Shown in pieces: positions 1-64,000 of a stretch of DNA of 64,000 nt. Made by a program: the position numbers and the translations under genes. Under the pieces are notes generated by a model. That model had not been told where the DNA came from. It made no database searches and worked only from the letters and a program-made list of their open reading frames with translations. This DNA is from Patescibacteria group bacterium (GTDB taxonomy: Bacteria > Patescibacteriota > Patescibacteriia > UBA11705 > DATKZF01), in NCBI GenBank assembly GCA_049319825.1, contig JBMORT010000006.1, positions 235,641 to 299,640 on the forward strand. Direction: 5' to 3'. How positions within the stretch are numbered: position 1 is the stretch's first letter; every line of letters begins with the position of its first letter.

Positions 1-13
1 ATCGGCTGAAAAA

Positions 14-3000
14 ATGCCGCATGACGAGAAGTTTTTATATCTGGAAGAAGGCATCCGGACCGGCCAAGTCACTGAACAGCAGCTGATGTCCCTGATCGAC
101 CGGGCAAATGAAGATGACGGTGAGCTGTGGCTCGAGTTTGACCAAGAATTGCTGGATTACCTGCTCACGGCCTATCCGCAGCCCGAAAAGTTCGCGAATT
201 TTATCCTCAGTCATGAAGGGATTGATGCGGACGAATATCCGGATGTCCAGGAAGTTTTAAAATGTTTTGAAATGGTCGATCGAGAAAACAAAGAAAGTAA
301 AAAAGACGCTTGGTTTTCTAGTTATAATAAACAAACGATGCGCGACGCCTGGATAAAAATAATGAGCAATATGTCAACCGAGCAAAGCGACAAGCTGATG
401 GATTTTATCGCGCGCCTCAGCCAACAAAATTTTGACAAATATCAGGTGCTGATCGATCCACTATTTAAGAATTACGATCTCAGAGAGCGGAAGAAAAAGA
501 CCGTCTATAAAAAACGGCAGCGCCGAAAAGAAGAAGTTGAAGGCAATGTGGTCAGGCTAAATGACAATCTTTGGCGCTTGCTGCCGCGCTTTGTCGAACT
601 CAAAGATTTGTACGGTCATGACGAATACATAAAAAAATACATCGAATTGCGAAAACGATTTCACGATGACCACCTAGCTGATGCCGAGGTGATTGATGAG
701 CTGAGAAAGCAGCACCCGAAAGAATCGAAAATCGAAATTCGAAAACGGTTTGTTAATAAACGAAGGGAAATATCGCGCGCGGCCTTTGAAAATATATATG
801 AAGAAATGACGCCGAGGGAAAGGGGACAATATTTCTACAAAATTTTCAGGGAAGAGGTCTGGAGTGAGATTTCCGACACGGTGAGGGAGGGAAAATTCAA
901 GCTTGACGAAATGGAATTTACCGAAAAGGAAAAAGATTTTTTGATCAGAAAATCGCACGACGAACCCGATTTACTGCTCGCCGTTTTCGACTTGATTAAA
1001 CGCGACAGGGGAGCAAAGTATTTGCAGCAGATCATTTTAAATTACATTCAAAGCGGCAGCGAGCTCGTCAGTCATTTAATCCAGACCGGAAATTTCGATA
1101 CGTTCGATAAAAAGACCCAGAAAGCTTTATGCGATGCCGAGATTGCCAGCGTCGAATACGTAATTTCAGATAAATTGTTACAGTTTTCCGGCCATTTGGA
1201 TGTTTTCGATATTAAAAAGTGGTTTGAAAAAATTGCTCGCGACGCTGACATTTCATTGTTGTTAGCCGCTGATAAGGTTTTTAATTTGATTAAGCGGCAT
1301 CCCGAGAGCGGCTTGACCAAAGAGCAGGTCAATCAGACGCTGCGACAAATAATAATTAATTCGCCGGTGGCGGCGATCAGCAAGCCCGGAGTCCGGCTGA
1401 TGCGCGAGATTTATCCCGAGAAAGAAGCGCAGCTTAAGCTGTACAGAAAAGTCGCGTCCAGCTCGGCTTACGGTCTGCTTAAATATTTAAGCTATTTGGA
1501 GGATGGCGAGGCGCCGGAGCTTGACCGCCGATTTTTACTCGAGCAGGTCAATAAATTGTATTTTGATTTTAGAATGCATGACTGGAATCTAAAAGGGATT
1601 AACAAGCTGCTCGGCGGCGTCGCGGGGGTGATGCGGTTTGTCTATGATCACATCAGCGGCATCAATCCGGAAATCGCGGCGTATTTGATTAACGTGCATT
1701 ACCGGGAGGCCCTGTCGATATGCGGCAAGATTTTGGATTATTATGTGGATAAAAATCCCTCAGCCGTTCTGCAAATTTCCAGTGAATTCATCGGCCGTAA
1801 AAAGAACGACAATCGATTCGTTTTAAATCGGATCGAGCAAGTGCTGAAAAGGAATCCGGACATGGTGGCGTCGGAATCAATATTGCGCGGCTTGAATGAT
1901 TTCATCGACATTCCCGAAGTCGGCGCTTATTTAAAAAAGAACATTAAAGAGATAATATCGCGCAATCCCACGTTCACTTCGCAAAATGCCCGAATTTACT
2001 TAAATTATATTTCCGAGGAAGAATTCCTGGAAATAATTCAAAGCCAGGAGGCGGTGTATGCCGGTTATGTGATCGACCGGAAATCTCCTTTGCTGGCCGC
2101 TTTTCCGCAATTGAATCGCGTAAAGATATTATCAAAATACCCGCATGTACTCTATGAAAGTGGATTTTATAAATACCGCATCGAAGAGAATTTGCCTGAA
2201 GTTTATGAGCAGAATCCGCTGGATTTTTTAATGAATAGCCTAAAAGATAAAGCGTTTTATGGATTTTGGAGACAAAAGCTAGAAAAAGAAGCCCACAGAT
2301 TACAAAAGAGCGGCGCTGTCAGAATCAGCCCGACGATTGAAAGTTTGGCGGAAAAAGTGTGCGTGTTATCGGGCAGCCGCTATGCCGGCCGGATTGCCGA
2401 TGAGATTGGCAGTATTTCCGGAGAATCCGACAGGGAAAAATATCTGGATATGGCCTTTAATGTCATTAATTTGGGGCTGGAAAGTAAAATCAATGCTCGG
2501 GGGCGCATTTTGACGCAGCTGATTTCTCTTTTACGAGGCGAAGCAGATAATGTCTTTGGCATCAGCGCGGAAAATGTCGATGAGACCAGCGTTATCTTTA
2601 AAGAAATGGAGCCGTTTTTGACTCATTTTAGAAATCAGGGGAACATTGTCGAAGTCAGGCAGCTGATGAGGGAAGTCATCGACGCTGAACTAAACGGAGT
2701 ATTTTACAATTGGCGGTTTTGGGACGCAAAAAAGCCAGCGCTCGGCGAGACGGACAAGGAAGCCGGTCTGAAAAACCTGAAGCAAAAAGGTTTGCTCCCC
2801 GACAAATTGACCATGGCGCAATATGAAGAATGGATCGCCGAAGATTCCTCGAGCCTGGCTGAAAGTTTTTCCTATGAAATCAATGAAGTGCGGGAAGAGC
2901 TATTCAATATCTTGCGTTACTCTCTGGATAATAGTCACGCGGAATTGTCCATGAGCGAATTTTCCATTGACGAGGCGCAGCTGCGGTTTTTATTGGCGGA

Positions 3001-3889
3001 CGATAATATGCGCAATATCAACGTTGAACTCAGTCAGATCAGAAAAATTATCGCCCAAAATAAGCAGCGGGCAAAAGAAGGCCAAAAGCCGCTCGAATAT
3101 GACGAGGACAGGCTCGAAGCGCTGACCGAGCAATTCGAGCTGGCCAAGGAGGAGCTGAACCAAAGAAAAATCAGGTCGTTTATTTCAAGGATTATCCATC
3201 TTACAGCCCGGGAAGTCCTTGACGGCGGGGTGTATTTAAAAGGCGTGGCGGAAAATAAAGGCGCGGGGCCGTTTGTCCCTTTCGGCAAGGTTTTTGCTTT
3301 TTTAAGAAATGCTTATTCGTCCAACCAGGCTTTTCACGACGATCTGGACAGGATGGAGAACGTCATCGCTCAGTACCGGGCGCAAGAAGCGGGAGAAGGC
3401 CTTGGTAAGGAGGAGTACACTTTCACTGACACCGCGGACATATTAACCATGATCAAAATCGGAGCGGATCCGGTGGCCTCCTGCCAGAGCTATAAAAGCG
3501 AATCCAGCTACGCCACCAGCCTGATGTCTTACGTCGCTGATCCCAATACCAAAGCGTTTATTGTCAAAAAGCCGGACGGATCACTGGTGGCCAGGGCGAT
3601 CGCCAGATTATTAAGCGATGAGGGGGGTAATCCATTCATTGTGCTTGAACCCATGTACTCGGTGAATACTCATCCGCGGCTGCAGGTTTTATTGGCCAAT
3701 GTGGTCAAGCAGAAGGCCGCAAAGCTCGGAATCAAAGCCGTTGTCAGCCGCGGCGGCTATCCTGCCGGCGGTGAACCGGCGCCGGTATTATACAGCCGTG
3801 GCAGCAGGAATATTAATACTTATGTTGACAATATCGGCTCCAAAGCTTATAAGGGAAAATACCAGATCGCGTATGGAATTGAGCTGTAA
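14..3889 (+). CDS. large hypothetical protein (1291 aa), K/E-rich, predicted mostly helical, no signal peptide
   Basis: Uninterrupted 3.9 kb ORF. I recognise no family motifs. Intergenic gap and T-rich terminator-like sequence after the stop at 3889. Confidence 0.5.
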   Translation: MPHDEKFLYLEEGIRTGQVTEQQLMSLIDRANEDDGELWLEFDQELLDYLLTAYPQPEKFANFILSHEGIDADEYPDVQEVLKCFEMVDRENKESKKDAWFSSYNKQTMRDAWIKIMSNMSTEQSDKLMDFIARLSQQNFDKYQVLIDPLFKNYDLRERKKKTVYKKRQRRKEEVEGNVVRLNDNLWRLLPRFVELKDLYGHDEYIKKYIELRKRFHDDHLADAEVIDELRKQHPKESKIEIRKRFVNKRREISRAAFENIYEEMTPRERGQYFYKIFREEVWSEISDTVREGKFKLDEMEFTEKEKDFLIRKSHDEPDLLLAVFDLIKRDRGAKYLQQIILNYIQSGSELVSHLIQTGNFDTFDKKTQKALCDAEIASVEYVISDKLLQFSGHLDVFDIKKWFEKIARDADISLLLAADKVFNLIKRHPESGLTKEQVNQTLRQIIINSPVAAISKPGVRLMREIYPEKEAQLKLYRKVASSSAYGLLKYLSYLEDGEAPELDRRFLLEQVNKLYFDFRMHDWNLKGINKLLGGVAGVMRFVYDHISGINPEIAAYLINVHYREALSICGKILDYYVDKNPSAVLQISSEFIGRKKNDNRFVLNRIEQVLKRNPDMVASESILRGLNDFIDIPEVGAYLKKNIKEIISRNPTFTSQNARIYLNYISEEEFLEIIQSQEAVYAGYVIDRKSPLLAAFPQLNRVKILSKYPHVLYESGFYKYRIEENLPEVYEQNPLDFLMNSLKDKAFYGFWRQKLEKEAHRLQKSGAVRISPTIESLAEKVCVLSGSRYAGRIADEIGSISGESDREKYLDMAFNVINLGLESKINARGRILTQLISLLRGEADNVFGISAENVDETSVIFKEMEPFLTHFRNQGNIVEVRQLMREVIDAELNGVFYNWRFWDAKKPALGETDKEAGLKNLKQKGLLPDKLTMAQYEEWIAEDSSSLAESFSYEINEVREELFNILRYSLDNSHAELSMSEFSIDEAQLRFLLADDNMRNINVELSQIRKIIAQNKQRAKEGQKPLEYDEDRLEALTEQFELAKEELNQRKIRSFISRIIHLTAREVLDGGVYLKGVAENKGAGPFVPFGKVFAFLRNAYSSNQAFHDDLDRMENVIAQYRAQEAGEGLGKEEYTFTDTADILTMIKIGADPVASCQSYKSESSYATSLMSYVADPNTKAFIVKKPDGSLVARAIARLLSDEGGNPFIVLEPMYSVNTHPRLQVLLANVVKQKAAKLGIKAVVSRGGYPAGGEPAPVLYSRGSRNINTYVDNIGSKAYKGKYQIAYGIEL

Positions 3890-4003
3890 AGAGCGCCAAA
3901 CGAAAAATTAATCAGTCCCGCTTCGCGGGACGCTTTTTTTACTCAATTTACCCCCAAAAGGATTTGATTTTATGGCTGATTTTTGATAAAATACAGGCAC
4001 TTT

Positions 4004-5089
4004 ATGAAAAAAGTCCTGCATTTAATCACCGGCCTTGAGCCTTATGGAGGAGCTGAAAAAATGCTGCTGAAAACTTTGCCATACCTTAAAAAGACTGAAA
4101 ACATGGTTTGCTGCGTGACCGGCCACGGCTCCATCGGCTCTGAGCTCGAGCGCAGCGGCGTTCCGGTGCGCTATTTAAATGTCCAAAGCAAATTTGATCC
4201 GCGGGTCGTTTGGCGTTATCGGAGCGTGATCAAAGAGTATGCGCCGGATCTGCAGGTCAATTACCTGATTCACGCCGATTTATTCGGCAGAATATTCGCC
4301 AAGCTGTTCGGAGTTAAAAAAGTGATCGCCTATATTCGAAACAAGCATTTGGATTTGCCCCTGTTATTGAAGCTGGACAAATTGACTTTGAGAAAAATCG
4401 ACTTTTTCCTGTTTAATTCAAACGCGGTAAAAAATTTTTACATTGAAAAGCTTGGGATTTCGGCAGATAAAACAAAATGCATTCCCAACGGAATTGATCT
4501 TTCGAAGTTTGCAATTGAATTTGACAGGATGGCGAAGAGAAAAGAGCTTGGGCTGGCCGGCGATGATTTTGTGATAATAAACATTGCCCGGCTTTATCCG
4601 AGCAAGCGGCAGATTGATATTTTGCGGGCAATGCGAAAAATCGGCAACCCGAAAATAAAATATATTCAAGTGAGCGTCGGCGATGAAGAAGACGTTTTAA
4701 AAACATTTGTTGAAGAGAATGGTCTTCAAAATCAGGTGAAATTTTTGGGATATCGAAATGATATTGTCGAACTTTTAAGAACAGCTGACTTGTATATTTC
4801 CGCTTCGACTCATGAAGGCATGAGCAACTCATTGCTTGAGGCAATGGCCAGCGGCCTGCCGTGCGTTGTTTCCGATATTCCCGAAAATGCCGAGCTGATT
4901 AAAAATAAGCAAAATGGCATTACTTTTAAAGCGGAAGATTCCGATGATCTGGCAATGAAGCTGAAAGAAGCGATTGAAAATTTGGAAAAGATGAAAGAGT
5001 TTGGAAAAAAAGCCAGGAGAACGGTTGAGGGAAATTATAATATAAATAAAATTATTACTCTGCTTGATGAGTTTCTGTGCGAATTTTAA
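4004..5089 (+). CDS. glycosyltransferase family 4 (GT-B, GT1/GT4 superfamily)
   Basis: C-terminal motif EGMSNSLLEAMASGLPCVVSDIPENAELI, typical of GT4 donor-binding domains. N-term MKKVLHLITGLEPYGGAE. The ORF could start at 3983 instead. Confidence 0.8.
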   Translation: MKKVLHLITGLEPYGGAEKMLLKTLPYLKKTENMVCCVTGHGSIGSELERSGVPVRYLNVQSKFDPRVVWRYRSVIKEYAPDLQVNYLIHADLFGRIFAKLFGVKKVIAYIRNKHLDLPLLLKLDKLTLRKIDFFLFNSNAVKNFYIEKLGISADKTKCIPNGIDLSKFAIEFDRMAKRKELGLAGDDFVIINIARLYPSKRQIDILRAMRKIGNPKIKYIQVSVGDEEDVLKTFVEENGLQNQVKFLGYRNDIVELLRTADLYISASTHEGMSNSLLEAMASGLPCVVSDIPENAELIKNKQNGITFKAEDSDDLAMKLKEAIENLEKMKEFGKKARRTVEGNYNINKIITLLDEFLCEF

Positions 5090-5158
5090 TTACGAGATGT
5101 ACGAGATTTGTATACAAGATAGTACAAGAAAACCAAATGAATTGATATTTTTATAAAT

Positions 5159-6271
5159 ATGAGGTTTTTAATCATCGCCCCGAGATACCATATTAACCTT
5201 CACGACCGGATAAAAGCGCTGCAAAAGGCCGGCCATTCAGTTGATCTGATTGTCCAATACAAGGGAAAGTCAGAAAAATACGACTTGATAGAGCCGCAAG
5301 TGATCGGCTACGCGAAATTTTATTTATTTATCGATAAATTTTTAAAAATATTTCAAAAAAGTAATTTAAAAAATTCATGGCAGCTAAAGCTGTCATATCC
5401 TCCTTTGAAAACTTTCAGAAATAAAATAAAAGAAATAAATCCTGACGCAATGATCATCAAAGGATTGAAAAGCTTGTTTTCACTATGCGCGCTTCGTTAC
5501 GCTAAAAAATTTGGCATCAAGTCGATTGTTTTTATTCAGCGGGATCGATTTCGTTGTCAAAGCTTGAAAGAAAAATTTATCTGCTGGCTTTTATTCAAAC
5601 ATTATAAAGTCAAAGCAGTCGCTTCTCCTATTTGTAAAATGGATGGGATTGACAAGCAAAGCCATGAGAAATTTCATTATATTCCTTTTGTTTACGATAT
5701 TATTGACTTTGAAAAATCATATTTTAAAGACGGTAAAATAAATATTTTAAATATTGGCAAATTTGATAAAATTAAAGATCATTTGACGCTTTTGAAAGCA
5801 ATTGAGAAATTAAGAAGCTTTTATCCGATAAAAGTTGTATTGGTCGGTGAAAAAGCTGATCCGAGCTATGTTTTGAAATTAATGGATTTTGTCAAAGAAA
5901 AAAGAATGGAAGATATTGTAGAGTTTAAGTTTGAAGTGCCGCATAATCAGGTGATTGATTTGTACCGGCAGAGCGATTTGTTTGTTTTAACCAGCTATCA
6001 GGACCCGGCATCACTCCAGCCCTTGGAAGCAATGGCCAATAAAGTGCCGGTGATTTCCAGCGATAAAAACGGCACCAAATGTTATATCAAAGAAGCCGAG
6101 AATGGCTATATTTTCAAGAGCCAAGATGTCGATGATTTGGCGCGAAAAATTGAAAGCGTGATTGATGACAAGGATGATGTGATTAATATGGGCAAGGCCG
6201 GGTTTGAGATGGCTAGGGCAAAGCATTTATTGAATTTATTTGAAGAAAAGATTAAAGAAATAATTACATGA
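5159..6271 (+). CDS. glycosyltransferase family 4
   Basis: Motif QDPASLQPLEAMANKVPVISSDKNGTKCYIKEAENGYIF (E-x7-E GT4 signature region). About 370 aa. Confidence 0.75.
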   Translation: MRFLIIAPRYHINLHDRIKALQKAGHSVDLIVQYKGKSEKYDLIEPQVIGYAKFYLFIDKFLKIFQKSNLKNSWQLKLSYPPLKTFRNKIKEINPDAMIIKGLKSLFSLCALRYAKKFGIKSIVFIQRDRFRCQSLKEKFICWLLFKHYKVKAVASPICKMDGIDKQSHEKFHYIPFVYDIIDFEKSYFKDGKINILNIGKFDKIKDHLTLLKAIEKLRSFYPIKVVLVGEKADPSYVLKLMDFVKEKRMEDIVEFKFEVPHNQVIDLYRQSDLFVLTSYQDPASLQPLEAMANKVPVISSDKNGTKCYIKEAENGYIFKSQDVDDLARKIESVIDDKDDVINMGKAGFEMARAKHLLNLFEEKIKEIIT

Positions 6272-7092
6272 AAGAGATTTGCGGGGATAATTTCGGAGAA
6301 AATAAATTAACAATCGGCAATCGAGTAAAATATCTTTTGTTAAATTTTTTCAGAGGCATCAACGGCTACAGAAAGCGATTGAAAAGCAAATATTGGACGC
6401 CGATTAAATTCATAGCCAATAGTTCCTCGCCGTCTAGGCAATATATTGATAATTTTTTAATGCATAAATTTCCAGAAATATTTCCGAGAAAGGAAATAAA
6501 AGTGCTGGATATCGGCTGCGGATCCGGATATGTGAGGGAAATTTTAAATAAACTCGGTTATGAAGTTGATTATACGGGAGTCGATGTCTATCGGCATGAG
6601 CAGTTTGATGATTTCAACCGATTTTGCGTGAAGCCAAGATTTATCCAATCCGAAATAGAAAACCTAGATTTGGATGAAAAATACGATTTAATAATTTCAA
6701 TCAGCGCGCTGGAGCATATCAAGGATGATAAGCTGGCAGTGGAAAAATCCGAGCGGCTGCTGAATCCCGGCGGCGTGGTGATTCATATAGTGCCGTCGTT
6801 TTGGGCTTTATTTCTGTATTTATGGCATGGATATCGGCAGTACACGCCGGCGTTAATTAATAAATTATTCGCGAATAGAGATATTACGGCGTATCGGCTG
6901 GGCGGATTCCTTTCATTTGGCGCGCATTGGGCGCTGATAACCATTCCGGAATTTTTTTCTTCCCAAAATATCAGGCAAACCGGCTTTTATAAAAACTATA
7001 TATATTTTTCGGCGAAATTCGATAAATTTTTGCCGGTTGGATCAACCATTTGGGCTATTGTTTATAAATATGGAAATAACAAAAATATTTAG
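6268..7092 (+). CDS. class I SAM-dependent methyltransferase
   Basis: Motif I VLDIGCGSGYV; downstream LISISALEHIKDD and LLNPGGVVI (MTase motifs II/III, post I). Start overlaps the upstream GT stop (ATGA). Confidence 0.7.
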   Translation: MKEICGDNFGENKLTIGNRVKYLLLNFFRGINGYRKRLKSKYWTPIKFIANSSSPSRQYIDNFLMHKFPEIFPRKEIKVLDIGCGSGYVREILNKLGYEVDYTGVDVYRHEQFDDFNRFCVKPRFIQSEIENLDLDEKYDLIISISALEHIKDDKLAVEKSERLLNPGGVVIHIVPSFWALFLYLWHGYRQYTPALINKLFANRDITAYRLGGFLSFGAHWALITIPEFFSSQNIRQTGFYKNYIYFSAKFDKFLPVGSTIWAIVYKYGNNKNI

Positions 7093-7765
7093 AAAATATC
7101 CGTATAGTGATCGCGAGAGCCGCAATAAATTCATCGCCGCCGAATTCGGTCAATGGCTTGGAGCGAGTGTCTTAAATATCGGCGGCGGGGGGCGGCATCA
7201 TTTAAAAAAATACCTAGCGGCAGATAAACAATATTTTGAATTGGATATTGACGGCGATCCGGATTTGAAAATTAACTTGGAGACGGATTTGCCGCTGCCG
7301 GTTGCGGACCGGCAGTATCAAACAGTCGTTTGCACCGACGTTCTGGAACATCTCGATAATTTGCATCGAGTTTTTGGCGAAATCGTCAGGATCTCCGGAA
7401 AATACATCATTTTATCCCTGCCAAACGCTTTTGCCGATTGCCCGTCATATTTTTTAGGGAAACCATATCAAAATGATTCCATCGAGAGAAAAAAACATTT
7501 CGGAAAATACATGAAATATTACGGGCTGCCCTATGAACCGCCGCCGGATCGCCATAAGTGGTTTTTTAGCTTTACTGAAGCTGAAGAATTCATCGATTAT
7601 CAAATCCATAAATACAATTTAAAATTAGTCACTGCAATGGCGATCGAAAGGGAATCGAATTTGCCGGGGCGAGTGGCGACAAGATTATTATGTTTGTTAG
7701 GAGGTCGAAACTTAGGGAAAGATTTATCCTTAAAAACAATATGGTGCGTTTTTGAAAGACAATAA
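7070..7765 (+). CDS. SAM-dependent methyltransferase (type 11-like)
   Basis: LNIGGGGRHH ... VVCTDVLEHLDNL ... ISGKYIILSLPN. Start uncertain; the ORF opens at 7037 and overlaps the previous gene. Confidence 0.6.
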   Translation: MEITKIFRKYPYSDRESRNKFIAAEFGQWLGASVLNIGGGGRHHLKKYLAADKQYFELDIDGDPDLKINLETDLPLPVADRQYQTVVCTDVLEHLDNLHRVFGEIVRISGKYIILSLPNAFADCPSYFLGKPYQNDSIERKKHFGKYMKYYGLPYEPPPDRHKWFFSFTEAEEFIDYQIHKYNLKLVTAMAIERESNLPGRVATRLLCLLGGRNLGKDLSLKTIWCVFERQ

Positions 7766-7767
7766 AT

Positions 7768-8418
7768 ATGTTAAATATTTTGGAAAAAATTTTTGTCTGG
7801 CTGCATAACTTTTCGTATAAAGCGATTTCGAAAATCGCGATTAAAAAAAATAATGGCATTCATCCTAAGCATGAGATTTTAGGATACCATCAATTTTTTG
7901 TTGATAATGTCGCGGCCGGCGATGCTGTTTTGGATATCGGCTGCGGCAATGGGCTTTTAGCCGGCAGTATCGCTCAAAAAGCGAAAAAAGTGGTTGGTAT
8001 TGATATTGTCCGTAAAAATATTGAAAATGCTCAGGCCCACAATAAGTCTGATAATCTGGAATTTATTTTAGGAAATGCGATCGTTTATGAGTTTAATGAA
8101 AAATTTGATAAGATTGTTTTGTCAAACGTATTGGAACATATTGAGAACAGGATAGATTTTTTAATAAAAACAGGTCGTTTGAGTGATTTAATTTTAATTC
8201 GAGTGCCCCTGATCAATAGAGACTGGCTGGCGGTTTACAAAAAAGAAAATGGACATGAATATCGGCTGGATAAAACTCATTTTATCGAATATACTGTTGA
8301 TAGTTTGAGAAAAGAATTAACTCAAGCTGGGTGGAATTTGGATTCTTATTCGATTCAGTTTGGCGAGCTATGGGGAGTGTTAAAAAAATGTGAATGTTAT
8401 AAAAAAGAAAACTATTGA
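7768..8418 (+). CDS. class I SAM-dependent methyltransferase
   Basis: VLDIGCGNGLLAGSIAQKAKKVVGIDIVRKNIENA and IVLSNVLEHIENRIDFL. Confidence 0.7.
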   Translation: MLNILEKIFVWLHNFSYKAISKIAIKKNNGIHPKHEILGYHQFFVDNVAAGDAVLDIGCGNGLLAGSIAQKAKKVVGIDIVRKNIENAQAHNKSDNLEFILGNAIVYEFNEKFDKIVLSNVLEHIENRIDFLIKTGRLSDLILIRVPLINRDWLAVYKKENGHEYRLDKTHFIEYTVDSLRKELTQAGWNLDSYSIQFGELWGVLKKCECYKKENY

Positions 8419-9637
8419 AGTGCTGCGGCGACTACAGGGGTGGACTAAAACCGACATGGTTTATTTGGCCAAAGGCTGTTTTTGGCTTACATTTGGGCAG
8501 GCGATAACAGCCGTGTCCAGTTTTTTATTGGCGATCGCCTTTGCCAATTTATTATCTCCGGAAGAGTACGGCATGTATAAATACGTGCTGTCCGCAGTAA
8601 TTATTTTATCAATTCCAACTCTGGACGGGATGAACTCGGCCATTGTCCGGGCCGTGGTCAGGGGATTCGACGGCTCGGTCAAGCCGATCATCAAGCTTAG
8701 GATACGCTGGGGTTTGTTCGGCGGGCTGGCCAGTTTGGCTTTTGCCGGATATTATTGGTATGTGGGTCAGAGTTCTTTGGCGATCGCTTTTTTGATTGTC
8801 AGCGCATTCGTGCCATTTCTTGATTCCATAAATTTGTACACCGGCTTTTTAATGGACAGAAAAGAGTTCAAAACGTTGTCAATTTACAATGTCATCATTT
8901 CCGTCGGCGCGGCGATCGTTGTGGCCGGGACGTTGTTTTTTACAAAAAATATATTTTTTCTGATATTCGCGTATTTTTTTTCCAATACATTGCTCAGACT
9001 GATTATAACTTTGGTTACGTTAAAAAAATATCAACTAAACGACCGCCGCGAAGCAGATACGGTCAGCTATGGCAAGCACCTGAGCTTGATGGGAATAATA
9101 TTAAAAATCGCTGATCAGCTGGATAAGGTTTTGATTTTTAATTTTTTGGGCGCGGCGCAGGTGGCGGTTTATTCATTCGCCATTTTGCCGGTGCAGGAAG
9201 CGCGGCTGCCGCTGAGGAATTTGGGAGTGATTTCCCAGCCCAAGTTCAGCCAGCGGAGCATCGCCGAGCTTAAAAAGCATCTGCCGCCGAAGATGCTGAA
9301 ATTTTTTCTGGTACTGGTATTTTTCGTGGCCACTTACATTATTTTTTCTCCAATTATATTTAAAGTATTTTTTCCGCAGTATTTGGATTCAGTGGCGTAT
9401 TCCCAGGTTTATTCCTTATCGCTTTTGTTTTTTCCGGCCATGTTTTTGCTTAGAGTATTGATCGCTCACGCTCAAAAGCGGCAATTATACTGGCTGAGAA
9501 TTGCCGTTCCGGCATTTAAAGTGATTTTCTTTTTCATTGCATTGCCAGTTTGGGGCATCTGGGGCGCGATCGCGTCGCAGCTTGCCGCTGAAGCGGCCAA
9601 TGCCGGCTTGCTAATATATTATTTTAATAAATTGTAG
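8390..9637 (+). CDS. polysaccharide/oligosaccharide flippase (Wzx-like, MOP superfamily)
   Basis: 415 aa, about 12 predicted TM helices. N-terminal pattern LLAIAFANLLSPEEYGMYKY is typical of Wzx. Lies inside the glycan gene cluster. Confidence 0.65.
   Translation: MNVIKKKTIEVLRRLQGWTKTDMVYLAKGCFWLTFGQAITAVSSFLLAIAFANLLSPEEYGMYKYVLSAVIILSIPTLDGMNSAIVRAVVRGFDGSVKPIIKLRIRWGLFGGLASLAFAGYYWYVGQSSLAIAFLIVSAFVPFLDSINLYTGFLMDRKEFKTLSIYNVIISVGAAIVVAGTLFFTKNIFFLIFAYFFSNTLLRLIITLVTLKKYQLNDRREADTVSYGKHLSLMGIILKIADQLDKVLIFNFLGAAQVAVYSFAILPVQEARLPLRNLGVISQPKFSQRSIAELKKHLPPKMLKFFLVLVFFVATYIIFSPIIFKVFFPQYLDSVAYSQVYSLSLLFFPAMFLLRVLIAHAQKRQLYWLRIAVPAFKVIFFFIALPVWGIWGAIASQLAAEAANAGLLIYYFNKL
9333..9439 (+). repeat. 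107-bp segment of the flippase 3' region, duplicated exactly at 10733-10839; diverged homology continues to the flippase stop
   Basis: Identical string cttacattattttttctccaattatatttaaagtattttttccgcagtatttggattcagtggcgtattcccaggtttattccttatcgcttttgttttttccggcc at both loci. Downstream the two copies stay alignable (about 70% at protein level) for ~200 bp. Confidence 0.8.
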
Positions 9638-9641
9638 GATT

Positions 9642-10478
9642 ATGATAAATAAAGAAATCTCTGATATAATTTTATCGCGGCTGAGTGAAGATAGTCTCGT
9701 TTTGGACATCGGCGGCGGCCGAATGCCGTGGTTTCGGGCGAATTATATCATCGATAAAAGAAGGTACGAAAATAGAGTCGGAGATGTTGCTTTTGGAGGC
9801 CGCGAAGAACAAAAGCAGCATTTCAATAAAGACACTTGGATTGAGCATGATTTTTATGATTTGCCTTGGCCGTTTGAGGATGGTTTTTTCGATTTTTCCG
9901 TATGCATGGGGACCCTAGAGGACTTGAGGGATCCTTTGGTTATTTGCCAGGAGATTCAACGAGTTTCAAAAGCGGGGTATATTTCAACTCCCACCAGGGC
10001 GGCGGAAAGTTTTTTTAATTTAAGCTTGGATCCAAGATCGAATAATTTACCAGGCTATTTCCACCATCGGTGGTTCGTGGAAATATTGAACGGTGGTTTA
10101 ATTTTTACGATGAAGACCCCGCTTATTATCCAGCATAAAAGATGGCAGGTAAAAAAATTCAAGCAGCACACGCTTAATTTTTTCTGGGATAAAAATTTTC
10201 AATATAAAGAACATTATGTCGGTGACCACGCCGAAGCGCTGAGAGATCTAAAAAATTTTTATCAGGATCATAAAAATTGGCTTAAAAATTTTGATGAAAG
10301 CAATATTGAAACTCTGAAAAGATACAATTATTGGCCTGACGGATGGGAGAAGTGGCCCGCATTTCAATCCATGTTCAATCCGATTGAAAAAAAGCTGGAC
10401 AATAGATTGAAGGTAAAATTCATTGATGCTTTAAGTAAAAAAATATTCATTAAAATTAATTCGATGAGAAAGAAATAA
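9642..10478 (+). CDS. putative SAM-dependent methyltransferase
   Basis: LVLDIGGGRMPW (motif I-like) ... FDFSVCMGTLEDLRDP ... EIQRVSKAGYIS (type 11 MTase pattern). Confidence 0.5.
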   Translation: MINKEISDIILSRLSEDSLVLDIGGGRMPWFRANYIIDKRRYENRVGDVAFGGREEQKQHFNKDTWIEHDFYDLPWPFEDGFFDFSVCMGTLEDLRDPLVICQEIQRVSKAGYISTPTRAAESFFNLSLDPRSNNLPGYFHHRWFVEILNGGLIFTMKTPLIIQHKRWQVKKFKQHTLNFFWDKNFQYKEHYVGDHAEALRDLKNFYQDHKNWLKNFDESNIETLKRYNYWPDGWEKWPAFQSMFNPIEKKLDNRLKVKFIDALSKKIFIKINSMRKK

Positions 10479-10538
10479 GGTTATGGGAGAAAAATCCCAT
10501 TATCACTTCCATAGATAGGAGACGAGGAAGTAAACGAG

Positions 10539-11063
10539 GTGATCGAAGTATTAAAATCAGGCTGGCTGGCTCCAGGAGAATACAATAAAATGTTCGAATC
10601 GGATTTCGCCAAGTTGGTAGGGGCGAAGCATGCAATTACTATGAATTCTTGCGCGTCCGCACTCGAAATCGCGCTCAAAGCCAATAATATCAAGGGCGAA
10701 GTTATTATTCCGAGTTTTACATTCGTGGCCTCTTACATTATTTTTTCTCCAATTATATTTAAAGTATTTTTTCCGCAGTATTTGGATTCAGTGGCGTATT
10801 CCCAGGTTTATTCCTTATCGCTTTTGTTTTTTCCGGCCGTTTTTTTGGTGCGAGTACTGGTGGCGCATGCCAGAAAAATTGAATTATACTGGCTCAGGAT
10901 AGTCATTCCCATGCTCAAAATCGCTTTATTATTGATTCTATTGCCGTTATTGGGTATCTGGGGCGGAATAATTTCATTGCTGTCTGCGGAATTGATTAAT
11001 GCCATTATGTTGCTCTATTTTTTTAAAAAGATGCCGGTTGATTGGATCAGCGGCTACTATTAA
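10539..11063 (+). pseudogene. chimeric remnant: N-terminal ~65 aa of a DegT/DnrJ/EryC1/StrS sugar aminotransferase fused in frame to a duplicated copy of the flippase C-terminus
   Basis: First 65 aa (EVLKSGWLAPGEYNKMFESDFAKLVGAKHAITMNSCASALEIALKA...IIPSFTFVAS) match the conserved N-terminus of DegT-family PLP aminotransferases, which are normally ~370 aa. At nt 10733 the sequence switches into the 107-bp exact repeat of the flippase gene and continues as a diverged flippase C-terminal TM region. Confidence 0.55.
10733..10839 (+). repeat. second copy of the 107-bp exact repeat (see 9333-9439)
   Basis: Exact identity to 9333-9439. Flanking 8 bp tcgtggcc also conserved. Confidence 0.8.
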
Positions 11064-11083
11064 CGATCGAACTTTATAATAAT

Positions 11084-12199
11084 ATGCATAAAACGCGAAT
11101 ATTCATCGATTTTCCAATTTCCGATTCCAAGGAATTTCAAGGATTGTCATTCCCTCAGGTTTTACACGATTATTTAGTGACCCGAGACGACGTTGAACTG
11201 GTCGGAGAACATGATCAATTCGACGTCATATTAATTCTTAACGGTGGATCTCATTTTATCAGCAAAGCGGAAAAAGCCAAAACGCTTCTGGCCGCGCAGT
11301 TAAATCGTTTGTTCAAAAGAAAGATCGATTACGATAGATTTTTAAAAAGAAACATTCCCTACGAAAAGAGAATTGATGGGCTATTGGCAAAAAATCCCGG
11401 CGCCAAAGTCGCGCTTCGGCTGGATGACCGGTATAAAATGCTTTGTAAGGTGTATGGGTTCGATAAAACCGTGAAAAAATTTATTAAGCAGGCTGACATT
11501 GTCATCTTCCAGTCTGAATACTGTAAATCGCTTTTTACAAAAGGAGTCCACTCGATTTTTGGATTTGAAAAACCGGTTAATGTCAAACGCAGCGTGGTTA
11601 TTCATAATGGTGTAGACACGGAAGTTTTTTCTCCGCAAGGAGGTAGGGTTGATTTGGACGGTAAATATAAAATATTGCATGTCGCAGCAACTGGTATGGT
11701 GAGAAAGGGCTTAGGGAAAGTTTTGGAATATGCACATTTGCTCAAAGATAATCCGCAAATTCAGTTTTTTTTGGTCGGCAAGCAGGCGGAAGATCCGATA
11801 TACGGCGCCGACATTAACAAATTTGGCAATGTGCATCAGCTGGAATTCACCACGGACCGCTACCAACTCGCTCAATATTATCGCAGCTGCGACTTATTAT
11901 TATTCCCTTCGATTAACGATTGCGCGCCGAATGTGGTGCTGGAAGCGATGAGCTGCGGCCTGCCGGTTCTGGCCGCCGACAGCGGTGGCACGCCGGAAAT
12001 GATAATCAAAGAAGATTTAAAAGGCGGGTTGCTGATAAATGACCAGAATCCAATTTATCCGCTTAAGGAAATATTGGAAAATATTATGGATTTTAAGACA
12101 AATGCCCTGCGCTTAATCGATCAATATCATAAAAAAGAAGTAATCGGCCAGCAGTATTTTGATGCATTACAATCAATCGTCTATGAAAAAAACAATTAA
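11084..12199 (+). CDS. glycosyltransferase family 4
   Basis: LLFPSINDCAPNVVLEAMSCGLPVLAADSGGTPEMI. ORF opens at 11042, but that overlaps the pseudogene; ATG at 11084 preferred. Confidence 0.75.
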   Translation: MHKTRIFIDFPISDSKEFQGLSFPQVLHDYLVTRDDVELVGEHDQFDVILILNGGSHFISKAEKAKTLLAAQLNRLFKRKIDYDRFLKRNIPYEKRIDGLLAKNPGAKVALRLDDRYKMLCKVYGFDKTVKKFIKQADIVIFQSEYCKSLFTKGVHSIFGFEKPVNVKRSVVIHNGVDTEVFSPQGGRVDLDGKYKILHVAATGMVRKGLGKVLEYAHLLKDNPQIQFFLVGKQAEDPIYGADINKFGNVHQLEFTTDRYQLAQYYRSCDLLLFPSINDCAPNVVLEAMSCGLPVLAADSGGTPEMIIKEDLKGGLLINDQNPIYPLKEILENIMDFKTNALRLIDQYHKKEVIGQQYFDALQSIVYEKNN

Positions 12200-12848
12200 A
12201 AAATTTTTATTATTTATTTTTCCGTCAAAATACCAGCTAAAGCTTTTATTTCGCGCTCAGTCGTTTATCGATAGTCGGATCAGCGATGCCTGCGTTGATT
12301 ATTATAAAGGGAGACATCCGAAACATTTTCTTTGGACGATTCATTACCAATTCGTGATTGACAATGTCGATACTGGCGACCGGGTTTTGGACGTCGGCAC
12401 CGGCGCCAGCTTGTCATACACTCAGGAGCTGGCCGCCAAAGCGGAGTCGATTGACTGCTGCGATATAAACCCAGAGCTGATCGAAAAATCCAGGCGAGGC
12501 AACAAATTTGCCAATGTCAATTACATTGTGCTCGATGTGACGCAACAGTTGCCGCCAGATAGTTATGACGTGGTCATTTTATCTCATGTTCTGGAGCATT
12601 TGCACGAACCTGAAAAAGTATTAGAAAATTTGAAAAATATAACCCGCAAATTGATTATCAGACTGCCGCGCTATGACGATCATTGGATGTATTTGGTAAA
12701 AAAAGATCTGGGCATGTTTTATTATAAAGATCATGATCATAAAAATGAATATACTTTACGCACGGCCGTTGATCTGGTGGAGAAAAGCGGCTGGCGCGTT
12801 CAAACGGCGTTAAATGACGTTGATGTGAAAATAGTGGCGACTTTATAA
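12159..12848 (+). CDS. class I SAM-dependent methyltransferase
   Basis: VLDVGTGASLSYTQELAAKAESIDCCDINPELIEK ... VVILSHVLEHLHEPEKVL. Start may instead be the M at 12183. Confidence 0.7.
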   Translation: MMHYNQSSMKKTIKKFLLFIFPSKYQLKLLFRAQSFIDSRISDACVDYYKGRHPKHFLWTIHYQFVIDNVDTGDRVLDVGTGASLSYTQELAAKAESIDCCDINPELIEKSRRGNKFANVNYIVLDVTQQLPPDSYDVVILSHVLEHLHEPEKVLENLKNITRKLIIRLPRYDDHWMYLVKKDLGMFYYKDHDHKNEYTLRTAVDLVEKSGWRVQTALNDVDVKIVATL

Positions 12849-12851
12849 TTT

Positions 12852-14630
12852 ATGTGCGGTATTGCCGGTTATATAACCAAAAATCAAGTTGATGAAAAGG
12901 TTTTAATCAAGATGAGAGACGCGCTTTCTCACCGTGGTCCGGACGATGCCGGCATTTTTATTTCCGCCGACAACAAAGTCGGCTTGGCGCACCGCCGGCT
13001 GTCCATTTTGGATTTAAGTCCGGCCGGGCACCAGCCCATGAGCTCAGCGGATGAAAAGATTTGGATTACTTTCAACGGAGAAATTTATAATTTTCTGGAA
13101 ATAAGAAAAGAGCTGGAAAATAAGGGGCAGACATTTAAAAGCAATGGCGACACGGAGGTAATTATTTACGCCTATAAAGAATTTGGAACCGGCTGTTTGG
13201 AAAAATTCAACGGCATGTTTTCTTTTGTAATTTATGATTCAAGTAAGAATCAATTATTTTTCGCCCGCGACCGGTTCGGCATAAAGCCTTTTCATTACGG
13301 ATTTTTGCCCAATGGTGATTTTGTCTTTGCCTCTGAGATTAAAGCGATTGTTCAACATCCCAATTTTCAAAAAGAAATTGATTATGGCGCGCTCGGCGAT
13401 TATTTCAAATACCGCTATATTCCTTCGCCGCGAACCATTTGGAAAAGTATAAAAAAACTGCCTCACGGGCATTTGGGCATATTAAATTTGGATAATTTTG
13501 ATTTGAAAATTGAAAAATATTATGATTTGCCGGAAAAAATCATTGGCCAGCCGAATTCAAGCATTGAACAAGTGGAAGAATTGATCAAGGACGCTGTGAA
13601 AAAAAGACTGATCAGCGATGTCGAAGTGGGAACATTTTTAAGCGGCGGCATTGATTCCAGCTCGATCAGCTATTTTGCCAATAAAGAGCATGAAAAAATC
13701 AAATCATTTTCAATCGGCTTCATGCCGGAAAAATACAGTGAATTAGAGGATTCAGAAATTGTCGCCGAGTTTTTGGGCACCAGTCATATAACCAAAGTGA
13801 TTGAAAATGTTGAGGATGACATTGGAGACCAATTATCTTATACATATGACGAACCACATGCTGATAGTTCAAATATCCCGACTTATTTATTGTCAAAAAT
13901 GACTTCAGAAAATGTTAAAGTCGCTCTGTCAGGCGACGGCGGCGATGAAATTTTTGCGGGTTATCGCTGGTATCGCCAGTATTTATTGGATAGTAAAATC
14001 GAGAAAATAAAAGCGTTATTTGGCACCGGACAAAGTATAAGCGAAGATTTTGAAAATTATTATAATAAGTTGTTACTTAATCGTTTCGACGAAAACAAAT
14101 TTAAAAATCTTTTTGCTCCGGAAATATATAATCAAGTCAAAAACAATGAAAATTTATTTGAAAAATATTTGAATGCAGGATTTAAAAATATCAGACAAAT
14201 ACAGTTTATTGATTTAAATACATTTATGGCGGACGATATTCTATCCAAGGTTGATCGTGCGAGCATGGCGCACGCCCTCGAGGTGAGAGTGCCGTTTCTG
14301 GATTATCGTTTGGTCGAAGCGGTTTTTCGTCTGCCGCAAAAAGATTTCCCCGATGATAGTTATGGCAAGCCGATTTTAAAAAAAATCATGAAAAATAAAT
14401 TGCCAAAGCGTGTTTTATCAAAAAGGAAAAAAGGCTTTTCCGCTCCGGTCACCCAGTGGCCGTTTTACGGTCGGATAAATCAAATTTTATTATCCGGCAG
14501 AGCGGTCGAAGACGGCATTATCCGGAAGGATTTTATTCAAGATTTGCTCGATAATAAATATGAAAACAGCGCCGGCATGCTCTGGATGGCGTATATTTTT
14601 GAGAAATGGTATCAAAAGTGGTTCATATGA
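12852..14630 (+). CDS. asnB: asparagine synthase (glutamine-hydrolysing)
   Basis: N-terminal MCGIAGYI (class II glutamine amidotransferase Cys2 nucleophile). SGGIDSS PP-loop. About 590 aa. Commonly embedded in glycan clusters. Confidence 0.85.
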   Translation: MCGIAGYITKNQVDEKVLIKMRDALSHRGPDDAGIFISADNKVGLAHRRLSILDLSPAGHQPMSSADEKIWITFNGEIYNFLEIRKELENKGQTFKSNGDTEVIIYAYKEFGTGCLEKFNGMFSFVIYDSSKNQLFFARDRFGIKPFHYGFLPNGDFVFASEIKAIVQHPNFQKEIDYGALGDYFKYRYIPSPRTIWKSIKKLPHGHLGILNLDNFDLKIEKYYDLPEKIIGQPNSSIEQVEELIKDAVKKRLISDVEVGTFLSGGIDSSSISYFANKEHEKIKSFSIGFMPEKYSELEDSEIVAEFLGTSHITKVIENVEDDIGDQLSYTYDEPHADSSNIPTYLLSKMTSENVKVALSGDGGDEIFAGYRWYRQYLLDSKIEKIKALFGTGQSISEDFENYYNKLLLNRFDENKFKNLFAPEIYNQVKNNENLFEKYLNAGFKNIRQIQFIDLNTFMADDILSKVDRASMAHALEVRVPFLDYRLVEAVFRLPQKDFPDDSYGKPILKKIMKNKLPKRVLSKRKKGFSAPVTQWPFYGRINQILLSGRAVEDGIIRKDFIQDLLDNKYENSAGMLWMAYIFEKWYQKWFI

Positions 14631-15781
14631 TAATCACAACAGACGGCAACATCCCTTCAAGATTTGCTCACAGCTTCAACGTGACAAAAATGGCGCAGGG
14701 TTTTTATAATATCGGCCAAGATGTTGAATTGGTCACTTTCTTCAGTCTTCGTAATTTATTGTATAAACTTAAAATAAAGGATATTTATGAATATTATGCT
14801 CTTTCAAAAAATATAAAAATAAAAATGCTCCCGGCTTTTGATAAAAATATTTTTATTAAAACGACAGGCGGTGAAAGATATAATAAAAAAGCTGCCCAAT
14901 ACATTGAATCTCAAAATCCCAATTTTGTTTTTTGCCGCAGTTATCTCACCCCTTACTACTGCGTCAAGCTCGGCTTGCCCACGATTATGGAAACGCATAC
15001 GACAAACTATGATTTGCCGGCGTTGCGAAAGTCATTCGGCGCGGCTAAAGATAAAAATTTTTTGGGATTGGTGACGATTAATGAAAAATTAAAAAAAGAA
15101 TATGCCAAAAGGGGAGTACCGGAAGAAAAAATAATTGTCTTGGAAGACGGCGTTGATTTGAATTTGTTTGATATCGAAGACGACAAAGAAATTTGGAGAA
15201 AGGAATTAAGCCTGCCTTCAGATAAAAAAATAATTGCCTATGTCGGCGGATTGTATAGGGAAAAAGGAATTGAACAGATTTTGCTGACTGCTCAAAAGCT
15301 GCAAACAACGGAAATTATATTTGTATTGGTGGGAGGCAAACAAGAGCAGATCAGGGAATGGAAAAAATATTGTGCTGAAAAAAATATTTCAAATGTCGCT
15401 TTTGCGGGATTTGCCTGTCAGTCTGACGTGCCTAAATACATAAAAGCGGCCGATGTTTTGATCATGCCGTATGATACGCGCATCAATTATAAAGTGATGG
15501 ATATCAATTCCACTTCGCCGCTGAAGCTTTTCGAATATATGGGATCAAAGCGTCCGATAGTTTCGACAGCCATTCCGGTAATTGAAAAAGTGGTCAGCCA
15601 CAATGAGAGCGCCATGCTGGCCGAGTCCAACAATGTTGAACAATTGGCCCAGTATGTGAGAGAGTTATTGAATAATCCTGAAAGAGGCGGACAGCTGAGT
15701 GAAAAGGCATTTAAATTGGCTAAGCAATATGAATGGAAAGTCCGATGTGAAAAAATTATCAAAACTTTTATAAAAAATTAA
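14627..15781 (+). CDS. glycosyltransferase (GT4-like)
   Basis: IIAYVGGLYREKGIEQILLTAQKL, and C-terminal PLKLFEYMGSKRPIVSTAIPVIEKVV, resembling the GT-B donor domain. ORF opens at 14606 and overlaps the asnB stop. Confidence 0.6.
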   Translation: MIITTDGNIPSRFAHSFNVTKMAQGFYNIGQDVELVTFFSLRNLLYKLKIKDIYEYYALSKNIKIKMLPAFDKNIFIKTTGGERYNKKAAQYIESQNPNFVFCRSYLTPYYCVKLGLPTIMETHTTNYDLPALRKSFGAAKDKNFLGLVTINEKLKKEYAKRGVPEEKIIVLEDGVDLNLFDIEDDKEIWRKELSLPSDKKIIAYVGGLYREKGIEQILLTAQKLQTTEIIFVLVGGKQEQIREWKKYCAEKNISNVAFAGFACQSDVPKYIKAADVLIMPYDTRINYKVMDINSTSPLKLFEYMGSKRPIVSTAIPVIEKVVSHNESAMLAESNNVEQLAQYVRELLNNPERGGQLSEKAFKLAKQYEWKVRCEKIIKTFIKN

Positions 15782-15828
15782 TAAATCATAAGGCCGAATT
15801 GATTATTTTTTCGGTCTTGATAAAAAAT

Positions 15829-16743
15829 ATGTCCAAATTCCTCATCACCGGCGGCGCCGGGTTTATCGGCGCGAATACAATTAAATATTTCCTGTCTCAA
15901 GGCCACGAAGTGGTTTCTTTTGACAATTATACGGCTGGTAAAAAAGAAGAGCGGTTCCATTCCCCAGCTAAATATGTCGAAGGCGATATCCGCGACATCG
16001 ATGCGTTGAACGCCGTTTGTGCCGAAGGCTTTGACGGCATTATGCATCTGGCCGCTTTGCCGCGCGTCACTTATTCGGTCGAGCACCCTCGCGAAACGCA
16101 CGATACAAACATTACCGGGACGCTGAACGTTCTTTTGGCCGCCAGAGACAATAATATTGAGAAGGTCGTTTTCGCCTCTTCTTCTTCGGTCTATGGCAAT
16201 CCCGATCAATTTCCTGTTGATGAGAATTTTGTTCCCAAGCCGATCAGCCCCTATGCACTTCATAAATTTACCGGTGAGCAGTATTGCCGCATTTTCAGCG
16301 AATTATTCGGGTTAAAAACCGTTGTTTTCAGATATTTTAATGTTTTCGGGCCATATTTTGACCCGGAAGGGCCTTATGCTTTGGTTATCGGTAAATTTAT
16401 CAAGCAGGTAAAGAATGGCGAGCCGATGACGATTTGCGGGGATGGGGAATATTATCGCGATTACGCGCACGCCTTTGACGTGGCCAGGGCGAATTTATTG
16501 GCCCTGACAAATGATGCGGTGGGCAAAGGAGAAATAATCAATATCGGCAGTAATAATCCTTTTTCAGTCAATGAATTGGCCAAACTTATTGGCGGAGAGT
16601 TTATTTATGTGGCCGAGCGGCCCGGAGACGTTCGAAAAACCTATGCTGACATTTCAAAGGCCAAGGAGTTGCTGAATTGGGAGCCGACCATTTCAATCGA
16701 AGAAGGGGTTGCCGAGCTGAAAAAAGAATGGGGATTAGTTTAA
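15829..16743 (+). CDS. NAD-dependent epimerase/dehydratase (UDP-glucose 4-epimerase family, SDR)
   Basis: ITGGAGFIGANTIKYF Rossmann motif; SSSSVYG; YALHK matches the catalytic YxxxK. Confidence 0.8.
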   Translation: MSKFLITGGAGFIGANTIKYFLSQGHEVVSFDNYTAGKKEERFHSPAKYVEGDIRDIDALNAVCAEGFDGIMHLAALPRVTYSVEHPRETHDTNITGTLNVLLAARDNNIEKVVFASSSSVYGNPDQFPVDENFVPKPISPYALHKFTGEQYCRIFSELFGLKTVVFRYFNVFGPYFDPEGPYALVIGKFIKQVKNGEPMTICGDGEYYRDYAHAFDVARANLLALTNDAVGKGEIINIGSNNPFSVNELAKLIGGEFIYVAERPGDVRKTYADISKAKELLNWEPTISIEEGVAELKKEWGLV

Positions 16744-16973
16744 TCACAACAAAATATTTTGAAAAATTAGTCAAATTTGGCTAATTTTTTTTATTCTGTT
16801 AAAATGAATTTACGTTGAGAAGGCTTTAGAAGGCTTAATAAGGCATAAGGAGGCAAAGAAGTAGATAGGTGAGTAGGAAAAGAAGGCTGGACCGCGGCAG
16901 AGCGTTATCTTTACCCATTTACCTATACACCTTTCAAGCCACATAAAGCCCTCTTAAGCCCCCATAAAATTTT

Positions 16974-18578
16974 ATGTCAGTAGCGCTTTATCGCAAATAC
17001 CGGCCGCAAAACTTTTCACAAATTTCCGGCCAAAATCACATTAAGACCACTTTGGTCAACGAGATCGAGTCTGGCAAAATCGGCCATGCCTATCTTTTTT
17101 GCGGCCCGCGCGGCACTGGAAAAACAACCTTGGCGAGGCTGATGGCCAAAGCGGCTAATTGTCTTGATATTCAACCGGGCGGCGAGCCGTGCAATAAATG
17201 CGCTTCTTGTTTGGAAATAATGGAAACTCGTTCGCTTGATGTAATCGAAATCGATGCCGCTTCTCACACCGGAGTGGACAATGTCCGTGAAAATATTATC
17301 AATAATGCTCGATTCACCCCGACTTCCAGAAAATACAAGGTTTTTATCATCGACGAGGTACACATGTTGTCAATCAGCGCATTTAACGCTTTGCTGAAGA
17401 TATTGGAAGAGCCGCCCAAGCACATTATTTTCATTCTGGCCACGACCGAGGTACACAAAGTTCCGGTCACCATCATTTCTCGGTGTCAGCGTTTTGATTA
17501 TAAAAAAATAAATGTTAATGATCTGTTGACTCGGTTAAAATGGATAGTTACCAAAGAGGGAGTGCTGGTTGACGATGAAGTATTGAAGAGAATTGCCAAA
17601 TATTCATTTGGTTGCGTGCGCGACGCGGAAAGCTTGCTGGAGCAAGTACTATCTTTGGGCGAAAAAAAAATAACGTTGGAATTAGCCGAGTTGATTTTAC
17701 CCCGATCCAATTTCCAGGCCATGTTTGATTTTCTCGCGGCATTGATCGCTAAGAATTCTAAAAAATCCATTGAGTTGATCAATCAGCTGGTCGATGAGGG
17801 CGTGGATATCAATCAATTTACCAATGATTTCATAGAATTCGTTCGTAAAGGTTTGTTGTATAAGGTAAAAAACGATTTAACCGAATTGGCGCAGGAATCC
17901 GATGAGAAATCGCTTGTCGAGCTAAAAAATACATTGTCCGCGACAACCCCCGATTTTTTGGCGAATATTATCGCTTGTTTGATGAAAACCAAGGAAGAAT
18001 TCAGGCAAACTTATATTTTACAATTGCCGCTCGAGCTGGCGGTAATCGATTTGTGCTCGGAAGCGGTGGTTCGGCGCGAACCGTCACCGGTAGTTGTCCA
18101 TAAAAAAATTAAAGATTCGGGTCGCTCGGCTCAAGATTCGGGTAGTCCGGCTCAAGATTCGGATCGCTCGGCTCAAGATTCGGGTCATTCCGCTGAAGAG
18201 TCAGATCCGGATCACATTACTTTAACTTTCGCTCAAGTCAAAGCCAAATGGCCGGAGATTGTTAGAAAAATTAAAATTGACAATTATTCACTCAGCATGT
18301 CGCTGGCCGTGGGTCAACCCGTGAATTTGATAAAAAATAAAATCATTGTTTCCTTTCCCTTTAAGCTTCAGCAGCTGAAGGTCGATCAGATCAATAATAA
18401 GACGGTCATCGAAAAGGCGTTGTCCGATATTTTCGACCAAAAGATGCTGATTGAGACAAAGGTTGACGCTTCAAACAAAATTGAGCCGGCTGATGATCGA
18501 GTCGAAATGCGCACCGCTGACGTTTCCGATGCCGACGTCAAGGACGCCTTGGATATTTTTGGGGGTAGCGTGCTTTAG
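16974..18578 (+). CDS. dnaX: DNA polymerase III subunit gamma/tau
   Basis: YRKYRPQNFSQISGQNHI ... GHAYLFCGPRGTGKTT (Walker A) ... Zn module CNKCASCLEI ... FIIDEVHMLS ... SRCQRFDY. Confidence 0.85.
   Translation: MSVALYRKYRPQNFSQISGQNHIKTTLVNEIESGKIGHAYLFCGPRGTGKTTLARLMAKAANCLDIQPGGEPCNKCASCLEIMETRSLDVIEIDAASHTGVDNVRENIINNARFTPTSRKYKVFIIDEVHMLSISAFNALLKILEEPPKHIIFILATTEVHKVPVTIISRCQRFDYKKINVNDLLTRLKWIVTKEGVLVDDEVLKRIAKYSFGCVRDAESLLEQVLSLGEKKITLELAELILPRSNFQAMFDFLAALIAKNSKKSIELINQLVDEGVDINQFTNDFIEFVRKGLLYKVKNDLTELAQESDEKSLVELKNTLSATTPDFLANIIACLMKTKEEFRQTYILQLPLELAVIDLCSEAVVRREPSPVVVHKKIKDSGRSAQDSGSPAQDSDRSAQDSGHSAEESDPDHITLTFAQVKAKWPEIVRKIKIDNYSLSMSLAVGQPVNLIKNKIIVSFPFKLQQLKVDQINNKTVIEKALSDIFDQKMLIETKVDASNKIEPADDRVEMRTADVSDADVKDALDIFGGSVL
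18114..18197 (+). repeat. 4 x 21-nt tandem repeat inside dnaX, encoding DSGRSAQ-type heptads
   Basis: gattcgggtcgctcggctcaa / gattcgggtagtccggctcaa / gattcggatcgctcggctcaa / gattcgggtcattccgctgaa. Translates to DSGRSAQ DSGSPAQ DSDRSAQ DSGHSAE. Confidence 0.65.
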
Positions 18579-18595
18579 TTTTTTAATTTTTTTGA

Positions 18596-18628
18596 AAAAA
18601 AAGCCTCCGTATTACGGAGGTTTTTTTA
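18596..18628. terminator. bidirectional rho-independent terminator between convergent dnaX and HU genes
   Basis: aaaaaaaagcctccgtattacggaggttttttt: GC stem gcctccg/cggaggc flanked by A-run and T-run. Confidence 0.6.
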
Positions 18629-18646
18629 TTCTGATATGAAGTTTAT

Positions 18647-18928
18647 TTACAGTATCGCGTCTTTGGCCGCCTTTGACACTCGGAATTTAACAACGGTTTT
18701 AGCCGGGATCTTAATGGTTTCACCAGTGGCCGGATTTCGTCCCATTCTCTCTTTCCTTTGTTTTTTCACCAATTTCCCAATTCCAGGAACAGTGAATTCA
18801 CCGGATTGTTTGACTTGCGCATAAGCCATTGCCATTAAGGCGTCAATTAAAGCGGTGACATCCTTTTTTGCCAAGCCTGTTTTTTCGGCTAAGGCAGTGA
18901 GCATTTGAGATTTTGTCATTTTTGCCAT
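18647..18928 (-). CDS. hup: HU family DNA-binding protein
   Basis: MAKMTKSQMLTALAEKTGLAKKDVTALIDAL ... GRNPATGETIKIPAKTVVKFRVSKAAKDAI (HU/IHF arm motif GRNPxTG). Confidence 0.85.
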   Translation of the reverse strand: MAKMTKSQMLTALAEKTGLAKKDVTALIDALMAMAYAQVKQSGEFTVPGIGKLVKKQRKERMGRNPATGETIKIPAKTVVKFRVSKAAKDAIL

Positions 18929-19017
18929 AATATTTTGATTAATTATCTTGCTTAGGCATTATAGCGTTTTTTATATAAAAAGTCCATTTTTCAAGGATTT
19001 AATTATACACAGGCAGT

Positions 19018-19091
19018 TGGCTGCGGGACCAGGATTCGAACCTGGGTTACTTGGGCCAGAACCAAGCGTCCTACCGCTAGACGATCCCGCA
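19018..19091 (-). tRNA. tRNA-Gln (anticodon CTG), CCA encoded
   Basis: Minus-strand TGCGGGATCGTCTAGCGGTAGGACGCTTGGTTCTGGCCCAAGTAACCCAGGTTCGAATCCTGGTCCCGCAGCCA. 7-bp acceptor with U1-A72 and G73 (Gln-like). Anticodon loop TTCTGGC. T-loop TTCGAAT. Confidence 0.8.
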
Positions 19092-19182
19092 ATAATTATT
19101 CCAAAATAAAAATTCGAAATAAAATAACAAATAATAAATTACAGTTAAAATTTTAGCAGTTTTTATAAGAAAAAACAAGGTA

Positions 19183-19211
19183 TTGACAATGCCACGGCGA
19201 TTATATATTAT
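19183..19211 (+). promoter_or_regulatory. sigma70-like promoter (TTGACA-17-TATTAT) upstream of ORF 19245
   Basis: ttgacaatgccacggcgattatatattat; consensus -35 hexamer and good -10. Confidence 0.35.
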
Positions 19212-19244
19212 TTTCTGTTAAAATATGTTAAAATTGTCTTAGTT

Positions 19245-19793
19245 ATGCAGAAAATAATCGCCATCCCCAATATACACCTGCCCAGCTCCAGTTTTGTCGT
19301 TTGGGCGCAAAATCTTTCAAATTCGGTAAAAGATATCGATATTTTTAATAAATCGGTCGTGAATAAAACCTGGGCGGAAATGCTTACTGAACTGTCGGAG
19401 TTGGTGGATCAGAAAGTGGCCAAAGGCACTGAACTCTATATGTTAACCGAAGGCTGGGGCATATTGCCGGCATTGGCCATTGCCGAGAGCCATGGTATCA
19501 GCGGGATTTTTTCCATCCACCCGATTATTTATCCGCCGAGCACCGCTCAAATCCATCCTTTTTATCAAGAATGTCCCAAAGCGGTTCATTTGATTGAAAG
19601 AAGTCAGGTGTCGCTCGATTTATTCATGCCGGAAAAAGCTTTTGAAAATAATCACCGGCGATCAATTAAATTTTTAAAAAGCATGTCTAAACCCAATGTG
19701 GCGGTGAAACCATATGAGCAGACCACGCTATATTCCAGTGATTGCTTAGGAGAGATCGAAAGATATATTTTGTACAAATTGGGCAAGAGATAG
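19245..19793 (+). CDS. hypothetical protein (182 aa)
   Basis: ORF fills an intergenic gap downstream of a promoter-like sequence. No recognised motifs. Confidence 0.4.
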   Translation: MQKIIAIPNIHLPSSSFVVWAQNLSNSVKDIDIFNKSVVNKTWAEMLTELSELVDQKVAKGTELYMLTEGWGILPALAIAESHGISGIFSIHPIIYPPSTAQIHPFYQECPKAVHLIERSQVSLDLFMPEKAFENNHRRSIKFLKSMSKPNVAVKPYEQTTLYSSDCLGEIERYILYKLGKR

Positions 19794-20099
19794 AGTTTTA
19801 AAATAAGTTTAAGACAAAATAGCAAATATAAAAATTATGGTGTCCCTCGCGCGACATTTTTTTTTTGAAGTAATACATTTGGGCGGTAGGCCAGAGGCGA
19901 TGGTCCGGACTTAATTATATTACCACCGCCCGTGTTTAAAATCGCCTATTTCCCCGATCGTCCTTTTTCTTGATTTCAACGTTCGACCAATCGGCAGTCT
20001 AAATCCGTGTGGATAAATCCTTGAAATATTATCAAAAAGTAATATACTGCAATTAGTAATAGTAATAAGTTGTAAATAGGAATGATTATCTATTAAATT

Positions 20100-20516
20100 A
20101 TGTTAAATAAGCATAAATCAAGGCTAACGAATCAAAAAAAGATGATTCTTAATTTCTTATTAAATACTGATAGTCATCCAACCGCGGAAGGTGTTTTTTT
20201 GGCGGTGCGCAGCTTACTGCCGCAGATAAGTTTTGCTACGGTTTATCGAAATTTAAATAATTTGGTCGAAGAAACGTTAATACAGACGCTGGATTTTGAT
20301 AAAGGTCCCGCGCATTATTGCGCCAGGCGAAATGACGGACATTTTATATGCGATACTTGCGGACAAATATTTGATGTGATGTCCTTTGATTCCGGTCGGT
20401 TGACCAAAAAGGTCATCAAAGATTTGCGCGTGAAAGTCAGTAAGCAGACTTTTTATTTTTTCGGACAATGTGCCGATTGCGCTAAGCCAAACACGATCGA
20501 AAAGAAATGGCGATAA
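20100..20516 (+). CDS. Fur family transcriptional regulator (Fur/Zur/PerR-like)
   Basis: N-terminal winged-helix region LTNQKKMILNFLL...HPTAEGVF...; metal-site motifs HYCARRNDGHFICDTCG and CADC (Cys4 structural Zn plus His-rich site). Confidence 0.75.
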   Translation: MLNKHKSRLTNQKKMILNFLLNTDSHPTAEGVFLAVRSLLPQISFATVYRNLNNLVEETLIQTLDFDKGPAHYCARRNDGHFICDTCGQIFDVMSFDSGRLTKKVIKDLRVKVSKQTFYFFGQCADCAKPNTIEKKWR

Positions 20517-20563
20517 GCTGACAATATTTTCAACTATTGATCTTTTTATGTTATAATTCACTC

Positions 20564-21724
20564 ATGAAAATCGCTTTCATCGGTCAAAAAGGCATCCCCA
20601 CTAAATTTGGCGGCATCGAGAGACACGCTGAAAATTTAGCGGTTAATTTGGCCCAATTGGGCCATGAAATTTTTGTATATACCCGGCCTTGGTATACCGA
20701 CAAGCAACTGAAGGAATATAAAGGAGTAAGATTAATATCAGTTCCGTCAATTAAAACTAAGCATCTGGACGCCATCAGCCATGCTTTTTTTTGTAGCCTT
20801 CACGCACTTTTTAAATCTTACGATATCGTACACTATCATGGAGTCGGACCATCACTGGCCGCTTGGATTCCCAAATTATTCAAATGGAAAACTAAAATTA
20901 TCGTCACTTTCCACTGTCGCGACAGCGAGCATGATAAGTGGGGGAGTATAGCGCGATTTTTTTTACGATTGGGCGAGTGGTTGGCCATCGCCATTCCGGA
21001 TGAGACAATTACCGTTTCCCAATCGCTGCAAAAATATTGCCAAAGGCAGTATCATAAAAAGACCATCTATATTCCCAATGGCGCCGACATTCCGGACATG
21101 GTCGGTGATAATATAATTTTTGAAAAATTCGGTTTAAGGCGAAATTCTTACTTGTTGATTGCCGTCAGATTGGTTCGTCATAAGCGGCTTGATTTGCTGA
21201 TTAATGCATTTAAAAATATCAAAACCGAAAAAAGATTGGTCATTGCCGGCGGTTCGGCGTTCACCGATGATTATGTGGCCAGCATAAAAAAATTGGCGGC
21301 CGATGACAAGAGAATATTATTTACCGGCTACCAATCTGGAGAATCGCTCAGTCAGCTTTTCGCCAACGCTTTGGTTTTCGTTCATCCTTCTGATTTGGAA
21401 GGTTTGCCGGTTTCGGTTATCGAATCAATGTCGTTCGCGGTGCCGCCATTGGTATCCAGCATCCCCGAGCATCTGGAATTAATTCCCGACGACCTTCACA
21501 GTTATCTGGTATTCAAGCAGGGCAGTGTCGGAGATTTGGAGATAAAATTGTCGCGACTCATTCAAAATACCAATTGGTTGCCGACATTCGGCCAGCGGTT
21601 GCGGGAGCTGGTTAAAGAAAATTATAATTGGCAAAATATCGCTTTCAGCACGGAGAAGCTTTATAAAGACACGTTGACTCGAAGCCAGATTAAAAAAATC
21701 AATCCGGCGAGAATCATCAATTAA
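20564..21724 (+). CDS. glycosyltransferase family 4
   Basis: MKIAFIGQKGIPTKFGGIERHAENLAVNLAQLGHEI (GT4 N-domain) and C-terminal FVHPSDLEGLPVSVIESMSFAVPPLVSSIPEH. Confidence 0.75.
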   Translation: MKIAFIGQKGIPTKFGGIERHAENLAVNLAQLGHEIFVYTRPWYTDKQLKEYKGVRLISVPSIKTKHLDAISHAFFCSLHALFKSYDIVHYHGVGPSLAAWIPKLFKWKTKIIVTFHCRDSEHDKWGSIARFFLRLGEWLAIAIPDETITVSQSLQKYCQRQYHKKTIYIPNGADIPDMVGDNIIFEKFGLRRNSYLLIAVRLVRHKRLDLLINAFKNIKTEKRLVIAGGSAFTDDYVASIKKLAADDKRILFTGYQSGESLSQLFANALVFVHPSDLEGLPVSVIESMSFAVPPLVSSIPEHLELIPDDLHSYLVFKQGSVGDLEIKLSRLIQNTNWLPTFGQRLRELVKENYNWQNIAFSTEKLYKDTLTRSQIKKINPARIIN

Positions 21725-21811
21725 AAAACGCCAGATGGCGTTTTTGAAATTAATGGTGAAAATGTAAAAAACGACGGAATTATAAATGTCACGGAAGGGA
21801 ACACCAATTTT

Positions 21812-22132
21812 TCATTTGTCTTTTTCTACTGTCTGAGGGTTTGGCGAAAAAAGCTTATTTGCTATTTTCCATTTATCAACGAATTGTCCAATACCGTCCT
21901 TTTCCATTTTATGTTTTATTCTGATATTTTTTTGCGACCATTTGATGAGGCTTTCCAGATTTATTTTGTAGCGGCCGTGCACCACCACGTAGGTAATATC
22001 TTGTGATTTTAGCGCTCTTCGAATTGTTTGAGAATCAACGCCAAAAAGACGGCCGGCTTCCGATACCGAGACGCGAATGATTTTTTTCGTTTTGGCATTT
22101 TTTTTCATAACCGTCGTTATTATTGTAATCAA
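21812..22132 (-). CDS. small HTH DNA-binding protein (MerR/excisionase-like helix-turn-helix)
   Basis: RVSVSEAGRLFGVDSQTIRRALKSQDITYVVVHGRYKI, resembling the excisionase/MerR-type HTH_17 pattern. Divergent from the ECF sigma gene. Confidence 0.4.
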   Translation of the reverse strand: MITIITTVMKKNAKTKKIIRVSVSEAGRLFGVDSQTIRRALKSQDITYVVVHGRYKINLESLIKWSQKNIRIKHKMEKDGIGQFVDKWKIANKLFSPNPQTVEKDK

Positions 22133-22141
22133 GGCGCTTCT

Positions 22142-22165
22142 AAAAGTCTAGATAAATCTAGACTT
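22142..22165. promoter_or_regulatory. perfect inverted repeat (10-bp arms, 4-bp spacer) in the divergent promoter region between the HTH gene and the ECF sigma gene
   Basis: aaagtctaga taaa tctagacttt. Confidence 0.35.
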
Positions 22166-22342
22166 TCGTATTGATAAAAAACAATAAATTTATAATTTTG
22201 TCAAGGTGCCTGGTTCTTGATTTTTTCCCCCTTTTCCGCTATAATAATTGAATAATTTTAATATCACATGAGTATTTACTTTCGCATCAAAATATCTTAC
22301 CATTAATGCTGTAACGTTTTTATTAATTTGGCGACCTCTACA

Positions 22343-22897
22343 ATGAATAAGAACAAATTTACAATCAAATATCTTGTTTATCAGACTAGAAACCAAAAAG
22401 ATCCGGAAAGCTTTGCCAGGCTTTACGATATGTATGTGGATCAAATTTTCCGCTTTGTTCGCTTTAAGGTGGAGACGGAAGAAATCGCTCAGGATATCAC
22501 CTCAGATATTTTTTTAAGAACTTGGCAATATCTTTTGGAAAGTTCAAGGCCAATTGATAACTTCAACGCGTTGATATACCGAATTTGCCGGAACTGCGTT
22601 GTCGATCATTATCGGAAAAGAAGTCGGGAAGCGCAGGTTTATAACGCGGAAAATTTTGAGCAGCTGATACATGACCGCCAGGATATAACCGAGGATATAG
22701 ATAATAAAATCGATTTTGGTCAGATCGAAGAAAAGCTGAAACTGCTTAAGGAGGAATACCGGGAAGTGATCATCTTGCGATACGTGGAAGGATTAACCGT
22801 AAGCGAGATTTCCAAAATATTGGATAAAACAAAAAGCAATGTCAGGGTGCTGATACACCGCGCGTTAAAAACATTAAAAGACATCATTCATGACTGA
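22343..22897 (+). CDS. ECF-type sigma-70 family RNA polymerase sigma factor
   Basis: Region 2: FARLYDMYVDQIFRFVRFKV...DITSDIFLRTWQ. Region 4: REVIILRYVEGLTVSEISKILDKTKSNVRVLIHRALKTLK. Confidence 0.75.
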   Translation: MNKNKFTIKYLVYQTRNQKDPESFARLYDMYVDQIFRFVRFKVETEEIAQDITSDIFLRTWQYLLESSRPIDNFNALIYRICRNCVVDHYRKRSREAQVYNAENFEQLIHDRQDITEDIDNKIDFGQIEEKLKLLKEEYREVIILRYVEGLTVSEISKILDKTKSNVRVLIHRALKTLKDIIHD

Positions 22898-24128
22898 AGC
22901 AGATTTAATCAAACAGCTGAAGGGCTTAAGCGGCATGGGCGCCAGCAGTGATTGGAAAACAGCTAATCGCCATCTTTTGATTTCACAGATTTCTGGGCAG
23001 TCGGTTAATCGCCAGCCAGCGTCGTTTGATAAAAAGGTTTGGTATGGTTTTCGCGCGATGATGCCCACCAGCCTGAAGAATTTCATTCTCAAGCCGATTG
23101 GAGCGATCTCTTTAATGTTGGCCATAATCATGGGAGCTTCCGTGGTTTCGGTCAGCGCGTCGCGAGGCAGCGTTCCCGGTGACCTATTATATAAAGTAAA
23201 ATTGACTTCGGAAAAAATCCAGGCCGGACTGACGGTGAATGATGAAAAGAAAACCGATCTTTACATAAATTTTGCCGGCGAGCGGCTCCACGAAATGGAT
23301 AAGATCAAAGATGCCGGACAGGCGGAAAAGAAATCGGAAAATATAAAAATTGCCTTGGATGGCTTCACTAAGCAAATGAACACGGTCAAAACGCATATTG
23401 AGAAAGTTAGTGAAAAGCCAAAGCCGGCTCAGGATATCGTAGTGGTCGCTAAGAAAGTTGATGATAAGGTCGTGGAATTTACAGATAGAATAGATCAGAA
23501 AAAAGCGGAGATGCTCGATTTTGCCCAAAAAGATTTAGTCCGCGAATTGGATAACGCCAAAGAGGCGGTTGAAGAGGCGTCAGACGTAGCCATCGAGGTG
23601 ATTATCGAAAAGCATGTAAAGGGGGAGGCCGAAATTCCGGTGGAAGAGTTGGCCGGTAAACTCGAGCAAAAAATTAAGCGAGCCGAGGAAAAAATTATTA
23701 AAACTCAAGAAGAAGTTGAATATTTAAAGGACATTAATTCCGGCGATACTGAAGCTGAAATAAAAAATCCAGCCGGAGAGCAGTCGGTTGATTCGGCGAC
23801 GGCTGATCAAGTGGCGTCCATCGATCAGGTGGCCATGCCAGAACCGACAACAACCAAACCGATTGATTTACTGAATCAAGTTGAAGATAAACCAAAGGAA
23901 GCGCAGCAGCTGGTAGAACAAGCGAAAGAATTACTGTTATCGGGCGATTTGTCCAGCGCATTTAGCCGCATTATCGAAAGCAAACAGATTACCCGTCAAA
24001 TCGAAGAAACAATCAATACCGTTTCCGGCGATGGCGCGTCTGCCGAACCAAGCATGAAAGCCGACAGTTTGCCGGCCGGCACCGCGTCGAGCGCGCCAGC
24101 CAGCGGCGACGCAACAACAATAGATTAA
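22890..24128 (+). CDS. putative anti-sigma factor-like membrane protein (single TM, long coiled-coil extracytoplasmic region)
   Basis: Start overlaps the sigma-factor stop (ATGACTGA), suggesting translational coupling. Short cytoplasmic N-term, then TM IGAISLMLAIIMGASVVSVSA, then K/E-rich coiled coil. Confidence 0.45.
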   Translation: MTEADLIKQLKGLSGMGASSDWKTANRHLLISQISGQSVNRQPASFDKKVWYGFRAMMPTSLKNFILKPIGAISLMLAIIMGASVVSVSASRGSVPGDLLYKVKLTSEKIQAGLTVNDEKKTDLYINFAGERLHEMDKIKDAGQAEKKSENIKIALDGFTKQMNTVKTHIEKVSEKPKPAQDIVVVAKKVDDKVVEFTDRIDQKKAEMLDFAQKDLVRELDNAKEAVEEASDVAIEVIIEKHVKGEAEIPVEELAGKLEQKIKRAEEKIIKTQEEVEYLKDINSGDTEAEIKNPAGEQSVDSATADQVASIDQVAMPEPTTTKPIDLLNQVEDKPKEAQQLVEQAKELLLSGDLSSAFSRIIESKQITRQIEETINTVSGDGASAEPSMKADSLPAGTASSAPASGDATTID

Positions 24129-24307
24129 TTAAAAACCAAAGGGCATTACCTATATTTATTAATAATCAGCTCTTTAGGTTGTCGTAGCCTGAAAGGTCGA
24201 GTCCTAGCGATAGGGCGACTATGACATAATTTTAGATAGAGGCCTCGGCACTCTAACATTCTATAAGGATGTTAAAGAGCCAAGAGGTACAGGAGATTTC
24301 ATTAACT

Positions 24308-27300
24308 ATGGAAAACCTTAAAAAATTGTTTACTTTTGGGGTTGTATTAGCGACCATTGTTTGGGCAATGGGCGTTGCTACTTTTGTTCCAGTCGCCAGC
24401 GCGGCCGTTATCGAGCCGGGCGATGTGATCAAGGGCAGCTTTGACGCGGTGTATTTCTATGCATCTGACGGCAAACGATACGTTTACCCACAGGATAAAT
24501 ACTACTTCACTTGGCAGTATGATTTTTCTGGCGTTATGACCATTACTGACGGTGAATTAGCAGACATTCCATTAGCTGGTAATGTTGTTACCAGATACGG
24601 AACAAAACTGATCAAGATTTTATCTATTCCTTCTGTTTACGCTGTCAGCCGAGAGGGAACTCTTTATCGAGTGCCTGATCAAGCGACCGCTGAATCAATG
24701 TTCGGCACCGCTTGGGGCGGACGCGTAATGGATGTGCAGGATGGCTTTTGGCCAAACTACACCGATACCGGCATGGCCCTTGACGGCACTTGGTATCCGG
24801 ATGGATTCTTATTGAAGGCTGCGACCAGCTCAGATGTTTATTTCATTTGGGATGGCATGAAGAGTTTGATCCCGTCTGAAGATGCGTTCTACGCGAACCG
24901 CTTTATGTGGGAATACGTCACTGTGACCACTCAGGCAGTCTTGGATTCTTACACTGACGGCCCGGTATTATCAGGCGCTGATTCAATGCTGCTTGATGAT
25001 TCGCAGGGCGGCGGCGGTGCTGTCCCGGTTCCGGGCGAAGGCACTTTGAACGTCACCTTGTCTTCCAGCACTCCGGCCAGCCAGACCGCTCCTCGCGGAG
25101 CCACTGGCGTGGAAGTTGCCAAATACAACTTTACCGCTGGCGCTGATGCGGGCATCACTTTGAATTCATTGACCATTCATCGAACCGGTTTGGGAGATCC
25201 TCAGGAAATCTCAAAACTGTATTTGTACAATGGATCTTCAAAGCTGACCTCAGGTAAGACTATTTCAACTTCAACCAACAACGCACTGTTCGCTAATTTG
25301 AACTGGTACGTTGGACCTGGCCAAACTGGCACTTTGACTTTAGTCGCCGATGTAAGCTCGACTTATACCGCGACCAACGGCTCTCACCAGTTTGAAATCG
25401 TCAATGCCAATGCTGTTGACAGCACTGCTGAATCAGTAATGGGCAACTTCCCGGTCATGTCAAATACTTTGAACATCTCGACCGTAACCACTGGCAGCGT
25501 CGATTTAGAGTCTTCATCCAACACCTACACCAGAAAAGTCGGTGAAAAAGGCGTTGAAGTCGGTAGATTTACCACTTACGTGAATAACACCGAAGATGCT
25601 CATTTTGCCGGCGTTACCATTTACAATGCTGGCCGAGACATCTATGACAACATGAAGATCTATCGCGGCAGCGATTTAGCTTCAACCTGCTCAGAGAGCG
25701 GCGATTACTTTGTCTGCAGCATGAGCACCCCATGGCCGATTCAGAAAGGCGATTCCGCGTCTTTCACAGCGAAAGCTGATGTAACCGGCCGAGACGGCGA
25801 TCAGGGTAAATTGTATGTTCGCTATAATACTGACGTTCGCGTCACCGGCGACACCTATGGATTTAACATGGCTGTTGACGGCACTTTGGGCGGCAGCGCC
25901 ACTGATTCATACGTTGATGAAGCGGCTTCAGCTGCTAGCGGCACCCTGCAATTCGACCAGACCACTGTTGAAGCCGGACAAGTGACTTTCACTTTCAACG
26001 GTCCGAGCTCAGCTGACGTCTCTAAGAATACCAGCGATATCGTTTTGATGAACTTCTCGGTTACCGCTGGTTCTAACATTGATGTGGAAAAGACCGTAAT
26101 CAATTTGTCAGATTCTGCCACCAATTTGGCGGCGGCTGATATGGACGATTTAGAGTTGGTCTGCGACGGCTTGATTGTCGCTTCAGATTCAACCCCGGCT
26201 GTCGGTGATAATTCTTTCACTGATACCTGGTCTTTGACCGCTGGTCATACCACTGAATGCCAAGTCCGAGTTGATTTAACCAATGCTCCGACTGGCAATG
26301 AAAATATCAAAGCGACCTTAAAGAACCCAAGCGCAAACTGGACATTTAAGGACGCTGATTCCGGCGACACCGTCACTGACATCGTGCCGTCCGGAGACAT
26401 CGCCGGCAATGAAATGGACATTACTGTCGCTTCATTGACCATTGATGTCGCTTCAACCCCGGCCACCGGCGCCACTTATGTGACCGGTTCGACCAACGTT
26501 GATGCGGTTGGCTTTACTTTCCAAGCAGGCACCGCGACAGACGTTAAAGTTAACTCTGTCAAATTAGCCGCTTACTTGGATGACGATACAGATACCTTTG
26601 GCGATGCTAGCGACTTTAATCAGTTGTCCGGCGCCAAAGACGTGATCGTCAAAGTGACGATTTACGACGCTGACGCTCCGGCCACTCCGCTGGCTTCATC
26701 CAAGGGCTTGACTCTGGGTACCGCTGATATCACCGTTCAGTTTGATTCATTAAACTGGACCATCCCGGCGGGCACCACCAAGAAATTATTGGTAGTCGTG
26801 GATATTTCCACCACCGCGCCAAAGAGCGCCAATGACGATTACTTCGCGCTGGCGATCGATAGCGTCGATGCGGAATACGGCACCGGTACTTCTTTAACTC
26901 CGTCATACACCGATGACAACACCGCCCCGAACATTTATCAGGTTGTCACCACTGCCGGCACTTTGGACATGGTAATCGATGCTGATACTCCGAATTCAGC
27001 GCTGCTGGTTTCCGGCACTTCAAACAATGCCGCCACCAAGGTGAAATTCAATTCAACCAAGGAAGCGTTCACAGTTGAGAAACTGCGAATATTCCAGAAC
27101 GCTGCTGGCGGAAATGACGAAGTTGCTTCAGTCACCCTCGAATATGAGAACAGCTTAGGCGCGACCGAATCGGTCACTCAGCCGCTTGACTTCACCAATG
27201 GCACGGCGAACTTCACCAATTTGGACATTTATGTTCCAAAGGATGGCAGCGCCACCGCCATGGTTTACGTCAAACTCAACACCACCACCGGCGGTGCTGA

Positions 27301-27964
27301 TGACGGCGATGACATTATCTTAAGCGCCGAAGACGGCAGCGTGGCCGGCACCTTCCGAGCGGTTGGAGTCGGTTCCAGCACTGTCATCACTCAGACTTTG
27401 AGCGGTGATCAGGATGGCAACACGCATTATGTGTATGAAGCCTATCCGGCAATTACTTTCGCTTCCGATACCCCGTCCGGCAACTTCGTACCGAGCGCGA
27501 ACACTTTGGTCGCCAAGATCAAGGTAACCGCGACCGGCGGCAAGGACATCACTTTTGATGGCCCGACCGCTCCTAACTCAGCTGATCCTGATGATGAATT
27601 CGTCATTTCAGTATCTGCTTCAAGATCTGATAACGATGGCGTTGCTGAAACATGGGTATTAAAGGATGGCAGCGGCAATCAATTGGATTCTATCGCTGTC
27701 GACATCATCGGTGACGGCAACAACGAAGTAATCTTTGACTTCAATGACAAAGACTTCGTCGTTCCGGCCGGTCAGACCAAGTATTTGTATGTCTATACTA
27801 ATACTTTGGACTTAGAGACTGTCGGCGATTCCATCCAGATCTGGTTAGACGACGCCCCGACTTCTGCGGGCAATTGGAGCATCAATTACAATGCTGCCGA
27901 TTGGGCCAACTGGGATATTATCTTTAGAGGTGATATCTTCGGCGGTGCGTTAGTTAAACCGTAA
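24308..27964 (+). CDS. giant secreted surface protein (about 1218 aa). Signal peptide, N-terminal copy of the shared ~120-aa YxxxDGxRHxFP repeat domain, then Thr/Ser/Gly-rich beta-rich region
   Basis: RBS aggag at 24290. Signal peptide MENLKKLFTFGVVLATIVWAMGVATFVPVASA. Domain VYFYASDGKRYVYPQDKYYFTW ... DVYFIWDGMKSLIPSEDAF is homologous to the C-terminal domains of the three downstream proteins. Confidence 0.6.
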   Translation: MENLKKLFTFGVVLATIVWAMGVATFVPVASAAVIEPGDVIKGSFDAVYFYASDGKRYVYPQDKYYFTWQYDFSGVMTITDGELADIPLAGNVVTRYGTKLIKILSIPSVYAVSREGTLYRVPDQATAESMFGTAWGGRVMDVQDGFWPNYTDTGMALDGTWYPDGFLLKAATSSDVYFIWDGMKSLIPSEDAFYANRFMWEYVTVTTQAVLDSYTDGPVLSGADSMLLDDSQGGGGAVPVPGEGTLNVTLSSSTPASQTAPRGATGVEVAKYNFTAGADAGITLNSLTIHRTGLGDPQEISKLYLYNGSSKLTSGKTISTSTNNALFANLNWYVGPGQTGTLTLVADVSSTYTATNGSHQFEIVNANAVDSTAESVMGNFPVMSNTLNISTVTTGSVDLESSSNTYTRKVGEKGVEVGRFTTYVNNTEDAHFAGVTIYNAGRDIYDNMKIYRGSDLASTCSESGDYFVCSMSTPWPIQKGDSASFTAKADVTGRDGDQGKLYVRYNTDVRVTGDTYGFNMAVDGTLGGSATDSYVDEAASAASGTLQFDQTTVEAGQVTFTFNGPSSADVSKNTSDIVLMNFSVTAGSNIDVEKTVINLSDSATNLAAADMDDLELVCDGLIVASDSTPAVGDNSFTDTWSLTAGHTTECQVRVDLTNAPTGNENIKATLKNPSANWTFKDADSGDTVTDIVPSGDIAGNEMDITVASLTIDVASTPATGATYVTGSTNVDAVGFTFQAGTATDVKVNSVKLAAYLDDDTDTFGDASDFNQLSGAKDVIVKVTIYDADAPATPLASSKGLTLGTADITVQFDSLNWTIPAGTTKKLLVVVDISTTAPKSANDDYFALAIDSVDAEYGTGTSLTPSYTDDNTAPNIYQVVTTAGTLDMVIDADTPNSALLVSGTSNNAATKVKFNSTKEAFTVEKLRIFQNAAGGNDEVASVTLEYENSLGATESVTQPLDFTNGTANFTNLDIYVPKDGSATAMVYVKLNTTTGGADDGDDIILSAEDGSVAGTFRAVGVGSSTVITQTLSGDQDGNTHYVYEAYPAITFASDTPSGNFVPSANTLVAKIKVTATGGKDITFDGPTAPNSADPDDEFVISVSASRSDNDGVAETWVLKDGSGNQLDSIAVDIIGDGNNEVIFDFNDKDFVVPAGQTKYLYVYTNTLDLETVGDSIQIWLDDAPTSAGNWSINYNAADWANWDIIFRGDIFGGALVKP

Positions 27965-28007
27965 TCGTTGATATACGCAGTTGGCGGTCAGCTTTAAACC
28001 GCTGCGC

Positions 28008-28040
28008 AAAAGCCCCCGGCCGTTTGGCCGGGGCTTTTGT
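28008..28040 (+). terminator. rho-independent terminator
   Basis: aaagcccccggccgtttggccggggcttttg: 9-bp GC stem and T-run. Confidence 0.55.
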
Positions 28041-28182
28041 ATTAATTAGGCAGTGGGCAGAAGGAAATAGGCAAGAGTAATGCATCGATTGCTGCATACC
28101 TGCCCTCTGCCCGCCGCCTTTCGTTTTTTCTTTTAATTTGGTTTATGCTATAATATTATCAGCCAATCATAACTTCGCGTAT

Positions 28183-29823
28183 ATGAAAAAATTTTTCATT
28201 TTTCTTTTCATTTTACTTTTTATAATGGCTGGAGGGTTCACCCGAGCAGCGGAAATGGCTGATTATGTCAACATTGGCGCGCCAGCAGGGAGTTTTTTCA
28301 ATTCCGATTTTGACGTTTTGGTCATGGATATTGAAATACCCGATAACTCCGGACAGAGCGACATGCTCGAAGCGATTACCGTAAAAAACAACGGCAGCGC
28401 GCAAGCGTTGCGCAATATCGAAAAAGTGGCGATTTGGGTTGATGCCGGTCCGGTTGGGTTTGACGGTATGGGAGTCGATGAGTTTTTGGGATACGCGGCG
28501 CAAGATGGATACAGCATTTGGTATTTATCCGATATTTATCGTGGCGTTCCGGTCGGCGGGTTGCGTGTTTTCGTGTCGATTGAAACCGCTTACAGTTTTT
28601 CAACCACGACCACTACGCAGTTTTCCGTGCCGGCGCTTTTTGATGAAAATGGCAATGGCCGTTTTGATTACGGCGATACCGGTATATTCGTATCATCGGA
28701 AAACGATGGTCCGACCGACGAAGCCATTGTGAATTCGGCTTCACAAGAACTTCACAAATTGTCTTTTGATTATTTATCGCCAAAAGCGGTTATAGATAAT
28801 TTGAGCGATGGCGACTCCATATCCATTTCTTCCGGTGAGGTAACGATCACCGGACAGGCGCGCGATCGCGGCGGATCGTACCCGGCCGCCGTGTCAATTG
28901 GTATTAATGGTCAATGGTTTGAGGTGGAGAATACCGGAACATATTTTTCCGCTTGGCAATATCAATGGTTTGACTTTGGAACGCAGTCGAGCCACGAGAT
29001 TATCGTCCGCGCCACTGATTTTATAGGCAATCAGTTTGTTTCCGCGCCGATTAATGTGACGGTTGTGGGCACGGGCGATTTTACGTATGAAAATTCGATC
29101 ATCGAAACAGCCGTTTCTTCGGCCGATATCGATCAGACGGTTGATGTCACCGTTCATGTAATCGACAGCTATGGCGAACCGGTTTCCGGCGTTCAAGTCG
29201 ATTTGTTTTCATCAAAGGCTGGATATGATCAAATAACGGCCATTAATAATATCACCGATTCTGATGGTCAAGCTTTTTTCGCCATCACTTCCGGTTTGCC
29301 GGGCACGACTTTGTTTTACGCCATGATCGGCGACCAGTTGCTTGAATGGAATATCGGCGGACAATCAATTCCGGTCTCGACGGTGCTGACCATCAGCAGC
29401 GGCGCGGAATTGGCCGGCCGGCTGGTGAAGTCCACGGAATTGTCAACCGTTTATTTGCTTGATGAAGACAATATCCGCCATGCTTTTCCCAATGAAAATA
29501 TTTATCGGTCATGGTTTGACGATTTCAGCCGGGTGGAAGTGCTTTCGGCTCAGGAAATCGCCGCTTATCCGCTTTCCAGCAACGTAAAATACAAACCGGG
29601 CAGTATGATAAAAATGCCGTCGGTGCCGCGAGTGTACATGGTTGATCAAGATCATAATTTGCGCTGGCTGGAAAATCAAAATATCGCCTTCATGCTTTTC
29701 AGTTCAAAGTGGGCATCACGTATCGATGATATGTCCGAGGCATTTTTCAGCGATTATCGGGAAGGGGAGACGATTCTCGAAGCGAATATGTCGATTGAGG
29801 TGTTCAGGAGTTTGTTGCCCTAA
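28183..29823 (+). CDS. secreted protein with bacterial Ig-like (Big) domain and C-terminal shared ~120-aa surface domain
   Basis: Signal peptide MKKFFIFLFILLFIMAGGFTRAAE. Big-like VDVTVHVIDSYGEPVSGVQVDLFSS...DSDGQAFFAITSG. C-term TVYLLDEDNIRHAFPNENIYRSWFDDFSRVEV...RVYMVDQDHNLRWLENQ. Confidence 0.55.
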   Translation: MKKFFIFLFILLFIMAGGFTRAAEMADYVNIGAPAGSFFNSDFDVLVMDIEIPDNSGQSDMLEAITVKNNGSAQALRNIEKVAIWVDAGPVGFDGMGVDEFLGYAAQDGYSIWYLSDIYRGVPVGGLRVFVSIETAYSFSTTTTTQFSVPALFDENGNGRFDYGDTGIFVSSENDGPTDEAIVNSASQELHKLSFDYLSPKAVIDNLSDGDSISISSGEVTITGQARDRGGSYPAAVSIGINGQWFEVENTGTYFSAWQYQWFDFGTQSSHEIIVRATDFIGNQFVSAPINVTVVGTGDFTYENSIIETAVSSADIDQTVDVTVHVIDSYGEPVSGVQVDLFSSKAGYDQITAINNITDSDGQAFFAITSGLPGTTLFYAMIGDQLLEWNIGGQSIPVSTVLTISSGAELAGRLVKSTELSTVYLLDEDNIRHAFPNENIYRSWFDDFSRVEVLSAQEIAAYPLSSNVKYKPGSMIKMPSVPRVYMVDQDHNLRWLENQNIAFMLFSSKWASRIDDMSEAFFSDYREGETILEANMSIEVFRSLLP

Positions 29824-29983
29824 GGAGTTAGAGTTACCGTTTGTGGATAAGTTATAAAAAATAATTATTTTAGCTGTATAATGTCAGCAGAAAGAACTAT
29901 AAAATTTATATAAAATTTAGGGCATCTAATTTTGCTCGAATTTAATTATTATTAAAAAAATTTTGCATTTTTTAAAAAAAATT

Positions 29984-32900
29984 ATGAAAAAGCGAAATAA
30001 CACATTATCTTTGGTGTCAAAGATAATCAGCATCGCCTCCATTTGCGGACTGTTGGCTGTGCCGTATTTGGCCGATGCTTCCAACTTCGCCGATTTCGGC
30101 GGACCGGGCGCTCCGGCCATCACTGTCGGCCCGAGTTCTACCAATGTTGTGACTATGGCCGTTACCATTCCGGATGCCTGGAATGGCGGCGCGTTCACCG
30201 CGGATATTGCTAAAAAAGCGGGCGCCAATTCATTTTGGCAAGGAGACTCTTTGAATTCTATCCCGGCATTGGGGACGACATCCGGCGTCGGTTATAAAGA
30301 AGATGGCACCGGCGGCTTTCAGGGCACAGAGCCGGTAGTCCGTGATTTGGACGCGGATAGCGCATATACTTCAGCCGCCGACACCACTATCGCCGGTGTG
30401 CCGCCAGCCGCGGGCACGACCATCACCACCACCAAAGACGCGGACTGGACTTCAGTTTATTTTTACGATGCTGTTGGCGGCGGCGCCTGGAGTGCCGCGG
30501 CTGACTTGATTTTCAATGACGACGGCAATGTTTACTATGATATCGGACCCGATACTCTTGAAGCCGGCACCGGCGCGGAAAATACTTTAGGCACGCTGAC
30601 CGAGCCGGCAAACTGGGGGCTGTACTATTATGACGCGGTAAACGGCAATGTTTATAACGGCGGCCTAGACTGGATCGGTCGAGATGACGATGCCGATCAG
30701 GTTTACACTTCGGCCGCGGACGTAATCTACATTGATCAGGCAGATTTACCTCTTGCGGGCAATACATATTATGACGTAGTCGCCGCCGATCAAGTGTGCT
30801 CGGATAACAGCGATTTGGCCGCGGCTTCCTGCGTCTATACGGATTCGGGCGGCGATTGCGACGCTACCGACGGCGATACCCACACTTATTATATGGGAGC
30901 GGCTTGCGGCACCGCGACCGATACCTTAATCGTCACCGGCGACAACTGGATGACCACTGATGATACCATTGATAACACTACCGATTTTATTAAAGAAAAT
31001 GTCGCCGAAGAACTGACCTATTCCGCGGCCGCGGACGCCACCATTGACGGCGTGGCGCCGGTCGCGGGGACAGCCATAGTGAACGCCAAGGATGCTGATT
31101 GGACATTGCTTTATTTTTATGACGCGGTGGCCGGCGGCGGCTGGAATGCCGGCACAGACTTGATTTTTAATGACAGCGGATTTGTGTATTATGATATCGG
31201 CCTTGATACTTATATCGCTGGCAATTCGGTGGAAAATCAGCTTGGCAATATCAATGAGCCGGCAAATTGGAATTTGTTTTACTATGACGCCGTTAATCTT
31301 GACGCTTGGAATAACGCCGCTGACTGGTTGGGAACCGATGACGGCGGATCCGGAACTTTCTCCACCAGCGCGGATGTCGATGTTTATAGCACCGGCGGTT
31401 TATCGAACGCCGACGCGCTGGCGAATTTCGCCGCTGATTGCGATGGCGGCGGTGCGGGCACCCAAGCTTGCGCTTATACCGGCAGCGCTCCGATAGACGC
31501 GGGTGATTCGATTTTGGTGGATCAGGGAACGGCCGCTGGCGCGGCGCCGAACGCGGTCGTTGACAAGCAAGCTGACCAGTTGATCGGTATCGGGGTCACC
31601 AACGCGCTGGGCAACGCCGTTAATCCAACTGATATCGGTAGCGTGTATATTTTCAGAGACGGACCGTCCGCCGGCTGGACCGGTGATGAGGTATTATTGG
31701 GTGCGATGACGCGTCATTCTGTCAATCAAAACGAATGGCGGCTCGATATATCGGCAACGCCTCAAGCGGTGAGCGCCGGCGGCTTATCGATATTCGTCAC
31801 CGCCGACATAACCGCCACTCCCACCCATGGACGAACTTTGCAGTTCGCCATCCCGATATATAACGATACGGGCGCAGACAATATCGCCAATTCAGACGGT
31901 GATTTGGGAGTCTTTATGTCTTCAAATAACGACGGTCCGCTCGATGCGGGCATTGCCAATGGCGCGGCCCAGACAATAGACGCGCTACCGCCGACGCTTC
32001 AGAGCTTTACTTCAACTACGGTCGATGGCACTTACGGACCCGGTTCAAACATCAATGTCACCGCCACTTACAATGAAAATATTGCCGGCGGCAGTTTGAT
32101 GACGGTTACTTTGGATAATGGCGTCAATGTGACTTTGAATAATATCGTGGGCTCGACCATTTCCGGAACCTACACGGTTGGCGTTACCGGCAGCGGCGAA
32201 GATTCGGCCGATTTGACCGTAGCCAGCATTCTTTCGGAAAGCGTGGCCGATTCTTATGGAAACATTCAAGGAAGTTCAGCTGTTCCCGGCTCTCCGAACA
32301 ATATAGCCGACACGAGTGCGATCGTTATTGATACCACCGCTCCGACGATTACCGAGGTGACGCCGGTGCCGACCCCCACCAATAATCAGAATCCTTCCTA
32401 TACTTTAAATACCGATGAAGCGATCGGGTTGTCTTGGGCCGGCGGTTGCGACAGTGTCACCGGTGCTGTCGGCACCGGCAATCAAACGGTAACCCTTGAC
32501 GCCGACGGCGCCGGCGCTGTGTTGCCAGCAGCAACTTATAATTGCACCTTGACCGGCACTGATGGCGCGGGCAATGCTGGAAATTTGATTATGTCCGCTT
32601 TTACTGTGGATATTACCGCTCCTTCCATAACCGCCGCTCAGCTGGAGGACACCGATAATGACGGGTATGCCGACCGAATCGGCTTAACGTGGGATGAGGC
32701 ATTGTTTGATACCGCATCGGCGGCTAACGGCTTTGATGTGACTTCCGCATCTGATCATGGTTCGTGCGTCGGCGAATCGGCTGATCCGGACGGCACGAAT
32801 TCAGTGGATGTTGATTTTACTTGTTCAATTCCTTATACCGATGTTGGGGATATGAATTTGTCATTGACTCAAAATGCCGGGGTTCGAGACGCGGCCGGCA

Positions 32901-34216
32901 ATCAATCGCTTACGACCGTGCTGACTGCCATTTCAGCGCCGGCGATTATTGACGCGGCGGATCCGGTGATTTTAACAACGTCACCGGCCAATTCGGCCAG
33001 CGGCGTGGGCATTGCCCAAGATGTGGTGGTAACATTTAGTGAGCCCATGAATACCGGTACCGTGACCCAGACTTCAGTTCCTGATCCCACCGGCTGGTCC
33101 GTCGTTTGGACCTCGGGCAATACGGTGGCCACTTACAGCCATGCAGTAAACTTCAATTCCAGCACAGCCTATACCGAGCAAATTACCGCCGGACAAGATA
33201 CCAACGGACGAAATTTGGCTGCCGGACCGGTGGCCAATCCTTGGACGTTTACGACCGGAGCTCCCAGTGGTGGCGGTGGCGGTGGTACTGTTTCTCCGAT
33301 AAATTATTCCCTCTTGATTAATAATGGCAGCGCACAAACTAATTCATCAATCGTGACCTTAAAGTTATCGGCAGAAAACGCCGCCTATATGTTGATTTCA
33401 GAAGATCCTGATTTTACCGATGCCAATTGGCAAGCATACGCGACGACCAAGACATTTACGCTCAGCAGCGGTTACGGCACCAAGAACGTATACGCCAAAT
33501 TCAAATCTTCAACCAATAATCAGTCAAGCCGAGTTTCGGATTCAATACAATACGTGGAAACAATAACGGAGGAACCGGTAGAGGAACCGACACCCGAGCC
33601 TTCGGAGGGTGAATATCCTTCCGGATTGGTTGCCGGAGATTTGGTTAAAACCTCTGATTCTTCGTCTGTTTATGTGCTTGGCGCCGATTCCAAGCGGCAT
33701 GCTTTCCCCAATGAGGACGTATATTTCAGCTGGTACGCAGACTTTTCACAGGTTAAAGTCATTTCCAGCAGCGTATTGGCTTCGATTCCTTTGGGTAAAA
33801 ACGCAACCATGCGCCCGGGCACTTGGCTGATAAAGGTGAAATCATTGCCGAATGTTTACGCGGTTGAGCCGGGCGGAGTGATCCGTTGGATTGAAAATCA
33901 GGGGCTGGCAGAAGAGTTGTACGGCAGCACTTGGAACGAAATGATCAAAGATGTCAGTGACGCTTTCTGGTCAAATTACACTCCGAATGGCAGTATCAGC
34001 GAAGTTATTCATCCCACCGGCGCGGTTATTCAGTATAATGGCCAAACCGCCATATATTTCATCGAAAACGGCGCTACTCGGTATTTGACGGCAGACGCCT
34101 TTGCCGCCGGGGGGTTCAGGCATATGTTCACGATAAAGAATGTTTCCGGCTCGATCAGTTATCCGGCTGGTGGAGATTATGCTGTCAGCAGCACGATCAA
34201 GATCATGGGATTATAG
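29984..34216 (+). CDS. giant secreted surface protein (about 1410 aa) with a ~215-aa internal tandem duplication, Ig-like domains, and C-terminal shared domain
   Basis: Signal peptide; repeats beginning D-x-D-S-x-YTSAAD. SbsA/Big-like segment DPVILTTSPANSASGVGIAQDVVVTFSEPM. G-rich linker GGGGGG. C-term SVYVLGADSKRHAFPNEDVYFSWYADF. Start could be 29963. Confidence 0.6.
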   Translation: MKKRNNTLSLVSKIISIASICGLLAVPYLADASNFADFGGPGAPAITVGPSSTNVVTMAVTIPDAWNGGAFTADIAKKAGANSFWQGDSLNSIPALGTTSGVGYKEDGTGGFQGTEPVVRDLDADSAYTSAADTTIAGVPPAAGTTITTTKDADWTSVYFYDAVGGGAWSAAADLIFNDDGNVYYDIGPDTLEAGTGAENTLGTLTEPANWGLYYYDAVNGNVYNGGLDWIGRDDDADQVYTSAADVIYIDQADLPLAGNTYYDVVAADQVCSDNSDLAAASCVYTDSGGDCDATDGDTHTYYMGAACGTATDTLIVTGDNWMTTDDTIDNTTDFIKENVAEELTYSAAADATIDGVAPVAGTAIVNAKDADWTLLYFYDAVAGGGWNAGTDLIFNDSGFVYYDIGLDTYIAGNSVENQLGNINEPANWNLFYYDAVNLDAWNNAADWLGTDDGGSGTFSTSADVDVYSTGGLSNADALANFAADCDGGGAGTQACAYTGSAPIDAGDSILVDQGTAAGAAPNAVVDKQADQLIGIGVTNALGNAVNPTDIGSVYIFRDGPSAGWTGDEVLLGAMTRHSVNQNEWRLDISATPQAVSAGGLSIFVTADITATPTHGRTLQFAIPIYNDTGADNIANSDGDLGVFMSSNNDGPLDAGIANGAAQTIDALPPTLQSFTSTTVDGTYGPGSNINVTATYNENIAGGSLMTVTLDNGVNVTLNNIVGSTISGTYTVGVTGSGEDSADLTVASILSESVADSYGNIQGSSAVPGSPNNIADTSAIVIDTTAPTITEVTPVPTPTNNQNPSYTLNTDEAIGLSWAGGCDSVTGAVGTGNQTVTLDADGAGAVLPAATYNCTLTGTDGAGNAGNLIMSAFTVDITAPSITAAQLEDTDNDGYADRIGLTWDEALFDTASAANGFDVTSASDHGSCVGESADPDGTNSVDVDFTCSIPYTDVGDMNLSLTQNAGVRDAAGNQSLTTVLTAISAPAIIDAADPVILTTSPANSASGVGIAQDVVVTFSEPMNTGTVTQTSVPDPTGWSVVWTSGNTVATYSHAVNFNSSTAYTEQITAGQDTNGRNLAAGPVANPWTFTTGAPSGGGGGGTVSPINYSLLINNGSAQTNSSIVTLKLSAENAAYMLISEDPDFTDANWQAYATTKTFTLSSGYGTKNVYAKFKSSTNNQSSRVSDSIQYVETITEEPVEEPTPEPSEGEYPSGLVAGDLVKTSDSSSVYVLGADSKRHAFPNEDVYFSWYADFSQVKVISSSVLASIPLGKNATMRPGTWLIKVKSLPNVYAVEPGGVIRWIENQGLAEELYGSTWNEMIKDVSDAFWSNYTPNGSISEVIHPTGAVIQYNGQTAIYFIENGATRYLTADAFAAGGFRHMFTIKNVSGSISYPAGGDYAVSSTIKIMGL

Positions 34217-34335
34217 AGTTAATATAATAAAAAAGGGCTTTGGCGAGTCCTTTTTTATTTCAAGTTTTGTGGATAAATTGTTTACAATTATTGAAAATAA
34301 TTGTATAATAATAAATGATTTTTTAAAAAAAATAT

Positions 34336-36756
34336 ATGAAATTGAAAATTTTCTCAATGTTTTTAATTTGTTTTGTCGTCGTTGGTGCTTGCGCCGTTTT
34401 CAGCGTGATGCCAGCGACCGCGACAACCGCTGATTTTTTCGAAGTACGATTTGATTCAACAACATTAATGAACAATGATTGGATTTATGTTAAATTCAAT
34501 CAGCATGTTTGGGGAGCTGGGGGAGTGTCATTAAAGCCAAGCGATTTTATCTACACCGATGGCAATGGCGCGGGCATGAGCGCGATCAAATCCGTCGTCG
34601 TTCATAATCCCGGTGACGATTACGCCATATTGGAAATGAATGCCGCCGCTGTCGCTGGAGACACGGCCGATACATTAGAAGCTGATTTTGGCAAAATCTG
34701 GACAGTATCCGGCGGAGCATTGCCCGGCAAAACTCCAGTATCCTTAGTTGACAATAACGGAGCGGGCCCCACTTTATATGCCTATACTGGAACCGGAGCC
34801 GGCGCGGTCGCTCAAATCGGAGCGAGTAATATGATGGTTGAGTTTATGAGCACAACTCTCGGTGCCGGCGGTAACGCATTGCCTACGCCGATATTCTCCT
34901 CGGCTATTTTTCCGCCATATATTGGGCCGTTAAACTCATCCAATTTTACATATACCAATAATGGGGGCGGCGGGGTCGGACAAGGCATCTCTTCGATCAT
35001 TCATTTTAATTTTGGTGACAGCCGTGTTTACCTGAAAATGAATTTAGCGGTTACCGGTGAAATTGGCACTGATTCACTAGATTGCAACGCAACTGCTTTT
35101 GATATGTGGGGAAATCCCTGCGTCGCCACGCCACCGGCGCTGATTCAGGCGGATGGTGGAGCGCCAACGCTGAGCACCGTTGAAACAACGGAAGGGGTCG
35201 GAACCGGGGAGATGGTCTTTATTGATCCGGCGAGAAATGCGCCCGAGCCGATTTTTGGCAACGCTGGCTTTTCCATGCCAATAACCGCAGCGGAGTTAAC
35301 TTATAAAGATAACAATCCAGGCGGTGCCACCTCATTGATCAGTGTCACCCATGCCGTTGGCAATGATTACGCGATCATGAATTTCGACAGATTCGTCGCC
35401 TCAACCGATTTTTCGGTGGATAATATCAGTTCAACCATCACTCCAGGCGTGGATTTATTCAATAATTCAATAATTGGTTCTGCCGTGCTGGCCGACACGA
35501 TCGATCCGGTGATTATCAGTTATTCACCAACAGATAACGCCACCAACGTGTCGATTGATTCACCGTTAGTTGTCGATTTCAGCGAACCGATCAACACCGG
35601 ATCATTAACCGGCACGATTTCGCCTGATCCTGGTAATTGGGTTAACAATTGGAGCAATGGCGACAAAAGAGTCAGCATGACGCATGATCAATATCTTTAT
35701 TTCACACAGTACGTGATTACCAACGGCACAGTTGATGATACCGCCGGTAACTCCATGGGCGGATTTAACGGCTGGGATTTTACCACCAGCAAACGTTCTT
35801 CTGGCGGTTCACTTTACCCAACCAATTATTCGCTTAGAATTAATAATGATGATGTCACCACGAACTCTTTGAACGTATCCCTGGACATTAATGCGGAGAA
35901 TGCCGATAAAATGATGATTTCCAATTATTCGAATTTCATTGATTCCGATTGGGAGGATTTTGACACCGGTAAACTCTGGACGTTGCTTGAAGGCGCCGGC
36001 ACTAAGACCGTCTATATGTTATTCAAAAATTTGAATGGCAATCAATCGATTGTTGTTTCGGATACCATTGAATACGCCGCAGCTGATGACGCGACCACAT
36101 CGAATGTCGATGATGAATCGGATCAAGCCGAGCCAGCCGAGACAATAATGTTTCCTGATGGATTAACGGCGGGAGAATTGGTAAAAGTGATGAACACCTC
36201 GGCTGTTTATTTGCTCGGAGCGGATGGCGATAGACACGCATTTCCCAATGAAGATGTGTACATGAGTTGGTTTGATGATTTTTCCTCGGTAAAAGTGGTT
36301 TCCAACAGCACCCTGGCAAAGATCGCTTTGGGAAAAAATATTACCATGCGTCCGGGAACATGGTTGATAAAAATTAAATCATTGCCAAATGTGTATGCGG
36401 TTGAACCCGGTGGTTTGATTGAATGGATTGAATCGGAGGATTTAGCCGAAGATTTATACGGCAGCGGCTGGAATATAAGGATTAAGGATTTAAGCGATGC
36501 GTTTTGGCCCGATTACAAAAAGAACGGATCAATTACCGATCCGGTCCATCCCTGCGGCACATTGATTCGATACGCGGGAGAAAACAATGTTTATTACATA
36601 GATGCGGACGCTAAGCGATTTATTTCACCGTCGATATTCCAGGCCAATGGATTCAAAGAATCATTCATCGTCGATAATGTGCCCAGCTCGTTTGTGTATT
36701 CGGCCGGCGATGATTTGTCTATCAGCGGCATGACCGCCATGATGTTTGCTCAATAA
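34336..36756 (+). CDS. secreted surface protein (806 aa), paralog of the preceding protein over its C-terminal ~450 aa
   Basis: Signal peptide MKLKIFSMFLICFVVVGACAVFSVMPATA. Shares the DPVIISYSPTDNATNVSIDSPLVVDFSEPIN Ig-like domain, the ...YPTNYSLRINN... domain, and the C-term AVYLLGADGDRHAFPNEDVYMSWFDDF domain. Paralog nucleotide identity ~80% over 36.18-36.5 kb vs 33.65-34.0 kb. Confidence 0.6.
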   Translation: MKLKIFSMFLICFVVVGACAVFSVMPATATTADFFEVRFDSTTLMNNDWIYVKFNQHVWGAGGVSLKPSDFIYTDGNGAGMSAIKSVVVHNPGDDYAILEMNAAAVAGDTADTLEADFGKIWTVSGGALPGKTPVSLVDNNGAGPTLYAYTGTGAGAVAQIGASNMMVEFMSTTLGAGGNALPTPIFSSAIFPPYIGPLNSSNFTYTNNGGGGVGQGISSIIHFNFGDSRVYLKMNLAVTGEIGTDSLDCNATAFDMWGNPCVATPPALIQADGGAPTLSTVETTEGVGTGEMVFIDPARNAPEPIFGNAGFSMPITAAELTYKDNNPGGATSLISVTHAVGNDYAIMNFDRFVASTDFSVDNISSTITPGVDLFNNSIIGSAVLADTIDPVIISYSPTDNATNVSIDSPLVVDFSEPINTGSLTGTISPDPGNWVNNWSNGDKRVSMTHDQYLYFTQYVITNGTVDDTAGNSMGGFNGWDFTTSKRSSGGSLYPTNYSLRINNDDVTTNSLNVSLDINAENADKMMISNYSNFIDSDWEDFDTGKLWTLLEGAGTKTVYMLFKNLNGNQSIVVSDTIEYAAADDATTSNVDDESDQAEPAETIMFPDGLTAGELVKVMNTSAVYLLGADGDRHAFPNEDVYMSWFDDFSSVKVVSNSTLAKIALGKNITMRPGTWLIKIKSLPNVYAVEPGGLIEWIESEDLAEDLYGSGWNIRIKDLSDAFWPDYKKNGSITDPVHPCGTLIRYAGENNVYYIDADAKRFISPSIFQANGFKESFIVDNVPSSFVYSAGDDLSISGMTAMMFAQ

Positions 36757-36772
36757 AAATAAAATTTATGAA

Positions 36773-36800
36773 CGCCCTCGGTTTCCGGGGGCTTTTTTTT
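36773..36800 (+). terminator. rho-independent terminator
   Basis: gccctcggtttccgggggcttttttttat: 7-bp stem with one G-U, T8 run. Confidence 0.55.
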
Positions 36801-36884
36801 ATAACTTAAATATGGTTAAATAGTAAAATACAGCCGTTAGAAAGAATTTTTGTCTAAAATTGTATTAAAAAATAGAATAATGAC

Positions 36885-37439
36885 ATGGATTATTCCAATC
36901 TTGACGACATCAGTATTGTCGAAATCACAATAAAAAACGATAAAAATGCTTTTGCGGTGCTAATTTCCAGATATCAGGGTAAATTGTTTTCCTATATTTT
37001 AAGGTTGATAAATCATCGCGAGGAGTCTGCGGATGTTCTGCAAGAGGTGTTTTTAAAGGCTTACAAAAGTTTAAAAAGTTTTAATTCCAAAAAAAGTTTT
37101 TCCAGCTGGATATATCGAATCGCTCACAATGAATCGGTCAATTGGCTGAAAAAAAACACCAAATATAAAAAGCAATCGCTTGATGATGAAAACAATCCAA
37201 TTGACGTGTCGGACAGTCATGATCTTTCGGCGGCGTCAATAATCAACGAAGAAAGGGTTGAATTGATTAAATCGCTGGCTAAATTGCCAATCAAATATAA
37301 GGAAGTGCTGGTGTTGCGGTTTGTTGAGGAAAAATCATATGAAGAAATTTCTCAAATTATCAGCAAGTCGGTCAATGCCGTCGGCATTATGATCAATCGC
37401 GCGAAAAAAATGTTGGCGGAAATTCATAAAATTGATTAA
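36885..37439 (+). CDS. ECF-type sigma-70 family sigma factor
   Basis: Region 2 LISRYQGKLFSYILRLINHREESADVLQEVFLKAYKSL...FSSWIYRIAHNESVNWLKK. Region 4 YKEVLVLRFVEEKSYEEISQIISKSVNAVGIMINRAKKMLAE. Confidence 0.75.
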   Translation: MDYSNLDDISIVEITIKNDKNAFAVLISRYQGKLFSYILRLINHREESADVLQEVFLKAYKSLKSFNSKKSFSSWIYRIAHNESVNWLKKNTKYKKQSLDDENNPIDVSDSHDLSAASIINEERVELIKSLAKLPIKYKEVLVLRFVEEKSYEEISQIISKSVNAVGIMINRAKKMLAEIHKID

Positions 37440-37447
37440 ATGCAAGT

Positions 37448-38389
37448 ATGAACAATTGGGAAAAAAAATTAGGCGGTTTGCGACAGGATTTTAACGTTGA
37501 GGTTCAAGCTCGGGTAATGGAAAAAATAAGCAATGTTAAAATGACGCCGAAAATATATTTTCAATCAAAAAAGACATTGATGATTTTATTGTTTTTGTCG
37601 TTATTATTAGCTGTCGTGTTTATAATCAATTTGGCTTTATACGATGTTCAGCAAAGCGCCAGCTATGAATACATTAATTTTGGCGCATCCGGTATCGGCG
37701 TCTTTTTGCGCAATTTGCCTTATCTGCTACTGTTTAGCATGCTTGTTTTTCTGGCATTGTCCATCTGGATGATGTCCAAGTTTGAATTGTCTTATAAAAA
37801 ATATTTCGCTGTTTTCATTGTAGTTATCGTGGCCGGAACATCCATGGGCGGCACCGCGCTGTTTGCCTCCGGTTTCAACGATCAAATGCGAAATAAAGTT
37901 GATAATCAGGAATTGACAATGCCGCTGGTGCGGCCGGTCGCCCGTAAGCTTTATAATACATACGGACCGAGAATGATCGATCGCAGCTTGGTCGGCAGGG
38001 TCGCGGTGCCGCCCGGAGAATCGAGGGAAATGCTGGTGATAACGCCTCAGGGACAGCAGGTGACGGTGAAAATACAAAAAAATTGTAAAATAGTATCGGC
38101 GCAAGGAACAGTCGCTTCCGGCGACATGTTGATTATAATGGGTGAGCCGGTCGTTAATTTTCATGCCAGCGGCATTAAAGTTATCGAAGATCAGCGGCGC
38201 GCCATCGATATGATGAAAACGCTCAGCCGCCGGCAGCTGATGGTAAAATTCAGGAAACCAGAACCGCTCAACGACGCGATTGAGTTCCCTTTTGATCCGG
38301 AAAAAAAGATTAAATTTATGGAAAACATGGGCGGAGTGCTGCAATCGGGCAGCCAGGTTAAGACGGCGAATATTATTTGGGGCGATTGA
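37448..38389 (+). CDS. membrane protein downstream of the ECF sigma (possible anti-sigma factor)
   Basis: Short cytoplasmic N-term, then at least 3 predicted TM segments, then a ~180-aa extracytoplasmic domain. Position immediately 3' of the sigma gene with an 8-nt gap. Confidence 0.35.
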   Translation: MNNWEKKLGGLRQDFNVEVQARVMEKISNVKMTPKIYFQSKKTLMILLFLSLLLAVVFIINLALYDVQQSASYEYINFGASGIGVFLRNLPYLLLFSMLVFLALSIWMMSKFELSYKKYFAVFIVVIVAGTSMGGTALFASGFNDQMRNKVDNQELTMPLVRPVARKLYNTYGPRMIDRSLVGRVAVPPGESREMLVITPQGQQVTVKIQKNCKIVSAQGTVASGDMLIIMGEPVVNFHASGIKVIEDQRRAIDMMKTLSRRQLMVKFRKPEPLNDAIEFPFDPEKKIKFMENMGGVLQSGSQVKTANIIWGD

Positions 38390-38502
38390 AATAAAAGAAA
38401 AAGCGATATTTAGGCAGTGGGCGAGTGATACGTTATAATTGCCTGCTGCCTTTTATTTTTAATTTTTCATTTTTCCTTGGTAATTAATAAATTTGTCCAC
38501 AG

Positions 38503-38522
38503 CTGTCGAGCGCGCTCGACAG
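38503..38522. repeat. 20-bp perfect GC-rich palindrome
   Basis: ctgtcgagcgcgctcgacag. A partial third arm (cgcgacagc) follows at 38527-38537. Confidence 0.7.
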
Positions 38523-38643
38523 AAATCGCGACAGCTTGATTTGATCTTGTGAAAACTGCTGATATAAAGCGGTTTTTTGTTCGCTTTGCCCGACAAAAAA
38601 GTCTATTCAAATCTGTTCAAACAAGAGACAATATGGGTGAGGG

Positions 38644-38694
38644 GTTCCCGAAGAAGCGCGCGAAATATTTCGCACTCAAGCGCTTCTCGGGAAC
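38644..38694. repeat. nested hairpin: 15-16-bp inverted arms enclosing a 14-bp perfect palindrome
   Basis: gttcccgaagaagcgc [gcgaaatatttcgc] actcaa gcgcttctcgggaac. Confidence 0.7.
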
Positions 38695-38867
38695 AAAATC
38701 AAGAGCCAAGATCAATAATGATGGCTAGAAATTGATGAAGGCAACGCTATATCCCCAAGCAAAGGTAAAGATACCAAGCCGAAATAAAGATCATACCAAC
38801 AAATTCGCGTTTTCTATCTGTAAACATTGCCTGCGCAGGCATACATTAAAAAATAACTAAAACTTTT

Positions 38868-39449
38868 ATGCAAAAATTCATTGAACGACAAGCCGGCGGC
38901 ACTTACTTTTATTCCAGCACCGTGGCCGGCAAAAAAAACTTATTCGTCAGCCAAGTTTATCTTGATTTGATGATTAAAAATATCAAGGAGGTGGCCAAAG
39001 AGATGAACGTTAAAAACCTGGGGTATTTGATAATGCCAAATCATTTTTACTGGCTGTTTAAGCTGCCCAAAGAACAAGATAATCCCGTGAAAGTTTACGG
39101 TGAACTGAAAAAAAGAGTATCTTTTCAGATTCTGGACCAACTTCGCGCCGAAGCCAAGGTCGATGAAAAACAGCCGATGGTCAAGCTGTTCGATACGAAC
39201 GAGCGCGTTAGCCGCTCTCACGCTAGAAGAATCATTTGGTTTTTTAAGGAAGAGGCGAAAAAGCTTGAAAACGGAAAAAAAATGAAAATGTGGGAAACTG
39301 ATTCAAAATTGAATTTGGTCAAAGACGAGGAGTCTTTGGGTAGAGCGATTGAGGTATTGAAAAGCGGGCCGATCAAAGATCGATGGCAATTGGTGGAAAA
39401 ATCGGAAGATTATCCTTATTTGTTTTTATCGCCAAAGCCGTGTGTTTGA
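38868..39449 (+). CDS. IS200/IS605-like (RAYT/Y1 HuH transposase-like) protein with a degenerate HuH motif; probably inactive or domesticated
   Basis: LGYLIMPNHFYWLFKLP aligns to the canonical (h)AYxLMPNHVHLLh motif of Y1/RAYT proteins, but H-V-H is replaced by H-F-Y. C-terminal SEDYPYLFLS resembles the RAYT C-terminal EDYPWSS motif. Flanked on both sides by GC-rich palindromes. Confidence 0.45.
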   Translation: MQKFIERQAGGTYFYSSTVAGKKNLFVSQVYLDLMIKNIKEVAKEMNVKNLGYLIMPNHFYWLFKLPKEQDNPVKVYGELKKRVSFQILDQLRAEAKVDEKQPMVKLFDTNERVSRSHARRIIWFFKEEAKKLENGKKMKMWETDSKLNLVKDEESLGRAIEVLKSGPIKDRWQLVEKSEDYPYLFLSPKPCV

Positions 39450-39454
39450 GCGCT

Positions 39455-39600
39455 GACGGGCAAAACCTACTGGCCGGCCCTACCTGGCCAATAAGATTGC
39501 TCGTCGTTCGCAGGCAATTTTAATAAAAGCTCGGCGGGCCGGCCTTTGGGAGACGGACGGCCCGTCGAGACAAAGTATTATAAAGAATATACATTTTTAA
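39455..39600. repeat. GC-rich palindrome-containing segment 3' of the RAYT-like gene
   Basis: ggccggcc, ctggcc direct repeat, cggcgggccggcc, gacggacggcccgtc. Local GC is much higher than the window average. Confidence 0.4.
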
Positions 39601-39623
39601 TCACTGATTCGTAAAAAATCGCA

Positions 39624-42341
39624 ATGAGTGATGAAAAAATGAAAAATAGGATTTGGCAATTAGGTCAATTCGAAATTAAATTTAAATATATGACATATGA
39701 TTTGAGAAAAGAACTACTCGTGCTGGCTTTAATCGGTTGCCTGCTGCTGATAAGTTCATTTTTTTTCATTCACCAGGCGCAGGCCGCAGATTTTTCCGTA
39801 GTTATCAGTGAGCTGGCCTGGGCCGGGTCGAGCTATTCGGCCAATGACGAATTCATTGAATTAAAAAATTTAACTGACCGGGAAATTGATTTAAGCGGCT
39901 GGAAATTAACCAAGCTTTCCGGCGGACAAGAGCAGGTAATGATCGAATTTCCGCCGGCAGCGATTATCGAATCAGAAAATTTTTTTGTGATATCTAATTT
40001 TGGCAGCGAAGATTCGGTTTTAAATATTGAACCGGACCTGGCAGATAGCGCGGTCAGTTTAAGCAATTCAAATCTGGAAATTAAATTATATGATTCAGCC
40101 GGCATATTAATCGATGTCGCCGGAGACGGCAGCGCGCCGTTTTACGGTGATAACGAATTTAAAGCTTCTATGGTCAGGAATTTTACTATTGGATCAGGTG
40201 AGATTGAATCATCCTGGTCAGGAAGCTTGATCTCGGAAAATTTGGATGCTGACGCCCCTGACTTCGCATCTCCGGCCGCGGAAAATTTTTTAGGAATTGA
40301 TATTATCCCGGCCGCTGACGATTTGACTGCTATCGAAGAGGAGAGCGTCGCTTCTGATGATGAAGTAATTATTGAAAATTTCGCCAGCGATGATGAGACG
40401 ATCAGTGAAGATATGGCCACACAAGACGCGTTGCCGGACATAATTGAAGACGCTGCCTCAGATGATCAGTCAGTGATTATCGAAGATGATACCGGCCAAG
40501 CGCCGCCAATAGCGGGCAAGCTGCTGATCAATGAAATCGCTTTTAAAGAAGATCAAGACTGGGTGGAACTGGCAGTGGCTGAGCAGGGAAATTTTAAGGG
40601 CTGGAAAATATTTCAAGGCGAAAGCTTGATTTCAGAGATAAATCAGGACTCAGTTTATCCACAGGGTAGTTTTATTTTAATAAATTTAGATAAAAATTTG
40701 ACCGGAACTGACAATGTCATAGTCGTGCGAAATGAAAATTATGAAATCGAAGATACGGCGCTTTGGAGCAATCATGATGGCAAATTTACCAAATCAAAGG
40801 CTTTCGCAGTGTACTTGGTCGAAACCGAACAATGGCTGACAAAAAATGATTTTGAAAAAAATGACGAAGTTTCCTGGATCAGCAGCGATGAGCTGAAAGC
40901 GGGCATGAGCTTGGCGCGAGTTTCGGATATTGATACCAATTCCGGCAATGACTGGATTATTACCGCCAAGCAAACGCCCGGACAGGAAAACGAGATTTGT
41001 TTTGCGTCATCGACTGATCCAGTCTCAGATGATCTGAATTCAGCTTCTGATGCATCGAGTGAGGATCTTGATGAAGCAGTATTGCCAATCGATGAGCCAG
41101 TGCCGGTCGATGTGGTCGGAAAGATAGTCATTAATGAAGTTTTAAGCCAGCCTGAAAGCGGGCAGCCGGAATGGGTCGAGATTTACAATTTGTCTGCCGC
41201 GGAGATTGAGGTGACTGATTTTTATCTGCAAGAGGGAAGCGGAACCAAATTTAAACTTAAGGGCAAATTGCCCGCGAAAAAATATATGGTGGTCAACGTT
41301 AAAAATTTAAATAATGCCGGCGACCTGTTGCAGCTGCATACCGGCGATGGTCAATTGCTCGATCAGATGGTTTATGGTTCTTTGGATAACACTCAAATTG
41401 ACTTTGATTTTCAAAAGATCGTATTGCCATATGCGTTAATACGCGACCGCAGCGGATTTTGGAAGCTGACGACATTGCCGACTCCGGGCAGTGAAAATAT
41501 TTTTCAAGAAATGATTGAAGAAAAAGAATCCCAAGTTAGCGGCGTGAAAGCGGTGTCGGTTCAAGCGACATCTTCGTCGAAGAAGACTGCTCAGACGGTG
41601 GCGCAGCCTATCGTTTTAACCCGAGGCAATGTTGATTCGCTTGAAGATGATGACTTGGTTTATTTCGCAGGCACAGTGACGGTCACTCCGGGATTGTTTC
41701 TGAAGCAAAGAATGTACGCTCAAAATGAAGATATCGGCGTGGAAATATATTTTAACAGAGCGGATTGGCCGAATTTGAAAATCGGCCAGCAAATCCGAGT
41801 CAGCGGCAAATTCGCGGCCAAGGATTTGCCTCAAATAAAAATTTATTCAACCGACGATATTCAGGTTTTGGGGAGTGGCGAAGCTGAGCTAAAGGAATTT
41901 AAGCTGGCCGACCAGGAAAATTTAATCGGATTTTTAACCGCCGGCGACGGAGAAGTATCTGAAAAATTGGCCGGAGGATTTAATCTGGTGACCGCCGAAG
42001 GCGATGTGCCGGTTTGCTTTAGGCAAAACGCCAAGCTGGATACCGGTCAGATTGAAAACGGCCAGCGCATATTTGTCAGCGGAATTTTATTGCCATATAA
42101 AGACAGCGTCTGTTTATATCCCAGAATCGATGAGGATATGTCGATTTTGCCGTCCGCGGCAGAGCTGGCCGCTCCGATCAGCGAATCCGTGCCGCTAGGC
42201 GGAAATTTGCCCGCGAAGTCCATTTTGACAGTCGCCGCCGGGGTTTTAGCCGGTGGTTTGGGGGTGATTACATTAATAAAAAAATTAAAATCTTTAAAAA
42301 AGATTTCCCCCCTATGGCCGGGCGTCGGCAACACCAAATGA
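39624..42341 (+). CDS. lamin tail domain (LTD)-containing surface protein with three LTD copies, acidic linker regions and a C-terminal TM anchor
   Basis: LTD signatures VVISELAWAGSSYSANDEFIELKNLTDREIDLSGWKL; KLLINEIAFKEDQDWVELAV...FKGWKI; KIVINEVLSQPESGQPEWVEIYNLSAAEIEVTDFYL. Signal peptide. C-term ILTVAAGVLAGGLGVITLIKKLK. Start may be M at 39690. Confidence 0.6.
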   Translation: MSDEKMKNRIWQLGQFEIKFKYMTYDLRKELLVLALIGCLLLISSFFFIHQAQAADFSVVISELAWAGSSYSANDEFIELKNLTDREIDLSGWKLTKLSGGQEQVMIEFPPAAIIESENFFVISNFGSEDSVLNIEPDLADSAVSLSNSNLEIKLYDSAGILIDVAGDGSAPFYGDNEFKASMVRNFTIGSGEIESSWSGSLISENLDADAPDFASPAAENFLGIDIIPAADDLTAIEEESVASDDEVIIENFASDDETISEDMATQDALPDIIEDAASDDQSVIIEDDTGQAPPIAGKLLINEIAFKEDQDWVELAVAEQGNFKGWKIFQGESLISEINQDSVYPQGSFILINLDKNLTGTDNVIVVRNENYEIEDTALWSNHDGKFTKSKAFAVYLVETEQWLTKNDFEKNDEVSWISSDELKAGMSLARVSDIDTNSGNDWIITAKQTPGQENEICFASSTDPVSDDLNSASDASSEDLDEAVLPIDEPVPVDVVGKIVINEVLSQPESGQPEWVEIYNLSAAEIEVTDFYLQEGSGTKFKLKGKLPAKKYMVVNVKNLNNAGDLLQLHTGDGQLLDQMVYGSLDNTQIDFDFQKIVLPYALIRDRSGFWKLTTLPTPGSENIFQEMIEEKESQVSGVKAVSVQATSSSKKTAQTVAQPIVLTRGNVDSLEDDDLVYFAGTVTVTPGLFLKQRMYAQNEDIGVEIYFNRADWPNLKIGQQIRVSGKFAAKDLPQIKIYSTDDIQVLGSGEAELKEFKLADQENLIGFLTAGDGEVSEKLAGGFNLVTAEGDVPVCFRQNAKLDTGQIENGQRIFVSGILLPYKDSVCLYPRIDEDMSILPSAAELAAPISESVPLGGNLPAKSILTVAAGVLAGGLGVITLIKKLKSLKKISPLWPGVGNTK

Positions 42342-42571
42342 TCGGTCATCAATGGGCATTAATTTTTTGCAGATATTATAATGTCGTGCTGTTGATAACT
42401 CGCAAAGATCGCTTCGGCAGAGGCGATTTTTGTGTTATAATTAGAATAACTAGGATTGCGCCTAGAATTTATTAAGATTTAAAAAATCTGAAAATTTTTC
42501 TGAATAAAATTGTTCAAAAAGCCAAGGCGCTATTATTTTCGGTTAAACAAAATAAAGCGCGGTCGTTCACC

Positions 42572-44977
42572 GTGGCCACCATTGTTTTTTTGATTCTGGG
42601 CATTGGCTTGGCTTTTAACTCGGCCTTGGCCCAATCTGTGATCGGCGACACATTGGCTCAGGCTTTTGCCTGGATTTTTTACGGTATCGCTTATTTACTC
42701 GGCTGGATCACGATGTTGATTTTTTCCATGGTGATTACCATGAGCGGATTTCAGGATTTCATCAATAATCCCGGCGTCATTACCGGCTGGACCATTGTGC
42801 GCGACATTTGCAACATGTTTTTTGTGGTCATTCTTTTAATCATCGCTTTCGCCACGATTTTGCAAAGTGAAAAATATTCGATCAAGTCGCTTTTGCCCAG
42901 AGTTATTTTTGCCGCCGTGGTTATAAATTTCAGTAAATTGATTTGCGGTTTGATAATAGATTTCGGACAGATTGTCATGTTGACATTCGTTAACGGATTC
43001 AAGGCATCGGCCGGAGCCAATTTAATCAATGGCTTGCGGATGCAAAGCTGGATGTCGCTGGACACGGCCAACGCCAAGGATGTCAATGAAGTTGATTTTT
43101 GGGACATCACGTTGGCTTTATTTTTAGCATGCATTTTATTTTTCTTTACGTTGATCGTGACGATCATCATGCTGGCCATCATCACCATTCGAATTATAAT
43201 TTTATGGATATTGATAGTCCTGTCGCCGTTTGCTTTTGTCGGCACACTGCTGCCGTTTACGCAGTCGCTGGCCCGGCAATGGTGGTCAAAGTTCGGTACC
43301 TGGGTGGCGATCGGTCCGATTTTAGCTTTTTTCTTATGGTTGTCGCTGCTGATGATGCAAACCGGCATCAGCACGGATTTGGACGCGATCACCACCGAAG
43401 CTAACGTAAAATCCCAGATTACAGGCAAAAAACTTCAGGGCGGCAATTTATCGCAAGGATCGTCGATGCCCAATATGGCGCAGTTTGCGGTTGGCGTGGC
43501 CCTGCTTTACGGCGCCGTGACGCTGACGCGTCAAATGGGCGGCGCGGTCGGCGGCGCCATCGGCGGCAAAGTCTTCGGCGCGGCCACTGGTGCGGCGTTT
43601 GCCCTCACCGGCGCCAGAGCGGTGACCGAGCGGGCCAAAGCTGTCAGTGGCGTTTTGCAGCGCCGACGTGCGGAGAGAGTCTCTCGTTTTGGAGAGCGAG
43701 CCGGAGCGGCGATAACCAGAGTGACCGAACCGGTCAGAGCGGCGGCGTTGGGTGCGGCAGTCACACCGTTCAGAGTGTTGGGAGCGCCTCTTCGAGCGCC
43801 TAGGATTTTGGGTGCGATGCGTGAGCGCTACAGGCAAATCCGCGAAGGCGGCGGCGGCAAAGCGCTGGCCGCGCTGAGCGCAGGTATAAAATTACCGAGT
43901 GAGATATTAGATACCAGAAAATTCGCTTCTTCGATTCGAGCGGCCAGAAACAAATCTCGCGGTGCGGCTTATGAATTAAGTCGCAATGAAGTGACTAAAA
44001 ATTTGGCAGATTTTAAAAATGCCAGATTTGATCCGGAGCAATCTGTCCGCTTGATGTCCGAAGCCGGCACGACGGAGGAACAAGTCGCTCATGCTATTTA
44101 CGCGCTCAAAAAAGGCAAAATAACGGAAGAAAATAATAAACCGTTGATGCGATTATTGTCCAAGGTCGAAAATACTCCGCTCGGAGACGTTTTGGCCGAT
44201 GAGACCAATAAAAAATTCGCCCATGCGCGATTTCAGTTGGATAATTTTGATCAACGTCAAAAGTTAATGGAAGTGCACGATGACGGCGATACTGATTTGA
44301 CCAATCTCGATCCCAGCGCTTACAAAGACGCCCGGGTGGTCGAGACAATCATGGAAAAATTCGGCTCGAACGCGGATCAAATGTTTAAAAAAGTTTTTGA
44401 GCGGGGAGGAAAATACGCGGAGAGTTTAGTTGAGGGGCTTAATGCGGTGAACACGCCAGAATTTCAGCAAAGCGTTCGTGATCGGTCCAAAGAATTAACC
44501 GATAAAGGCCCGGCCGAATGGACCGCCTCCGAGGAAAAGGAAGCGGAATTATTGGAAAATGTCATAAAATTCAAGCCGCAGGAGACTGTCGCGAAATTGA
44601 CGACCAAGCCGTTTACCGTCTTCACAAAAGAAACCGATCCGGATATGAAATCTCTTGGGGAATTCGTTAAAAAGCAAAAAGTGGAAGATATTGAAAAATA
44701 TAAAGTTGAAAAAGATTCTGTGGGCAGACAGCGGCTGGCCGGTGCGACCGATGATCAGCGAGCGGCAGTGGCCATGAATGTCGGTTTTGAAAAGCTGGCC
44801 GCGATAATGAAGCGCGGTCAGGGAGACGTGGTTAAAGCCGTCATTAATAAGAAAATAGAATTGGCGTCCGCCGGAAACGTGACGCAAAAGAAAGATTTGC
44901 AAATAGCCATTCAAAATCAAACGTTTATGGATAGCCTTGAACCTGAAATGCAAAAGGAAATTAAAGGAGCCGTTTAA
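42572..44977 (+). CDS. VirB6/TrbL-like polytopic membrane protein with long Ala/Gly/Arg-rich hydrophilic C-terminal extension
   Basis: Signal peptide plus about 7 TM helices in the first ~270 aa (ICNMFFVVILLIIAFATIL; LALFLACILFFFTLIVTIIMLAIITIRIIILWILIVLSPFAFVG), the architecture of T4SS VirB6/TrbL channel subunits. Lies in the same operon-like run as PrgI-like and VirB4. Confidence 0.45.
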   Translation: MATIVFLILGIGLAFNSALAQSVIGDTLAQAFAWIFYGIAYLLGWITMLIFSMVITMSGFQDFINNPGVITGWTIVRDICNMFFVVILLIIAFATILQSEKYSIKSLLPRVIFAAVVINFSKLICGLIIDFGQIVMLTFVNGFKASAGANLINGLRMQSWMSLDTANAKDVNEVDFWDITLALFLACILFFFTLIVTIIMLAIITIRIIILWILIVLSPFAFVGTLLPFTQSLARQWWSKFGTWVAIGPILAFFLWLSLLMMQTGISTDLDAITTEANVKSQITGKKLQGGNLSQGSSMPNMAQFAVGVALLYGAVTLTRQMGGAVGGAIGGKVFGAATGAAFALTGARAVTERAKAVSGVLQRRRAERVSRFGERAGAAITRVTEPVRAAALGAAVTPFRVLGAPLRAPRILGAMRERYRQIREGGGGKALAALSAGIKLPSEILDTRKFASSIRAARNKSRGAAYELSRNEVTKNLADFKNARFDPEQSVRLMSEAGTTEEQVAHAIYALKKGKITEENNKPLMRLLSKVENTPLGDVLADETNKKFAHARFQLDNFDQRQKLMEVHDDGDTDLTNLDPSAYKDARVVETIMEKFGSNADQMFKKVFERGGKYAESLVEGLNAVNTPEFQQSVRDRSKELTDKGPAEWTASEEKEAELLENVIKFKPQETVAKLTTKPFTVFTKETDPDMKSLGEFVKKQKVEDIEKYKVEKDSVGRQRLAGATDDQRAAVAMNVGFEKLAAIMKRGQGDVVKAVINKKIELASAGNVTQKKDLQIAIQNQTFMDSLEPEMQKEIKGAV

Positions 44978-44980
44978 TGT

Positions 44981-46453
44981 ATGACCAGCAAAATCACAAA
45001 TAAAATGGCTGATAAAGTGTTTGCTTCCAGCTTTGGCGCATGGATAAATTTTGATGTCGCCTCGCAGTATAAAATAAGCTCGAAAAAGTTGGTCGACTTT
45101 GCCGATATTATCAATTCAATAATGTTAAAGAAGATCAAGCTGGAGAATTTGGATAAAGAATTGACCAAGCGATTACGATTGCCGGCGCAGAAATCAAAAC
45201 TCATCGCCAAAGAAATAACCGGCAGAAAATTTTTATTGATCGATGATTATTTCGGCGGTGCGGCCAGCAAGTATTTAACGGTATTGGGCGCGCGGCCGGA
45301 AAATTATAAAGATCAAATCGAATTATTAAAATCCAAATTGCACGAAGAGGATGCGCTGGTAGCGGAAAAAGAAACGCCGTTTGAGGGGTTCATTACCCCG
45401 GCGGAGAAAAAAGAATCAGGGTCATTGCCGCCGATAGAGATAAAAGATCAGGAGAAAGACGCTCGGGAAATCGCTTCGATATTCGACGAGCAGGTGATGG
45501 GCATTATCAATGACGGTGATTTTCGGCTGAAAGGGGATTTAAACGCTTATATTGTCTTGCTGCTGCTCGAGAAAGAAGATTTTCGTCAGACTTTGCTTCA
45601 AAAAATGGTTAATAACCGTGAAAAAGTGACCGCCAAAGAGATAGTCATCGGCGGTCAGCCCAGCGAGCCGAACGTTAGTAATTGGCTGAAGGATTTTATT
45701 TCCATCGTTGGCGTGGATGGTTCGGTGTCTTCCATCAATAAAGCGAGATACATGTCGGAAAGCAAAAACGTTCGTTCGCTATCGGCGGATGAACAGCGAC
45801 GGCTGGATATGGTGCTTGATGTTTACACCAGTATCAGGAATTTTCCGCAAGACGCCACGCGGATGAATTTAGGAGATATTGCCATTTTTCCGTTTAGTGA
45901 CGAGGATATTAAGGCAATGAAAGCCGCCGCCGAGTCCGTGAAGACCAAGCCGGCCACTCCCCGGCAGTTGCCAAAAGACATATTCGAGCTCTACATGGGC
46001 AGCAAGGAAGAGCAGGCGAAAATCGAAGCGGCCAAAGAAGCTTTGGAGAATAAAATTTCAGGCAACGTCAAATTGCTCGCCGATGAGCTGGAAGATGGAT
46101 TTTTAAAGAAAGAAAAACAAAAAACGATCGCCGCGCTGATGTTGCTGGTTGAAAAAGGAGCGTTCATAAATTTACTTCGAGAAGACATCAGATACCGTGA
46201 TTATTTAACCAGTTATTTGAATCGCGTCGGTAAAGCGACACTGGTCAATTCATTCGTCGTCAATCCAACCCAGCCGCAGTTCGTTATTTATTTATTAAAA
46301 TACATTCTCGAGGAAAGATTGAGCCTGTCGGTTTCGGAAGCCGCCCGAATTGCCGCCCATTTCAATACGATTTATACCAAGCGCGGTCAGGAACAGTACG
46401 GCAGGCTGGCATATTTCGATATGAACGAGCAGACATTCGTGTGGGGACAGTAG
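44981..46453 (+). CDS. hypothetical protein (490 aa) of the T4SS-like module
   Basis: ORF immediately after the VirB6-like gene (4-nt gap). No TM. No recognised motifs. Confidence 0.4.
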   Translation: MTSKITNKMADKVFASSFGAWINFDVASQYKISSKKLVDFADIINSIMLKKIKLENLDKELTKRLRLPAQKSKLIAKEITGRKFLLIDDYFGGAASKYLTVLGARPENYKDQIELLKSKLHEEDALVAEKETPFEGFITPAEKKESGSLPPIEIKDQEKDAREIASIFDEQVMGIINDGDFRLKGDLNAYIVLLLLEKEDFRQTLLQKMVNNREKVTAKEIVIGGQPSEPNVSNWLKDFISIVGVDGSVSSINKARYMSESKNVRSLSADEQRRLDMVLDVYTSIRNFPQDATRMNLGDIAIFPFSDEDIKAMKAAAESVKTKPATPRQLPKDIFELYMGSKEEQAKIEAAKEALENKISGNVKLLADELEDGFLKKEKQKTIAALMLLVEKGAFINLLREDIRYRDYLTSYLNRVGKATLVNSFVVNPTQPQFVIYLLKYILEERLSLSVSEAARIAAHFNTIYTKRGQEQYGRLAYFDMNEQTFVWGQ

Positions 46454-46474
46454 AAATAAAAAAGCTTTTTTTTC

Positions 46475-47458
46475 TTGGATATATGTATGCCCCAACAAAA
46501 TCAGCAAAAGAATACCAATGACCAGCCGCTGGCTTTTGAATTTGTTTTGGTGAAGGATGAGAGCGGGGAGTTCAAATATTATCATCACGGCCGTTTTTAT
46601 TCGTACGCTGAGGTGTCAAATTTACTCAGCCCCAAAGAATTGGAGAAATTGAATCAGCAGCGGCCAATTCAGCCAACGATTGAAAAAGAACCGGTGCCGG
46701 CGGAAATGCCGGTTGACAAGCGTCAGCTGGAGCAGCAAATGATCGAGGCGGTGGCTCGCCGGGCATACTCAGCCATTACCGAAAAAATCGGAAAACAGGA
46801 TGAAAACAAGATGATGAATATAATTATCTCATTTCTGCGCCTGGTTAGAAAAGAGGTGGAAATCAAATATATCTTAACCGCTTCGATGCGCTCCGGAGGT
46901 ATTGGACTCGATGATCAGCGCGCTGAGACGGTAATTCAAATTATAAAAAGTTTCCTGCCGGAAATATCCCGCAAACGACTAAAAATTTTACGCGGGGAGC
47001 CGCTGGAGATCGAATCGCGCCAGACTCCACCCATAGCCAAATCCGCCGAACCGGCGCCGCTGATCGGCCGGAAAAAATTAAGCGGCCTCGATGAAACGAA
47101 ACCAGTGATTTCCGATATCACACTCGGCCCCGGACTGACCGGTCCGGTTGAGGAGCTCGGCGGCATGGATTTAATTAATATCCGAAGACTCGGATCAAAC
47201 CGGGAAGAGATCGTCAGTGAAATAATGGAAAGAATAAATCTTTTGGCGGAACAGTCGCTGGAGCAGAAAATCAGGGGCATTAAGGCTTGGCAGCAATCGC
47301 CGGTTTATCGCATGTACGTTGATTTGGGATTTGAAAGCATCAGCAATAACATTCCAGTGGAAAAATTGATCGAACAAAAAATCGCCGAGGGAAAAAAAGT
47401 ATTAAACAGAGAAGAATTTCAGGCGATGGTGGAGATAAACGGCAGGATGCAGTTTTAA
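46475..47458 (+). CDS. hypothetical protein (327 aa) of the T4SS-like module
   Basis: Long ORF with a 21-nt gap to the upstream gene; no recognised motifs. Confidence 0.4.
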   Translation: MDICMPQQNQQKNTNDQPLAFEFVLVKDESGEFKYYHHGRFYSYAEVSNLLSPKELEKLNQQRPIQPTIEKEPVPAEMPVDKRQLEQQMIEAVARRAYSAITEKIGKQDENKMMNIIISFLRLVRKEVEIKYILTASMRSGGIGLDDQRAETVIQIIKSFLPEISRKRLKILRGEPLEIESRQTPPIAKSAEPAPLIGRKKLSGLDETKPVISDITLGPGLTGPVEELGGMDLINIRRLGSNREEIVSEIMERINLLAEQSLEQKIRGIKAWQQSPVYRMYVDLGFESISNNIPVEKLIEQKIAEGKKVLNREEFQAMVEINGRMQF

Positions 47459-47517
47459 GGCGAAAGTCGAGAGGCGAGAAGCGAGAGGCGAAAGACGAAA
47501 CACGAAATACGAAAATT
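47459..47517 (+). repeat. degenerating ~14-nt tandem repeats (ggcgaaagtcgaga / ggcgagaagcgaga / ggcgaaagacgaaa / cacgaaatacgaaa)
   Basis: Read directly from the sequence. No spacers, so not CRISPR-like. Confidence 0.4.
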
Positions 47518-47612
47518 GATAATTGTTGATTCTTATAACCCGGATTCCCCGAATAGTTTGCTACAGGCTACATGTTATATGCTATGTGCTACGTGCTCCA
47601 TGTATTATCAAT

Positions 47613-48065
47613 ATGGCTGTCCAAAAATATATCGTTCCACAATTCATCGAAGTCGAAGACAAAATAATCGGTCCGATTACCGTTCGGCAGTTTATATTAC
47701 TTTTGGTCGGCGGCTTGATTATTTTTTTGCTGTGGCAATTCGGCGGTTTGTTGGCGCTGATCGCCGGTGGAATTTTGGATATCGCGGTTTTCGCCGGTTT
47801 GGCCTTTGTCAAAATCAACGGCCGGCCGATTCATTTTTTTCTGCTAAACTTTATCCAAACCATGAAGCGGCCTCGATTGCGTATTTGGAACAAAGAAGCG
47901 TATGTGAGCGCGGTTCATGAAAAAAAAGAGGTGGAAGAAAGACCCATGACCGCCAAAGCGCCCAAACCGGCCATTACCGGTTCGCGGTTGTCCGATTTGA
48001 GCTTGGTGGTCAATACCGGCGGTGTTTATCAGGGAGAAGAATTGTCTCTTGGTAATCAAAAATAA
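47613..48065 (+). CDS. PrgI/VirB3-like small membrane protein of Gram-positive-type T4SS
   Basis: MAVQKYIVPQFIEVEDKIIGPITVRQFILLLVGGLIIFLLW matches the PrgI-family N-terminal pattern (Y-x-VP-x-x-x-x-V-x-D/K-K-I-x-x-x-LT-x-RQ-LI), then two TM helices. ORF opens at 47523 but the M at 47613 is the conserved start. Confidence 0.5.
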   Translation: MAVQKYIVPQFIEVEDKIIGPITVRQFILLLVGGLIIFLLWQFGGLLALIAGGILDIAVFAGLAFVKINGRPIHFFLLNFIQTMKRPRLRIWNKEAYVSAVHEKKEVEERPMTAKAPKPAITGSRLSDLSLVVNTGGVYQGEELSLGNQK

Positions 48066-48068
48066 CAT

Positions 48069-48782
48069 ATGACCAATAAAAGACCGGAAATGCAAAGCGA
48101 AAAACTGAAAAAAAAGAGCGTCAGCCAGTCGACTCAGCTTTTTCTGGACATTTCCGAAATTCGAAACAACACCGTGATTCTAAAAGACGGCACGCTCCGA
48201 GCGGTTATTTTAGTTTCCAGCGTGAATTTTGCTCTCAAATCGGAGGAAGAGCAGCAAGCGATTGTCGCCGCCTATGTGGGTTTTTTAAATTATCTTGATC
48301 ATCCAATTCAAATCGTGATTCAATCCAGGAAATTGAATATCGAAGGATATATCGCGCGTCTGCATGAGCGAGAAAAAGAAGTCACCAACGAACTGTTAAA
48401 AAAACAGATAGACAATTACATACAATATGTTCAAGAACTGGTTGAGCTAGGCGATATTATGAGTAAAAGATTTTTTTTGGTTGTGCCGTACAGCCCGCTC
48501 GAAGAAAAAGCGCAGGCCAAACCGTCCGGATTCTTTTCCAAACTTTCGGCGCTGTTTACTCCCGGACAGGTGATTAAGCTGAAAAAGGAAAAATTTGAAA
48601 AATATTACCGTCAACTGATGCAGCGAGTCGATCATATTCAGGGTAATTTGAACAGCATGGGACTAAAATCTGCTCAGCTGGATACTCAAGGACTGATCGA
48701 GCTGTATTACAATGTTTATAATCCCGGCATGGCCGAGCAGCAGCAACTGAGTGATGTTGAAAAATTAAGGTTGGAGACATAA
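48069..48782 (+). CDS. VirB4/TraE-family N-terminal domain (split from the ATPase domain)
   Basis: TQLFLDISEIRNNTVILKDGTLRAVILVSSVNFALKSEEEQQAIVAAYVGFLNYLDHPIQIVIQS is the conserved N-terminal segment of Gram-positive VirB4 homologues (PrgJ/TcpF type). Stop TAA is 1 nt before the ATG of the next ORF, in a different frame. Confidence 0.5.
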   Translation: MTNKRPEMQSEKLKKKSVSQSTQLFLDISEIRNNTVILKDGTLRAVILVSSVNFALKSEEEQQAIVAAYVGFLNYLDHPIQIVIQSRKLNIEGYIARLHEREKEVTNELLKKQIDNYIQYVQELVELGDIMSKRFFLVVPYSPLEEKAQAKPSGFFSKLSALFTPGQVIKLKKEKFEKYYRQLMQRVDHIQGNLNSMGLKSAQLDTQGLIELYYNVYNPGMAEQQQLSDVEKLRLET

Positions 48783-48783
48783 T

Positions 48784-50712
48784 ATGATAAAACCAATTGG
48801 CATCGAACCCAAAAAAGCGGCTGAGCCGCGTTCAAAGACAACCGAGCAAGTCGAAGCCGAAAAGACCAAAAAAACCATTGAAGAGCAGCGCGTTTACGCG
48901 CGCGGTGTCGTTTCCATTTTGGATTTGGTGGCGCCGTCGGCGCTGGAGGTTAAACCGGATTATATTCGTCTCGGATCCAGGTTTATTCGAACATTGTTCG
49001 TATTGACGTATCCGCGCTATATCAGTGTCGGCTGGTTCGCGCCGATCATCAATTATAACGCCACGCTGGACATCAGCATGTTTTTTTACCCGCTAAAATC
49101 GGATATCGTGTTAAAACAATTGAGAGATAAGGTGGGCGTGCTGCGCGCGCAGCTGACCGCGGATGCGGAAAAGGGCGCGCCGCGCGACCCGATGAGGGAA
49201 ACCGCACTGCAAGATATTGAACAGCTCAGAGACGATTTGACTCAGGGTATTGAAAAGTTTTTCCAATTTTCACTTTACACCACCTTATACGCAAAAAGCG
49301 TTAAAGAGCTCGATGATCTGACCGAAGACGTTGAAGACCTGTTCGGATCAAAATTGGTTTTCACCAAGCGAGTGCTGTATCAATCCGAGCAAGGGTTCAA
49401 TTCGACAGTGCCGATCGGCAATGATGAATTGATGATTTCCGCCAATCTTAACTCATCGCCGATTGCTTCTTCTTTTCCGTTCGTTTCATCCGAATTGACC
49501 AGCGATCAGGGGGTGCTGTTCGGCATCAATCGACACAATAACAGCTTGATTATTTTCGATCGTTTCACTTTACCGAACGCCAATGCGGTGGTATTCGCCA
49601 CTTCGGGAGCCGGAAAAAGCTATACCATTAAATTAGAGGTGCTGAGGACAATGATGCTCGGCACGGATATAATGATTATCGATCCGGAAAGAGAATACAA
49701 GCATTTAAGCGACGCGGTTGGCGGCAGTTATGTCAATATCTCATTGGCCTCGGAAAGCAAAATCAATCCGTTTGATTTGCCTCGCCCCGTCGGCGAGCAG
49801 ACTTCGTCTGAAGACATTATTCGCAGCGCGGTGATTACCTTAAAAGGCTTGATTCGGCTGATGATTGGCGACCTGAGTTATCAGGAGGATTCCATCATCG
49901 ATCAAGCCTTGCTTCAAACATACGCCAAAAAAGATATTACTCCGGAAACCGATCTGACCAAGCCGGTGGAGCCGCCGCTGATGGGCGATTTGTATGAAGT
50001 GCTCGAAGGCATGGAGGGCGGGCATGATTTGGCGCTCAGACTGAAAAAATTCACTGAAGGCACTTTTTCCGGTTTGTTCAATTCTCCGACAAACGTTGAC
50101 GTAAAAAATCAATTGGTTGTTTTTTCTGTAAGAGATTTGGAAGACGAACTGCGTCCGATGGCCATTTATAACATTGTCAGCCATATCTGGAACACGGTCA
50201 GATCTGAATTGCGGCGGCGCATTTTAATTATCGATGAAGCGTGGTGGCTGATGCAGCGAAAAGATTCGGCTGATTTCATCTACGCTTTGGTTAAGCGCTG
50301 CCGAAAGTATTATTTGGGCGTCACCACCATCACCCAAGATGTCAATGACTTTTTGATTTCCACGCAGGGAAAAGCGATCCTGCAGAATTCAGCCATTCAG
50401 TTTTTGCTGCGACAGTCGCCGGCGGCGATTGATTTGGTTCAGGAAACTTTTCAATTAACCGAGGGTGAAAGATATTTATTGCTCGAAGCCGGGGTCGGTG
50501 AAGGCATATTTTTTGCCGGCGACAGGCACGCGGCCATTAAAGTGGTCGCCTCGGGTATGGAGGATCAGCTGATTACTTCCGATCCGCGGCAGCTCCTCGA
50601 GATCGAGCGCGCCAGAAAAGAAATGGAAGAAGAAATGGCTGCCGGGCGAGACCAGCTTCAAACGCAGCGACAGCTGAGACAACAATCCGGGCCGGGCGAT
50701 AAATCTAAATAA
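48784..50712 (+). CDS. virB4: VirB4-like type IV secretion ATPase, C-terminal ATPase domain
   Basis: Walker A VVFATSGAGKSYTIK; Walker B RRILIIDEAWWLM; ITQDVNDF. About 640 aa, consistent with the C-terminal two-thirds of VirB4/TrsE/CagE. Confidence 0.8.
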   Translation: MIKPIGIEPKKAAEPRSKTTEQVEAEKTKKTIEEQRVYARGVVSILDLVAPSALEVKPDYIRLGSRFIRTLFVLTYPRYISVGWFAPIINYNATLDISMFFYPLKSDIVLKQLRDKVGVLRAQLTADAEKGAPRDPMRETALQDIEQLRDDLTQGIEKFFQFSLYTTLYAKSVKELDDLTEDVEDLFGSKLVFTKRVLYQSEQGFNSTVPIGNDELMISANLNSSPIASSFPFVSSELTSDQGVLFGINRHNNSLIIFDRFTLPNANAVVFATSGAGKSYTIKLEVLRTMMLGTDIMIIDPEREYKHLSDAVGGSYVNISLASESKINPFDLPRPVGEQTSSEDIIRSAVITLKGLIRLMIGDLSYQEDSIIDQALLQTYAKKDITPETDLTKPVEPPLMGDLYEVLEGMEGGHDLALRLKKFTEGTFSGLFNSPTNVDVKNQLVVFSVRDLEDELRPMAIYNIVSHIWNTVRSELRRRILIIDEAWWLMQRKDSADFIYALVKRCRKYYLGVTTITQDVNDFLISTQGKAILQNSAIQFLLRQSPAAIDLVQETFQLTEGERYLLLEAGVGEGIFFAGDRHAAIKVVASGMEDQLITSDPRQLLEIERARKEMEEEMAAGRDQLQTQRQLRQQSGPGDKSK

Positions 50713-50727
50713 TAATAAAAATTCAAT

Positions 50728-51321
50728 ATGCTAGACAGACTATCAGTCGGATCGAAAATCATCATATTATCCTTAATCGGCATTATCATCATTGCCGCCA
50801 TTGTTTTGGGTTTTTTGTATTACCGACAGCGCCAACAGCCGACCGGACCGGCGGTGATTGATGAAACGACCTCTCCGCCTCGGCAGACGATTATTCCAAC
50901 AGAACCGTCTAAACCGTCGGTGGTATTGCCCGCCATGACCGATGAAGAAAAAAATTCCGAAGAATTGACCAATTTGGCCAAGATTTTTGCCGAGCGATTC
51001 GGCAGTTTTTCCAATCAGGGCGGATTCGATAATTTGGATATTGTTCAGTCGATGGCGACCGACAGCATGAAATCATGGCTGGTCAGTCAGAAAAAAAGCT
51101 TGGAACAGAAGTATCCGATCAGCGATGCGTATTATGGAGTAACCACTCAATCGCCGATCGCCAAAGTATTGAGTTATGGTGAAAATAACGCTTCTGTGCT
51201 GGTAACCACTCAGCGGCAAGAAAGAAAGAATGGTGATGAAAATAATTATACGCAAGACATAAAAATTGAATTTGTTAAAATAAACGGCAATTGGTTAATC
51301 AATGCAGCATACTGGCAATAA
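50728..51321 (+). CDS. membrane-anchored protein (N-terminal TM, Pro-rich linker, ~130-aa globular domain); possibly VirB8-like
   Basis: MLDRLSVGSKIIILSLIGIIIIAAIVLGFLYY TM anchor. The placement between VirB4 and ComFC, and the bitopic architecture, fit VirB8/TcpC-type proteins. No sequence-level proof. Confidence 0.3.
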   Translation: MLDRLSVGSKIIILSLIGIIIIAAIVLGFLYYRQRQQPTGPAVIDETTSPPRQTIIPTEPSKPSVVLPAMTDEEKNSEELTNLAKIFAERFGSFSNQGGFDNLDIVQSMATDSMKSWLVSQKKSLEQKYPISDAYYGVTTQSPIAKVLSYGENNASVLVTTQRQERKNGDENNYTQDIKIEFVKINGNWLINAAYWQ

Positions 51322-52024
51322 AAATCTTTTTTTTCGAATACAGAACGCTCTCCTCGATTTATTGTTTCCCAAAAAATGTTTGGGTTGCAAGCAGGAGGGT
51401 TGTTTTTTGTGCGCGGATTGCTTCGCTGGTTTAGAGGTTGGGGTTGAGAAAAAATGCGCTATTTGCGGCCGAGAAATATTAAATTTAAATCAAATTTGTG
51501 AAAATTGCCGGCCAAATTTTTTGTTCGATTCGATCTGGTCGGCCAGTCATTATCAAGGGCTGATAAAAGAACTGATCAGCGCTCTCAAATTTGATTACAT
51601 TGAGGAAATCGCCGAGGGATTGGCTCGACATTTCGTGCGGGCGATTGACAAAGCCGGGTTAGCTGATAAACTGAAGGGACAGATTATAACACCCGTGCCG
51701 CTTCATAAAAAGCGGTATTTGGAAAGGGGATTCAACCAATCAGAATTGATTAGCGCGAAAATAGCGGAATTATTGGGAATGAAATTAGCTCGGGGTGCAT
51801 TATTAAGGATAAAAAACACGCGTCAGCAGTCCAAACTTAACAAATCAGAAAGGATTGAAAACATGCGCGAGGCGTTTAGCGCCACTCTGGCGCCGGCGCC
51901 GGAATTCGTTTTTTTATTCGATGATGTTTTTACCACCGGCCAGACCACGAATGAGGCGGCCAAAGCGCTGAAGATCGCCGGTGTCAAGCAGGTTCATGTT
52001 CTGGCGATAGCTCAGGGGAGATAG
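51302..52024 (+). CDS. comFC: ComF family protein (ComFC-like phosphoribosyltransferase-domain competence protein)
   Basis: N-terminal Zn-finger CxxC...CxxC (CLGCKQEGCFLCADC ... CAICGREI). SASHYQGLIKELISALKF; PRTase motif FLFDDVFTTGQTTNEAAKALKIAG. Confidence 0.75.
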   Translation: MQHTGNKNLFFRIQNALLDLLFPKKCLGCKQEGCFLCADCFAGLEVGVEKKCAICGREILNLNQICENCRPNFLFDSIWSASHYQGLIKELISALKFDYIEEIAEGLARHFVRAIDKAGLADKLKGQIITPVPLHKKRYLERGFNQSELISAKIAELLGMKLARGALLRIKNTRQQSKLNKSERIENMREAFSATLAPAPEFVFLFDDVFTTGQTTNEAAKALKIAGVKQVHVLAIAQGR

Positions 52025-52025
52025 A

Positions 52026-52149
52026 GTTACAAATTTACATATTGATTACATATATTACAAATGGTTACAAATACCATAAATAGTTATCTGGCGATCATAT
52101 TGGTAACCCATTTGTAATATTTGTACATATTCGTAATTTGTAACCGTAT
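52026..52149. promoter_or_regulatory. repeat-rich intergenic region with at least 8 copies of GTTACAAAT/ATTTGTAAC-like words in direct and inverted orientation, upstream of murG
   Basis: gttacaaatttacatattgattacatatattacaaatggttacaaataccataaatagttatctggcgatcatattggtaacccatttgtaatatttgtacatattcgtaatttgtaaccg. Confidence 0.35.
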
Positions 52150-53196
52150 ATGAAAATATTATTTTCCGGCGGCGGGACAATGGGATCGGTGATGCCTCTG
52201 TTGGCGATAAAAGATGCGCTGCAAAATAAAAACGCCGAGTTTTTTTGGATTGGCACGAAAAACGGACCCGAGAGAGAGGTAATCGAAAAGTCGGGGATTC
52301 GATTTTATTCAATTCATTCCGGTAAACTAAGGAGATATTTCAGCTTGGCAACATTGATTGCTCCGGTTTTATTGATTGCCGGCGTCTGCCAAAGTTTGCG
52401 GTTGATATTAAAATTTAAACCGGACATCATTCTGGCCGCCGGTGGTTATGTCGGTGTGCCGGTGGTCTGGGCGGGCTGGATGCTTCGAAAAAAAATAATT
52501 GTGCATCAGCAGGATTTAATTGTCGGTCTGGCCAATAAGCTGATGACCCCTTTGGCCGATAAAATTACTGTCAGTCTGGAAGAGCAAAAAAAATGTTTTC
52601 CGCAAAATAAAGTGGTGGTCACCGGAAATCCGGTGAGAAAAATGATCTTTCAGGGTTCAAAAGATTCCGCGATCAAGCGTTTCGGTTTGTTGGCGGATTT
52701 ACCGACGATATTGGTAATGGGCGGTGGTACCGGCGCCTTGGCGATCAATAAGTTGATCCGACAGCTGCTGCCTGAACTGGTCAGATTCTGTCAAATCATT
52801 CATCTGACCGGCCCGGGCAAGAAATTATATTTCCAGCATCGGCGATATCATTCGTTTGAATTTTTAAATCAGGAACTGGCCGATGCCTTTGCGGCCGCTG
52901 ATTTGGTCATATCCAGAGCGGGATTTTCGGCGCTGACGGAATTAGCGGCGTTGGCCAAGCCGGTAATTTTAATCCCCCTGCCGAATGACGATCAATTAAG
53001 CAATGCTCGATATTTCGAGACGAAAAAAGCGGCGGAGATCTTTGATCAGGAAAAAATGACCGGCGCTGAATTGCTAAAAAAAATTAAAACGCTATTGAGC
53101 GATAGTCAATCGGCTGCCGCCTTGTCGGGCAATATCGGGCAAATAATGAGCCGAAACGCCGGTCGATTATTCGTTGACGTCATCAATAATTTATAA
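52150..53196 (+). CDS. murG: UDP-N-acetylglucosamine--N-acetylmuramyl-(pentapeptide) pyrophosphoryl-undecaprenol N-acetylglucosamine transferase
   Basis: MKILFSGGGTMGSVMPLLAI (G-loop 1) ... ILAAGGYVGVPVVWAG ... LVMGGGTGALAIN ... LVISRAGFSALTELAALAKPVILIPLP (typical MurG GT28 motifs). Confidence 0.85.
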   Translation: MKILFSGGGTMGSVMPLLAIKDALQNKNAEFFWIGTKNGPEREVIEKSGIRFYSIHSGKLRRYFSLATLIAPVLLIAGVCQSLRLILKFKPDIILAAGGYVGVPVVWAGWMLRKKIIVHQQDLIVGLANKLMTPLADKITVSLEEQKKCFPQNKVVVTGNPVRKMIFQGSKDSAIKRFGLLADLPTILVMGGGTGALAINKLIRQLLPELVRFCQIIHLTGPGKKLYFQHRRYHSFEFLNQELADAFAAADLVISRAGFSALTELAALAKPVILIPLPNDDQLSNARYFETKKAAEIFDQEKMTGAELLKKIKTLLSDSQSAAALSGNIGQIMSRNAGRLFVDVINNL

Positions 53197-53225
53197 TACA
53201 ATTTACAACGGTTGTTTCGGCGGTT

Positions 53226-53576
53226 ATGCAGGAGGGATCATTGGAAAATAGGCCATTTGAACTAAAATGCCGAGAAGTGATGGCGTTTTTGGAAAGCACG
53301 GGCGCGATTTTTCGTATCAGTGGCGATCTGCTGCCGGCATATCGTCTTGAATTGGTGACGACACAAGGCGGGCGAGTCAATGGTTTCGGGTATTTGAATT
53401 CAGCCAAACAAGCTATCGTTTTTTGGACAAAAATCCCCCAACCGGCAAATCCGAATATTTCGATGCTACGTTATTCGATCATTACCGCCGGCAGTTTTGC
53501 TTGGCAAGACATCGCCGTGACCTCGGACAAGCAATTCATTTTTGAGCGGGCAACCAAATTCTTTCATGAGGCCTAA
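53226..53576 (+). CDS. hypothetical protein (116 aa)
   Basis: ORF in the gap between murG and a tRNA. No motifs. Confidence 0.35.
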   Translation: MQEGSLENRPFELKCREVMAFLESTGAIFRISGDLLPAYRLELVTTQGGRVNGFGYLNSAKQAIVFWTKIPQPANPNISMLRYSIITAGSFAWQDIAVTSDKQFIFERATKFFHEA

Positions 53577-53647
53577 GCTCTGATCACATCAGAGTTTTTT
53601 AAATTAAAAAAAACAGGCTAATCCTGATTTTACGATAAATGGTCGGA

Positions 53648-53724
53648 TGGTGGGTCCTCTGGGATTCGAACCCAGGACGCCCAGCTTAAAAGGCTGGCGC
53701 TCTAACCGACTGAGCTAAGGACCC
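53648..53724 (-). tRNA. tRNA-Lys (anticodon TTT), CCA encoded
   Basis: Minus-strand GGGTCCTTAGCTCAGTCGGTTAGAGCGCCAGCCTTTTAAGCTGGGCGTCCTGGGTTCGAATCCCAGAGGACCCACCA. Anticodon loop CTTTTAA. Confidence 0.8.
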
Positions 53725-53929
53725 TCCGTTTAAAAATCATAAATGCCAAATTACATACTCCACGATAATCAATCCAAATCCCAATTGCCTGATATTCAAT
53801 GAAATTGCAATTTAACAAAACTATGGATATTATACGGCATTTGAATTTAATTGTCAATATTTTTGGTTGACAAAATAGATCGTTGATATTAAAATGATAA
53901 TATTAATATAGCGGTCAAGGAGGGCGGCA

Positions 53930-54145
53930 ATGGCCGATTTTAGTGATCAAATCGATTCATATTATTTTTCAATCGTCGATAAATGGCTGGCCGAGGGGCG
54001 GCGAAAATTCGGCTTTTGCATCATTAGCCCTGTTCAAGCCAATCATATCGTTAATTATTTGATTGAAAAACAATTTGAGGTTCGCAGTTATTTGCAAAGC
54101 CAGGTCACTTTTTTTGAAATCGATGATACGCCCGGCAAAATTTGA
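53930..54145 (+). CDS. small hypothetical protein (71 aa)
   Basis: Strong RBS aaggaggg 7 nt upstream of ATG; no recognised motifs. Confidence 0.35.
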   Translation: MADFSDQIDSYYFSIVDKWLAEGRRKFGFCIISPVQANHIVNYLIEKQFEVRSYLQSQVTFFEIDDTPGKI

Positions 54146-54302
54146 TGATTGATTAGAAATTGCTGACACCAAGCGGGCTGCTTAATGGTTCGCCTCAGTC
54201 AATAACCTCATGCTGCTGAAATCAATATTCGGCAGTTTTTTAATTAAATGGAAGAGTGAAAAGTGCAGCGGTTCATAAGTCAGATGAATTTAAGTTTAGT
54301 TT

Positions 54303-57005
54303 GTGCTAAAATTAAGATATGATAAAAATATGGCCGGAAAAAAAGCTTGGCACAATTTTAGCGTAGAGCAGGTATTGGGAAAGTTAATGACTTCAGAAAA
54401 TGGTTTGACCGGGCAAGAGGGGGAAAAAAGATTGTTAAAATTCGGTTTGAATAAAATTGAAGAGGAAAAGCCTTTTTCTGCGATCAAGCTGCTGTCTCAT
54501 CAGTTCAAGTCTGTTTTGATATTGATTTTAGTCATTGCGGCCATTATTTCTGCTTTCTTGAACGAATGGCTGGATGTCTCTGTTATCATCGGAGCCGTGA
54601 TGATCAATGTCGCCGTTGGATTCCTTCAGGAATATAAAGCGCAAAGAGCGTTGTCTGAATTAAAAAAAGTATTAAAGCCCCGCGCCATTGTTTTTCGTGG
54701 CGGGAATAAAATTGACATCTCGGCTGAAGAATTGGTGCCCGGAGACATTGTTTATTTGGAAGCGGGTAATCAAGTGCCGGCTGACGTTCGATTATTAGAA
54801 GTCAACCAATTTCAGACTCAGGAGGCCATATTAACGGGAGAATCGGAGGCGGTCATAAAATCCGTTGAACTGATCAAAAAGGAATCGGTAATTACGGCGG
54901 AAAAAAAGAACATGGCGTTTATGGGTACATTGGTCAGCCAAGGAACGGCTTTGGCGGTGGTCGTCGAGACTGGCATGTCCACTGAAATCGGAAAAATCGC
55001 GCGAATGCTGAAGGCCGAAAAAGACGAAAAGACCCCTTTTCAGCTACAGTTACAAAAGTTTGGCCGAAAAATTGGAACGGTTTTAATTTTTCTGGCAGTG
55101 ATGATTTTTGTTTTTGGCATTATCAGCGGCCGCGGCGTTTCGGAAATATTCCAAGTATCGGTTGCCAGCGCCGTTTCCGCCATTCCTGAAGGTTTGCCCG
55201 TGGCGGTAACGGTGATTTTAGCTATCGGTATGCAGCGCATTTTAAAGAAAAAGTCTCTGGTTAGAAAATTAGTGGCGGCGGAAACTCTCGGCTCAACATC
55301 GGTCATTTGCGTGGATAAAACCGGAACCATCACCACCGGCGTGATGAAGCTTGAAAAAATTAGCACTCACGATCGAGACTTGACTTTAAATAAAAAGAGA
55401 TTGATTGAACCGGAGAAATTTTTATTTTTGGCCGGTGCTTTATGCAATAACGCCGCGGTCAGTAATCCGGAGGAAAATAAAGAAAAGTGGAGGATCATCG
55501 GTTCACCCACTGAAAAAGCGATTTTAGAGGGTGCGTTGGCGCAAAATATTGATTTTCTTTCTTGGCAAAAAGAGTACCCGAGAATATCAGAGTTGCCGTT
55601 TGCCGCGAAATACAGAATGATGTTCACCATTCATAAATTCAGTGATGAAAAAAATCGAATATTCTGCAAGGGCGCACCTGAAAACGTGATGGAGCTTTGC
55701 CAATATTATTTAGGGGATAAGCAGGTTTTGATGACCGGAGATATCAGGCGATATTTACAGGAAAAATATTTGGCATACAGCCAAAAAGGATACCGTGTAT
55801 TGGCGGCGGCGTATCAAGATCAGGATAATAAGATAAAGCAGATCATCCGTGATAAAAAATACGTTTTTTTAGGTTTTTACATTATCCGCGACCAGTTGAG
55901 GCCTGGTGTTAAACAAATAGTCAAAGATATTAAACGCGCCGGTATAAAGATGGTGATGATTACCGGTGATCATGAGCTGACTGCCAAGGCCGTGGCTAAA
56001 GAAATAGGATTGAACACCTCCGCTGGCGCAGTCATGAACGGAGAAACGTTAGCCAGGATGAGCGATGAGGCATTGGCTCGAGAGATTGATAAAATCAGTG
56101 TTTTTGCCAGGGTAAGCCCTCGGGATAAATTTAAAATAGTTAATGCTTACCAGCGTATCGGTCAGGTGGTGGCCATGACCGGCGATGGCGTCAATGACGC
56201 GCCCGCGTTAAAAACTGCTGATGTGGGTATCGCTGTGGGCGGAGGATCGGAAATTACCAAGCAAACAGCCGATCTGATTTTACTGGATAATCGTCTCTCG
56301 ACCATTGTGGATGCCATTGGAGAGGGCAGGGTGATATTTCAGAATATAAAAAAAGTGATTGTATATCTGCTCGCCAATTCGTTTTCGGAAATTATATTAA
56401 TTTTCGGCAGCTTGCTTTTGGGGTTGCCTTTACCGCTGACGGCAGCTCAGATTTTGTGGATAAATTTGGTGACCGATAGCCTGCCCGCCGCGTCTTTGAC
56501 CTTGGAAAAAAATGAACCCGGAATAATGAGGGAGTCTCCGATTCCGCGCGGAACGAAAATAATGGACAGGGAAATGTTATCAATAATTTTTATTATCGGA
56601 CTTTTAACCGATATAATCATATTCGGTTTATTCTATTGGCAATACAGCATTCAAACGGTTGAAATTTCTCAACTCAGAACATTTATTTTCGCAACTTTGG
56701 GTTTGGGCACGTTATTTATCATTTTTAGCTGCCGCAGCCTGAAGCTATCAATTTTAAAAATAAAATTTTGGACGAATAAGTGGCTCTTGGGAGCGGTGGC
56801 ATTGGGAGCGCTAACCATTGTTTTGCCTATATATATTCCCGCTTTATCCGGAATTTTTGATTTTGTCCCGCTTGATTTAAACAGCTGGCTGTTATTGCTC
56901 ACGGCTTCGATTATCCGGTTGATCGGCATCGAAATCGTAAAATATATTTTTGTTAAAAAAAACGGGAGATTTTTCAATCGTTTCGACGCTCGAAAAATTG
57001 CATAA
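54303..57005 (+). CDS. P-type cation-transporting ATPase (PII-type, Ca2+/Mg2+ family)
   Basis: Phosphorylation motif CVDKTGTITTG; TGES; MITGDHELTA; hinge VAMTGDGVNDAPALKTADVGIAVG; 10 TM. Alternative start at M 54330. Confidence 0.85.
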   Translation: MLKLRYDKNMAGKKAWHNFSVEQVLGKLMTSENGLTGQEGEKRLLKFGLNKIEEEKPFSAIKLLSHQFKSVLILILVIAAIISAFLNEWLDVSVIIGAVMINVAVGFLQEYKAQRALSELKKVLKPRAIVFRGGNKIDISAEELVPGDIVYLEAGNQVPADVRLLEVNQFQTQEAILTGESEAVIKSVELIKKESVITAEKKNMAFMGTLVSQGTALAVVVETGMSTEIGKIARMLKAEKDEKTPFQLQLQKFGRKIGTVLIFLAVMIFVFGIISGRGVSEIFQVSVASAVSAIPEGLPVAVTVILAIGMQRILKKKSLVRKLVAAETLGSTSVICVDKTGTITTGVMKLEKISTHDRDLTLNKKRLIEPEKFLFLAGALCNNAAVSNPEENKEKWRIIGSPTEKAILEGALAQNIDFLSWQKEYPRISELPFAAKYRMMFTIHKFSDEKNRIFCKGAPENVMELCQYYLGDKQVLMTGDIRRYLQEKYLAYSQKGYRVLAAAYQDQDNKIKQIIRDKKYVFLGFYIIRDQLRPGVKQIVKDIKRAGIKMVMITGDHELTAKAVAKEIGLNTSAGAVMNGETLARMSDEALAREIDKISVFARVSPRDKFKIVNAYQRIGQVVAMTGDGVNDAPALKTADVGIAVGGGSEITKQTADLILLDNRLSTIVDAIGEGRVIFQNIKKVIVYLLANSFSEIILIFGSLLLGLPLPLTAAQILWINLVTDSLPAASLTLEKNEPGIMRESPIPRGTKIMDREMLSIIFIIGLLTDIIIFGLFYWQYSIQTVEISQLRTFIFATLGLGTLFIIFSCRSLKLSILKIKFWTNKWLLGAVALGALTIVLPIYIPALSGIFDFVPLDLNSWLLLLTASIIRLIGIEIVKYIFVKKNGRFFNRFDARKIA

Positions 57006-57048
57006 AAATTTTAGTATATTTGGCGAATTGGTCTAAACAATTAACTTT

Positions 57049-57774
57049 ATGTTCGAATTTAAAACACCAATCAAATTGGAAAGAGATGAAGAATTTATCC
57101 TGAAGGTGCATCATTATTTTTTCGTGTTTGCGCCGCATTTGGCGTTTACATTTTTAATCATCGTGCTTGATTTCTTTTTACTGTTTCTGTTGTTTAGACA
57201 AGGCAACTGGGGAGTCTGGATTTTTTTGGCGGTATTGGCGTTTAGTGTTTTTTACGGATTGCGAGTGATATTTTTCTGGTATAAAAATTATTTCGTCATT
57301 ACCGACAAACGTTTGATTGATTTCGATCAAAGCGGACTTTTTTCTAAAAAAGTTTCGGATTTGCCGTTTGAAAACATAAAAGAAGTATCATTTCGCCAGC
57401 AGGGATTTTGGCAAACGGCGTTAAAGTTCGGCAACATACATTTGAGCCCGATCAATACCGATAAGTCATTTGTTTTATTTAATATCAAGGATCCGGGAGA
57501 CGTGCAAAGCTTATTGTCAAAGTTTGTGAAAAAATCCAGGCTGGCGCCAGCCCCAGAAAATTCATCGGCAACAGACGACGCCGAGGATTTATCTCCTATT
57601 TTGGCGCAGATAGGGAATTTAAGCGATGCGGGGCAGATGAAACTAATGGATATTTTAAAAAATAAATTAATGGCAGATGAGGATAAAATCGCAATAAAAC
57701 ATGGCAAATCAACGGAAAAAGAAGAAGCTGACGAAGACTTTCTAAAACAATATTGGAAGGAAGAAAATATTTGA
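57049..57774 (+). CDS. membrane protein with bacterial PH-like (YdbT/bPH_2-like) domain
   Basis: Two N-terminal TM helices followed by ITDKRLIDFDQSGLFSKKVSDLPFENIKEVSFRQQGFWQTALKFGNIHL. Confidence 0.4.
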   Translation: MFEFKTPIKLERDEEFILKVHHYFFVFAPHLAFTFLIIVLDFFLLFLLFRQGNWGVWIFLAVLAFSVFYGLRVIFFWYKNYFVITDKRLIDFDQSGLFSKKVSDLPFENIKEVSFRQQGFWQTALKFGNIHLSPINTDKSFVLFNIKDPGDVQSLLSKFVKKSRLAPAPENSSATDDAEDLSPILAQIGNLSDAGQMKLMDILKNKLMADEDKIAIKHGKSTEKEEADEDFLKQYWKEENI

Positions 57775-57805
57775 ACAGCCCATTACTTTTTGCTATAATT
57801 TAAAT

Positions 57806-58228
57806 ATGAAAAAGAATTTCAGATCTTTATGGAGCAGCTCGAGGCTAATTTACGCTTTGGGGATAATTTTAATAATCGCTTTTTCTGTCGCGGGCAGCAA
57901 GGAATATATTAAAAAGCACCAGCTGGATAAGGAAATCGCCGAATTGGAAAGTGAGGTCGCCAGTCTTCAAGTTGAACAAGAGGAATTTCTGCAGCTTTTG
58001 GAAAATTATAATTCTGAAAATTTTATCGAACAGGAAGCCCGCGTTAATTTTAATTATAAAAGGAAGGGCGAGCAGGTGGTCATCATTCGTAGCGATGAAA
58101 ATAAAGTGTATTTAAATTCAAATAATGTTTCCGGCCAAGAAAACACATCGGCTTTAGCTGACGATGTCGAAAAAAGTTCCAACCCCAAATTGTGGTGGGA
58201 TTATTTCTTTGGCGAGAAAATAATGTAA
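57806..58228 (+). CDS. septum formation initiator family protein (FtsB/DivIC-like)
   Basis: N-terminal TM (LIYALGIILIIAFSVAG) then coiled coil KEIAELESEVASLQVEQEEFLQLLENYNSENFIEQEARVNFNYKRKGEQVVII, matching the FtsB/DivIC pattern. Confidence 0.55.
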   Translation: MKKNFRSLWSSSRLIYALGIILIIAFSVAGSKEYIKKHQLDKEIAELESEVASLQVEQEEFLQLLENYNSENFIEQEARVNFNYKRKGEQVVIIRSDENKVYLNSNNVSGQENTSALADDVEKSSNPKLWWDYFFGEKIM

Positions 58229-58232
58229 ATTT

Positions 58233-59189
58233 ATGGAATCAGCAGCACAAACTGTAACCGGGGCGGTGTCCACGGCCAAAAAGAACAGCGCATTCAGATA
58301 TAACCATCCCGTGTTTTTCATTTTATTGATTTTGGTTTGTTTGGTATGTTTGATACTGGCTTCAGGCTTGCTATCTTATAAATTGGGCACCAAGAACGCT
58401 TACTTGCGGACATTAACCGCCATTGTCCCATATCCGGCGGCAGTGGTGAATTGGGATATAATCGACCTGGCCACATATAATGAAGAATCCGAGGTTTTGG
58501 AGAATTTGGTAATCAAACAGCAAGGCGAGGTGACCGCGGAAACCAGGGCCGATATTCGCTCTGATGTTTTAGATAAATTGATACAAGAAAAAATAATCAT
58601 GCAGCTGGCCAATAAATTTGGAGTTAAGTTGTCAGATTCGGATATCGAAGCGGAAAAACAAAAAATTATTGATGAAGTCGGTGAAACGAAAGAGGAACTT
58701 AATACGAAACTCCAGGATGCTTATGGCTGGGATTTTGATACTTTTTTTGATAAGGTCATCAAAGTTTCAGTCTATCAGCAAAAAGTCAGCGAGCAGTTCT
58801 ATCAGGACGATGCCAGAACAAAAGATGCCGAAAAACAGGCGAAAGATGTTTTACGGTTGGTGAAAAAGGGAGATGAACAATTTCAGGATCTGGCGAAAAA
58901 ATACAGCCAGGACACGCGTACCGCTCAGCTCGGCGGCGAGCTGGGCTGGGTGAGCCGGGGCGATCTGCCCGCTGCGGTCGAGCAGGCGGCGTTTGGTATG
59001 GAAATCGGCGATGTCAGCGATTTAATTAAAGCTGAGAGCGGTTATCATATAATTAAAATCGGGGATAAAAAAATTGAAGGTGAAAATCAAGAAGTTTTTG
59101 TGTATGACATGTTTTTCCCATTCCCGACATTCGAGGATTATTTGAAGGATTATATTATCTCGAGCAAGGTTTATCGGTTTGTTAAATAG
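58233..59189 (+). CDS. peptidyl-prolyl cis-trans isomerase, parvulin (PpiC) type, PrsA/SurA-like, membrane anchored
   Basis: N-terminal TM; C-terminal PpiC domain VLRLVKKGDEQFQDLAKKYSQDTRTAQLGGELGWVSRGDLPAAVEQAAFGMEIGDVSDLIKAESGYHIIKI. Confidence 0.7.
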   Translation: MESAAQTVTGAVSTAKKNSAFRYNHPVFFILLILVCLVCLILASGLLSYKLGTKNAYLRTLTAIVPYPAAVVNWDIIDLATYNEESEVLENLVIKQQGEVTAETRADIRSDVLDKLIQEKIIMQLANKFGVKLSDSDIEAEKQKIIDEVGETKEELNTKLQDAYGWDFDTFFDKVIKVSVYQQKVSEQFYQDDARTKDAEKQAKDVLRLVKKGDEQFQDLAKKYSQDTRTAQLGGELGWVSRGDLPAAVEQAAFGMEIGDVSDLIKAESGYHIIKIGDKKIEGENQEVFVYDMFFPFPTFEDYLKDYIISSKVYRFVK

Positions 59190-59296
59190 CCTCCGGATGA
59201 TGAGCGGTGAGAAGCGATTTTACGCAAAAGACGGTAATAAAAGTTCGCATGTTTTTTTAACTTTGATAAAAAAAAACGCCTAGCGCGTCTTGATAA

Positions 59297-59372
59297 TGGA
59301 GCCGAGAGCGGGATTCGAACCCGCGACCTCTGCTTTACGAAAGCATTGCTCTACCAGCTGAGCTATCTCGGC
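59297..59372 (-). tRNA. tRNA-Thr (anticodon CGT), CCA encoded
   Basis: Minus-strand GCCGAGATAGCTCAGCTGGTAGAGCAATGCTTTCGTAAAGCAGAGGTCGCGGGTTCGAATCCCGCTCTCGGCTCCA. Anticodon loop TTCGTAA. Confidence 0.8.
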
Positions 59373-59464
59373 GAAATTAGGGGATGAAGATAAGGATAAG
59401 TCGACTGAGCTTATTCAGTCATTTCATTAAAGCATTATAACATAATTTATAAGATTAATCAATT

Positions 59465-60223
59465 ATGAAACAAGCTCTTGTCGTTATGATTGGTTTGGCG
59501 ACGCTTGCGTGTTTGGCGCCAACGGCCAATGCTGATATTTACGATCCTTTAATCCACAGTTTGTTTATTGATGAAGCGACATTAAGCCGAGGATACACCA
59601 TCATCAGTTCGGATAAAGTTTTTTACGTCGGCGTGACGCCAGATGTATTAACTCAACCCAGTGACGTGGTCACCAAACAGCTGAGCCGGGAAATTTTTGA
59701 TTTTCCGGCCGGTCTGGCGCCGATCAGCGACGTCTATGAATTTGATTTGGTGAATAAAGACGCTTTTAACGATGACAAACCGGTTTGGATTAAAATAAAG
59801 CCGTTCAGACAGACTGACTGGAGAAGACGAATGTATTTTTACAATGGAGTCAGCCAGCGGTGGGAGGAGCTTCCGACTTATAAAGCGGATGCGGAGTTCG
59901 TTAAGGCCGCGTTTCACCTGCCGTACGCTCGTCTGGTAGTTTTAACCAATGATGACGCCGGCAATGTGGGCCAGGCCAGTTGGTATGCGTATAAGAACTG
60001 TTTATGCGCCGCGTCGCCTGATTATCCGAAAGGGAGCATTGTCGAGGTGACCAATTTGGATAACGGTTCATCCGTAAATGTTAAAATAAACGATTATGGT
60101 CCGGATCGGTCAATTTTTCCGGATCGGGTAATTGATTTGGATAAGGTGGCGTTTGAGCGACTGGGATCGCTGCGCGATGGGATATTAAAAAATGTTAAAG
60201 TCAGGCTGATCAGCCTGCCATAA
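59465..60223 (+). CDS. secreted RlpA-like double-psi beta-barrel (DPBB) domain protein
   Basis: Signal peptide MKQALVVMIGLATLACLAPTANA. C-terminal GQASWYAYKNCLCAASPDYPKGSIVEVTNLDNGSSVNVKINDYGP matches the RlpA DPBB signature SWYG...TASGE...V.V.NL.NG.SV.V.VNDRGP. Confidence 0.65.
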   Translation: MKQALVVMIGLATLACLAPTANADIYDPLIHSLFIDEATLSRGYTIISSDKVFYVGVTPDVLTQPSDVVTKQLSREIFDFPAGLAPISDVYEFDLVNKDAFNDDKPVWIKIKPFRQTDWRRRMYFYNGVSQRWEELPTYKADAEFVKAAFHLPYARLVVLTNDDAGNVGQASWYAYKNCLCAASPDYPKGSIVEVTNLDNGSSVNVKINDYGPDRSIFPDRVIDLDKVAFERLGSLRDGILKNVKVRLISLP

Positions 60224-60238
60224 AGCTGAACCACCCTT

Positions 60239-60919
60239 ATGATAAAATTTCAAGGGGTAACCAAAATGTACGGGCATGATACGAAGGCGTTGAATAACGT
60301 CAATTTGCACATTAAGCCCAGGGAGTTTGTTTCCATTGTCGGTCAGAGCGGTACCGGTAAGACGACTTTGATTAAACTCCTCACCGCCGAAGAAAAACCA
60401 ACCAAGGGTGATATTTTGGTTGGCGGTTGGAATATTGCCAATATTAAATTCGGTGATATTCCTATTTTACGAAGGCAGATCGGCGTGATTTTTCAGGATT
60501 TTAAGTTGTTAAAAAAGAAAACGATTTTTGAGAATATCGCTTTCGCGCTGGAAGTGTGCGGAGCGCCATACGGGAAAATAAAAAAAATCGTACCGCAAAT
60601 TTTGAAAATTGTCGGTTTGGCCGACAAAATCGATCGTTATCCGCGCCAGCTTTCGGGCGGCGAGCAGCAGCGCGTGGCGATTGCCAGAGCGTTGATTCAT
60701 CGCCCGAAGATTTTATTGGCGGATGAGCCGACGGGAAATTTGGATTCCATCAATACCAAGGAAATCATTGATTTATTGGTCAAGATCAATGAATTGGGCA
60801 CGACAGTGCTGTTAGTCACCCACAATCGTGAGATCGTCAATTTGCTAAAACAGCGGGTGATTACTTTGGAAAACGGCCAGGTAATCAGCGATCAGAAGCA
60901 CGGCCGTTATGTTTTATAA
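60239..60919 (+). CDS. ftsE: cell division ABC transporter ATP-binding protein FtsE
   Basis: Walker A GQSGTGKTT; signature LSGGEQQRVAIARAL; Walker B ILLADEPTGNLD; followed directly by ftsX. Confidence 0.8.
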   Translation: MIKFQGVTKMYGHDTKALNNVNLHIKPREFVSIVGQSGTGKTTLIKLLTAEEKPTKGDILVGGWNIANIKFGDIPILRRQIGVIFQDFKLLKKKTIFENIAFALEVCGAPYGKIKKIVPQILKIVGLADKIDRYPRQLSGGEQQRVAIARALIHRPKILLADEPTGNLDSINTKEIIDLLVKINELGTTVLLVTHNREIVNLLKQRVITLENGQVISDQKHGRYVL

Positions 60920-60958
60920 ATTAAAATTTTTTCAAAAAGGCGATTTTTTTATAGCCAG

Positions 60959-61909
60959 TTGAATCGTTTTATAGATTTTAATTTTACTTTTCATATGTTC
61001 GTCGCCACTCTGCGAATATTAAAATTTGCCGTTCAAGATTTTTGGAGAAACATCTGGCTTTCTTTGGTTACCGTCAGCATTTTAACATTGGCGTTGCTGT
61101 CCGTTAATATTTTGATTTTCATGAACGCCATGACCGCGGAAGTTATCGCCTCGGTCCAGGATAAAATCGACGTCAATTTATCATTTAAATCCGGCACCAG
61201 CCCAGCGGAAATCGATAATTTCCAATCAAAACTCGGTGAAATTCCTCAAGTAAAAGAAATATCATTCATATCCAAAGAGCAGGCGCTTCAGGATTTTAAG
61301 AAAAAGCATCACGACGATCAAAAGGTATTGGAAACATTGTCTGAGCTCGGAGACAACCCGTTGCTTGATTCTTTGGTCATCAAGGCGCAGACCGTGGAAG
61401 ATTACGAGACCATTTTAATTTTTATAGAAAATCCGGATTACGCCGCATTAATTCAGGATAAAAATTTTACTGATCATCGATTGATAATCAATAAAATCGA
61501 AGGTATTACCGATAAAGTGGATCGGTTCGGAGTGACGATTAGCATAATTTTCGGAATAATCGCCGTTTTGATAGTTTACAACGCCATTAGAGTCATTATT
61601 TATACGCATCGTGAAGAAATAGCGGTAATGAGGCTGGTGGGCGCCACCAACAGCTTTATTAGAACTCCGTTTTTGGTTGAGAGTTTAATGTACGCTTTGA
61701 TTTCCGTGGGGTTGACCTTGGCGATTTTATACCCGATGCTGGGTTTGGTCCAGCCTTATTTCAATAATTTGTTAGCAGATTACGGTTTTGATTTGGTATC
61801 CTATTTTAACAGCCATTTTCTCCTGATTTTCGGTGTTGAATTGGTGAGTGTGATCATCTTGACGGCAATAAGCAGCGGTTTGGCAATCAGTAAGTATTTG
61901 CGGGTTTAG
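60959..61909 (+). CDS. ftsX: cell division permease FtsX
   Basis: 4-TM FtsX topology: N-terminal TM, large extracellular loop, three C-terminal TMs (IIFGIIAVLIVYNAIRVIIYTHREEIAVMRLVGAT matches the FtsX box). Confidence 0.75.
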   Translation: MNRFIDFNFTFHMFVATLRILKFAVQDFWRNIWLSLVTVSILTLALLSVNILIFMNAMTAEVIASVQDKIDVNLSFKSGTSPAEIDNFQSKLGEIPQVKEISFISKEQALQDFKKKHHDDQKVLETLSELGDNPLLDSLVIKAQTVEDYETILIFIENPDYAALIQDKNFTDHRLIINKIEGITDKVDRFGVTISIIFGIIAVLIVYNAIRVIIYTHREEIAVMRLVGATNSFIRTPFLVESLMYALISVGLTLAILYPMLGLVQPYFNNLLADYGFDLVSYFNSHFLLIFGVELVSVIILTAISSGLAISKYLRV

Positions 61910-62016
61910 TCCTTTCGTAACGGCCAGCGCAATCTTTACAAATTGATCCAATCGTGCTAAAATTCAGAAATCCTTGTTGGATTGAAAATTTTTGACAAGG
62001 CTTGAAATTCCCATCA

Positions 62017-62107
<91 letters not shown>

Positions 62108-62201
62108 CCTTCGCTCCTCCCTCTCGACAAGCTCGAGGTCGGAGCTTCGGCTGGCAGCCGTTATTATGAGATGTGTTCCATGATATGTGATTTATGACCG
62201 G

Positions 62202-62292
62202 GGAGAGGTGCGCCGAATGGTAAGGCAGCGGTTTGCTAAACCGTCACCGTCTAAAAAGCGGTGTGCGGGTTCGACTCCCGCCCTCTCCGCCA
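62202..62292 (+). tRNA. tRNA-Ser (anticodon GCT), long variable arm, CCA encoded
   Basis: GGAGAGGTGCGCCGAATGGTAAGGCAGCGGTTTGCTAAACCGTCACCGTCTAAAAAGCGGTGTGCGGGTTCGACTCCCGCCCTCTCCGCCA. Anticodon loop TTGCTAA. Confidence 0.8.
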
Positions 62293-62346
62293 GTTTGCGC
62301 CCTGTCAATACGAATTCGCTGCTAAAAAAACATCTCAGAATTATTT

Positions 62347-62964
62347 ATGGATAAACGTTCAACCAAACTGCGGCATTATTTTTTGAAGGATATCAATCCT
62401 GTTGTCAGATTCCTGATAATTTCTGATACGGTTCTGATCGGCGCGGCCGGCTTGCTCGGTCCGATATTCGCTTTATTCATTGAAAATTTCATTGTTGGCG
62501 GCAACGCTTCGGTCGCCGGAATCGCGGCCGGCATATATTTGTTCACGAAAAGCGTTTTTCAGGTGCCGATAGCGAATTTAATCGATCGGATACGAGGCGA
62601 AAAAGACGATTATTGGCTGATGTTCATTTTTACGATAATGATTGCGATTATTCCGCTTTTATATTTGATTATTGATACTCCTTTTCAGTTGTATTCAGTT
62701 CAATTTTTATTGGGGTGTTTTACCGCCTTTACTTTTCCCACATACATGGCGTTATTCACTCGGCATATTGATAAAGCCAAAGAGGGAACCGAGTGGGGGG
62801 TTTATTTTACCTTAACCGATTTGACCAGCGCGGCGCTGGCCACTATCGGTGGTTACATTGCCACGGCTTCCGGATTTCCGACATTGATCGTTACGGTGGT
62901 GGTAATTTCACTGCTTGGAGCGCTGCTGCTTTTACCCATTAAGTCATACATTAAGTTAAGATAA
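62347..62964 (+). CDS. hypothetical polytopic membrane protein (6 TM; resembles half of an MFS-type transporter)
   Basis: Six hydrophobic segments. No diagnostic motif. Confidence 0.4.
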   Translation: MDKRSTKLRHYFLKDINPVVRFLIISDTVLIGAAGLLGPIFALFIENFIVGGNASVAGIAAGIYLFTKSVFQVPIANLIDRIRGEKDDYWLMFIFTIMIAIIPLLYLIIDTPFQLYSVQFLLGCFTAFTFPTYMALFTRHIDKAKEGTEWGVYFTLTDLTSAALATIGGYIATASGFPTLIVTVVVISLLGALLLLPIKSYIKLR

Positions 62965-62970
62965 AAAAAT

Positions 62971-63465
62971 ATGGAGGAAGAAAAAATTGCTCAACCGGGA
63001 AAAATTTTAATTGATTGGGATTTCCCGGAGTATTATCAATACGCCAGAAGCAAAAAATGGTATATCGCGGCCGCTATTTTGATAATGTTTTTTTTAACGT
63101 ACGCCATCTGGGTAAAAAACATACTGTTCGCGATTATTCTGGTGTTAGCCGCGTTCATCAGCGTTTTACAGCAATTTCAAAAACCGAAACAGTTAACCGC
63201 GGCCGTAACGGATATGGGGATAATGGTCGGTGACAAGCTGTATCCTTATGCGGAAATAAAAAAGTTTTGGATAATCTATAATCCGCCAATGGCCAAGCTG
63301 ATGTATTTGGATTTCAATAATCCTTTAAAAAAAACATTGCCCGTGCCACTCGAAAAAGTTGATCCGGTAAAACTCAGAGAAATACTCAATAGATACTTAA
63401 AAGAGGATTTGGAAAAAGAAGAAGAGGAGCTTGGCGATAGAATGGCCAGAGTATTTAAAATATAA
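62971..63465 (+). CDS. hypothetical membrane protein (164 aa)
   Basis: Two TM helices (ILIMFFLTYAIWV; ILFAIILVLAAFISVL), then a soluble domain. No motifs. Confidence 0.4.
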   Translation: MEEEKIAQPGKILIDWDFPEYYQYARSKKWYIAAAILIMFFLTYAIWVKNILFAIILVLAAFISVLQQFQKPKQLTAAVTDMGIMVGDKLYPYAEIKKFWIIYNPPMAKLMYLDFNNPLKKTLPVPLEKVDPVKLREILNRYLKEDLEKEEEELGDRMARVFKI

Positions 63466-63490
63466 TTGAAAATGTGGAATTTAAAATTTA

Positions 63491-63518
63491 AACCAGTAAA
63501 TTCCTTTACTGGTTTTTA
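63491..63518 (+). terminator. rho-independent terminator
   Basis: aaccagtaaattcctttactggttttt: stem accagtaaa/tttactggt plus T-run. Confidence 0.55.
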
Positions 63519-63525
63519 ATAATAT

Positions 63526-63602
63526 GTGTCCGTAGCTCAGCTGGATAGAGCGTCAGCTTGCGGAGCTGAAGGTCGGAGGTTCAAGCCCTCCCGGACACGC
63601 CA
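63526..63602 (+). tRNA. tRNA-Arg (anticodon GCG), CCA encoded
   Basis: GTGTCCGTAGCTCAGCTGGATAGAGCGTCAGCTTGCGGAGCTGAAGGTCGGAGGTTCAAGCCCTCCCGGACACGCCA. Anticodon loop TTGCGGA. Confidence 0.75.
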
Positions 63603-63756
63603 TGAAATAAATTCTAAATTCGAATTTCCAAATCATAAACAATATCGAAATTCCAATGTTTCAAATTCCAAACAATGGTGTTTGGGAAATTAAGATTTAG
63701 ATATTAGAATTTGTTTTAGTTCAGTGTTTCAGCGCTTAATATTTAATAAATAATTT

Positions 63757-63833
63757 GTGGCTATAGCTCAGCTGGATAGAGCGCAAGCCTCCGGAGCTTG
63801 AGATCGCAGGTTCAAATCCTGCTAGCCACGCCA
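63757..63833 (+). tRNA. tRNA-Arg (anticodon CCG), CCA encoded
   Basis: GTGGCTATAGCTCAGCTGGATAGAGCGCAAGCCTCCGGAGCTTGAGATCGCAGGTTCAAATCCTGCTAGCCACGCCA. Anticodon loop CTCCGGA. Confidence 0.75.
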
Positions 63834-63935
63834 TGTCAATTTAAGTTGTCAGTCGAAAGATTGAAGATTAAAGTCCATTTCTCCGGACTTTTTTGCTATT
63901 TTAAAAAAGCGTGATTTCGATTAAAATATTAGTGT

Positions 63936-64000
63936 ATGCGGCCAGATCAATCCATCGAGCGGCTTCACCGCGTGGGCAAAACCACGGTAAAACAATTGGA
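63936..64000 (+). CDS. 5' end of an ORF running off the window (MRPDQSIERLHRVGKTTVKQL...)
   Basis: ATG at 63936 with an open frame to the window end; too short to assign. Confidence 0.2.
   Translation, partial: MRPDQSIERLHRVGKTTVKQL

Follow-up and report, generated by a model that had tools for sequence, protein, structure and literature searches.

The open reading frame (ORF) at 10539-11063 of the window, the 64,000-nt stretch of DNA analysed here, is a chimeric pseudogene in which a truncated DegT aminotransferase is joined to a flippase 3' end. The source organism is a Patescibacteria (CPR) bacterium, and the ORF is probably part of a non-functional scar left by recombination in the variable centre of a locus for surface-glycan biosynthesis. 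All features described below lie on the forward strand.

The genes around the scar look intact. The resident oligosaccharide flippase (8390-9637; 415 aa, Polysacc_synt) appears intact: it matches Pfam PF01943 (E = 2.8e-16), is identical to NCBI MFZ5365195.1 ("oligosaccharide flippase family protein", from a Patescibacteria MAG) and, with an HMM score of 549.8 over positions 3-415, is a full-length member of its family. Its 590 homologues are 414-430 aa long and cover 88-100% of the query. The next gene, MT1 (9642-10478), encodes an intact class I SAM-dependent methyltransferase of 278 aa (Pfam Methyltransf_11; NCBI MFZ5365196.1), with homologues of 263-281 aa at 53-60% identity that are also carried by related multi-methyltransferase clusters. 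The first intact gene after the scar (11087-12199; Pfam Glycos_transf_1) encodes a GT4-family glycosyltransferase. With translation begun at ATG-11087, the protein aligns from its first residue with homologues at two related loci, L004 and L009, at 55-60% identity.

The aminotransferase remnant and its junction

We located the DegT/DnrJ/EryC1 aminotransferase remnant at 10483-10733 by tblastn, Pfam and three-frame translation; it spans about codons 1-85 of about 365. Residues 3-66 of the ORF align to positions 13-78 of the 360 in PF01041 (DegT_DnrJ_EryC1; E = 7.7e-20, 71.8 bits, with a cut-off of 19.8 bits). When the full-length DegT of a related locus (L002) served as tblastn query, its residues 4-85 aligned to 10488-10733 at 60% identity, and no other DegT segment was found in the 64-kb window. 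The first-pass annotation had considered the amino-sugar step probably lost; on the evidence of these 64 kb, it may be. The segment falls short of both the ~360-390 aa of a full-length protein and its mid-protein PLP-binding lysine region, and after FVAS it continues into flippase sequence, whereas DegT homologues read ...FTFVA(S/T)ANAV.

The remnant carries two further lesions. The true DegT start lies near 10483, and the ATG at this position is out of the DegT frame, which suggests the loss of 1 nt in the A-run at 10490-10494 (an apparent -1 frameshift). An in-frame TAG follows at 10512-10514, opposite a Tyr codon in homologues (L002); we read TAG as a stop in this organism because the resident flippase itself ends in TAG. 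No uninterrupted frame runs from the gene's own start codon. Judged from its sequence, the DegT segment is a remnant and no functional member of PF01041. The first-pass annotation had correctly recognized a truncated 5' part of a DegT gene, but it had taken the remnant to be about 65 residues beginning at 10539; its extent, like the frameshift and the TAG, has now been added. A search with the 80-aa DegT remnant returned only seven short fragmentary proteins (102-128 aa), which confirm ...FVA(S/T)ANAV as the native continuation but offer no gene context. Because every match to the remnant is a short fragment, we discounted a truncated DegT on a Tara scaffold (L170) as an independent sign of a breakage hotspot.

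As had been proposed at first pass, the DegT part of the 174-aa ORF runs on in frame into the flippase 3' end, which here comprises codons 312-415 and 9 extra codons. The junction interval at 10722-10733 (TTCGTGGCCTCT) has 11 of 12 nt in common with flippase positions 9323-9334, and the alignment places the crossover within this interval and no more finely. The shared sequence is a short G+C-rich microhomology, TTCGTGGCC-N-CT, whose 9-nt core is 67% G+C. On the flippase side the core (9323-9331) corresponds to the codons F-V-A of FFVATYII. FVA(S/T) is native to both partners, as the DegT motif PSFTFVA(S/T) and the flippase FFVAT both contain it. When an unrelated DegT gene was compared with the resident flippase, just one pair of sites matched at 11 or more of 12 nt. 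The microhomology fits the earlier suggestion that illegitimate recombination deleted most of the DegT gene. A possible GAGGA motif lies ~11 nt upstream of the GTG at 10539 and, given this putative motif, some translation of the chimeric ORF is possible. A promoter and terminator scan of 8000-12500 revealed nothing specific at the scar.

The direct repeat and the two flippase tails

The 9-nt core (9323-9331 = 10722-10730) is followed by a lone mismatch (A at 9332, T at 10731) and then by 107 nt of perfect identity, with one copy at 9333-9439 (R1, flippase codons about 315-350), the other at 10732-10838 (R2) and MT1 between them. The 107-nt identity, already noticed at first pass, was reproduced by nucleotide self-alignment and is the longest exact run in an ungapped comparison at offset 1399. 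The pair is the sole long direct repeat of such kind in the 64-kb window. At the 9439/9440 boundary (10838 in the second copy) identity drops abruptly to 62.6% over 195 nt, below the "about 70%" of the first-pass annotation, with the reading frame unbroken by any indel; over all 300 nt of the repeat, the perfect tract included, identity is 76%. Synonymous differences go from 0 inside the 107-nt tract to saturation beyond it, and a perfect run of this length has P ~1.6e-22 at a background identity of 62.6%. The perfect tract could reflect recent gene conversion instead of shared descent.

We refer to the divergent 3' ends as the A tail (9440-9637), made up of the final 65 codons of the resident flippase and its stop, and the B tail (10839-11063), a relic of the final 74 codons of a second flippase, with its stop 23 nt upstream of the next gene. 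The second flippase copy as a whole (10722-11063) consists of codons 312-415 and the 9-codon extension only and is not full-length. The tails differ at 37% of bases (25, 14 and 34 differences at codon positions 1, 2 and 3), with pS 0.71 (saturated), pN 0.275 and dN/dS about 0.16. Against an HMM of 119 homologues, the B tail scored 44.6-45.3 bits, near the 45.6 bits of the A tail. By contrast, neutral-decay simulations at the same divergence (n = 2000) yielded -0.2 +/- 5.0 bits, with a maximum of 15.9. Amino acid identity between the tails is 54%, compared with 35% in the simulations, and only 9% of simulated copies stayed free of stops. The B tail is nearer than the A tail to 88 of the 119 homologue tails. 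These data show that the B tail was shaped by purifying selection, not decay. Since it keeps the family fit that simulated decay loses, we conclude that a second functional flippase, with an evolutionary history of its own, was the source of the relic. The GC and GC3 of the segments gave no sign of which tail is native or foreign. Similarly, comparing the N-terminal similarity of homologues with their similarity to either tail gave no signal, the homologues all being about equally distant (45-53%).

The first-pass annotation had viewed the divergent part as a locally duplicated tail of the resident flippase. In the form considered here, the flippase 3' end was copied into DegT and decayed to about 65-70% identity, and a recent conversion then restored the first 107 bp. 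The two copies are indeed direct repeats at a distance of 1399 bp in which perfect identity borders on divergence, and by a small margin the A and B tails match each other (score 194) better than their best homologues (180 and 162). However, this history is very unlikely and is largely refuted by the decay simulations and by pS and pN. Neutral decay would erase the family signal that the B tail retains, 91% of the simulated copies gained a stop, pN is 0.275 with synonymous sites saturated, and the 195 nt contain no indels. Furthermore, RecA-type conversion requires a minimum of homology and would be unlikely to act between repeats of only 63% identity, where the longest common runs are about 13 nt.

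It is also improbable that the arrangement is functional, with the chimeric ORF encoding a small membrane protein or the 107-bp repeats acting as a switch. In the latter form, RecA-mediated pop-out of the 1399-bp module, which holds the A tail, MT1 and the DegT remnant, would create an intact flippase gene that ends in the B tail and immediately precedes the glycosyltransferase gene; flippase specificity would change and a methylation step would be lost in part of the population. A hybrid flippase composed of the 5' part, the repeat and the B tail is in frame and has an HMM score of 548.7, close to that of the resident protein, and the contrast between the lesion-free B tail and the damaged DegT remnant would suit a tail still in use. 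Perfect direct repeats of 107 bp suffice as substrates for homologous deletion. However, the deletion would be irreversible unless the circle re-integrates, no recombinase, invertase or other switch machinery adjoins the repeats, and no second example was found. In addition, the DegT part lacks its start region, which makes the fusion look accidental, and the intactness of the B tail may just reflect a recent event. There is a slim chance that the repeats make the locus metastable, so that the population could carry two glycan types, one that includes a certain methylation step and one that lacks it, and each would have its own matching flippase tail. If so, the B tail (the C-terminal 74 residues) would be kept intact through use in part of the population, and an ultra-small CPR bacterium would have in this locus a simple surface-glycan switch that works through repeats. 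Finally, the source is a metagenome-assembled genome in which the 107-bp repeat forms an assembly-graph loop, and strain haplotypes or the repeat could have been mis-joined, the true genome having an intact DegT or lacking the insertion. We regard such an artefact as extremely unlikely. Exact look-ups of the chimeric ORF and of the flippase in a contig index gave no match; MT1, the only query to yield a contig, retrieved Logan contig L001 (run SRR32167788), which equals window positions 9410-10761 exactly. This independently built contig holds the junction at about 10730, where the first-pass annotation had called for an assembly check, in its interior. It breaks off exactly 30 nt into the repeat at both sides, as expected of a k = 31 repeat node, and contains no branch toward an intact DegT. 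The DegT/flippase junction shares just 9+2 nt, far under any assembler k-mer. Since the repeat has a single entry, a single exit and a single loop, the sole linear path that uses the loop would be the assembled one.

Related loci and the proposed origin of the scar

The scar sits in the variable centre of the gene cluster, between conserved flanks. At the related locus L168, the flanking genes are 55-76% identical to those of the window (GT5159, 76%; MT7768, 74%; AsnB, 72%; GT14606, 67%), whereas identity drops to 50% in the flippase, and between it and AsnB the genes are unrelated. The order of the MT7768-like gene and the flippase is the same in both, placing the resident flippase in a syntenic position. 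The locus centre differs also in L003, L004 and L009, and in L003 and L009 an MT1 homologue is directly followed by a homologue of the glycosyltransferase at 11087 (GT11087). We found no close relative among 5.8 billion proteins, GTDB species genomes and JGI metagenomes; the best homologues have 50% identity for the flippase and 60% for MT1.

The first-pass annotation had proposed a comparison with related genomes carrying an intact DegT at this position. None emerged from the 160 MT1-homologue loci that we scanned in GTDB genomes and JGI metagenomes, which include neither a flippase followed by MT1 nor an intact MT1-DegT pair. MT1 followed by DegT was seen only in L002 (ENA ERZ25039480 contig_37371). 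There, as in the window, the MT1 homologue (58% identity) directly precedes a DegT 5' fragment with another gene after it, and the break again falls only a few codons away from the PSFTFVA(S/T) motif. Unlike the remnant described here, the L002 fragment (codons 1-88, 82-84% identical at the nucleotide level) copies a full-length DegT that survives 1.3 kb downstream, abuts a second methyltransferase instead of a flippase relic, and has no frameshift or internal stop. In the loci and databases searched, we found neither of the parental arrangements, an intact MT1-DegT and a flippase with the B tail beside GT11087.

We propose that the scar combines two versions of the locus centre. The first would have consisted of a flippase, MT1 and a DegT aminotransferase gene, and the second of a flippase followed by the GT4 glycosyltransferase gene at 11087. 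The two flippases would have been identical over codons 312-350 at least, and probably further upstream, with their last 65 codons anciently diverged. A microhomology-mediated illegitimate join at the 11 matching nt of 12 would then have fused the DegT gene, at about codon 85, to the second flippase gene at codon 312. Such a join would have removed the remaining DegT, the 5' three quarters of that flippase and whatever separated them, leaving an in-frame fusion of two dead fragments with an intact gene on either side. The left edge of the identical tract would simply be the cut point of the relic copy and would call for no separate coincidence.

The route of the event we can only infer. The chances are about even that it was an exchange between co-existing haplotypes, through either homology-facilitated illegitimate recombination or the integration, in a single crossover at the shared 107 bp, of a circularised fragment. 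A plain microhomology deletion, from DegT to a second full-length flippase once located downstream in the same genome, is a less than likely though tenable route. One-step replicative template switching, in which the A tail, MT1 and the DegT 5' end were inserted into a flippase with duplication of the target, seems unlikely. We rejected a simple tandem duplication between the microhomologies, which should have left identical tails and, after the relic, another MT1 and an intact DegT.

Comparison with known systems

Features of this kind are known, O-antigen gene remnants being comparable, and what is new is the lineage. It suggests that Patescibacteria surface-glycan loci are remodelled like O-antigen and capsule loci, with conserved flanks and a fast-changing centre that includes the flippase, that very divergent flippase versions are exchanged, and that illegitimate joins at microhomologies leave dead fragments behind. 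The scar also appears to record an amino-sugar step once encoded beside MT1. For annotation purposes, the 174-aa ORF should carry a pseudogene flag and be counted neither as an aminotransferase nor as a flippase. Beyond these points on remodelling and annotation, it opens no new question.

Homology-facilitated illegitimate recombination in natural transformation has been described for Acinetobacter and Streptococcus pneumoniae. In a comparable event here, homology would have anchored one end of the incoming DNA, and the other end would have been joined at TTCGTGGCC, a short G+C-rich microhomology, with truncated genes left at the illegitimate junction; this mechanism is, however, deduced from the scar alone, and the junction would look no different after a plain microhomology deletion or a replicative template switch.

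Among enterobacterial O-antigen loci, those of Salmonella provide close parallels: wzy remnants persist in groups B1 and D1, a partial wzy duplication is present in D3, the group D2 cluster is a recombinant of D1 and E, and wzx of B1 and D1 differ by 33% at the nucleotide level (PMC3715488). Unlike these enterobacterial loci, the locus described here belongs to the MAG of an uncultured Patescibacteria bacterium and lies in a methyltransferase-rich cluster. Its junction is a microhomology join with no IS or H-repeat element, and its Polysacc_synt flippase is at most 50% identical to proteins in the databases searched. In common with them, it has truncated, dead fragments of processing or pathway genes at junctions in a variable centre with conserved flanks, and its flippase versions lie about one third of bases apart, the 37% between the A and B tails being similar to the divergence of the B1 and D1 wzx genes.

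The chimeric ORF and its junction

The chimeric ORF (10539-11063) lies in a polysaccharide biosynthesis cluster at window positions 3983-16743, with every gene on the plus strand. Two GT4 glycosyltransferases and three class I methyltransferases are followed by a Polysacc_synt flippase (8390-9637), the methyltransferase MT1 (9642-10478), the chimera, a GT4 glycosyltransferase whose true start is the ATG at 11087, and then a methyltransferase, an AsnB-like amidotransferase, another GT4 and an NAD-dependent epimerase/dehydratase. In a window-wide scan of ORFs of at least 150 aa, all were on the plus strand but for a few lying across longer ORFs. The products of the resident flippase gene and MT1 match NCBI MFZ5365195.1 and MFZ5365196.1, respectively, without a difference, both from a 365-kb contig in a Patescibacteria group bacterium MAG; the two genes look intact in sequence, and debris is confined to about 580 bp (10483-11063).

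The first-pass annotation described the ORF as a truncated DegT aminotransferase running into a flippase 3' end, and this description holds. The DegT_DnrJ_EryC1 profile matched at positions 13-78 of 360 only (E = 7.7e-20), and 3' of this part the frame runs on through flippase codons 312-415 and a further nine codons. Nucleotide comparison at a 1399-nt offset also confirmed the reported 107 bp of perfect identity: the longest exact run pairs 9333-9439 with 10732-10838. Directly 5' of it is one mismatch (A at 9332, T at 10731) and then nine more matching bases, TTCGTGGCC. On the 3' side of 9439/10838, the divergence reported earlier is real, but identity falls abruptly to 62.6% over 195 nt, without an indel, rather than to about 70%. 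At this background identity, a perfect 107-nt run has a probability of ~1.6e-22.

The DegT/flippase crossover lies within 10722-10733, where 11 of 12 nt are common to both sides, a microhomology that fits the earlier suggestion of illegitimate recombination. Such matches are rare: between an unrelated DegT gene and the resident flippase, a single pair of segments agreed at 11 or more of 12 positions. Since DegT homologues run on as ...PSFTFVA(S/T)ANAV... past the break, FVA(S/T) is native to DegT and, by chance, to the flippase (FFVATYII).

Full-length DegT from L002, a related database locus, aligned over residues 4-85 with 10488-10733 (60% identity); it matched nowhere else in the 64-kb window, which holds no other DegT. 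The remnant carries an in-frame TAG at 10512-10514, opposite the homologue's Tyr; TAG also terminates the resident flippase, so it acts as a true stop codon in this sequence. The one plausible start codon, the ATG at 10483, lies five bases past the MT1 stop and is out of frame; one added A in the run 10490-10494 would restore the frame (M-G-E-K-I-P-L-S-L-P). Missing from the 174-aa ORF are the start and PLP-lysine regions of DegT and three quarters of the flippase. The DegT part is a decayed remnant, and the ORF is regarded as probably untranslated or meaningless.

The junction is probably not an assembly artefact. The 9+2 nt that it has in common with the other copy are far too short for an assembler misjoin, and MT1 is also present on an independent Logan contig (run SRR32167788) that is identical to window 9410-10761 and contains the junction. 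This contig spans the 1292 unique bp between the repeats and exactly 30 nt of repeat on each side, as expected for a k = 31 graph with the 107-bp repeat as a shared node, and shows no branch toward an intact DegT.

Origin of the relic flippase tail

The flippase part of the chimera had been interpreted as a local duplicate of the resident gene. We compared the final 65 codons of the resident flippase (A tail, 9440-9634) and of the relic (B tail, 10839-11033). The tails differ at 73 of 195 nt, distributed 25/14/34 over the codon positions (chi-square p = 0.016), and Nei-Gojobori estimates gave a saturated pS of 0.71, a pN of 0.275 and dN/dS ~0.16. Against a flippase HMM of 119 homologues with the window left out, the A and B tails scored 45.6 and 44.6 bits, whereas 2000 copies of the A tail randomly mutated to the same divergence scored -0.2 +/- 5.0 bits (maximum 15.9). 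Only 9% of these copies were stop-free, and they kept 35% amino-acid identity (maximum 48%) compared to the 54% observed for the B tail. Homologue tails were nearer to the B tail than to the A tail in 88 of 119 cases, and a full-length hybrid joining the 5' part of the resident gene to the B tail scored 548.7 compared to 549.8 for the resident flippase. The HMM score relative to the simulations, the saturated pS and the low dN/dS largely rule out a decayed local copy. Collectively, these data argue that the B tail has a long evolutionary history as the 3' terminus of a functional flippase other than the resident gene, and that it has hardly decayed since being cut off.

Related loci and other features of the window

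The best syntenic relative, L168 (flippase homologue P0007; ENA ERZ27256828 k141_4005742, 1-13281), closely parallels window 3983-15781, in the order GT, GT, four methyltransferases, flippase, methyltransferase, radical-SAM protein, methyltransferase, AsnB, GT. Identities on the left flank are 66% and 76% for the glycosyltransferases at 3983 and 5159 and 64%, 55% and 74% for the methyltransferases at 6268, 7037 and 7768; on the right they are 72% for AsnB and 67% for the glycosyltransferase at 14606. By contrast, identity is only 50% for the flippases, and neither locus has counterparts of the other's genes between flippase and AsnB, which in L168 are a methyltransferase, a radical-SAM protein and a methyltransferase. 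With flanks at 55-76%, the flippase and the genes between it and AsnB form a variable centre enclosed by conserved flanks, a layout also seen in O-antigen/capsule loci. One source labels the organism of the L168 flippase Candidatus Bipolaricaulota; if this is right, the cluster type is common to phylum-level lineages.

Several related clusters rich in methyltransferases contain homologues of MT1. In L003 and L009 the gene directly after the MT1 homologue is a homologue of the 11087 glycosyltransferase, and in L002, whose MT1 homologue is 58% identical, a DegT fragment takes this place. Because homologues of both genes recur in such clusters, the scar's two neighbours are ordinary members for this cluster type. 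In L002 (8815-11277; ENA ERZ25039480 contig_37371), a full-length DegT lies 1.36 kb downstream of the 93-codon DegT 5' fragment that directly follows the MT1 homologue, with a second methyltransferase between them. The fragment has 82-84% nucleotide identity to the first ~260 nt of this gene and breaks a few codons from the same PSFTFVA(S/T) motif as the window remnant. The coincidence of these two unbiased cases reflects either a breakage hotspot or chance. L170 (423-737; Tara scaffold, ENA ERZ28654028) has a DegT 5' fragment with 62% identity to the window remnant. Its similarity to DegT ends after ...GIKGEVIVP, 5-7 codons before the window break, and a stop follows after 27 unrelated codons; the locus came from a search returning short proteins only and is therefore not independent hotspot evidence.

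Gene co-orientation is unusually strict across the whole window (1-64000): essentially all genes are on the plus strand, GC skew is positive in almost all 1-kb bins and cumulative skew rises nearly unbroken. The minus-strand exceptions are three of seven tRNA genes, Gln (19018-19091), Lys (53648-53724) and Thr (59297-59372). The 3' part of a dnaX-like gene (16974-18578) contains about four tandem 21-nt units, AAGATTCGGGTCGCTCGGCTC, at 18112-18199 (76-85% matches), which would translate into a repeated 7-residue peptide within the C-terminal region of the product. Three successive large ORFs (561, 1417 and 806 aa) with bacterial Ig-like domains Big_1 and Big_5 at 28138-36756, probably paralogous surface proteins, have in common a conserved block of 68 nt, located close to the 3' end of each (29479, 33698 and 36235); G+C is 0.50-0.56 at 30-34 kb and ~0.43 elsewhere, and a 1231-aa ORF without a Pfam match adjoins them. 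A 905-aa ORF (39624-42341) has two matches to the Lamin Tail Domain (PF00932, E = 3.5e-28), which is uncommon in bacteria, and is probably a secreted or surface protein. Finally, a 40-nt intergenic inverted pair, AT-rich with a TATAAT-like core and 80% complementary, lies 31.6 kb apart at 22227-22266, upstream of an ECF-type sigma factor gene (22328), and 53884-53923, upstream of a P-type ATPase gene (54303). The two copies may be a promoter/leader motif shared by both sites, on opposite strands, or may simply match by chance.

History of the scar and comparison with known systems

Any model must include a DegT beside MT1 and a second flippase that equalled the resident gene as far as codon 350 and was anciently different beyond. 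On its left side the identical tract simply starts where the second copy was cut, so this edge calls for no explanation of its own; the two flippases may once have been identical over the whole 5' part. The only real boundary is 9439/9440; this breakpoint, whether older or simultaneous, falls at homologous codons in a pair of divergent flippases. Which tail was native to the flippase 5' part was not answered by segment composition or homologue affinities.

Our preferred model is an exchange between two locus-centre versions that co-existed. One version would have read flippase...A tail-MT1-DegT-... and the other flippase...B tail-GT-..., and the two would have been joined illegitimately at the microhomology at 10722-10733, either by homology-facilitated illegitimate recombination or by integration of a circularised fragment via crossover in the shared stretch. 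The same sequence would be left by a simple deletion, at the microhomology, that joined DegT to a second full-length flippase of the same genome, or by a one-step template-switch insertion with target duplication. A route of duplication, decay and then conversion between the tails is unlikely, as conversion would be improbable between tails only 63% identical. It is very doubtful that the 107-bp direct repeats serve a population-level glycan switch, deleting the 1399-bp module to leave an intact flippase with the B tail beside the glycosyltransferase. The first-pass reading is thus partly supported: a chimeric pseudogene and illegitimate recombination stand, and local duplication with decay does not.

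The scar junction resembles homology-facilitated illegitimate recombination junctions. PMC6382021 uses this term. In Salmonella O-antigen clusters, wzy remnants occur in B1 and D1, D2 is a D1 x E recombinant and D3 carries a partial wzy duplication (PMC3715488). Unlike these cases, the scar lies in a CPR lineage, with neither an IS nor an H-repeat at the junction and without a known parental cluster. However, it is of the same kind as the Salmonella gene remnants and recombinant clusters, and the divergence of the A and B tails, 37% of bases, is in the range of the wzx versions of different Salmonella O groups, at 33% (PMC3715488).

Follow-up and report, generated by a model that had tools for sequence, protein, structure and literature searches.

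Known surface systems in which several proteins share one type of anchor include the SLH-anchored Sap, EA1 and BSLs of Bacillus anthracis and the SlpA/Cwp cluster of Clostridioides difficile, with its three CWB2 repeats. In S-layer proteins, SLH domains anchor the protein to the producer's own wall. Surface-layer genes may also be linked to an ECF sigma factor with a membrane anti-sigma, as in Streptomyces, where sigma-BldN and RsbN control the chaplin and rodlin genes. The cells of CPR bacteria have an S-layer, lack an outer membrane and frequently have genes for peptidoglycan, and the proteins of their envelope have yet to be identified (10.1101/2020.05.14.094862, PMC13293708, PMC5220378); in the Absconditicoccaceae, SLH proteins take the surface-layer role (PMC13059738). 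The locus described here is from a Patescibacteria group bacterium, an uncultured, ultra-small member of the CPR (GCA_049319825.1, contig JBMORT010000006.1), and was analysed as a window of 64,000 nt (positions 235,641-299,640 of the forward strand). It contains an island that probably encodes the surface proteins of a monoderm CPR bacterium, held by a common wall-anchoring module and including an S-layer-like protein, G1, whose gene lies in a regulatory cassette. If G1 has been read rightly, it is a candidate for the long-sought surface-layer protein of this group.

ORF calls and a profile search identify four adjacent genes on the forward strand (G1-G4, 24308-36756) whose products have signal peptides and one domain in common. 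The first-pass annotation had assigned signal peptides, Thr/Ser/Gly-rich bodies and Ig-like segments to all four. A basic n-region and a hydrophobic h-region are present at each N-terminus, and the composition is rich in Thr, Ser, Gly, Ala and Asp. Pfam detects Big_1 in G2, Big_5 in both G3 and G4, and no domain in G1. All four proteins have a pI of about 4.1 and less than 1% Cys. G2 (28183-29823), G3 (29984-34216) and G4 (34336-36756) are secreted proteins with the common domain at the C-terminus. G3 and G4 are paralogues with 34% identity across 886 aligned columns, and residues 73-247 of G2, in the N-terminal part of its 561-aa ORF, are similar to G3 residues 536-711 (BLASTP). The neighbours of the island include sigma factors, glycosyltransferases and surface proteins, and the earlier description of two ECF sigma/membrane-protein pairs bracketing it agrees with the ORF positions and the Sigma70_r2/r4_2 matches. 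Clusters of domain genes downstream of G1-type genes recur at other loci (L020, L059, L062 and L070).

The common domain is hereafter called the module. The four proteins match one another at E values of 1e-15 to 1e-31 (BLASTP), and the profile of the module matches no ORF in the window outside G1-G4. The module extends over nt 24404-24970 in G1, 29410-29790 in G2, 33623-34180 in G3 and 36163-36720 in G4, and thus occupies the N-terminal position in G1 and the C-terminal position in the other three, as had been proposed. At five of the eight boundaries, the coordinates given earlier differ from the profile match by no more than about 20 nt; the 3' limits differ more, falling 70 nt short of the match in G1 and about 30-36 nt past it, at the stop codons, in G2-G4. 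The module had been described as two copies of a ~50-aa unit. A repeat is present, and there are two units in G2, but the units are of ~60 aa and number three in G1, G3 and G4; hhalign gives probabilities of homology of 95% for units 1 and 3, 75% for units 1 and 2 and 62% for units 2 and 3. No named family was detected when the four copies were searched against Pfam (E up to 10), NCBIfam (E up to 0.01), PHROGs (E up to 1, with noise at E 0.09-0.2) and PDB sequences (E up to 10, nothing better than E 0.09), in agreement with the earlier remark that the domain is not a named family. Nor does the module match the Pfam and NCBIfam profiles of named wall anchors such as SLH, PG_binding_1, LysM, SH3b, CWB1 and CWB2. 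It is aromatic-rich and acidic (pI 4.2-5.3), a composition that speaks against attachment to anionic polymers by charge alone. Many wall anchors are basic, and in this respect the acidity counts against an anchoring role.

An AlphaFold2 model of the G3 module (pLDDT 92.6, pTM 0.85) is similar only to the wall-binding domains of PlyCB-type endolysins and to the repeats of EccB. Each unit is predicted to be a small beta-sheet with a helix, ~55-70 aa in size, and in the model it superposes on PlyCB and on the CBDs of Lys170 and LysIME-EF1. EccB, a component of type VII secretion, is the membrane-anchored core of a secretion machine and consists of a central beta-sheet domain with four repeats; these repeats resemble the module in fold, with a low overall TM-score of about 0.25. 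Assignment of the module to EccB was rejected, given that there is no match to the Pfam family T7SS_ESX1_EccB and there are no T7SS genes here.

The module family is large, with 6,195 clusters (50% identity) at E <= 1e-3 and 2,775 at E <= 1e-30. A tblastn search yielded 146 relatives, mostly from Patescibacteria, Uhrbacteria, Falkowbacteria or Parcubacteria MAGs. Many related MAGs bear the label 'uncultured Gammaproteobacteria', which is probably unreliable in view of their chromosomes of about 0.93-1.0 Mb. Among 53 ORFs, the module is fused to Peptidase_M23 (four cases), NAGPA (four) and Peptidase_S8 (three), and further to GH114, GH10, GH26, Peptidase_C25, PA14, CBM96, Big_1, BNR propellers and cupredoxin; M23 fusions also turned up in a separate search, and several proteins consist of a signal peptide and the module alone. 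The module lies at about residues 30-215 in 61 of 97 homologues of the G1 body, and the remainder have two to three SLH domains, PG_binding_1 or other hairpin-repeat variants at this position. Given the enzyme and adhesin fusions elsewhere, and the SLH and PG_binding_1 domains at the same N-terminal position in G1 homologues, the module is most likely a cell-wall anchor. The original suggestion of a cell-surface anchoring module is therefore supported by the PlyCB-type fold, the fusions to unrelated secreted enzymes and this replacement. It is quite likely that the fused units provide multivalency within a single chain and bind wall glycan or peptidoglycan non-covalently; units in tandem would then replace the multimerisation of the phage domains in fixing these proteins to the wall.

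G1 (24308-27964) comprises a signal peptide, the N-terminal three-unit anchor and about eight beta-sandwich domains. The queried body has 100% identity and coverage to P0161, a 'hypothetical protein [Patescibacteria group bacterium]', and its 97 homologues are about 1,150-1,300 aa in length. Like many S-layer proteins, G1 is secreted, has a wall-anchoring region, is acidic (pI 4.1) and low in Cys (0.3%), and represents one large protein kept across the lineage. The model of the body is all-beta and multi-domain with a pLDDT of 93.2, and its pTM of 0.60 leaves the inter-domain geometry uncertain. A Foldseek search with the body returned generic multi-Ig arrays only, and in terms of this predicted structure a fibrillar adhesin would therefore be as compatible as a lattice former. 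The earlier surface-layer reading is supported at least for G1, by its anchor-swapping homologues and its acidic, low-Cys, all-beta body. On balance, we lean towards G1 being an S-layer or principal surface-layer protein, with G2-G4 as wall- or S-layer-associated proteins. G1 would be fixed to the wall by its N-terminal anchor, with the beta-sandwich domains following it, and G2-G4 would use the C-terminal copies of the same anchor.

The cassette upstream of G1 consists, in order, of a divergent HTH gene, a palindrome, an ECF sigma gene (sigA), a gene for a DUF5667 membrane protein (antiA), a structured leader and G1; the HTH gene, palindrome and leader are absent from the first-pass annotation. 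The small HTH regulator gene (21812-22108, reverse strand) is HTH_17-like (E 1.8e-5, 25.3 bits, under the Pfam cut-off of 27), and each of the 17 related loci has an orthologue (phmmer E 1e-12 to 1e-36) in the same divergent orientation ahead of the sigma gene. Between it and sigA is a perfect 18-bp palindrome, GTCTAGATAAATCTAGAC (22146-22163), a candidate operator. The corresponding motif GTCYA-N8-TRGAC occurs once in the 64 kb, against 0.03 occurrences expected, and 14 of 18 loci have one to three copies in the 450 nt that precede the sigma gene. A putative ECF-type promoter, TGTAAC-N16-CGAC (22310-22335, forward strand), ends 7 nt upstream of the sigA ATG, and a transcript from it would be near-leaderless. 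This site is the single forward-strand match in the window to TGTAAC-N16/17-CGT/CGA; at 13 of 17 related loci, the motif precedes the sigma gene or directly precedes the anti-sigma-like gene, and at two of the 17 it lies inside the sigma gene. There is a second, sigma-70-like site (TTGATT-N17-TATAAT) at 22217-22245.

The product of sigA (22343-22897, forward strand; 184 aa) matches Sigma70_r2, r4_2 and Sigma70_ECF in Pfam, and TIGR02937 with 87.9 bits (cut-off 42.9). Both it and the product of sigB, the sigma gene downstream of the island, have matches for sigma regions 2 and 4 and none for regions 1 or 3, as in ECF (group 4) sigma factors. sigA also has a putative AAC/CGT-type promoter upstream of its own operon, which it may use. 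antiA (22890-24128, forward strand), which overlaps sigA by 8 nt, encodes a single-pass membrane protein with one TM-like segment (residues 62-80), an extracytoplasmic DUF5667 domain (E 3.6e-11) and a Lys/Glu-rich helical region. Searches for an anti-sigma domain such as zf-HC2 or RskA gave no match in Pfam and nothing significant in NCBIfam; however, a sigma gene is followed by an orthologue of the DUF5667 protein at 17 of 17 related loci, and from this synteny antiA is presumed to be the anti-sigma factor. G1 is syntenic with sigA-antiA at all 17 loci, and G2-G4 are not tied to the pair. The SLH and PG_binding_1 variants of G1 (one locus each) are without the sigma cassette, suggesting that it is lineage-specific.

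The structured leader (24181-24225, forward strand) consists of a stem P1 (GTCGTAG/CTATGAC) around a single-stranded AAGGTCGA (24193-24200) and a hairpin P2 (TCCTA-GCGA-TAGGG). It is present in the antiA-G1 spacer at 17 of 17 related loci, where the stem sequences differ and AAGGTCGA is conserved. The architecture folds at 14 of 18 sites, compared with 4.9% of 3,000 control sites, and in a hand-fitted alignment double changes occur in 14 of the 15 pairs (slid controls pair at 39-47%); the single-sequence z-score is only -1.54. Rfam has no match to the leader at gathering thresholds in the window and eight related loci, and at E up to 10 there is miRNA noise only, on the opposite strand and at least 17 nt downstream. 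No terminator was found in the antiA-G1 interval, and a weak sigma-70-like site (24129-24156) could drive G1 on its own. We consider it an even call that sigA and antiA make the output of G1 depend on envelope state via read-through from the ECF promoter, with the leader setting the G1 mRNA apart. In such a scheme, antiA and sigA would relay the envelope state, the transcript from the ECF promoter would continue into G1, and the leader would be a processing or stabilising element, or a protein-binding site, separating the G1 mRNA from those of the regulators.

A broader version of this control, in which all four G genes form one envelope-stress- or contact-induced regulon under both ECF pairs, was the initial interpretation, and is consistent with the physical bracketing of the island, the tight synteny of G1 with sigA-antiA and the recurrence of domain-gene clusters behind G1-type genes. 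It is nevertheless distinctly unlikely. No ECF-type promoter of the sigA kind was found upstream of 24308, 28183, 29984 or 34336, the motif being present only before sigA, and the TATAAT-type promoter-like sequences upstream of G2, G3 and G4 suggest that each of these genes probably has a housekeeping-type promoter of its own. There are convincing intrinsic terminators downstream of G1 (28014-28033, -27.5 kcal/mol), G3 (about 34231-34257, -15.1 kcal/mol) and G4 (36774-36792, -15.3 kcal/mol), all on the forward strand; each large gene had been said to have its own, but none was found after G2. sigB (36885-37439, forward strand) encodes a 184-aa ECF sigma factor with Pfam and NCBIfam matches (TIGR02937, 97.9 bits, cut-off 42.9), and memB (37448-38389, forward strand) a protein with three TM-like segments and no Pfam or NCBIfam match. 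The promoter upstream of sigB is sigma-70-like (TTGTCT-N17-TAGAAT), with no ECF-type motif of the sigA kind, and neither a memB homologue nor a separate sigB orthologue was found near domain genes in 80 related loci. sigB/memB is probably an unrelated neighbouring pair, although sigB might recognise a motif of its own and so have some part in the control of the island.

The other alternatives concern the ligand of the module. It might target the wall or surface of a host or prey cell. The island would then equip an episymbiont with proteins for attachment and attack, and the M23, S8 and glycosidase fusions found elsewhere would be secreted weapons directed by a lysin-like binding domain. CPR bacteria are host-attached (10.1101/2020.05.14.094862), the nearest folds are those of phage endolysin binding domains, which act on a target wall from the outside, and the partners of the module include peptidoglycan hydrolases, proteases and glycosidases. 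However, non-lytic partners (cupredoxin, BNR propellers, Ig arrays) are just as common, 61 G1-type proteins have the module immediately behind their signal peptide, its exchange in a conserved G1 scaffold is for SLH, a producer-wall anchor, or PG_binding_1, and published CPR hosts include Gram-negatives, whose wall is unexposed, and methanogenic archaea; host targeting is hence unlikely. A role in protein-protein docking or oligomerisation, such as binding to a G1 lattice or the formation of rings, would accord with the conserved interfaces by which PlyCB-type domains oligomerise, with EccB repeats as structural parts of a protein machine and with the acidity of both the module and the G1 body. 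We regard it as very improbable, given that G1 has the module itself and would still require a wall anchor, that SLH and PG_binding_1 at the same site point to wall ligands, and that several proteins have nothing but the module behind their signal peptide.

As a wall anchor, the module can be compared with several known systems. Its predicted fold is that of PlyCB and of the C-terminal binding domains of Lys170 and LysIME-EF1 from enterococcal phages, although sequence similarity is undetectable. The phage domains become multivalent when copies of one ~8-kDa unit assemble non-covalently into tetramers or octamers, whereas the module has two or three diverged units in one chain; unlike them, it is cellular, occurs mainly in CPR and is part of structural surface proteins. 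As in B. anthracis and C. difficile, an anchor of about three repeats is common to a presumed main surface protein and to many secreted enzymes and adhesins, and paralogues cluster beside the main surface-protein gene. In contrast to those systems, the module belongs to a different fold and sequence family, and the main gene is preceded by a dedicated cassette of sigma, anti-sigma, HTH and leader elements; the G1 homologues of other CPR lineages have SLH at the module position. The 'beads-on-a-string' S-layer proteins of Bacillales, such as SbsC, have an N-terminal wall-binding region followed by about 8-9 small domains (PMC13635256), an arrangement like that of G1, but the searches linked G1 to SbsC neither by sequence nor by a specific fold. 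Finally, the cassette resembles BldN/RsbN in linking an ECF sigma factor and a membrane partner to surface-layer genes. The BldN-type model is the best NCBIfam subfamily for sigA, but at 114.9 bits, far under its cut-off of 206; the partner here is a DUF5667 protein, not RsbN, and the putative target is one ~1,200-aa protein encoded in cis.

The four neighbouring genes at 24308-27964 (G1), 28183-29823 (G2), 29984-34216 (G3) and 34336-36756 (G4), all on the plus strand, encode proteins with signal-peptide-like starts, a pI of about 4.1, a composition rich in T, S, G, A and D, and less than 1% cysteine. Strong terminators lie 3' of G1, G3 and G4, and none was found downstream of G2. Pairwise BLASTP comparisons of the four gave expectation values from 1e-15 to 1e-31 across the regions where the first-pass annotation had placed a common domain, and a profile built from these proteins and database relatives detected four ORFs of the window and no others, with matches at nt 24404-24970, 29410-29790, 33623-34180 and 36163-36720. 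In residues, the copy in G1 covers 33-221 of 1218, and that in G3 covers 1225-1410 of the 1417-aa ORF. The signal-peptide-like starts, the BLASTP values and the profile result confirm the island of large secreted proteins with a common domain (here the anchor domain) that had been described. There are four other large ORFs of 800-1,290 aa in the window (14-3889, 39624-42341, 42572-44977 and 54303-57005), none of which contains the domain by profile search; one has lamin-tail domains, and those at 14-3889 and 42572-44977 have no Pfam match.

Two sigma factor genes, sigA (22343-22897, plus strand) and sigB (36885-37439, plus strand), have Sigma70_r2 and r4_2 matches and score above the cut-off of the ECF superfamily model. 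The presumed anti-sigma gene antiA (22890-24128, plus strand) encodes one TM-like segment and a DUF5667 domain. The gene after sigB, memB (37448-38389, plus strand), encodes three TM-like segments and has no Pfam or NCBIfam match and no homologue among 80 related loci; an anti-sigma role for it is unsupported beyond adjacency.

The anchor domain is composed of homologous units of about 60 aa, three in G1, G3 and G4 and two in G2; profile-profile comparison related unit 1 to unit 3 with 95% probability, unit 1 to unit 2 with 75% and unit 2 to unit 3 with 62%. No credible match was obtained in Pfam (E up to 10), NCBIfam, PHROGs or PDB sequences, in line with the first-pass annotation, which had not recognised a named family in it. 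When 1.84 billion cluster representatives (clusters at 50% identity) were searched exhaustively with the profile, 6,195 passed E <= 1e-3 and 2,775 passed E <= 1e-30. Two architectures predominate among the best matches: the domain either directly follows the signal peptide in proteins of about 1,150-1,300 aa, as in G1, or forms the very C-terminus of proteins that differ widely in length, as in G2-G4. A genome scan with a single G3 domain as query returned 146 relatives, mostly from Patescibacteria, Uhrbacteria, Falkowbacteria or Parcubacteria MAGs. Many other relatives are labelled 'uncultured Gammaproteobacteria', a label regarded as unreliable since two of the records are chromosomes with sizes of about 0.93 and 1.0 Mb. 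The 80 fetched loci contain 102 ORFs with the domain, and tandem runs of two to four such genes occur in 16 of them.

Structure prediction, proposed in the first-pass annotation as a check on the domain, yielded a confident AlphaFold2 model from a 15-sequence alignment (pLDDT 92.6, pTM 0.85) with three beta-hairpin/helix units, whose nearest folds are those of the EccB/PlyCB group. In a Foldseek search against the PDB, the only matches with E below 0.01 were periplasmic domains of EccB, a type VII secretion component; a different arrangement of the repeats keeps the TM-scores low. The EccB matches and those to phage endolysin wall-binding domains of the PlyCB type form one fold group. The resemblance to PlyCB was remarked upon by the authors of the EccB1 study, with speculation on peptidoglycan binding (PMC4769845), and PlyCB and the enterococcal lysin domains bind the wall as octamers or tetramers, the oligomer being required for activity (PMC7098653).

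Two independent comparative lines lead to a wall-anchoring reading of the domain: its module fusions and the swapping of anchors in G1 homologues. Among 53 ORFs surveyed from related loci, the domain is fused to peptidases (Peptidase_M23 in 4, Peptidase_S8 in 3, and Peptidase_C25), to NAGPA (4) and the glycosidases GH114, GH10 and GH26, and to PA14 (2), CBM96 (2), Big_1/Invasin_D3 (6), BNR propellers (5) and a cupredoxin, and some proteins consist of a signal peptide and the anchor domain with nothing more. By analogy, fusion to so many unrelated extracytoplasmic modules is what characterises promiscuous localisation modules, SLH, CWB2 and LysM among them. The G1 body (aa 255-1231) has 97 homologues of similar length, 61 of which carry the anchor domain at aa ~30-215; the rest have at the same position two or three SLH repeats (as in a Peregrinibacteria protein), PG_binding_1 (one such homologue is named 'peptidoglycan-binding protein' by NCBI) or other variants of a hairpin repeat. 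An exchange of wall anchors while the scaffold is conserved has been reported for Firmicutes S-layer proteins (10.1101/2025.04.02.646754). As to the mode of binding, a basic anchor was considered and rejected, since the domain is acidic; with aromatic residues at 12-17%, its composition is more in keeping with recognition of glycans than with binding to anionic polymers by charge. Taken together, sequence, predicted structure and synteny make it probable that the anchor domain is a CPR-wide cell-wall anchor.

In G1 homologues without the domain, this N-terminal position is often taken by other hairpin-repeat variants, likewise unannotated (P0174, P0175, P0177, P0206, P0207, P0239, P0242, P0249, P0222, P0224, P0229, P0215 and P0232), for example 'DVYIVKxxGxKKFKRLILNPxVFxSYGHLxW' or 'GTVWMIMPDGTRRAYTSAGAFLSYGF'. 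In sequence these look like distant relatives of the anchor-domain unit, in which case the superfamily is probably much larger than 6,195 clusters.

An NCBI 'hypothetical protein [Patescibacteria group bacterium]' has the same sequence as G1 throughout the queried body, which makes the source an uncultured CPR bacterium. The AlphaFold2 model of this body (pLDDT 93.2) is all-beta, with about eight beta-sandwich domains in a chain whose mutual orientation is uncertain (pTM 0.60). Foldseek returned generic multi-Ig arrays only (PrgB, macroglobulins, integrins), so structure alone cannot separate an S-layer protein from a fibrillar adhesin. Several features would favour the former, including the preservation of one architecture of about 1,200 aa across CPR lineages, the N-terminal anchors, SLH among them, of the homologues, the acidic, low-cysteine composition, the long structured leader, and the glycan-synthesis genes adjoining G1 here (12852-21724) and in relatives. 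By analogy, published CPR S-layers, peptidoglycan genes and the SLH precedent in Absconditicoccaceae also speak for it: cryo-EM of CPR cells revealed S-layers and no outer membrane (10.1101/2020.05.14.094862; PMC13293708), with lattice periodicities of 3.8 and 10 nm reported in the former, peptidoglycan genes are common in the phylum (PMC13293708), and SLH proteins take an S-layer role in Absconditicoccaceae (PMC13059738). With synteny and the predicted structure considered alongside sequence, the balance tips slightly towards G1 as a good candidate for a surface-layer protein.

The glycan gene run lies directly upstream of the regulatory genes that precede G1, and comprises an asparagine synthase-like gene, two or three GT1/GT4 glycosyltransferase genes and an NAD-dependent epimerase/dehydratase gene. 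Elsewhere, Wzy_C and glycosyltransferase genes are found downstream of G1 homologues (L083, L084). Such neighbours may serve the glycosylation of Thr/Ser-rich surface proteins or the synthesis of the anchor's ligand.

The order of sigma gene, DUF5667 gene and G1 is preserved by orthologues in all 17 fetched loci with a large G1-type gene, with about 1 kb between the sigma and DUF5667 genes in three. Divergent from sigA is a gene for an HTH_17-like protein of 98 aa (21812-22108, minus strand), an orthologue of which is likewise divergent upstream of the sigma gene in 17/17 loci, and the intergenic region contains at 22146-22163 a perfect palindrome of 18 bp, GTCTAGATAAATCTAGAC. The window has a single match to the pattern GTCYA-N8-TRGAC (0.03 expected), and one to three copies of it are present upstream of the sigma gene in 14 of 18 loci. 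Neither the HTH gene nor the palindrome figured in the first-pass annotation. An ECF-type promoter, TGTAAC-N16-CGAC (22310-22335, plus strand), ends 7 nt before the sigA ATG. A single copy of this motif is found in each of 15 of the 17 loci. It precedes the sigma gene in six, lies directly in front of the anti-sigma-like gene in another six and falls within the sigma gene in two; the copy in L062 is possibly upstream of the true sigma start.

It was earlier proposed that one ECF-governed regulon covers the island, with ECF-type promoters to be sought at 24308, 28183, 29984 and 34336. The motif has no other occurrence on the plus strand of the window, and hence none upstream of G1-G4 or sigB; the promoters of G2, G3 and G4 are of the TATAAT type, and sigB and memB have no counterparts near anchor-domain genes in the 80 loci. 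A single regulon is therefore supported at most for G1, and the earlier interpretation is supported in its anchoring module, through the enzyme fusions and anchor swaps, and not in its regulation beyond that gene. There is no terminator between antiA and G1, so transcripts may run through into the latter; a weak sigma-70-like site at 24129-24156 could be an alternative promoter. On sequence conservation, it is G1, not the whole island, that is embedded in a conserved cassette of HTH gene, putative operator, ECF sigma, DUF5667 protein and leader. In six Falkowbacteria-type loci (L005, L007, L010, L004, L016 and L024) a sigma-70-type promoter precedes the sigma gene, whose leader then contains a hairpin and U-run (e.g. 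GGGAAATACTCCCTTTATTTTTG) resembling an attenuator, and the ECF-type promoter is now just upstream of the anti-sigma-like gene.

The leader, a structured RNA-like element in the antiA-G1 spacer (24181-24225), is centred on the 8-mer AAGGTCGA (24193-24200), which is found in this spacer in 18/18 loci, the window included, in three of them as a single-base variant. Directly after the 8-mer comes a hairpin (P2), the loop of which is often a GNRA, and a helix formed with sequence just upstream (P1) encloses the whole, so that the 8-mer sits in an asymmetric internal loop between two helices whose stem sequences vary by locus and covary across the 18 loci. With the 8-mer constrained to be unpaired, this architecture is the minimum-energy fold at 14/18 sites and at 146/3,000 random control sites. 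Among 67 exact occurrences of AAGGTCGA in the loci and window, the architecture is present in 15, of which 13 are antiA-G1 spacers. MAFFT was unable to align the leader; in an N-padded alignment fitted by hand, whose counts are biased towards structure by construction, 14 of 15 pairs are altered at both positions, and pairing in slid controls is only 39-47%. The covariance model from this alignment is weak (0.48 bits per position; 11 true sites and 2 off-target at E <= 1) and was not relied upon. Rfam gave no match, the copy in the window taken by itself has no unusual stability (z -1.54), and an extra helix, GACC/GGTC, is possible in only some loci. The 8-mer was also considered as the -10 element of an ECF promoter and rejected, there being no conserved -35 at a fixed distance and the flanks covarying as helices. 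The leader is missing at the G1-variant loci examined (one SLH, one PG_binding_1 and one 'DVYIIK'). The preferred guess from sequence is that the leader serves mRNA processing or stabilisation, or binds a protein, and would in this way uncouple the G1 mRNA from those of the regulators.

In the six Falkowbacteria-type loci this spacer is 450-860 nt long (500-860 in all but L024), mostly at about 7250-7900 of the locus. It contains further conserved blocks, e.g. CGGTTAAGCTTTTCTCCAGCC...GGCTGGCAGAAC and GGAGCGGGATTCCGAyyGATTT, and a long hairpin, CTTGTTAGTTTATCTC...GAGATAAATTAACAAG, and in L016 the core motif is present twice. These spacers may form a larger structured RNA.

Other repeats occur in the window. 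The perfect DnaA-box 9-mer TGTGGATAA has 6 copies (0.31 expected; 6 reached in 0/100 shuffles), at 1744, 20008, 29842, 34268, 40655 (minus strand) and 56455; two lie about 26-27 nt upstream of the G3 and G4 TATAAT boxes. GC skew has no origin-like switch within the window. The repeat AGGCAGTGGGC is found at 28048-28058 and 38412-38422, inside imperfect inverted repeats (GGCAG...CTGCC) just 3' of the G1 terminator and of memB, and weaker copies occur at 18892 and 19011; allowing at most 1 mismatch, there are 4 matches where 0.47 would be expected. The element resembles a small intergenic repeat of the REP type.

The CPR/Patescibacteria radiation accounts for a large share of bacterial diversity, and to our knowledge hardly anything of its cell envelope has been characterised in molecular terms. 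Literature searches found no paper on the anchor domain or on DUF5667, and none naming a CPR S-layer protein other than SLH proteins. If the readings favoured here are true, they would provide a sequence profile marking wall-attached proteins in thousands of CPR genomes (6,195 clusters, 50% identity), a concrete S-layer candidate with a confident model that could be fitted to tomograms, an anchor that could be transferred to other proteins for surface display or used to capture the wall ligand, and a compact conserved cassette whose defined cis elements (operator, ECF promoter, structured leader) make it testable in vitro without culture. A far-reaching and rather unlikely extension is that many CPR lineages lack SLH and hold their whole exoproteome, S-layer protein included, by the anchor domain as a tandem PlyCB-like module, and that the S-layer gene is under a dedicated feedback circuit without described counterpart; here an HTH repressor on the 18-bp palindrome, the ECF sigma, a DUF5667 sensor and a new class of cis-regulatory RNA with AAGGUCGA in its internal loop, binding a protein or wall-precursor ligand, would match S-layer synthesis to wall growth.

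Like the SLH- and CWB2-based surfaces of Firmicutes, the island has one anchor common to the presumed main surface protein and a family of presumably wall-associated proteins, with clustered paralogues, but the anchor domain is placed outside the SLH and CWB2 families because the profile tests failed. It is alike in fold to the PlyCB-type binding domains and the EccB repeats, without a sequence link, and unlike them it is cellular and tandem-fused, with two or three units. If the wall-anchoring reading is right, a fold hitherto described in phage lysins and EccB would gain a branch that is cellular and fused in tandem.

Follow-up and report, generated by a model that had tools for sequence, protein, structure and literature searches.

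A catalytically dead RAYT-like Y1 HuH gene maintained between conserved hairpins in Patescibacteria: a probable descendant of a transposase put to another use

Does a RAYT-like gene bordered by GC-rich palindromes represent a working transposase with its cognate REP elements, or has the protein been put to another use? The question was raised by a 64,000-nucleotide stretch of a Patescibacteria contig (the window), where a sequence-only reading had singled out a 193-aa protein flanked by perfect palindromes in an AT-rich setting. With about 43% GC, the window is only moderately AT-rich. Two explanations had been offered: the palindromes could be REP-like elements recognized by the protein, or the gene could be domesticated and the hairpins could be terminators or regulatory RNA structures. 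The second fits the data best. RAYTs are the textbook "domesticated" bacterial transposases and, to our knowledge, all those described retain their catalytic residues and their REP partners. A survey of the superfamily set aside sequences without the core motifs as probably non-functional (PMC6006769). Here, a whole clade lacks both motifs and yet is under strong purifying selection, having kept one operon-like position over long evolution.

The RAYT-like gene is located at 38868..39449 on the + strand and is found once within the window. Its product matched the NCBIfam REP_Tyr_transpos profile (NF047646) with an E-value of 1.6e-17. The match is significant, but its score of 63.8 bits is lower than the curated cut-off of 80 bits, and the score against the Pfam Y1_Tnp profile (PF01797), 18 bits, is also under the corresponding cut-off of 23 bits. 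A profile of the family to which the protein belongs matched TnpA_REP (PDB 4er8) with an E-value of 2.4e-7. The AlphaFold model of the protein (pLDDT 87, pTM 0.84) had 4er8_A as its top PDB match in Foldseek (E 6.8e-8, TM 0.70), followed by the TnpA proteins of IS200, IS608 and ISDra2. The motifs GGTYF(F/Y), MPNH, W142 (the Trp of "WQ/WE"), NP...W and DYPY are common to the protein and TnpA_REP/RAYT. The profile and structure comparisons show that the predicted fold is that of RAYT/TnpA_REP, and the proposed relationship to Y1 HuH/RAYT proteins was confirmed.

Unlike the fold, the catalytic residues are not preserved. Alignment of H59-M60-H61 of 4er8 with H59-F60-Y61 of the 193-aa protein indicated that the second His of the HuH motif is replaced by Tyr (Y61), in agreement with the H-F-Y motif reported in the initial reading. 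The catalytic Tyr, Y115 within the YIxxNP motif of 4er8, is gone too, with V163 (in "EVLKSGP") in its place. This second loss had been missed, and the suggestion of a non-catalytic or repurposed Y1 HuH derivative was upheld. Since both motifs are lost, cleavage of single-stranded DNA hairpins and strand transfer are predicted to be absent. The dead RAYT-like proteins form a small Patescibacteria family with 38-82% identity, comprising 16 representatives below an E-value of 1e-30 among 1.84 billion sequences. In 26 of 26 members the required Tyr/His was absent or its position was variable: the column of the second His holds Y, L, M, C or F, with H in one member, and that of the catalytic Tyr holds V, I, L, M, F or Y. 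The first His of the motif is also gone in L073 (N-F-F-F) and P0026 (Y-F-Y). The nearest outgroups (P0035, P0037, P0041, P0045 and P0047) retain both motifs, NH[LIF]H and Y[IVT]xxNP, the latter with the catalytic Tyr, and the catalytic loss is therefore derived.

A long acidic insert had also been described. An insert of about 50 amino acids is indeed present between alphaC and beta4, and intact sisters have it too, but it is not acidic: residues 88-141 include 14 K/R versus 9 D/E, and the whole protein has a pI of 9.5 and a net charge of +10. The alphaC-beta4 region adjoins the REP-hairpin recognition surface in 4er8 (PMC6006769). Among the class-2 TnpA_Y1 proteins defined by Quentin et al. 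(2018, PMC6006769), the nearest were subclasses 2.4/2.6 (NH[LIV]H, WQ, YIHxNP, SS), and an insert between alphaC and beta4 is likewise found in subclasses 2.2/2.6.

Two intact sisters from metagenomes, P0037 (locus L101) and P0041 (L102), share 26-31% identity with the protein and are of the same length class (206 aa). They share with the dead family the alphaC-beta4 insert and the H-x-H-W and DYPY signatures. Unlike it, they keep HuH and Tyr, and P0037 scores above the NCBIfam RAYT cut-off (89.7 versus 80 bits). In both loci one palindrome family is copied on the two flanks, the classic REPtron layout. Their gene neighborhood differs from that of the dead family; in L101 the upstream gene product has C-terminal residues that, by eye, we take to be RadA-like. 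The availability of an intact, REP-flanked sister group for comparison makes the locus a natural test of what the Y1 HuH fold can do past cutting.

The layout found in these nearest intact relatives is exactly what would be expected if the gene in the window were a working RAYT that mobilizes flanking cognate REP/REPIN elements. The fold and the sequence homology are in line with that explanation, and single-copy, vertically inherited, hairpin-flanked genes are typical of RAYTs (PMC6006769). The flanks, however, tell a different story. The left and right hairpin structures are unrelated to each other. Exact searches, searches allowing three mismatches and a repeat scan detected no further copies of the palindromes in the 64-kb window or in the related loci, and the covariance models R1 and R2 identified one site per locus and nothing further in the window or in 474 kb of related loci. 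These genomes have GC-rich hairpins just as often in their other intergenic spacers: the mean best-hairpin energy was -21.9 kcal/mol in other spacers, -24.7 downstream of the gene and -17.0 upstream. An enrichment of strong hairpins beside the gene was considered and discarded, because those hairpins are no stronger than the ones in the remaining spacers of these loci. These results show that no recognizable REP family is present at the dead RAYT-like locus. Of the original proposal, the homology part stands, given the significant profile match, and the REP part fails because the palindromes are unique. In addition, the two catalytic positions are lost and unconserved in the family, both profile scores are below the curated thresholds, and the downstream structure, with 47 G.U pairs, follows the sense strand of the gene. 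An active REPtron is already largely refuted, and we regard it as highly improbable.

If catalysis and REP elements are both missing, the locus could be a decaying relic, a pseudogenized IS200/RAYT remnant that no longer has a function and whose end hairpins are leftovers. The loss of the catalytic residues and the scores under the family cut-offs would agree with decay. Nevertheless, about 30 loci retain an intact reading frame, in which 27 residues are invariant, and the orthologues had neither frequent frameshifts or stop codons nor dN/dS values near 1. Values of pN were 0.11-0.22 with saturated synonymous sites, and dN/dS was 0.02-0.13 where computable; these substitution patterns show strong purifying selection on the gene. 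The order Big_5 protein, (sigma/anti-sigma), RAYT-like, LTD (lamin-tail-domain), p801 is fixed in about 25 loci across the 38-82% identity range, with the RAYT-like gene always between the Big_5 and LTD surface-protein genes. The confident structural model and the noncoding flanks, which are conserved with covariation, also argue against decay, and a relic is hardly credible. Nor does the gene have the marks of an IS200/IS605 insertion sequence, namely multiple near-identical copies, shared subterminal hairpins and variable insertion sites: it is single-copy in the window, occupies the same genomic position in about 25 loci and has no adjacent TnpB/IscB partner. The RAYT-like gene is immobile, single-copy and vertically inherited in this Patescibacteria lineage (Falkowbacteria and relatives).

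The region upstream of the gene contains a series of conserved elements, all on the + strand. As had been noted, no ORF covers 38400-38860 (none of at least 60 aa). A hairpin with a T-run at 38413..38460, recognized from sequence and RNA folding, is the intrinsic terminator of the anti-sigma-like gene (37448-38389). It is an extra element in this genome by comparison with L001, L011 and L061, and in related loci the conserved block begins 4-17 nt past the stop codon of the anti-sigma-like gene. Outside the coding sequences, conservation in the locus is highest in a DnaA-box-like nonamer, TTGTCCACA (TTATCCACAG in most relatives), at 38493..38501, with invariant T-CCACAG-TGTC columns in 8 loci; the distant loci L007, L008, L009, L069 and L070 have it too. 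The enrichment of such boxes was computed for the window, and an oriC/DnaA-box cluster was rejected: there is a single box, at 38493, and the 64 kb have a positive GC skew throughout, with every gene on the + strand. Hairpin A, the perfect 20-bp palindrome CTGTCGAGCGCGCTCGACAG, was located at 38503..38522 as described. It is unique in the window, had 0 chance matches in 100 shuffles, and has conserved arms (TGTCRA/TYGACA) and a variable center. A promoter starting from the TTGACA in hairpin A was dismissed by eye, since the -10 candidates are inconsistent among loci. Hairpin B with its T-run (38551..38580) matched in the terminator scan as a Rho-independent terminator; in 8 loci its stems differ in sequence and keep the pairing. 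It would insulate the RAYT-like unit from upstream transcription.

The T-run/A-run inverted repeat that comes next is followed by the conserved block GACAAAAAAGTCTATT (38573..38607, invariant columns), which has a GACAAAAATCG-type counterpart in distant loci and may occupy an UP-element or -35-like position. The -10-like hexamer GACAAT (38627..38632) is a putative promoter of the RAYT-like unit. It conforms to xA[CT]AAT in all loci, with conserved GACAATAT/GATAAT columns, lies 8-12 nt upstream of hairpin D and has equivalents in distant loci; a simple sigma-70 consensus scan did not call a promoter at this place. Hairpin D (38641..38695), GGGG followed by a long nested stem-loop, is at the predicted 5' end of the transcript. 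Its arms GTTCCCGAAGAAGCGC (38644-38659) and GCGCTTCTCGGGAAC (38680-38694) surround GCGAAATATTTCGC, which reproduces the nested hairpin of the first description, and its 60-nt window folds with -30.8 kcal/mol, the 0.1 percentile of 60-nt windows over the 64 kb being -31.1. In 9 loci the hairpin is kept, 5 of its pairs having changed in a compensatory manner, and the covariance model R1 detected a single copy of it per locus; its G.U counts, 6 versus 4, do not separate the two strands. Compensatory changes have preserved both hairpin D and terminator B over distances at which synonymous sites are already saturated. An ECF-sigma promoter based on the GGGAAC in the 3' arm of hairpin D was also discarded, as no conserved -10 partner was seen by eye. 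Closer to the gene are two 18-nt direct repeats within the variable spacer (38755..38791), at the site where relatives hold a four-helix-bundle cassette flanked by inverted repeats; tblastn gave only noise for remnants of a four-helix-bundle gene in 38700-38860. Finally, the perfect 14-bp palindrome TGCCTGCGCAGGCA (38828..38841) is about 30 nt before the ATG, and comparison by eye indicated that relatives have a perfect palindrome of another sequence in the same place (TTGCAAGCTTGCAA, TTGTAAGCTTACAA, TTGTAGGCCTACAA and GCGATCGC).

Downstream of the gene, the palindromic tract that had been pointed out consists of two strong structures on the + strand. Element E1 (39451..39510, -24.9 kcal/mol) begins 2 nt past the stop codon of the RAYT-like gene. 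Inside its 11-bp helix P1 are a conserved internal loop (AAMCUAC / AUAAGA) and a hairpin, P2, with an invariant G.U pair, and compensatory change was found at 15 of the 18 pairs of helices 1 and 2. Element E2 (39530..39569, -28.5 kcal/mol) is a 15-bp GC-rich hairpin without a T-run; this helix 3 is 96% paired and has 7 compensatory pairs. Taken as a whole, the downstream element is 95.7% paired, with compensatory change at 22 of 33 pairs, a value reached in 0 of 500 shuffles, and slid controls were at most 42% paired. The 47 G.U pairs versus 1 A.C indicate that the element forms on the sense strand, which points to RNA. It starts 2 nt after the stop in 10 of 10 loci, and the distance to the LTD start is variable. 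At gathering thresholds Rfam 15 had no match in the window except tRNAs, and a permissive search of 38300-39700 yielded chance-level matches only (best E 0.29, far under gathering scores). The locus adds two candidate structured RNAs that have no counterpart in Rfam. A GTAG-type REP guide in E1 was considered because the reverse complement of the loop AACCTAC is GTAGGTT, and was rejected, since the column is CTRY, not fixed, and the loop is on the wrong side of the hairpin.

The gene that follows, at 39624..42341 on the + strand, encodes an LTD surface protein (Pfam LTD) and is the invariant downstream neighbor in all loci. In distant relatives the E2 position is taken by one GC-rich hairpin, and the LTD ribosome-binding site comes directly after it. 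This arrangement leaves no room for a promoter and implies co-transcription; the LTD gene is probably co-transcribed with the RAYT-like gene. A canonical terminator with a T-run is found after the LTD gene, near 42402-42436. The promoter, the transcription start and the co-transcription are all inferred from conservation.

We consider it fairly probable that the gene derives from a class-2 Y1 HuH transposase (RAYT/TnpA_REP) by exaptation with loss of catalysis and that its product binds hairpins in its own RNA and tunes the RAYT-like/LTD transcript. According to this model, the unit would be transcribed from its own promoter, with terminator B upstream as an insulator. The transcript would start with the stable hairpin D and run through the ORF and the structured 3'/intercistronic RNA (E1 and E2) into the LTD gene. 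The basic protein would retain the hairpin-binding surface of RAYTs, including the insert beside it, and would bind structured single-stranded nucleic acid without cutting. Its likeliest target would be its own flanking RNA, E1 and perhaps D, and binding could modify the stability, processing or read-through of the transcript. E1 is limited to a close subgroup (62-82% identity), the distant members having only a plain hairpin, and therefore a specific partnership between the protein and E1 is not family-wide.

The flanking structures may instead be ordinary RNA stabilizers or attenuators that act independently of the protein, since other spacers of these genomes have GC-rich hairpins just as often. 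The protein would then have been domesticated for an unrelated role, and the hairpins would be common expression signals: an upstream terminator, a 5' stabilizer and a 3'/intercistronic stabilizer or attenuator. Hairpin B is a canonical terminator, D is at the predicted 5' end, E1 and E2 are right behind the stop codon, and the hairpins that distant members have in these places are unrelated, all of which would be expected. On the other hand, E1, with its conserved internal loop and invariant G.U pair, is over-elaborate for a stabilizer, RAYT-fold proteins are hairpin binders by ancestry, and the conservation of TTATCCACAG-TGTC and GACAAAAAAGTCTATT would be left unexplained. We see this explanation as possible rather than probable.

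Our preferred model, a dead transposase that binds its own RNA, has parallels in known systems. In E. coli TnpA_REP/RAYT (PDB 4ER8) the fold is the same and the gene is also a chromosomal single copy with flanking hairpins. In contrast, the gene described here has H-F-Y and a Val in place of the catalytic Tyr, scores below the cut-offs, is fixed in a surface-protein cluster, and has no REP family on its flanks or elsewhere in the 64-kb window and the 474 kb of related loci. In the Salmonella IS200, a terminator hairpin at the left end stops incoming transcription and a second stem-loop is located in the tnpA leader. The order of terminator B and the 5' hairpin D is analogous, and the size of the unit is similar (about 930 bp from D to E2). 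However, IS200 is multi-copy, mobile and intact in HuH and Tyr, whereas the unit in the window is immobile and syntenic, with ends that are not common to copies. The intercistronic REP hairpins of E. coli malE-malF are mRNA stabilizers; E2 and the hairpins of distant loci are likewise GC-rich, lack a T-run and lie between co-oriented cistrons, but E1 and E2 are single-copy and lineage-specific instead of dispersed repeats. TldR proteins, TnpB-like nuclease-dead repressors, are an IS200/IS605-family case in which a protein without catalysis became a fixed host gene and kept nucleic-acid recognition. By analogy, the locus may represent the same kind of evolutionary step. TldR proteins derive from TnpB rather than TnpA/RAYT, and for the protein described here no guide RNA is known and a regulatory role is inferred.

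The spacers around the gene also host other elements. In 862 kb, 18 of the 19 four-helix-bundle HMM matches were no more than 300 nt from a RAYT-like gene; these cassettes are on the same strand, upstream and/or downstream, each with long flanking inverted repeats, and in L073 a GIY-YIG gene is in the same spacer. The dead RAYT and its two spacers could be a dedicated site at which gene cassettes of the IVS-type four-helix-bundle (PF05635) and GIY-YIG kinds land or are maintained; by binding hairpins of the cassettes or spacers, the protein would recruit them, act as their partner or serve in immunity. Nonetheless, cassettes are missing from the window and from about 10 other loci, where the protein is kept regardless, and it is predicted to be incapable of strand-transfer catalysis. 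The sample is also biased, the loci having been fetched around the RAYT-like gene, mostly with 2-6 kb of flank. No link between PF05635 proteins and RAYTs was found in the literature, and PADLOC had no defense-system match for the RAYT-like protein, the four-helix-bundle proteins or their neighbors. As an account of why the gene is maintained, this role is very doubtful. A broader proposal is that an exaptation from transposase to regulator produced a protein with structure-specific binding to its own single-copy RNA or ssDNA (E1, where a G.U pair is invariant, and perhaps D), which controls the LTD operon while the flanks are also preferred docking sites for the IVS-type cassettes. We think that this combination is unlikely, though worth stating. 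If true, the protein would be the TnpA-side counterpart of the TnpB-derived TldR repressors and E1 a new structured RNA motif. For the PF05635 "IVS protein" cassettes, which are poorly understood, the locus also provides a genomic position where they can be found repeatedly.

The RAYT-like gene (38868-39449, + strand) encodes a 193-aa protein, and the ORF search of the window found no ORF of at least 60 aa in 38400-38860. The database record with an identical protein is a hypothetical protein from a Patescibacteria-group MAG. The NCBIfam model REP_Tyr_transpos covered the full length of the protein (E 1.6e-17) with 63.8 bits, under its cut-off of 80 bits, and Pfam Y1_Tnp gave 18 bits, under its cut-off of 23. 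A profile built from 26 homologues matched E. coli TnpA_REP (PDB 4er8) at E 2.4e-7. The best structural match of the AlphaFold model (pLDDT 87, pTM 0.84) was 4er8_A (E 6.8e-8, TM 0.70), followed by the IS200, IS608 and ISDra2 TnpA proteins. The catalytic residues were located by HMMER and MAFFT alignments, in which H59-F60-Y61 lies opposite H59-M60-H61 of 4er8, and V163 (EVLKSGP) is found opposite the catalytic Y115 (YIYINP). In ancestry the protein is a RAYT; in chemistry it is not. The sequence-only reading had claimed this kinship, which the full-length match and the fold bear out although both HMM scores are under the curated cut-offs. It had also recognized the change of HuH to H-F-Y, to which the loss of the catalytic Tyr must be added, and had described a long acidic insert. 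An insert does lie between alphaC and beta4, but it is net basic (14 K/R vs 9 D/E), in a protein of pI 9.5, and catalytically intact sister proteins have it too.

When 1.84 billion representatives were searched exhaustively with a profile, just 16 proteins fell below E 1e-30, and 591 were below 1e-3. In the Patescibacteria homologues lacking the catalytic residues, the dead family, the second-His position is occupied by Y, L, M, C or F and the catalytic-Tyr position by V, I, L, M, F or Y; in two members the first His is gone as well (Y-F-Y and N-F-F-F). The nearest proteins outside the family (P0035, P0037, P0041, P0045 and P0047) keep NH[LIF]H and Y-x-x-x-N-P, and P0037 exceeds the RAYT HMM cut-off. 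The loss of catalytic residues is thus derived. Among members of the dead family, pS is 0.7-0.9 (synonymous sites saturated) and pN 0.11-0.22, dN/dS is 0.02-0.13 where computable, and 27 residues are invariant. These values indicate that the gene is maintained by selection. The proposal of a non-catalytic or repurposed derivative was supported. The gene order was constant in about 25 non-redundant loci (38-82% identity): a large Big_5 surface protein with a shared C-terminal domain, an ECF-type sigma/anti-sigma pair (close subgroup only), the RAYT-like gene, a lamin-tail-domain (LTD) surface protein (39624-42341, + strand, in the window) and an 801-aa protein. The RAYT-like gene has one copy in the 64-kb window and is immobile.

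Both locatable intact relatives carry one palindrome family on both flanks. At L101, the locus of P0037, six copies occupy 1306-1420 and 2069-2204 (CGTATCTGCAGGGTTGAACCCTGCAG and its inverse); at L102, the locus of P0041, there is one copy per side (296-325 and 968-997, TCCCGCAGAGGCT..GCCTCTGCGGGA). This is the layout of a classical REPtron, in which copies of a single palindrome family are found on both sides; the two loci are textbook REPtrons, and their genomes look related and AT-rich. The palindromes near the window gene had been proposed as cognate REP-like elements in an AT-rich genome. They are real (38503-38522, 38644-38694 and the downstream tract), but the GC content is moderate (window mean ~43%), and covariance models of the upstream nested hairpin D (38641-38695) and of the downstream structures E1+E2 found one site per locus and no others in the 64-kb window and 474 kb of loci. 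The proposal of cognate REPs was not supported. Pattern and repeat searches likewise found no further copies of the flanking hairpins, and Rfam had no match to the flanking structures. Other spacers of these genomes have strong hairpins just as often; therefore, their mere presence is not special to the RAYT-like gene. A GC-rich palindrome core, CCTGCCTGCCGGCAGGCAGG, is the same in two genomes (L009 ~5590-5640, and a spacer of L062 outside the RAYT-like unit), and further long perfect palindromes lie upstream of the RAYT-like gene in L069 and L009. These may represent a small, separate family of palindromic elements in the lineage.

In the upstream flank, hairpin A, CTGTCGAGCGCGCTCGACAG (38503-38522), is a perfect 20-mer palindrome with 0 chance matches in 100 shuffles. 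The nested hairpin at 38644-38694 has -30.8 kcal/mol, near the 0.1 percentile (-31.1) of 60-nt windows across the 64 kb. Eight loci share an ordered series despite saturated neutral sites: a DnaA-box-like TTATCCACAG-TGTC, hairpin A, hairpin B with its T-run (38551-38580; a canonical terminator, also called by the terminator scan), the block GACAAAAAAGTCTATT, a -10-like GACAAT and, 8-12 nt past it, GGAGGGGTTCC... with the long hairpin D. The same logic recurs in distant loci (box, terminator, GACAAAAATCG, xA[CT]AAT, strong hairpin); the hairpin sequences there are unrelated. Across the window, sites that fit the DnaA-box consensus TTATCCACA with one mismatch or none are in excess (32 vs 14.6 expected; 6 exact), with exact sites on the - strand at 20008-20016, 29842-29850 and 34268-34276 and a further box at 38493-38501. 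Three exact boxes are in spacers immediately ahead of genes, one of the FUR family and two coding for Big_5 surface proteins, and in most related loci no noncoding block upstream of the RAYT-like gene is better conserved than the box. The box may be a lineage-specific regulatory site; the region is not an origin. A 17-G run just upstream of the RAYT-like gene in L008 (~5870-5890) could be a phase-variable tract, or else an artefact of assembly.

Two strong structures, E1 (39451-39510) and E2 (39530-39569), lie downstream of the gene, starting 2 nt past the stop codon in 10/10 close loci. E1 is built of helix P1, an internal loop that is conserved, and hairpin P2; E2 is a 15-bp hairpin. Pairing was found in 95.7% of cells, with compensatory changes in 22/33 pairs; none of 500 shuffles reached the observed values, and slid controls paired at most 42%. 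One G.U pair is invariant, and the totals of 47 G.U vs 1 A.C indicate selection on the sense strand, so that the structure is most simply RNA. What is established is that the protein has a RAYT fold and is catalytically dead, that the gene is under selection and syntenic, and that conserved structures lie at the promoter side (D) and, on the sense strand, at the stop codon (E1/E2). Terminator B would insulate the RAYT-like unit, transcription would start just before D, making it a 5'-terminal stem-loop, and the transcript would pass E1/E2 into the LTD gene. E1/E2 have no T-run, and a canonical T-run terminator is found near 42402-42436, past the LTD gene. In distant loci the one hairpin downstream lies right against the ribosome-binding site of the LTD gene, leaving no room for a separate LTD promoter. 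RAYTs are hairpin binders and, since the basic window protein keeps the region adjoining the hairpin-recognition surface, it most likely binds structured single-stranded nucleic acid but does not cut. In 4er8, the alphaC-beta4 region adjoins the REP-hairpin recognition surface (PMC6006769). The target would probably be the gene's own flanking RNA, and binding could affect the operon through stability, processing or read-through. A competing explanation to be taken seriously is that the flanking hairpins serve as ordinary expression signals and have no connection with the protein; E1 occurs in the close subgroup alone, which weakens a family-wide partnership between the protein and E1. The gene represents a RAYT derivative that is catalytically dead and syntenic throughout a clade, and its flanks hold candidate new RNA structures.

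Twice in the window (22328-24128 and 36885-38389), an ECF-type sigma gene has a putative anti-sigma/membrane protein gene behind it; only in the close subgroup does the second pair directly precede the RAYT-like unit. A 68-nt repeat (29479-29546, 33698-33765 and 36235-36302) marks the C-terminal domain common to three large secreted proteins encoded one after another (28138-29823, 29963-34216 and 34336-36756), and the same domain closes the gene upstream of the unit in distant loci. In related loci, the spacers on either side of the RAYT-like gene contain four-helix-bundle genes (PF05635/TIGR02436, '23S rRNA IVS protein') with long inverted repeats around each. Examples are L011 5497-5883; L058 746-1126 and 1907-2356; L059 1103-1582 and 2329-2733; L063 611-1138; L098 2528-2908 and 3671-4162; and L100 237-641. 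Eighteen of 19 HMM hits in 862 kb, a sampling centred on the RAYT-like gene, were within 300 nt of it on the same strand. The window has no such cassette, and short direct repeats stand alone at its position. At the cassette position in the upstream spacer, L073 (3269-3568), L072 and L076 have a small GIY-YIG gene, followed in L073 by 5-6 tandem repeats of ~40 nt each.
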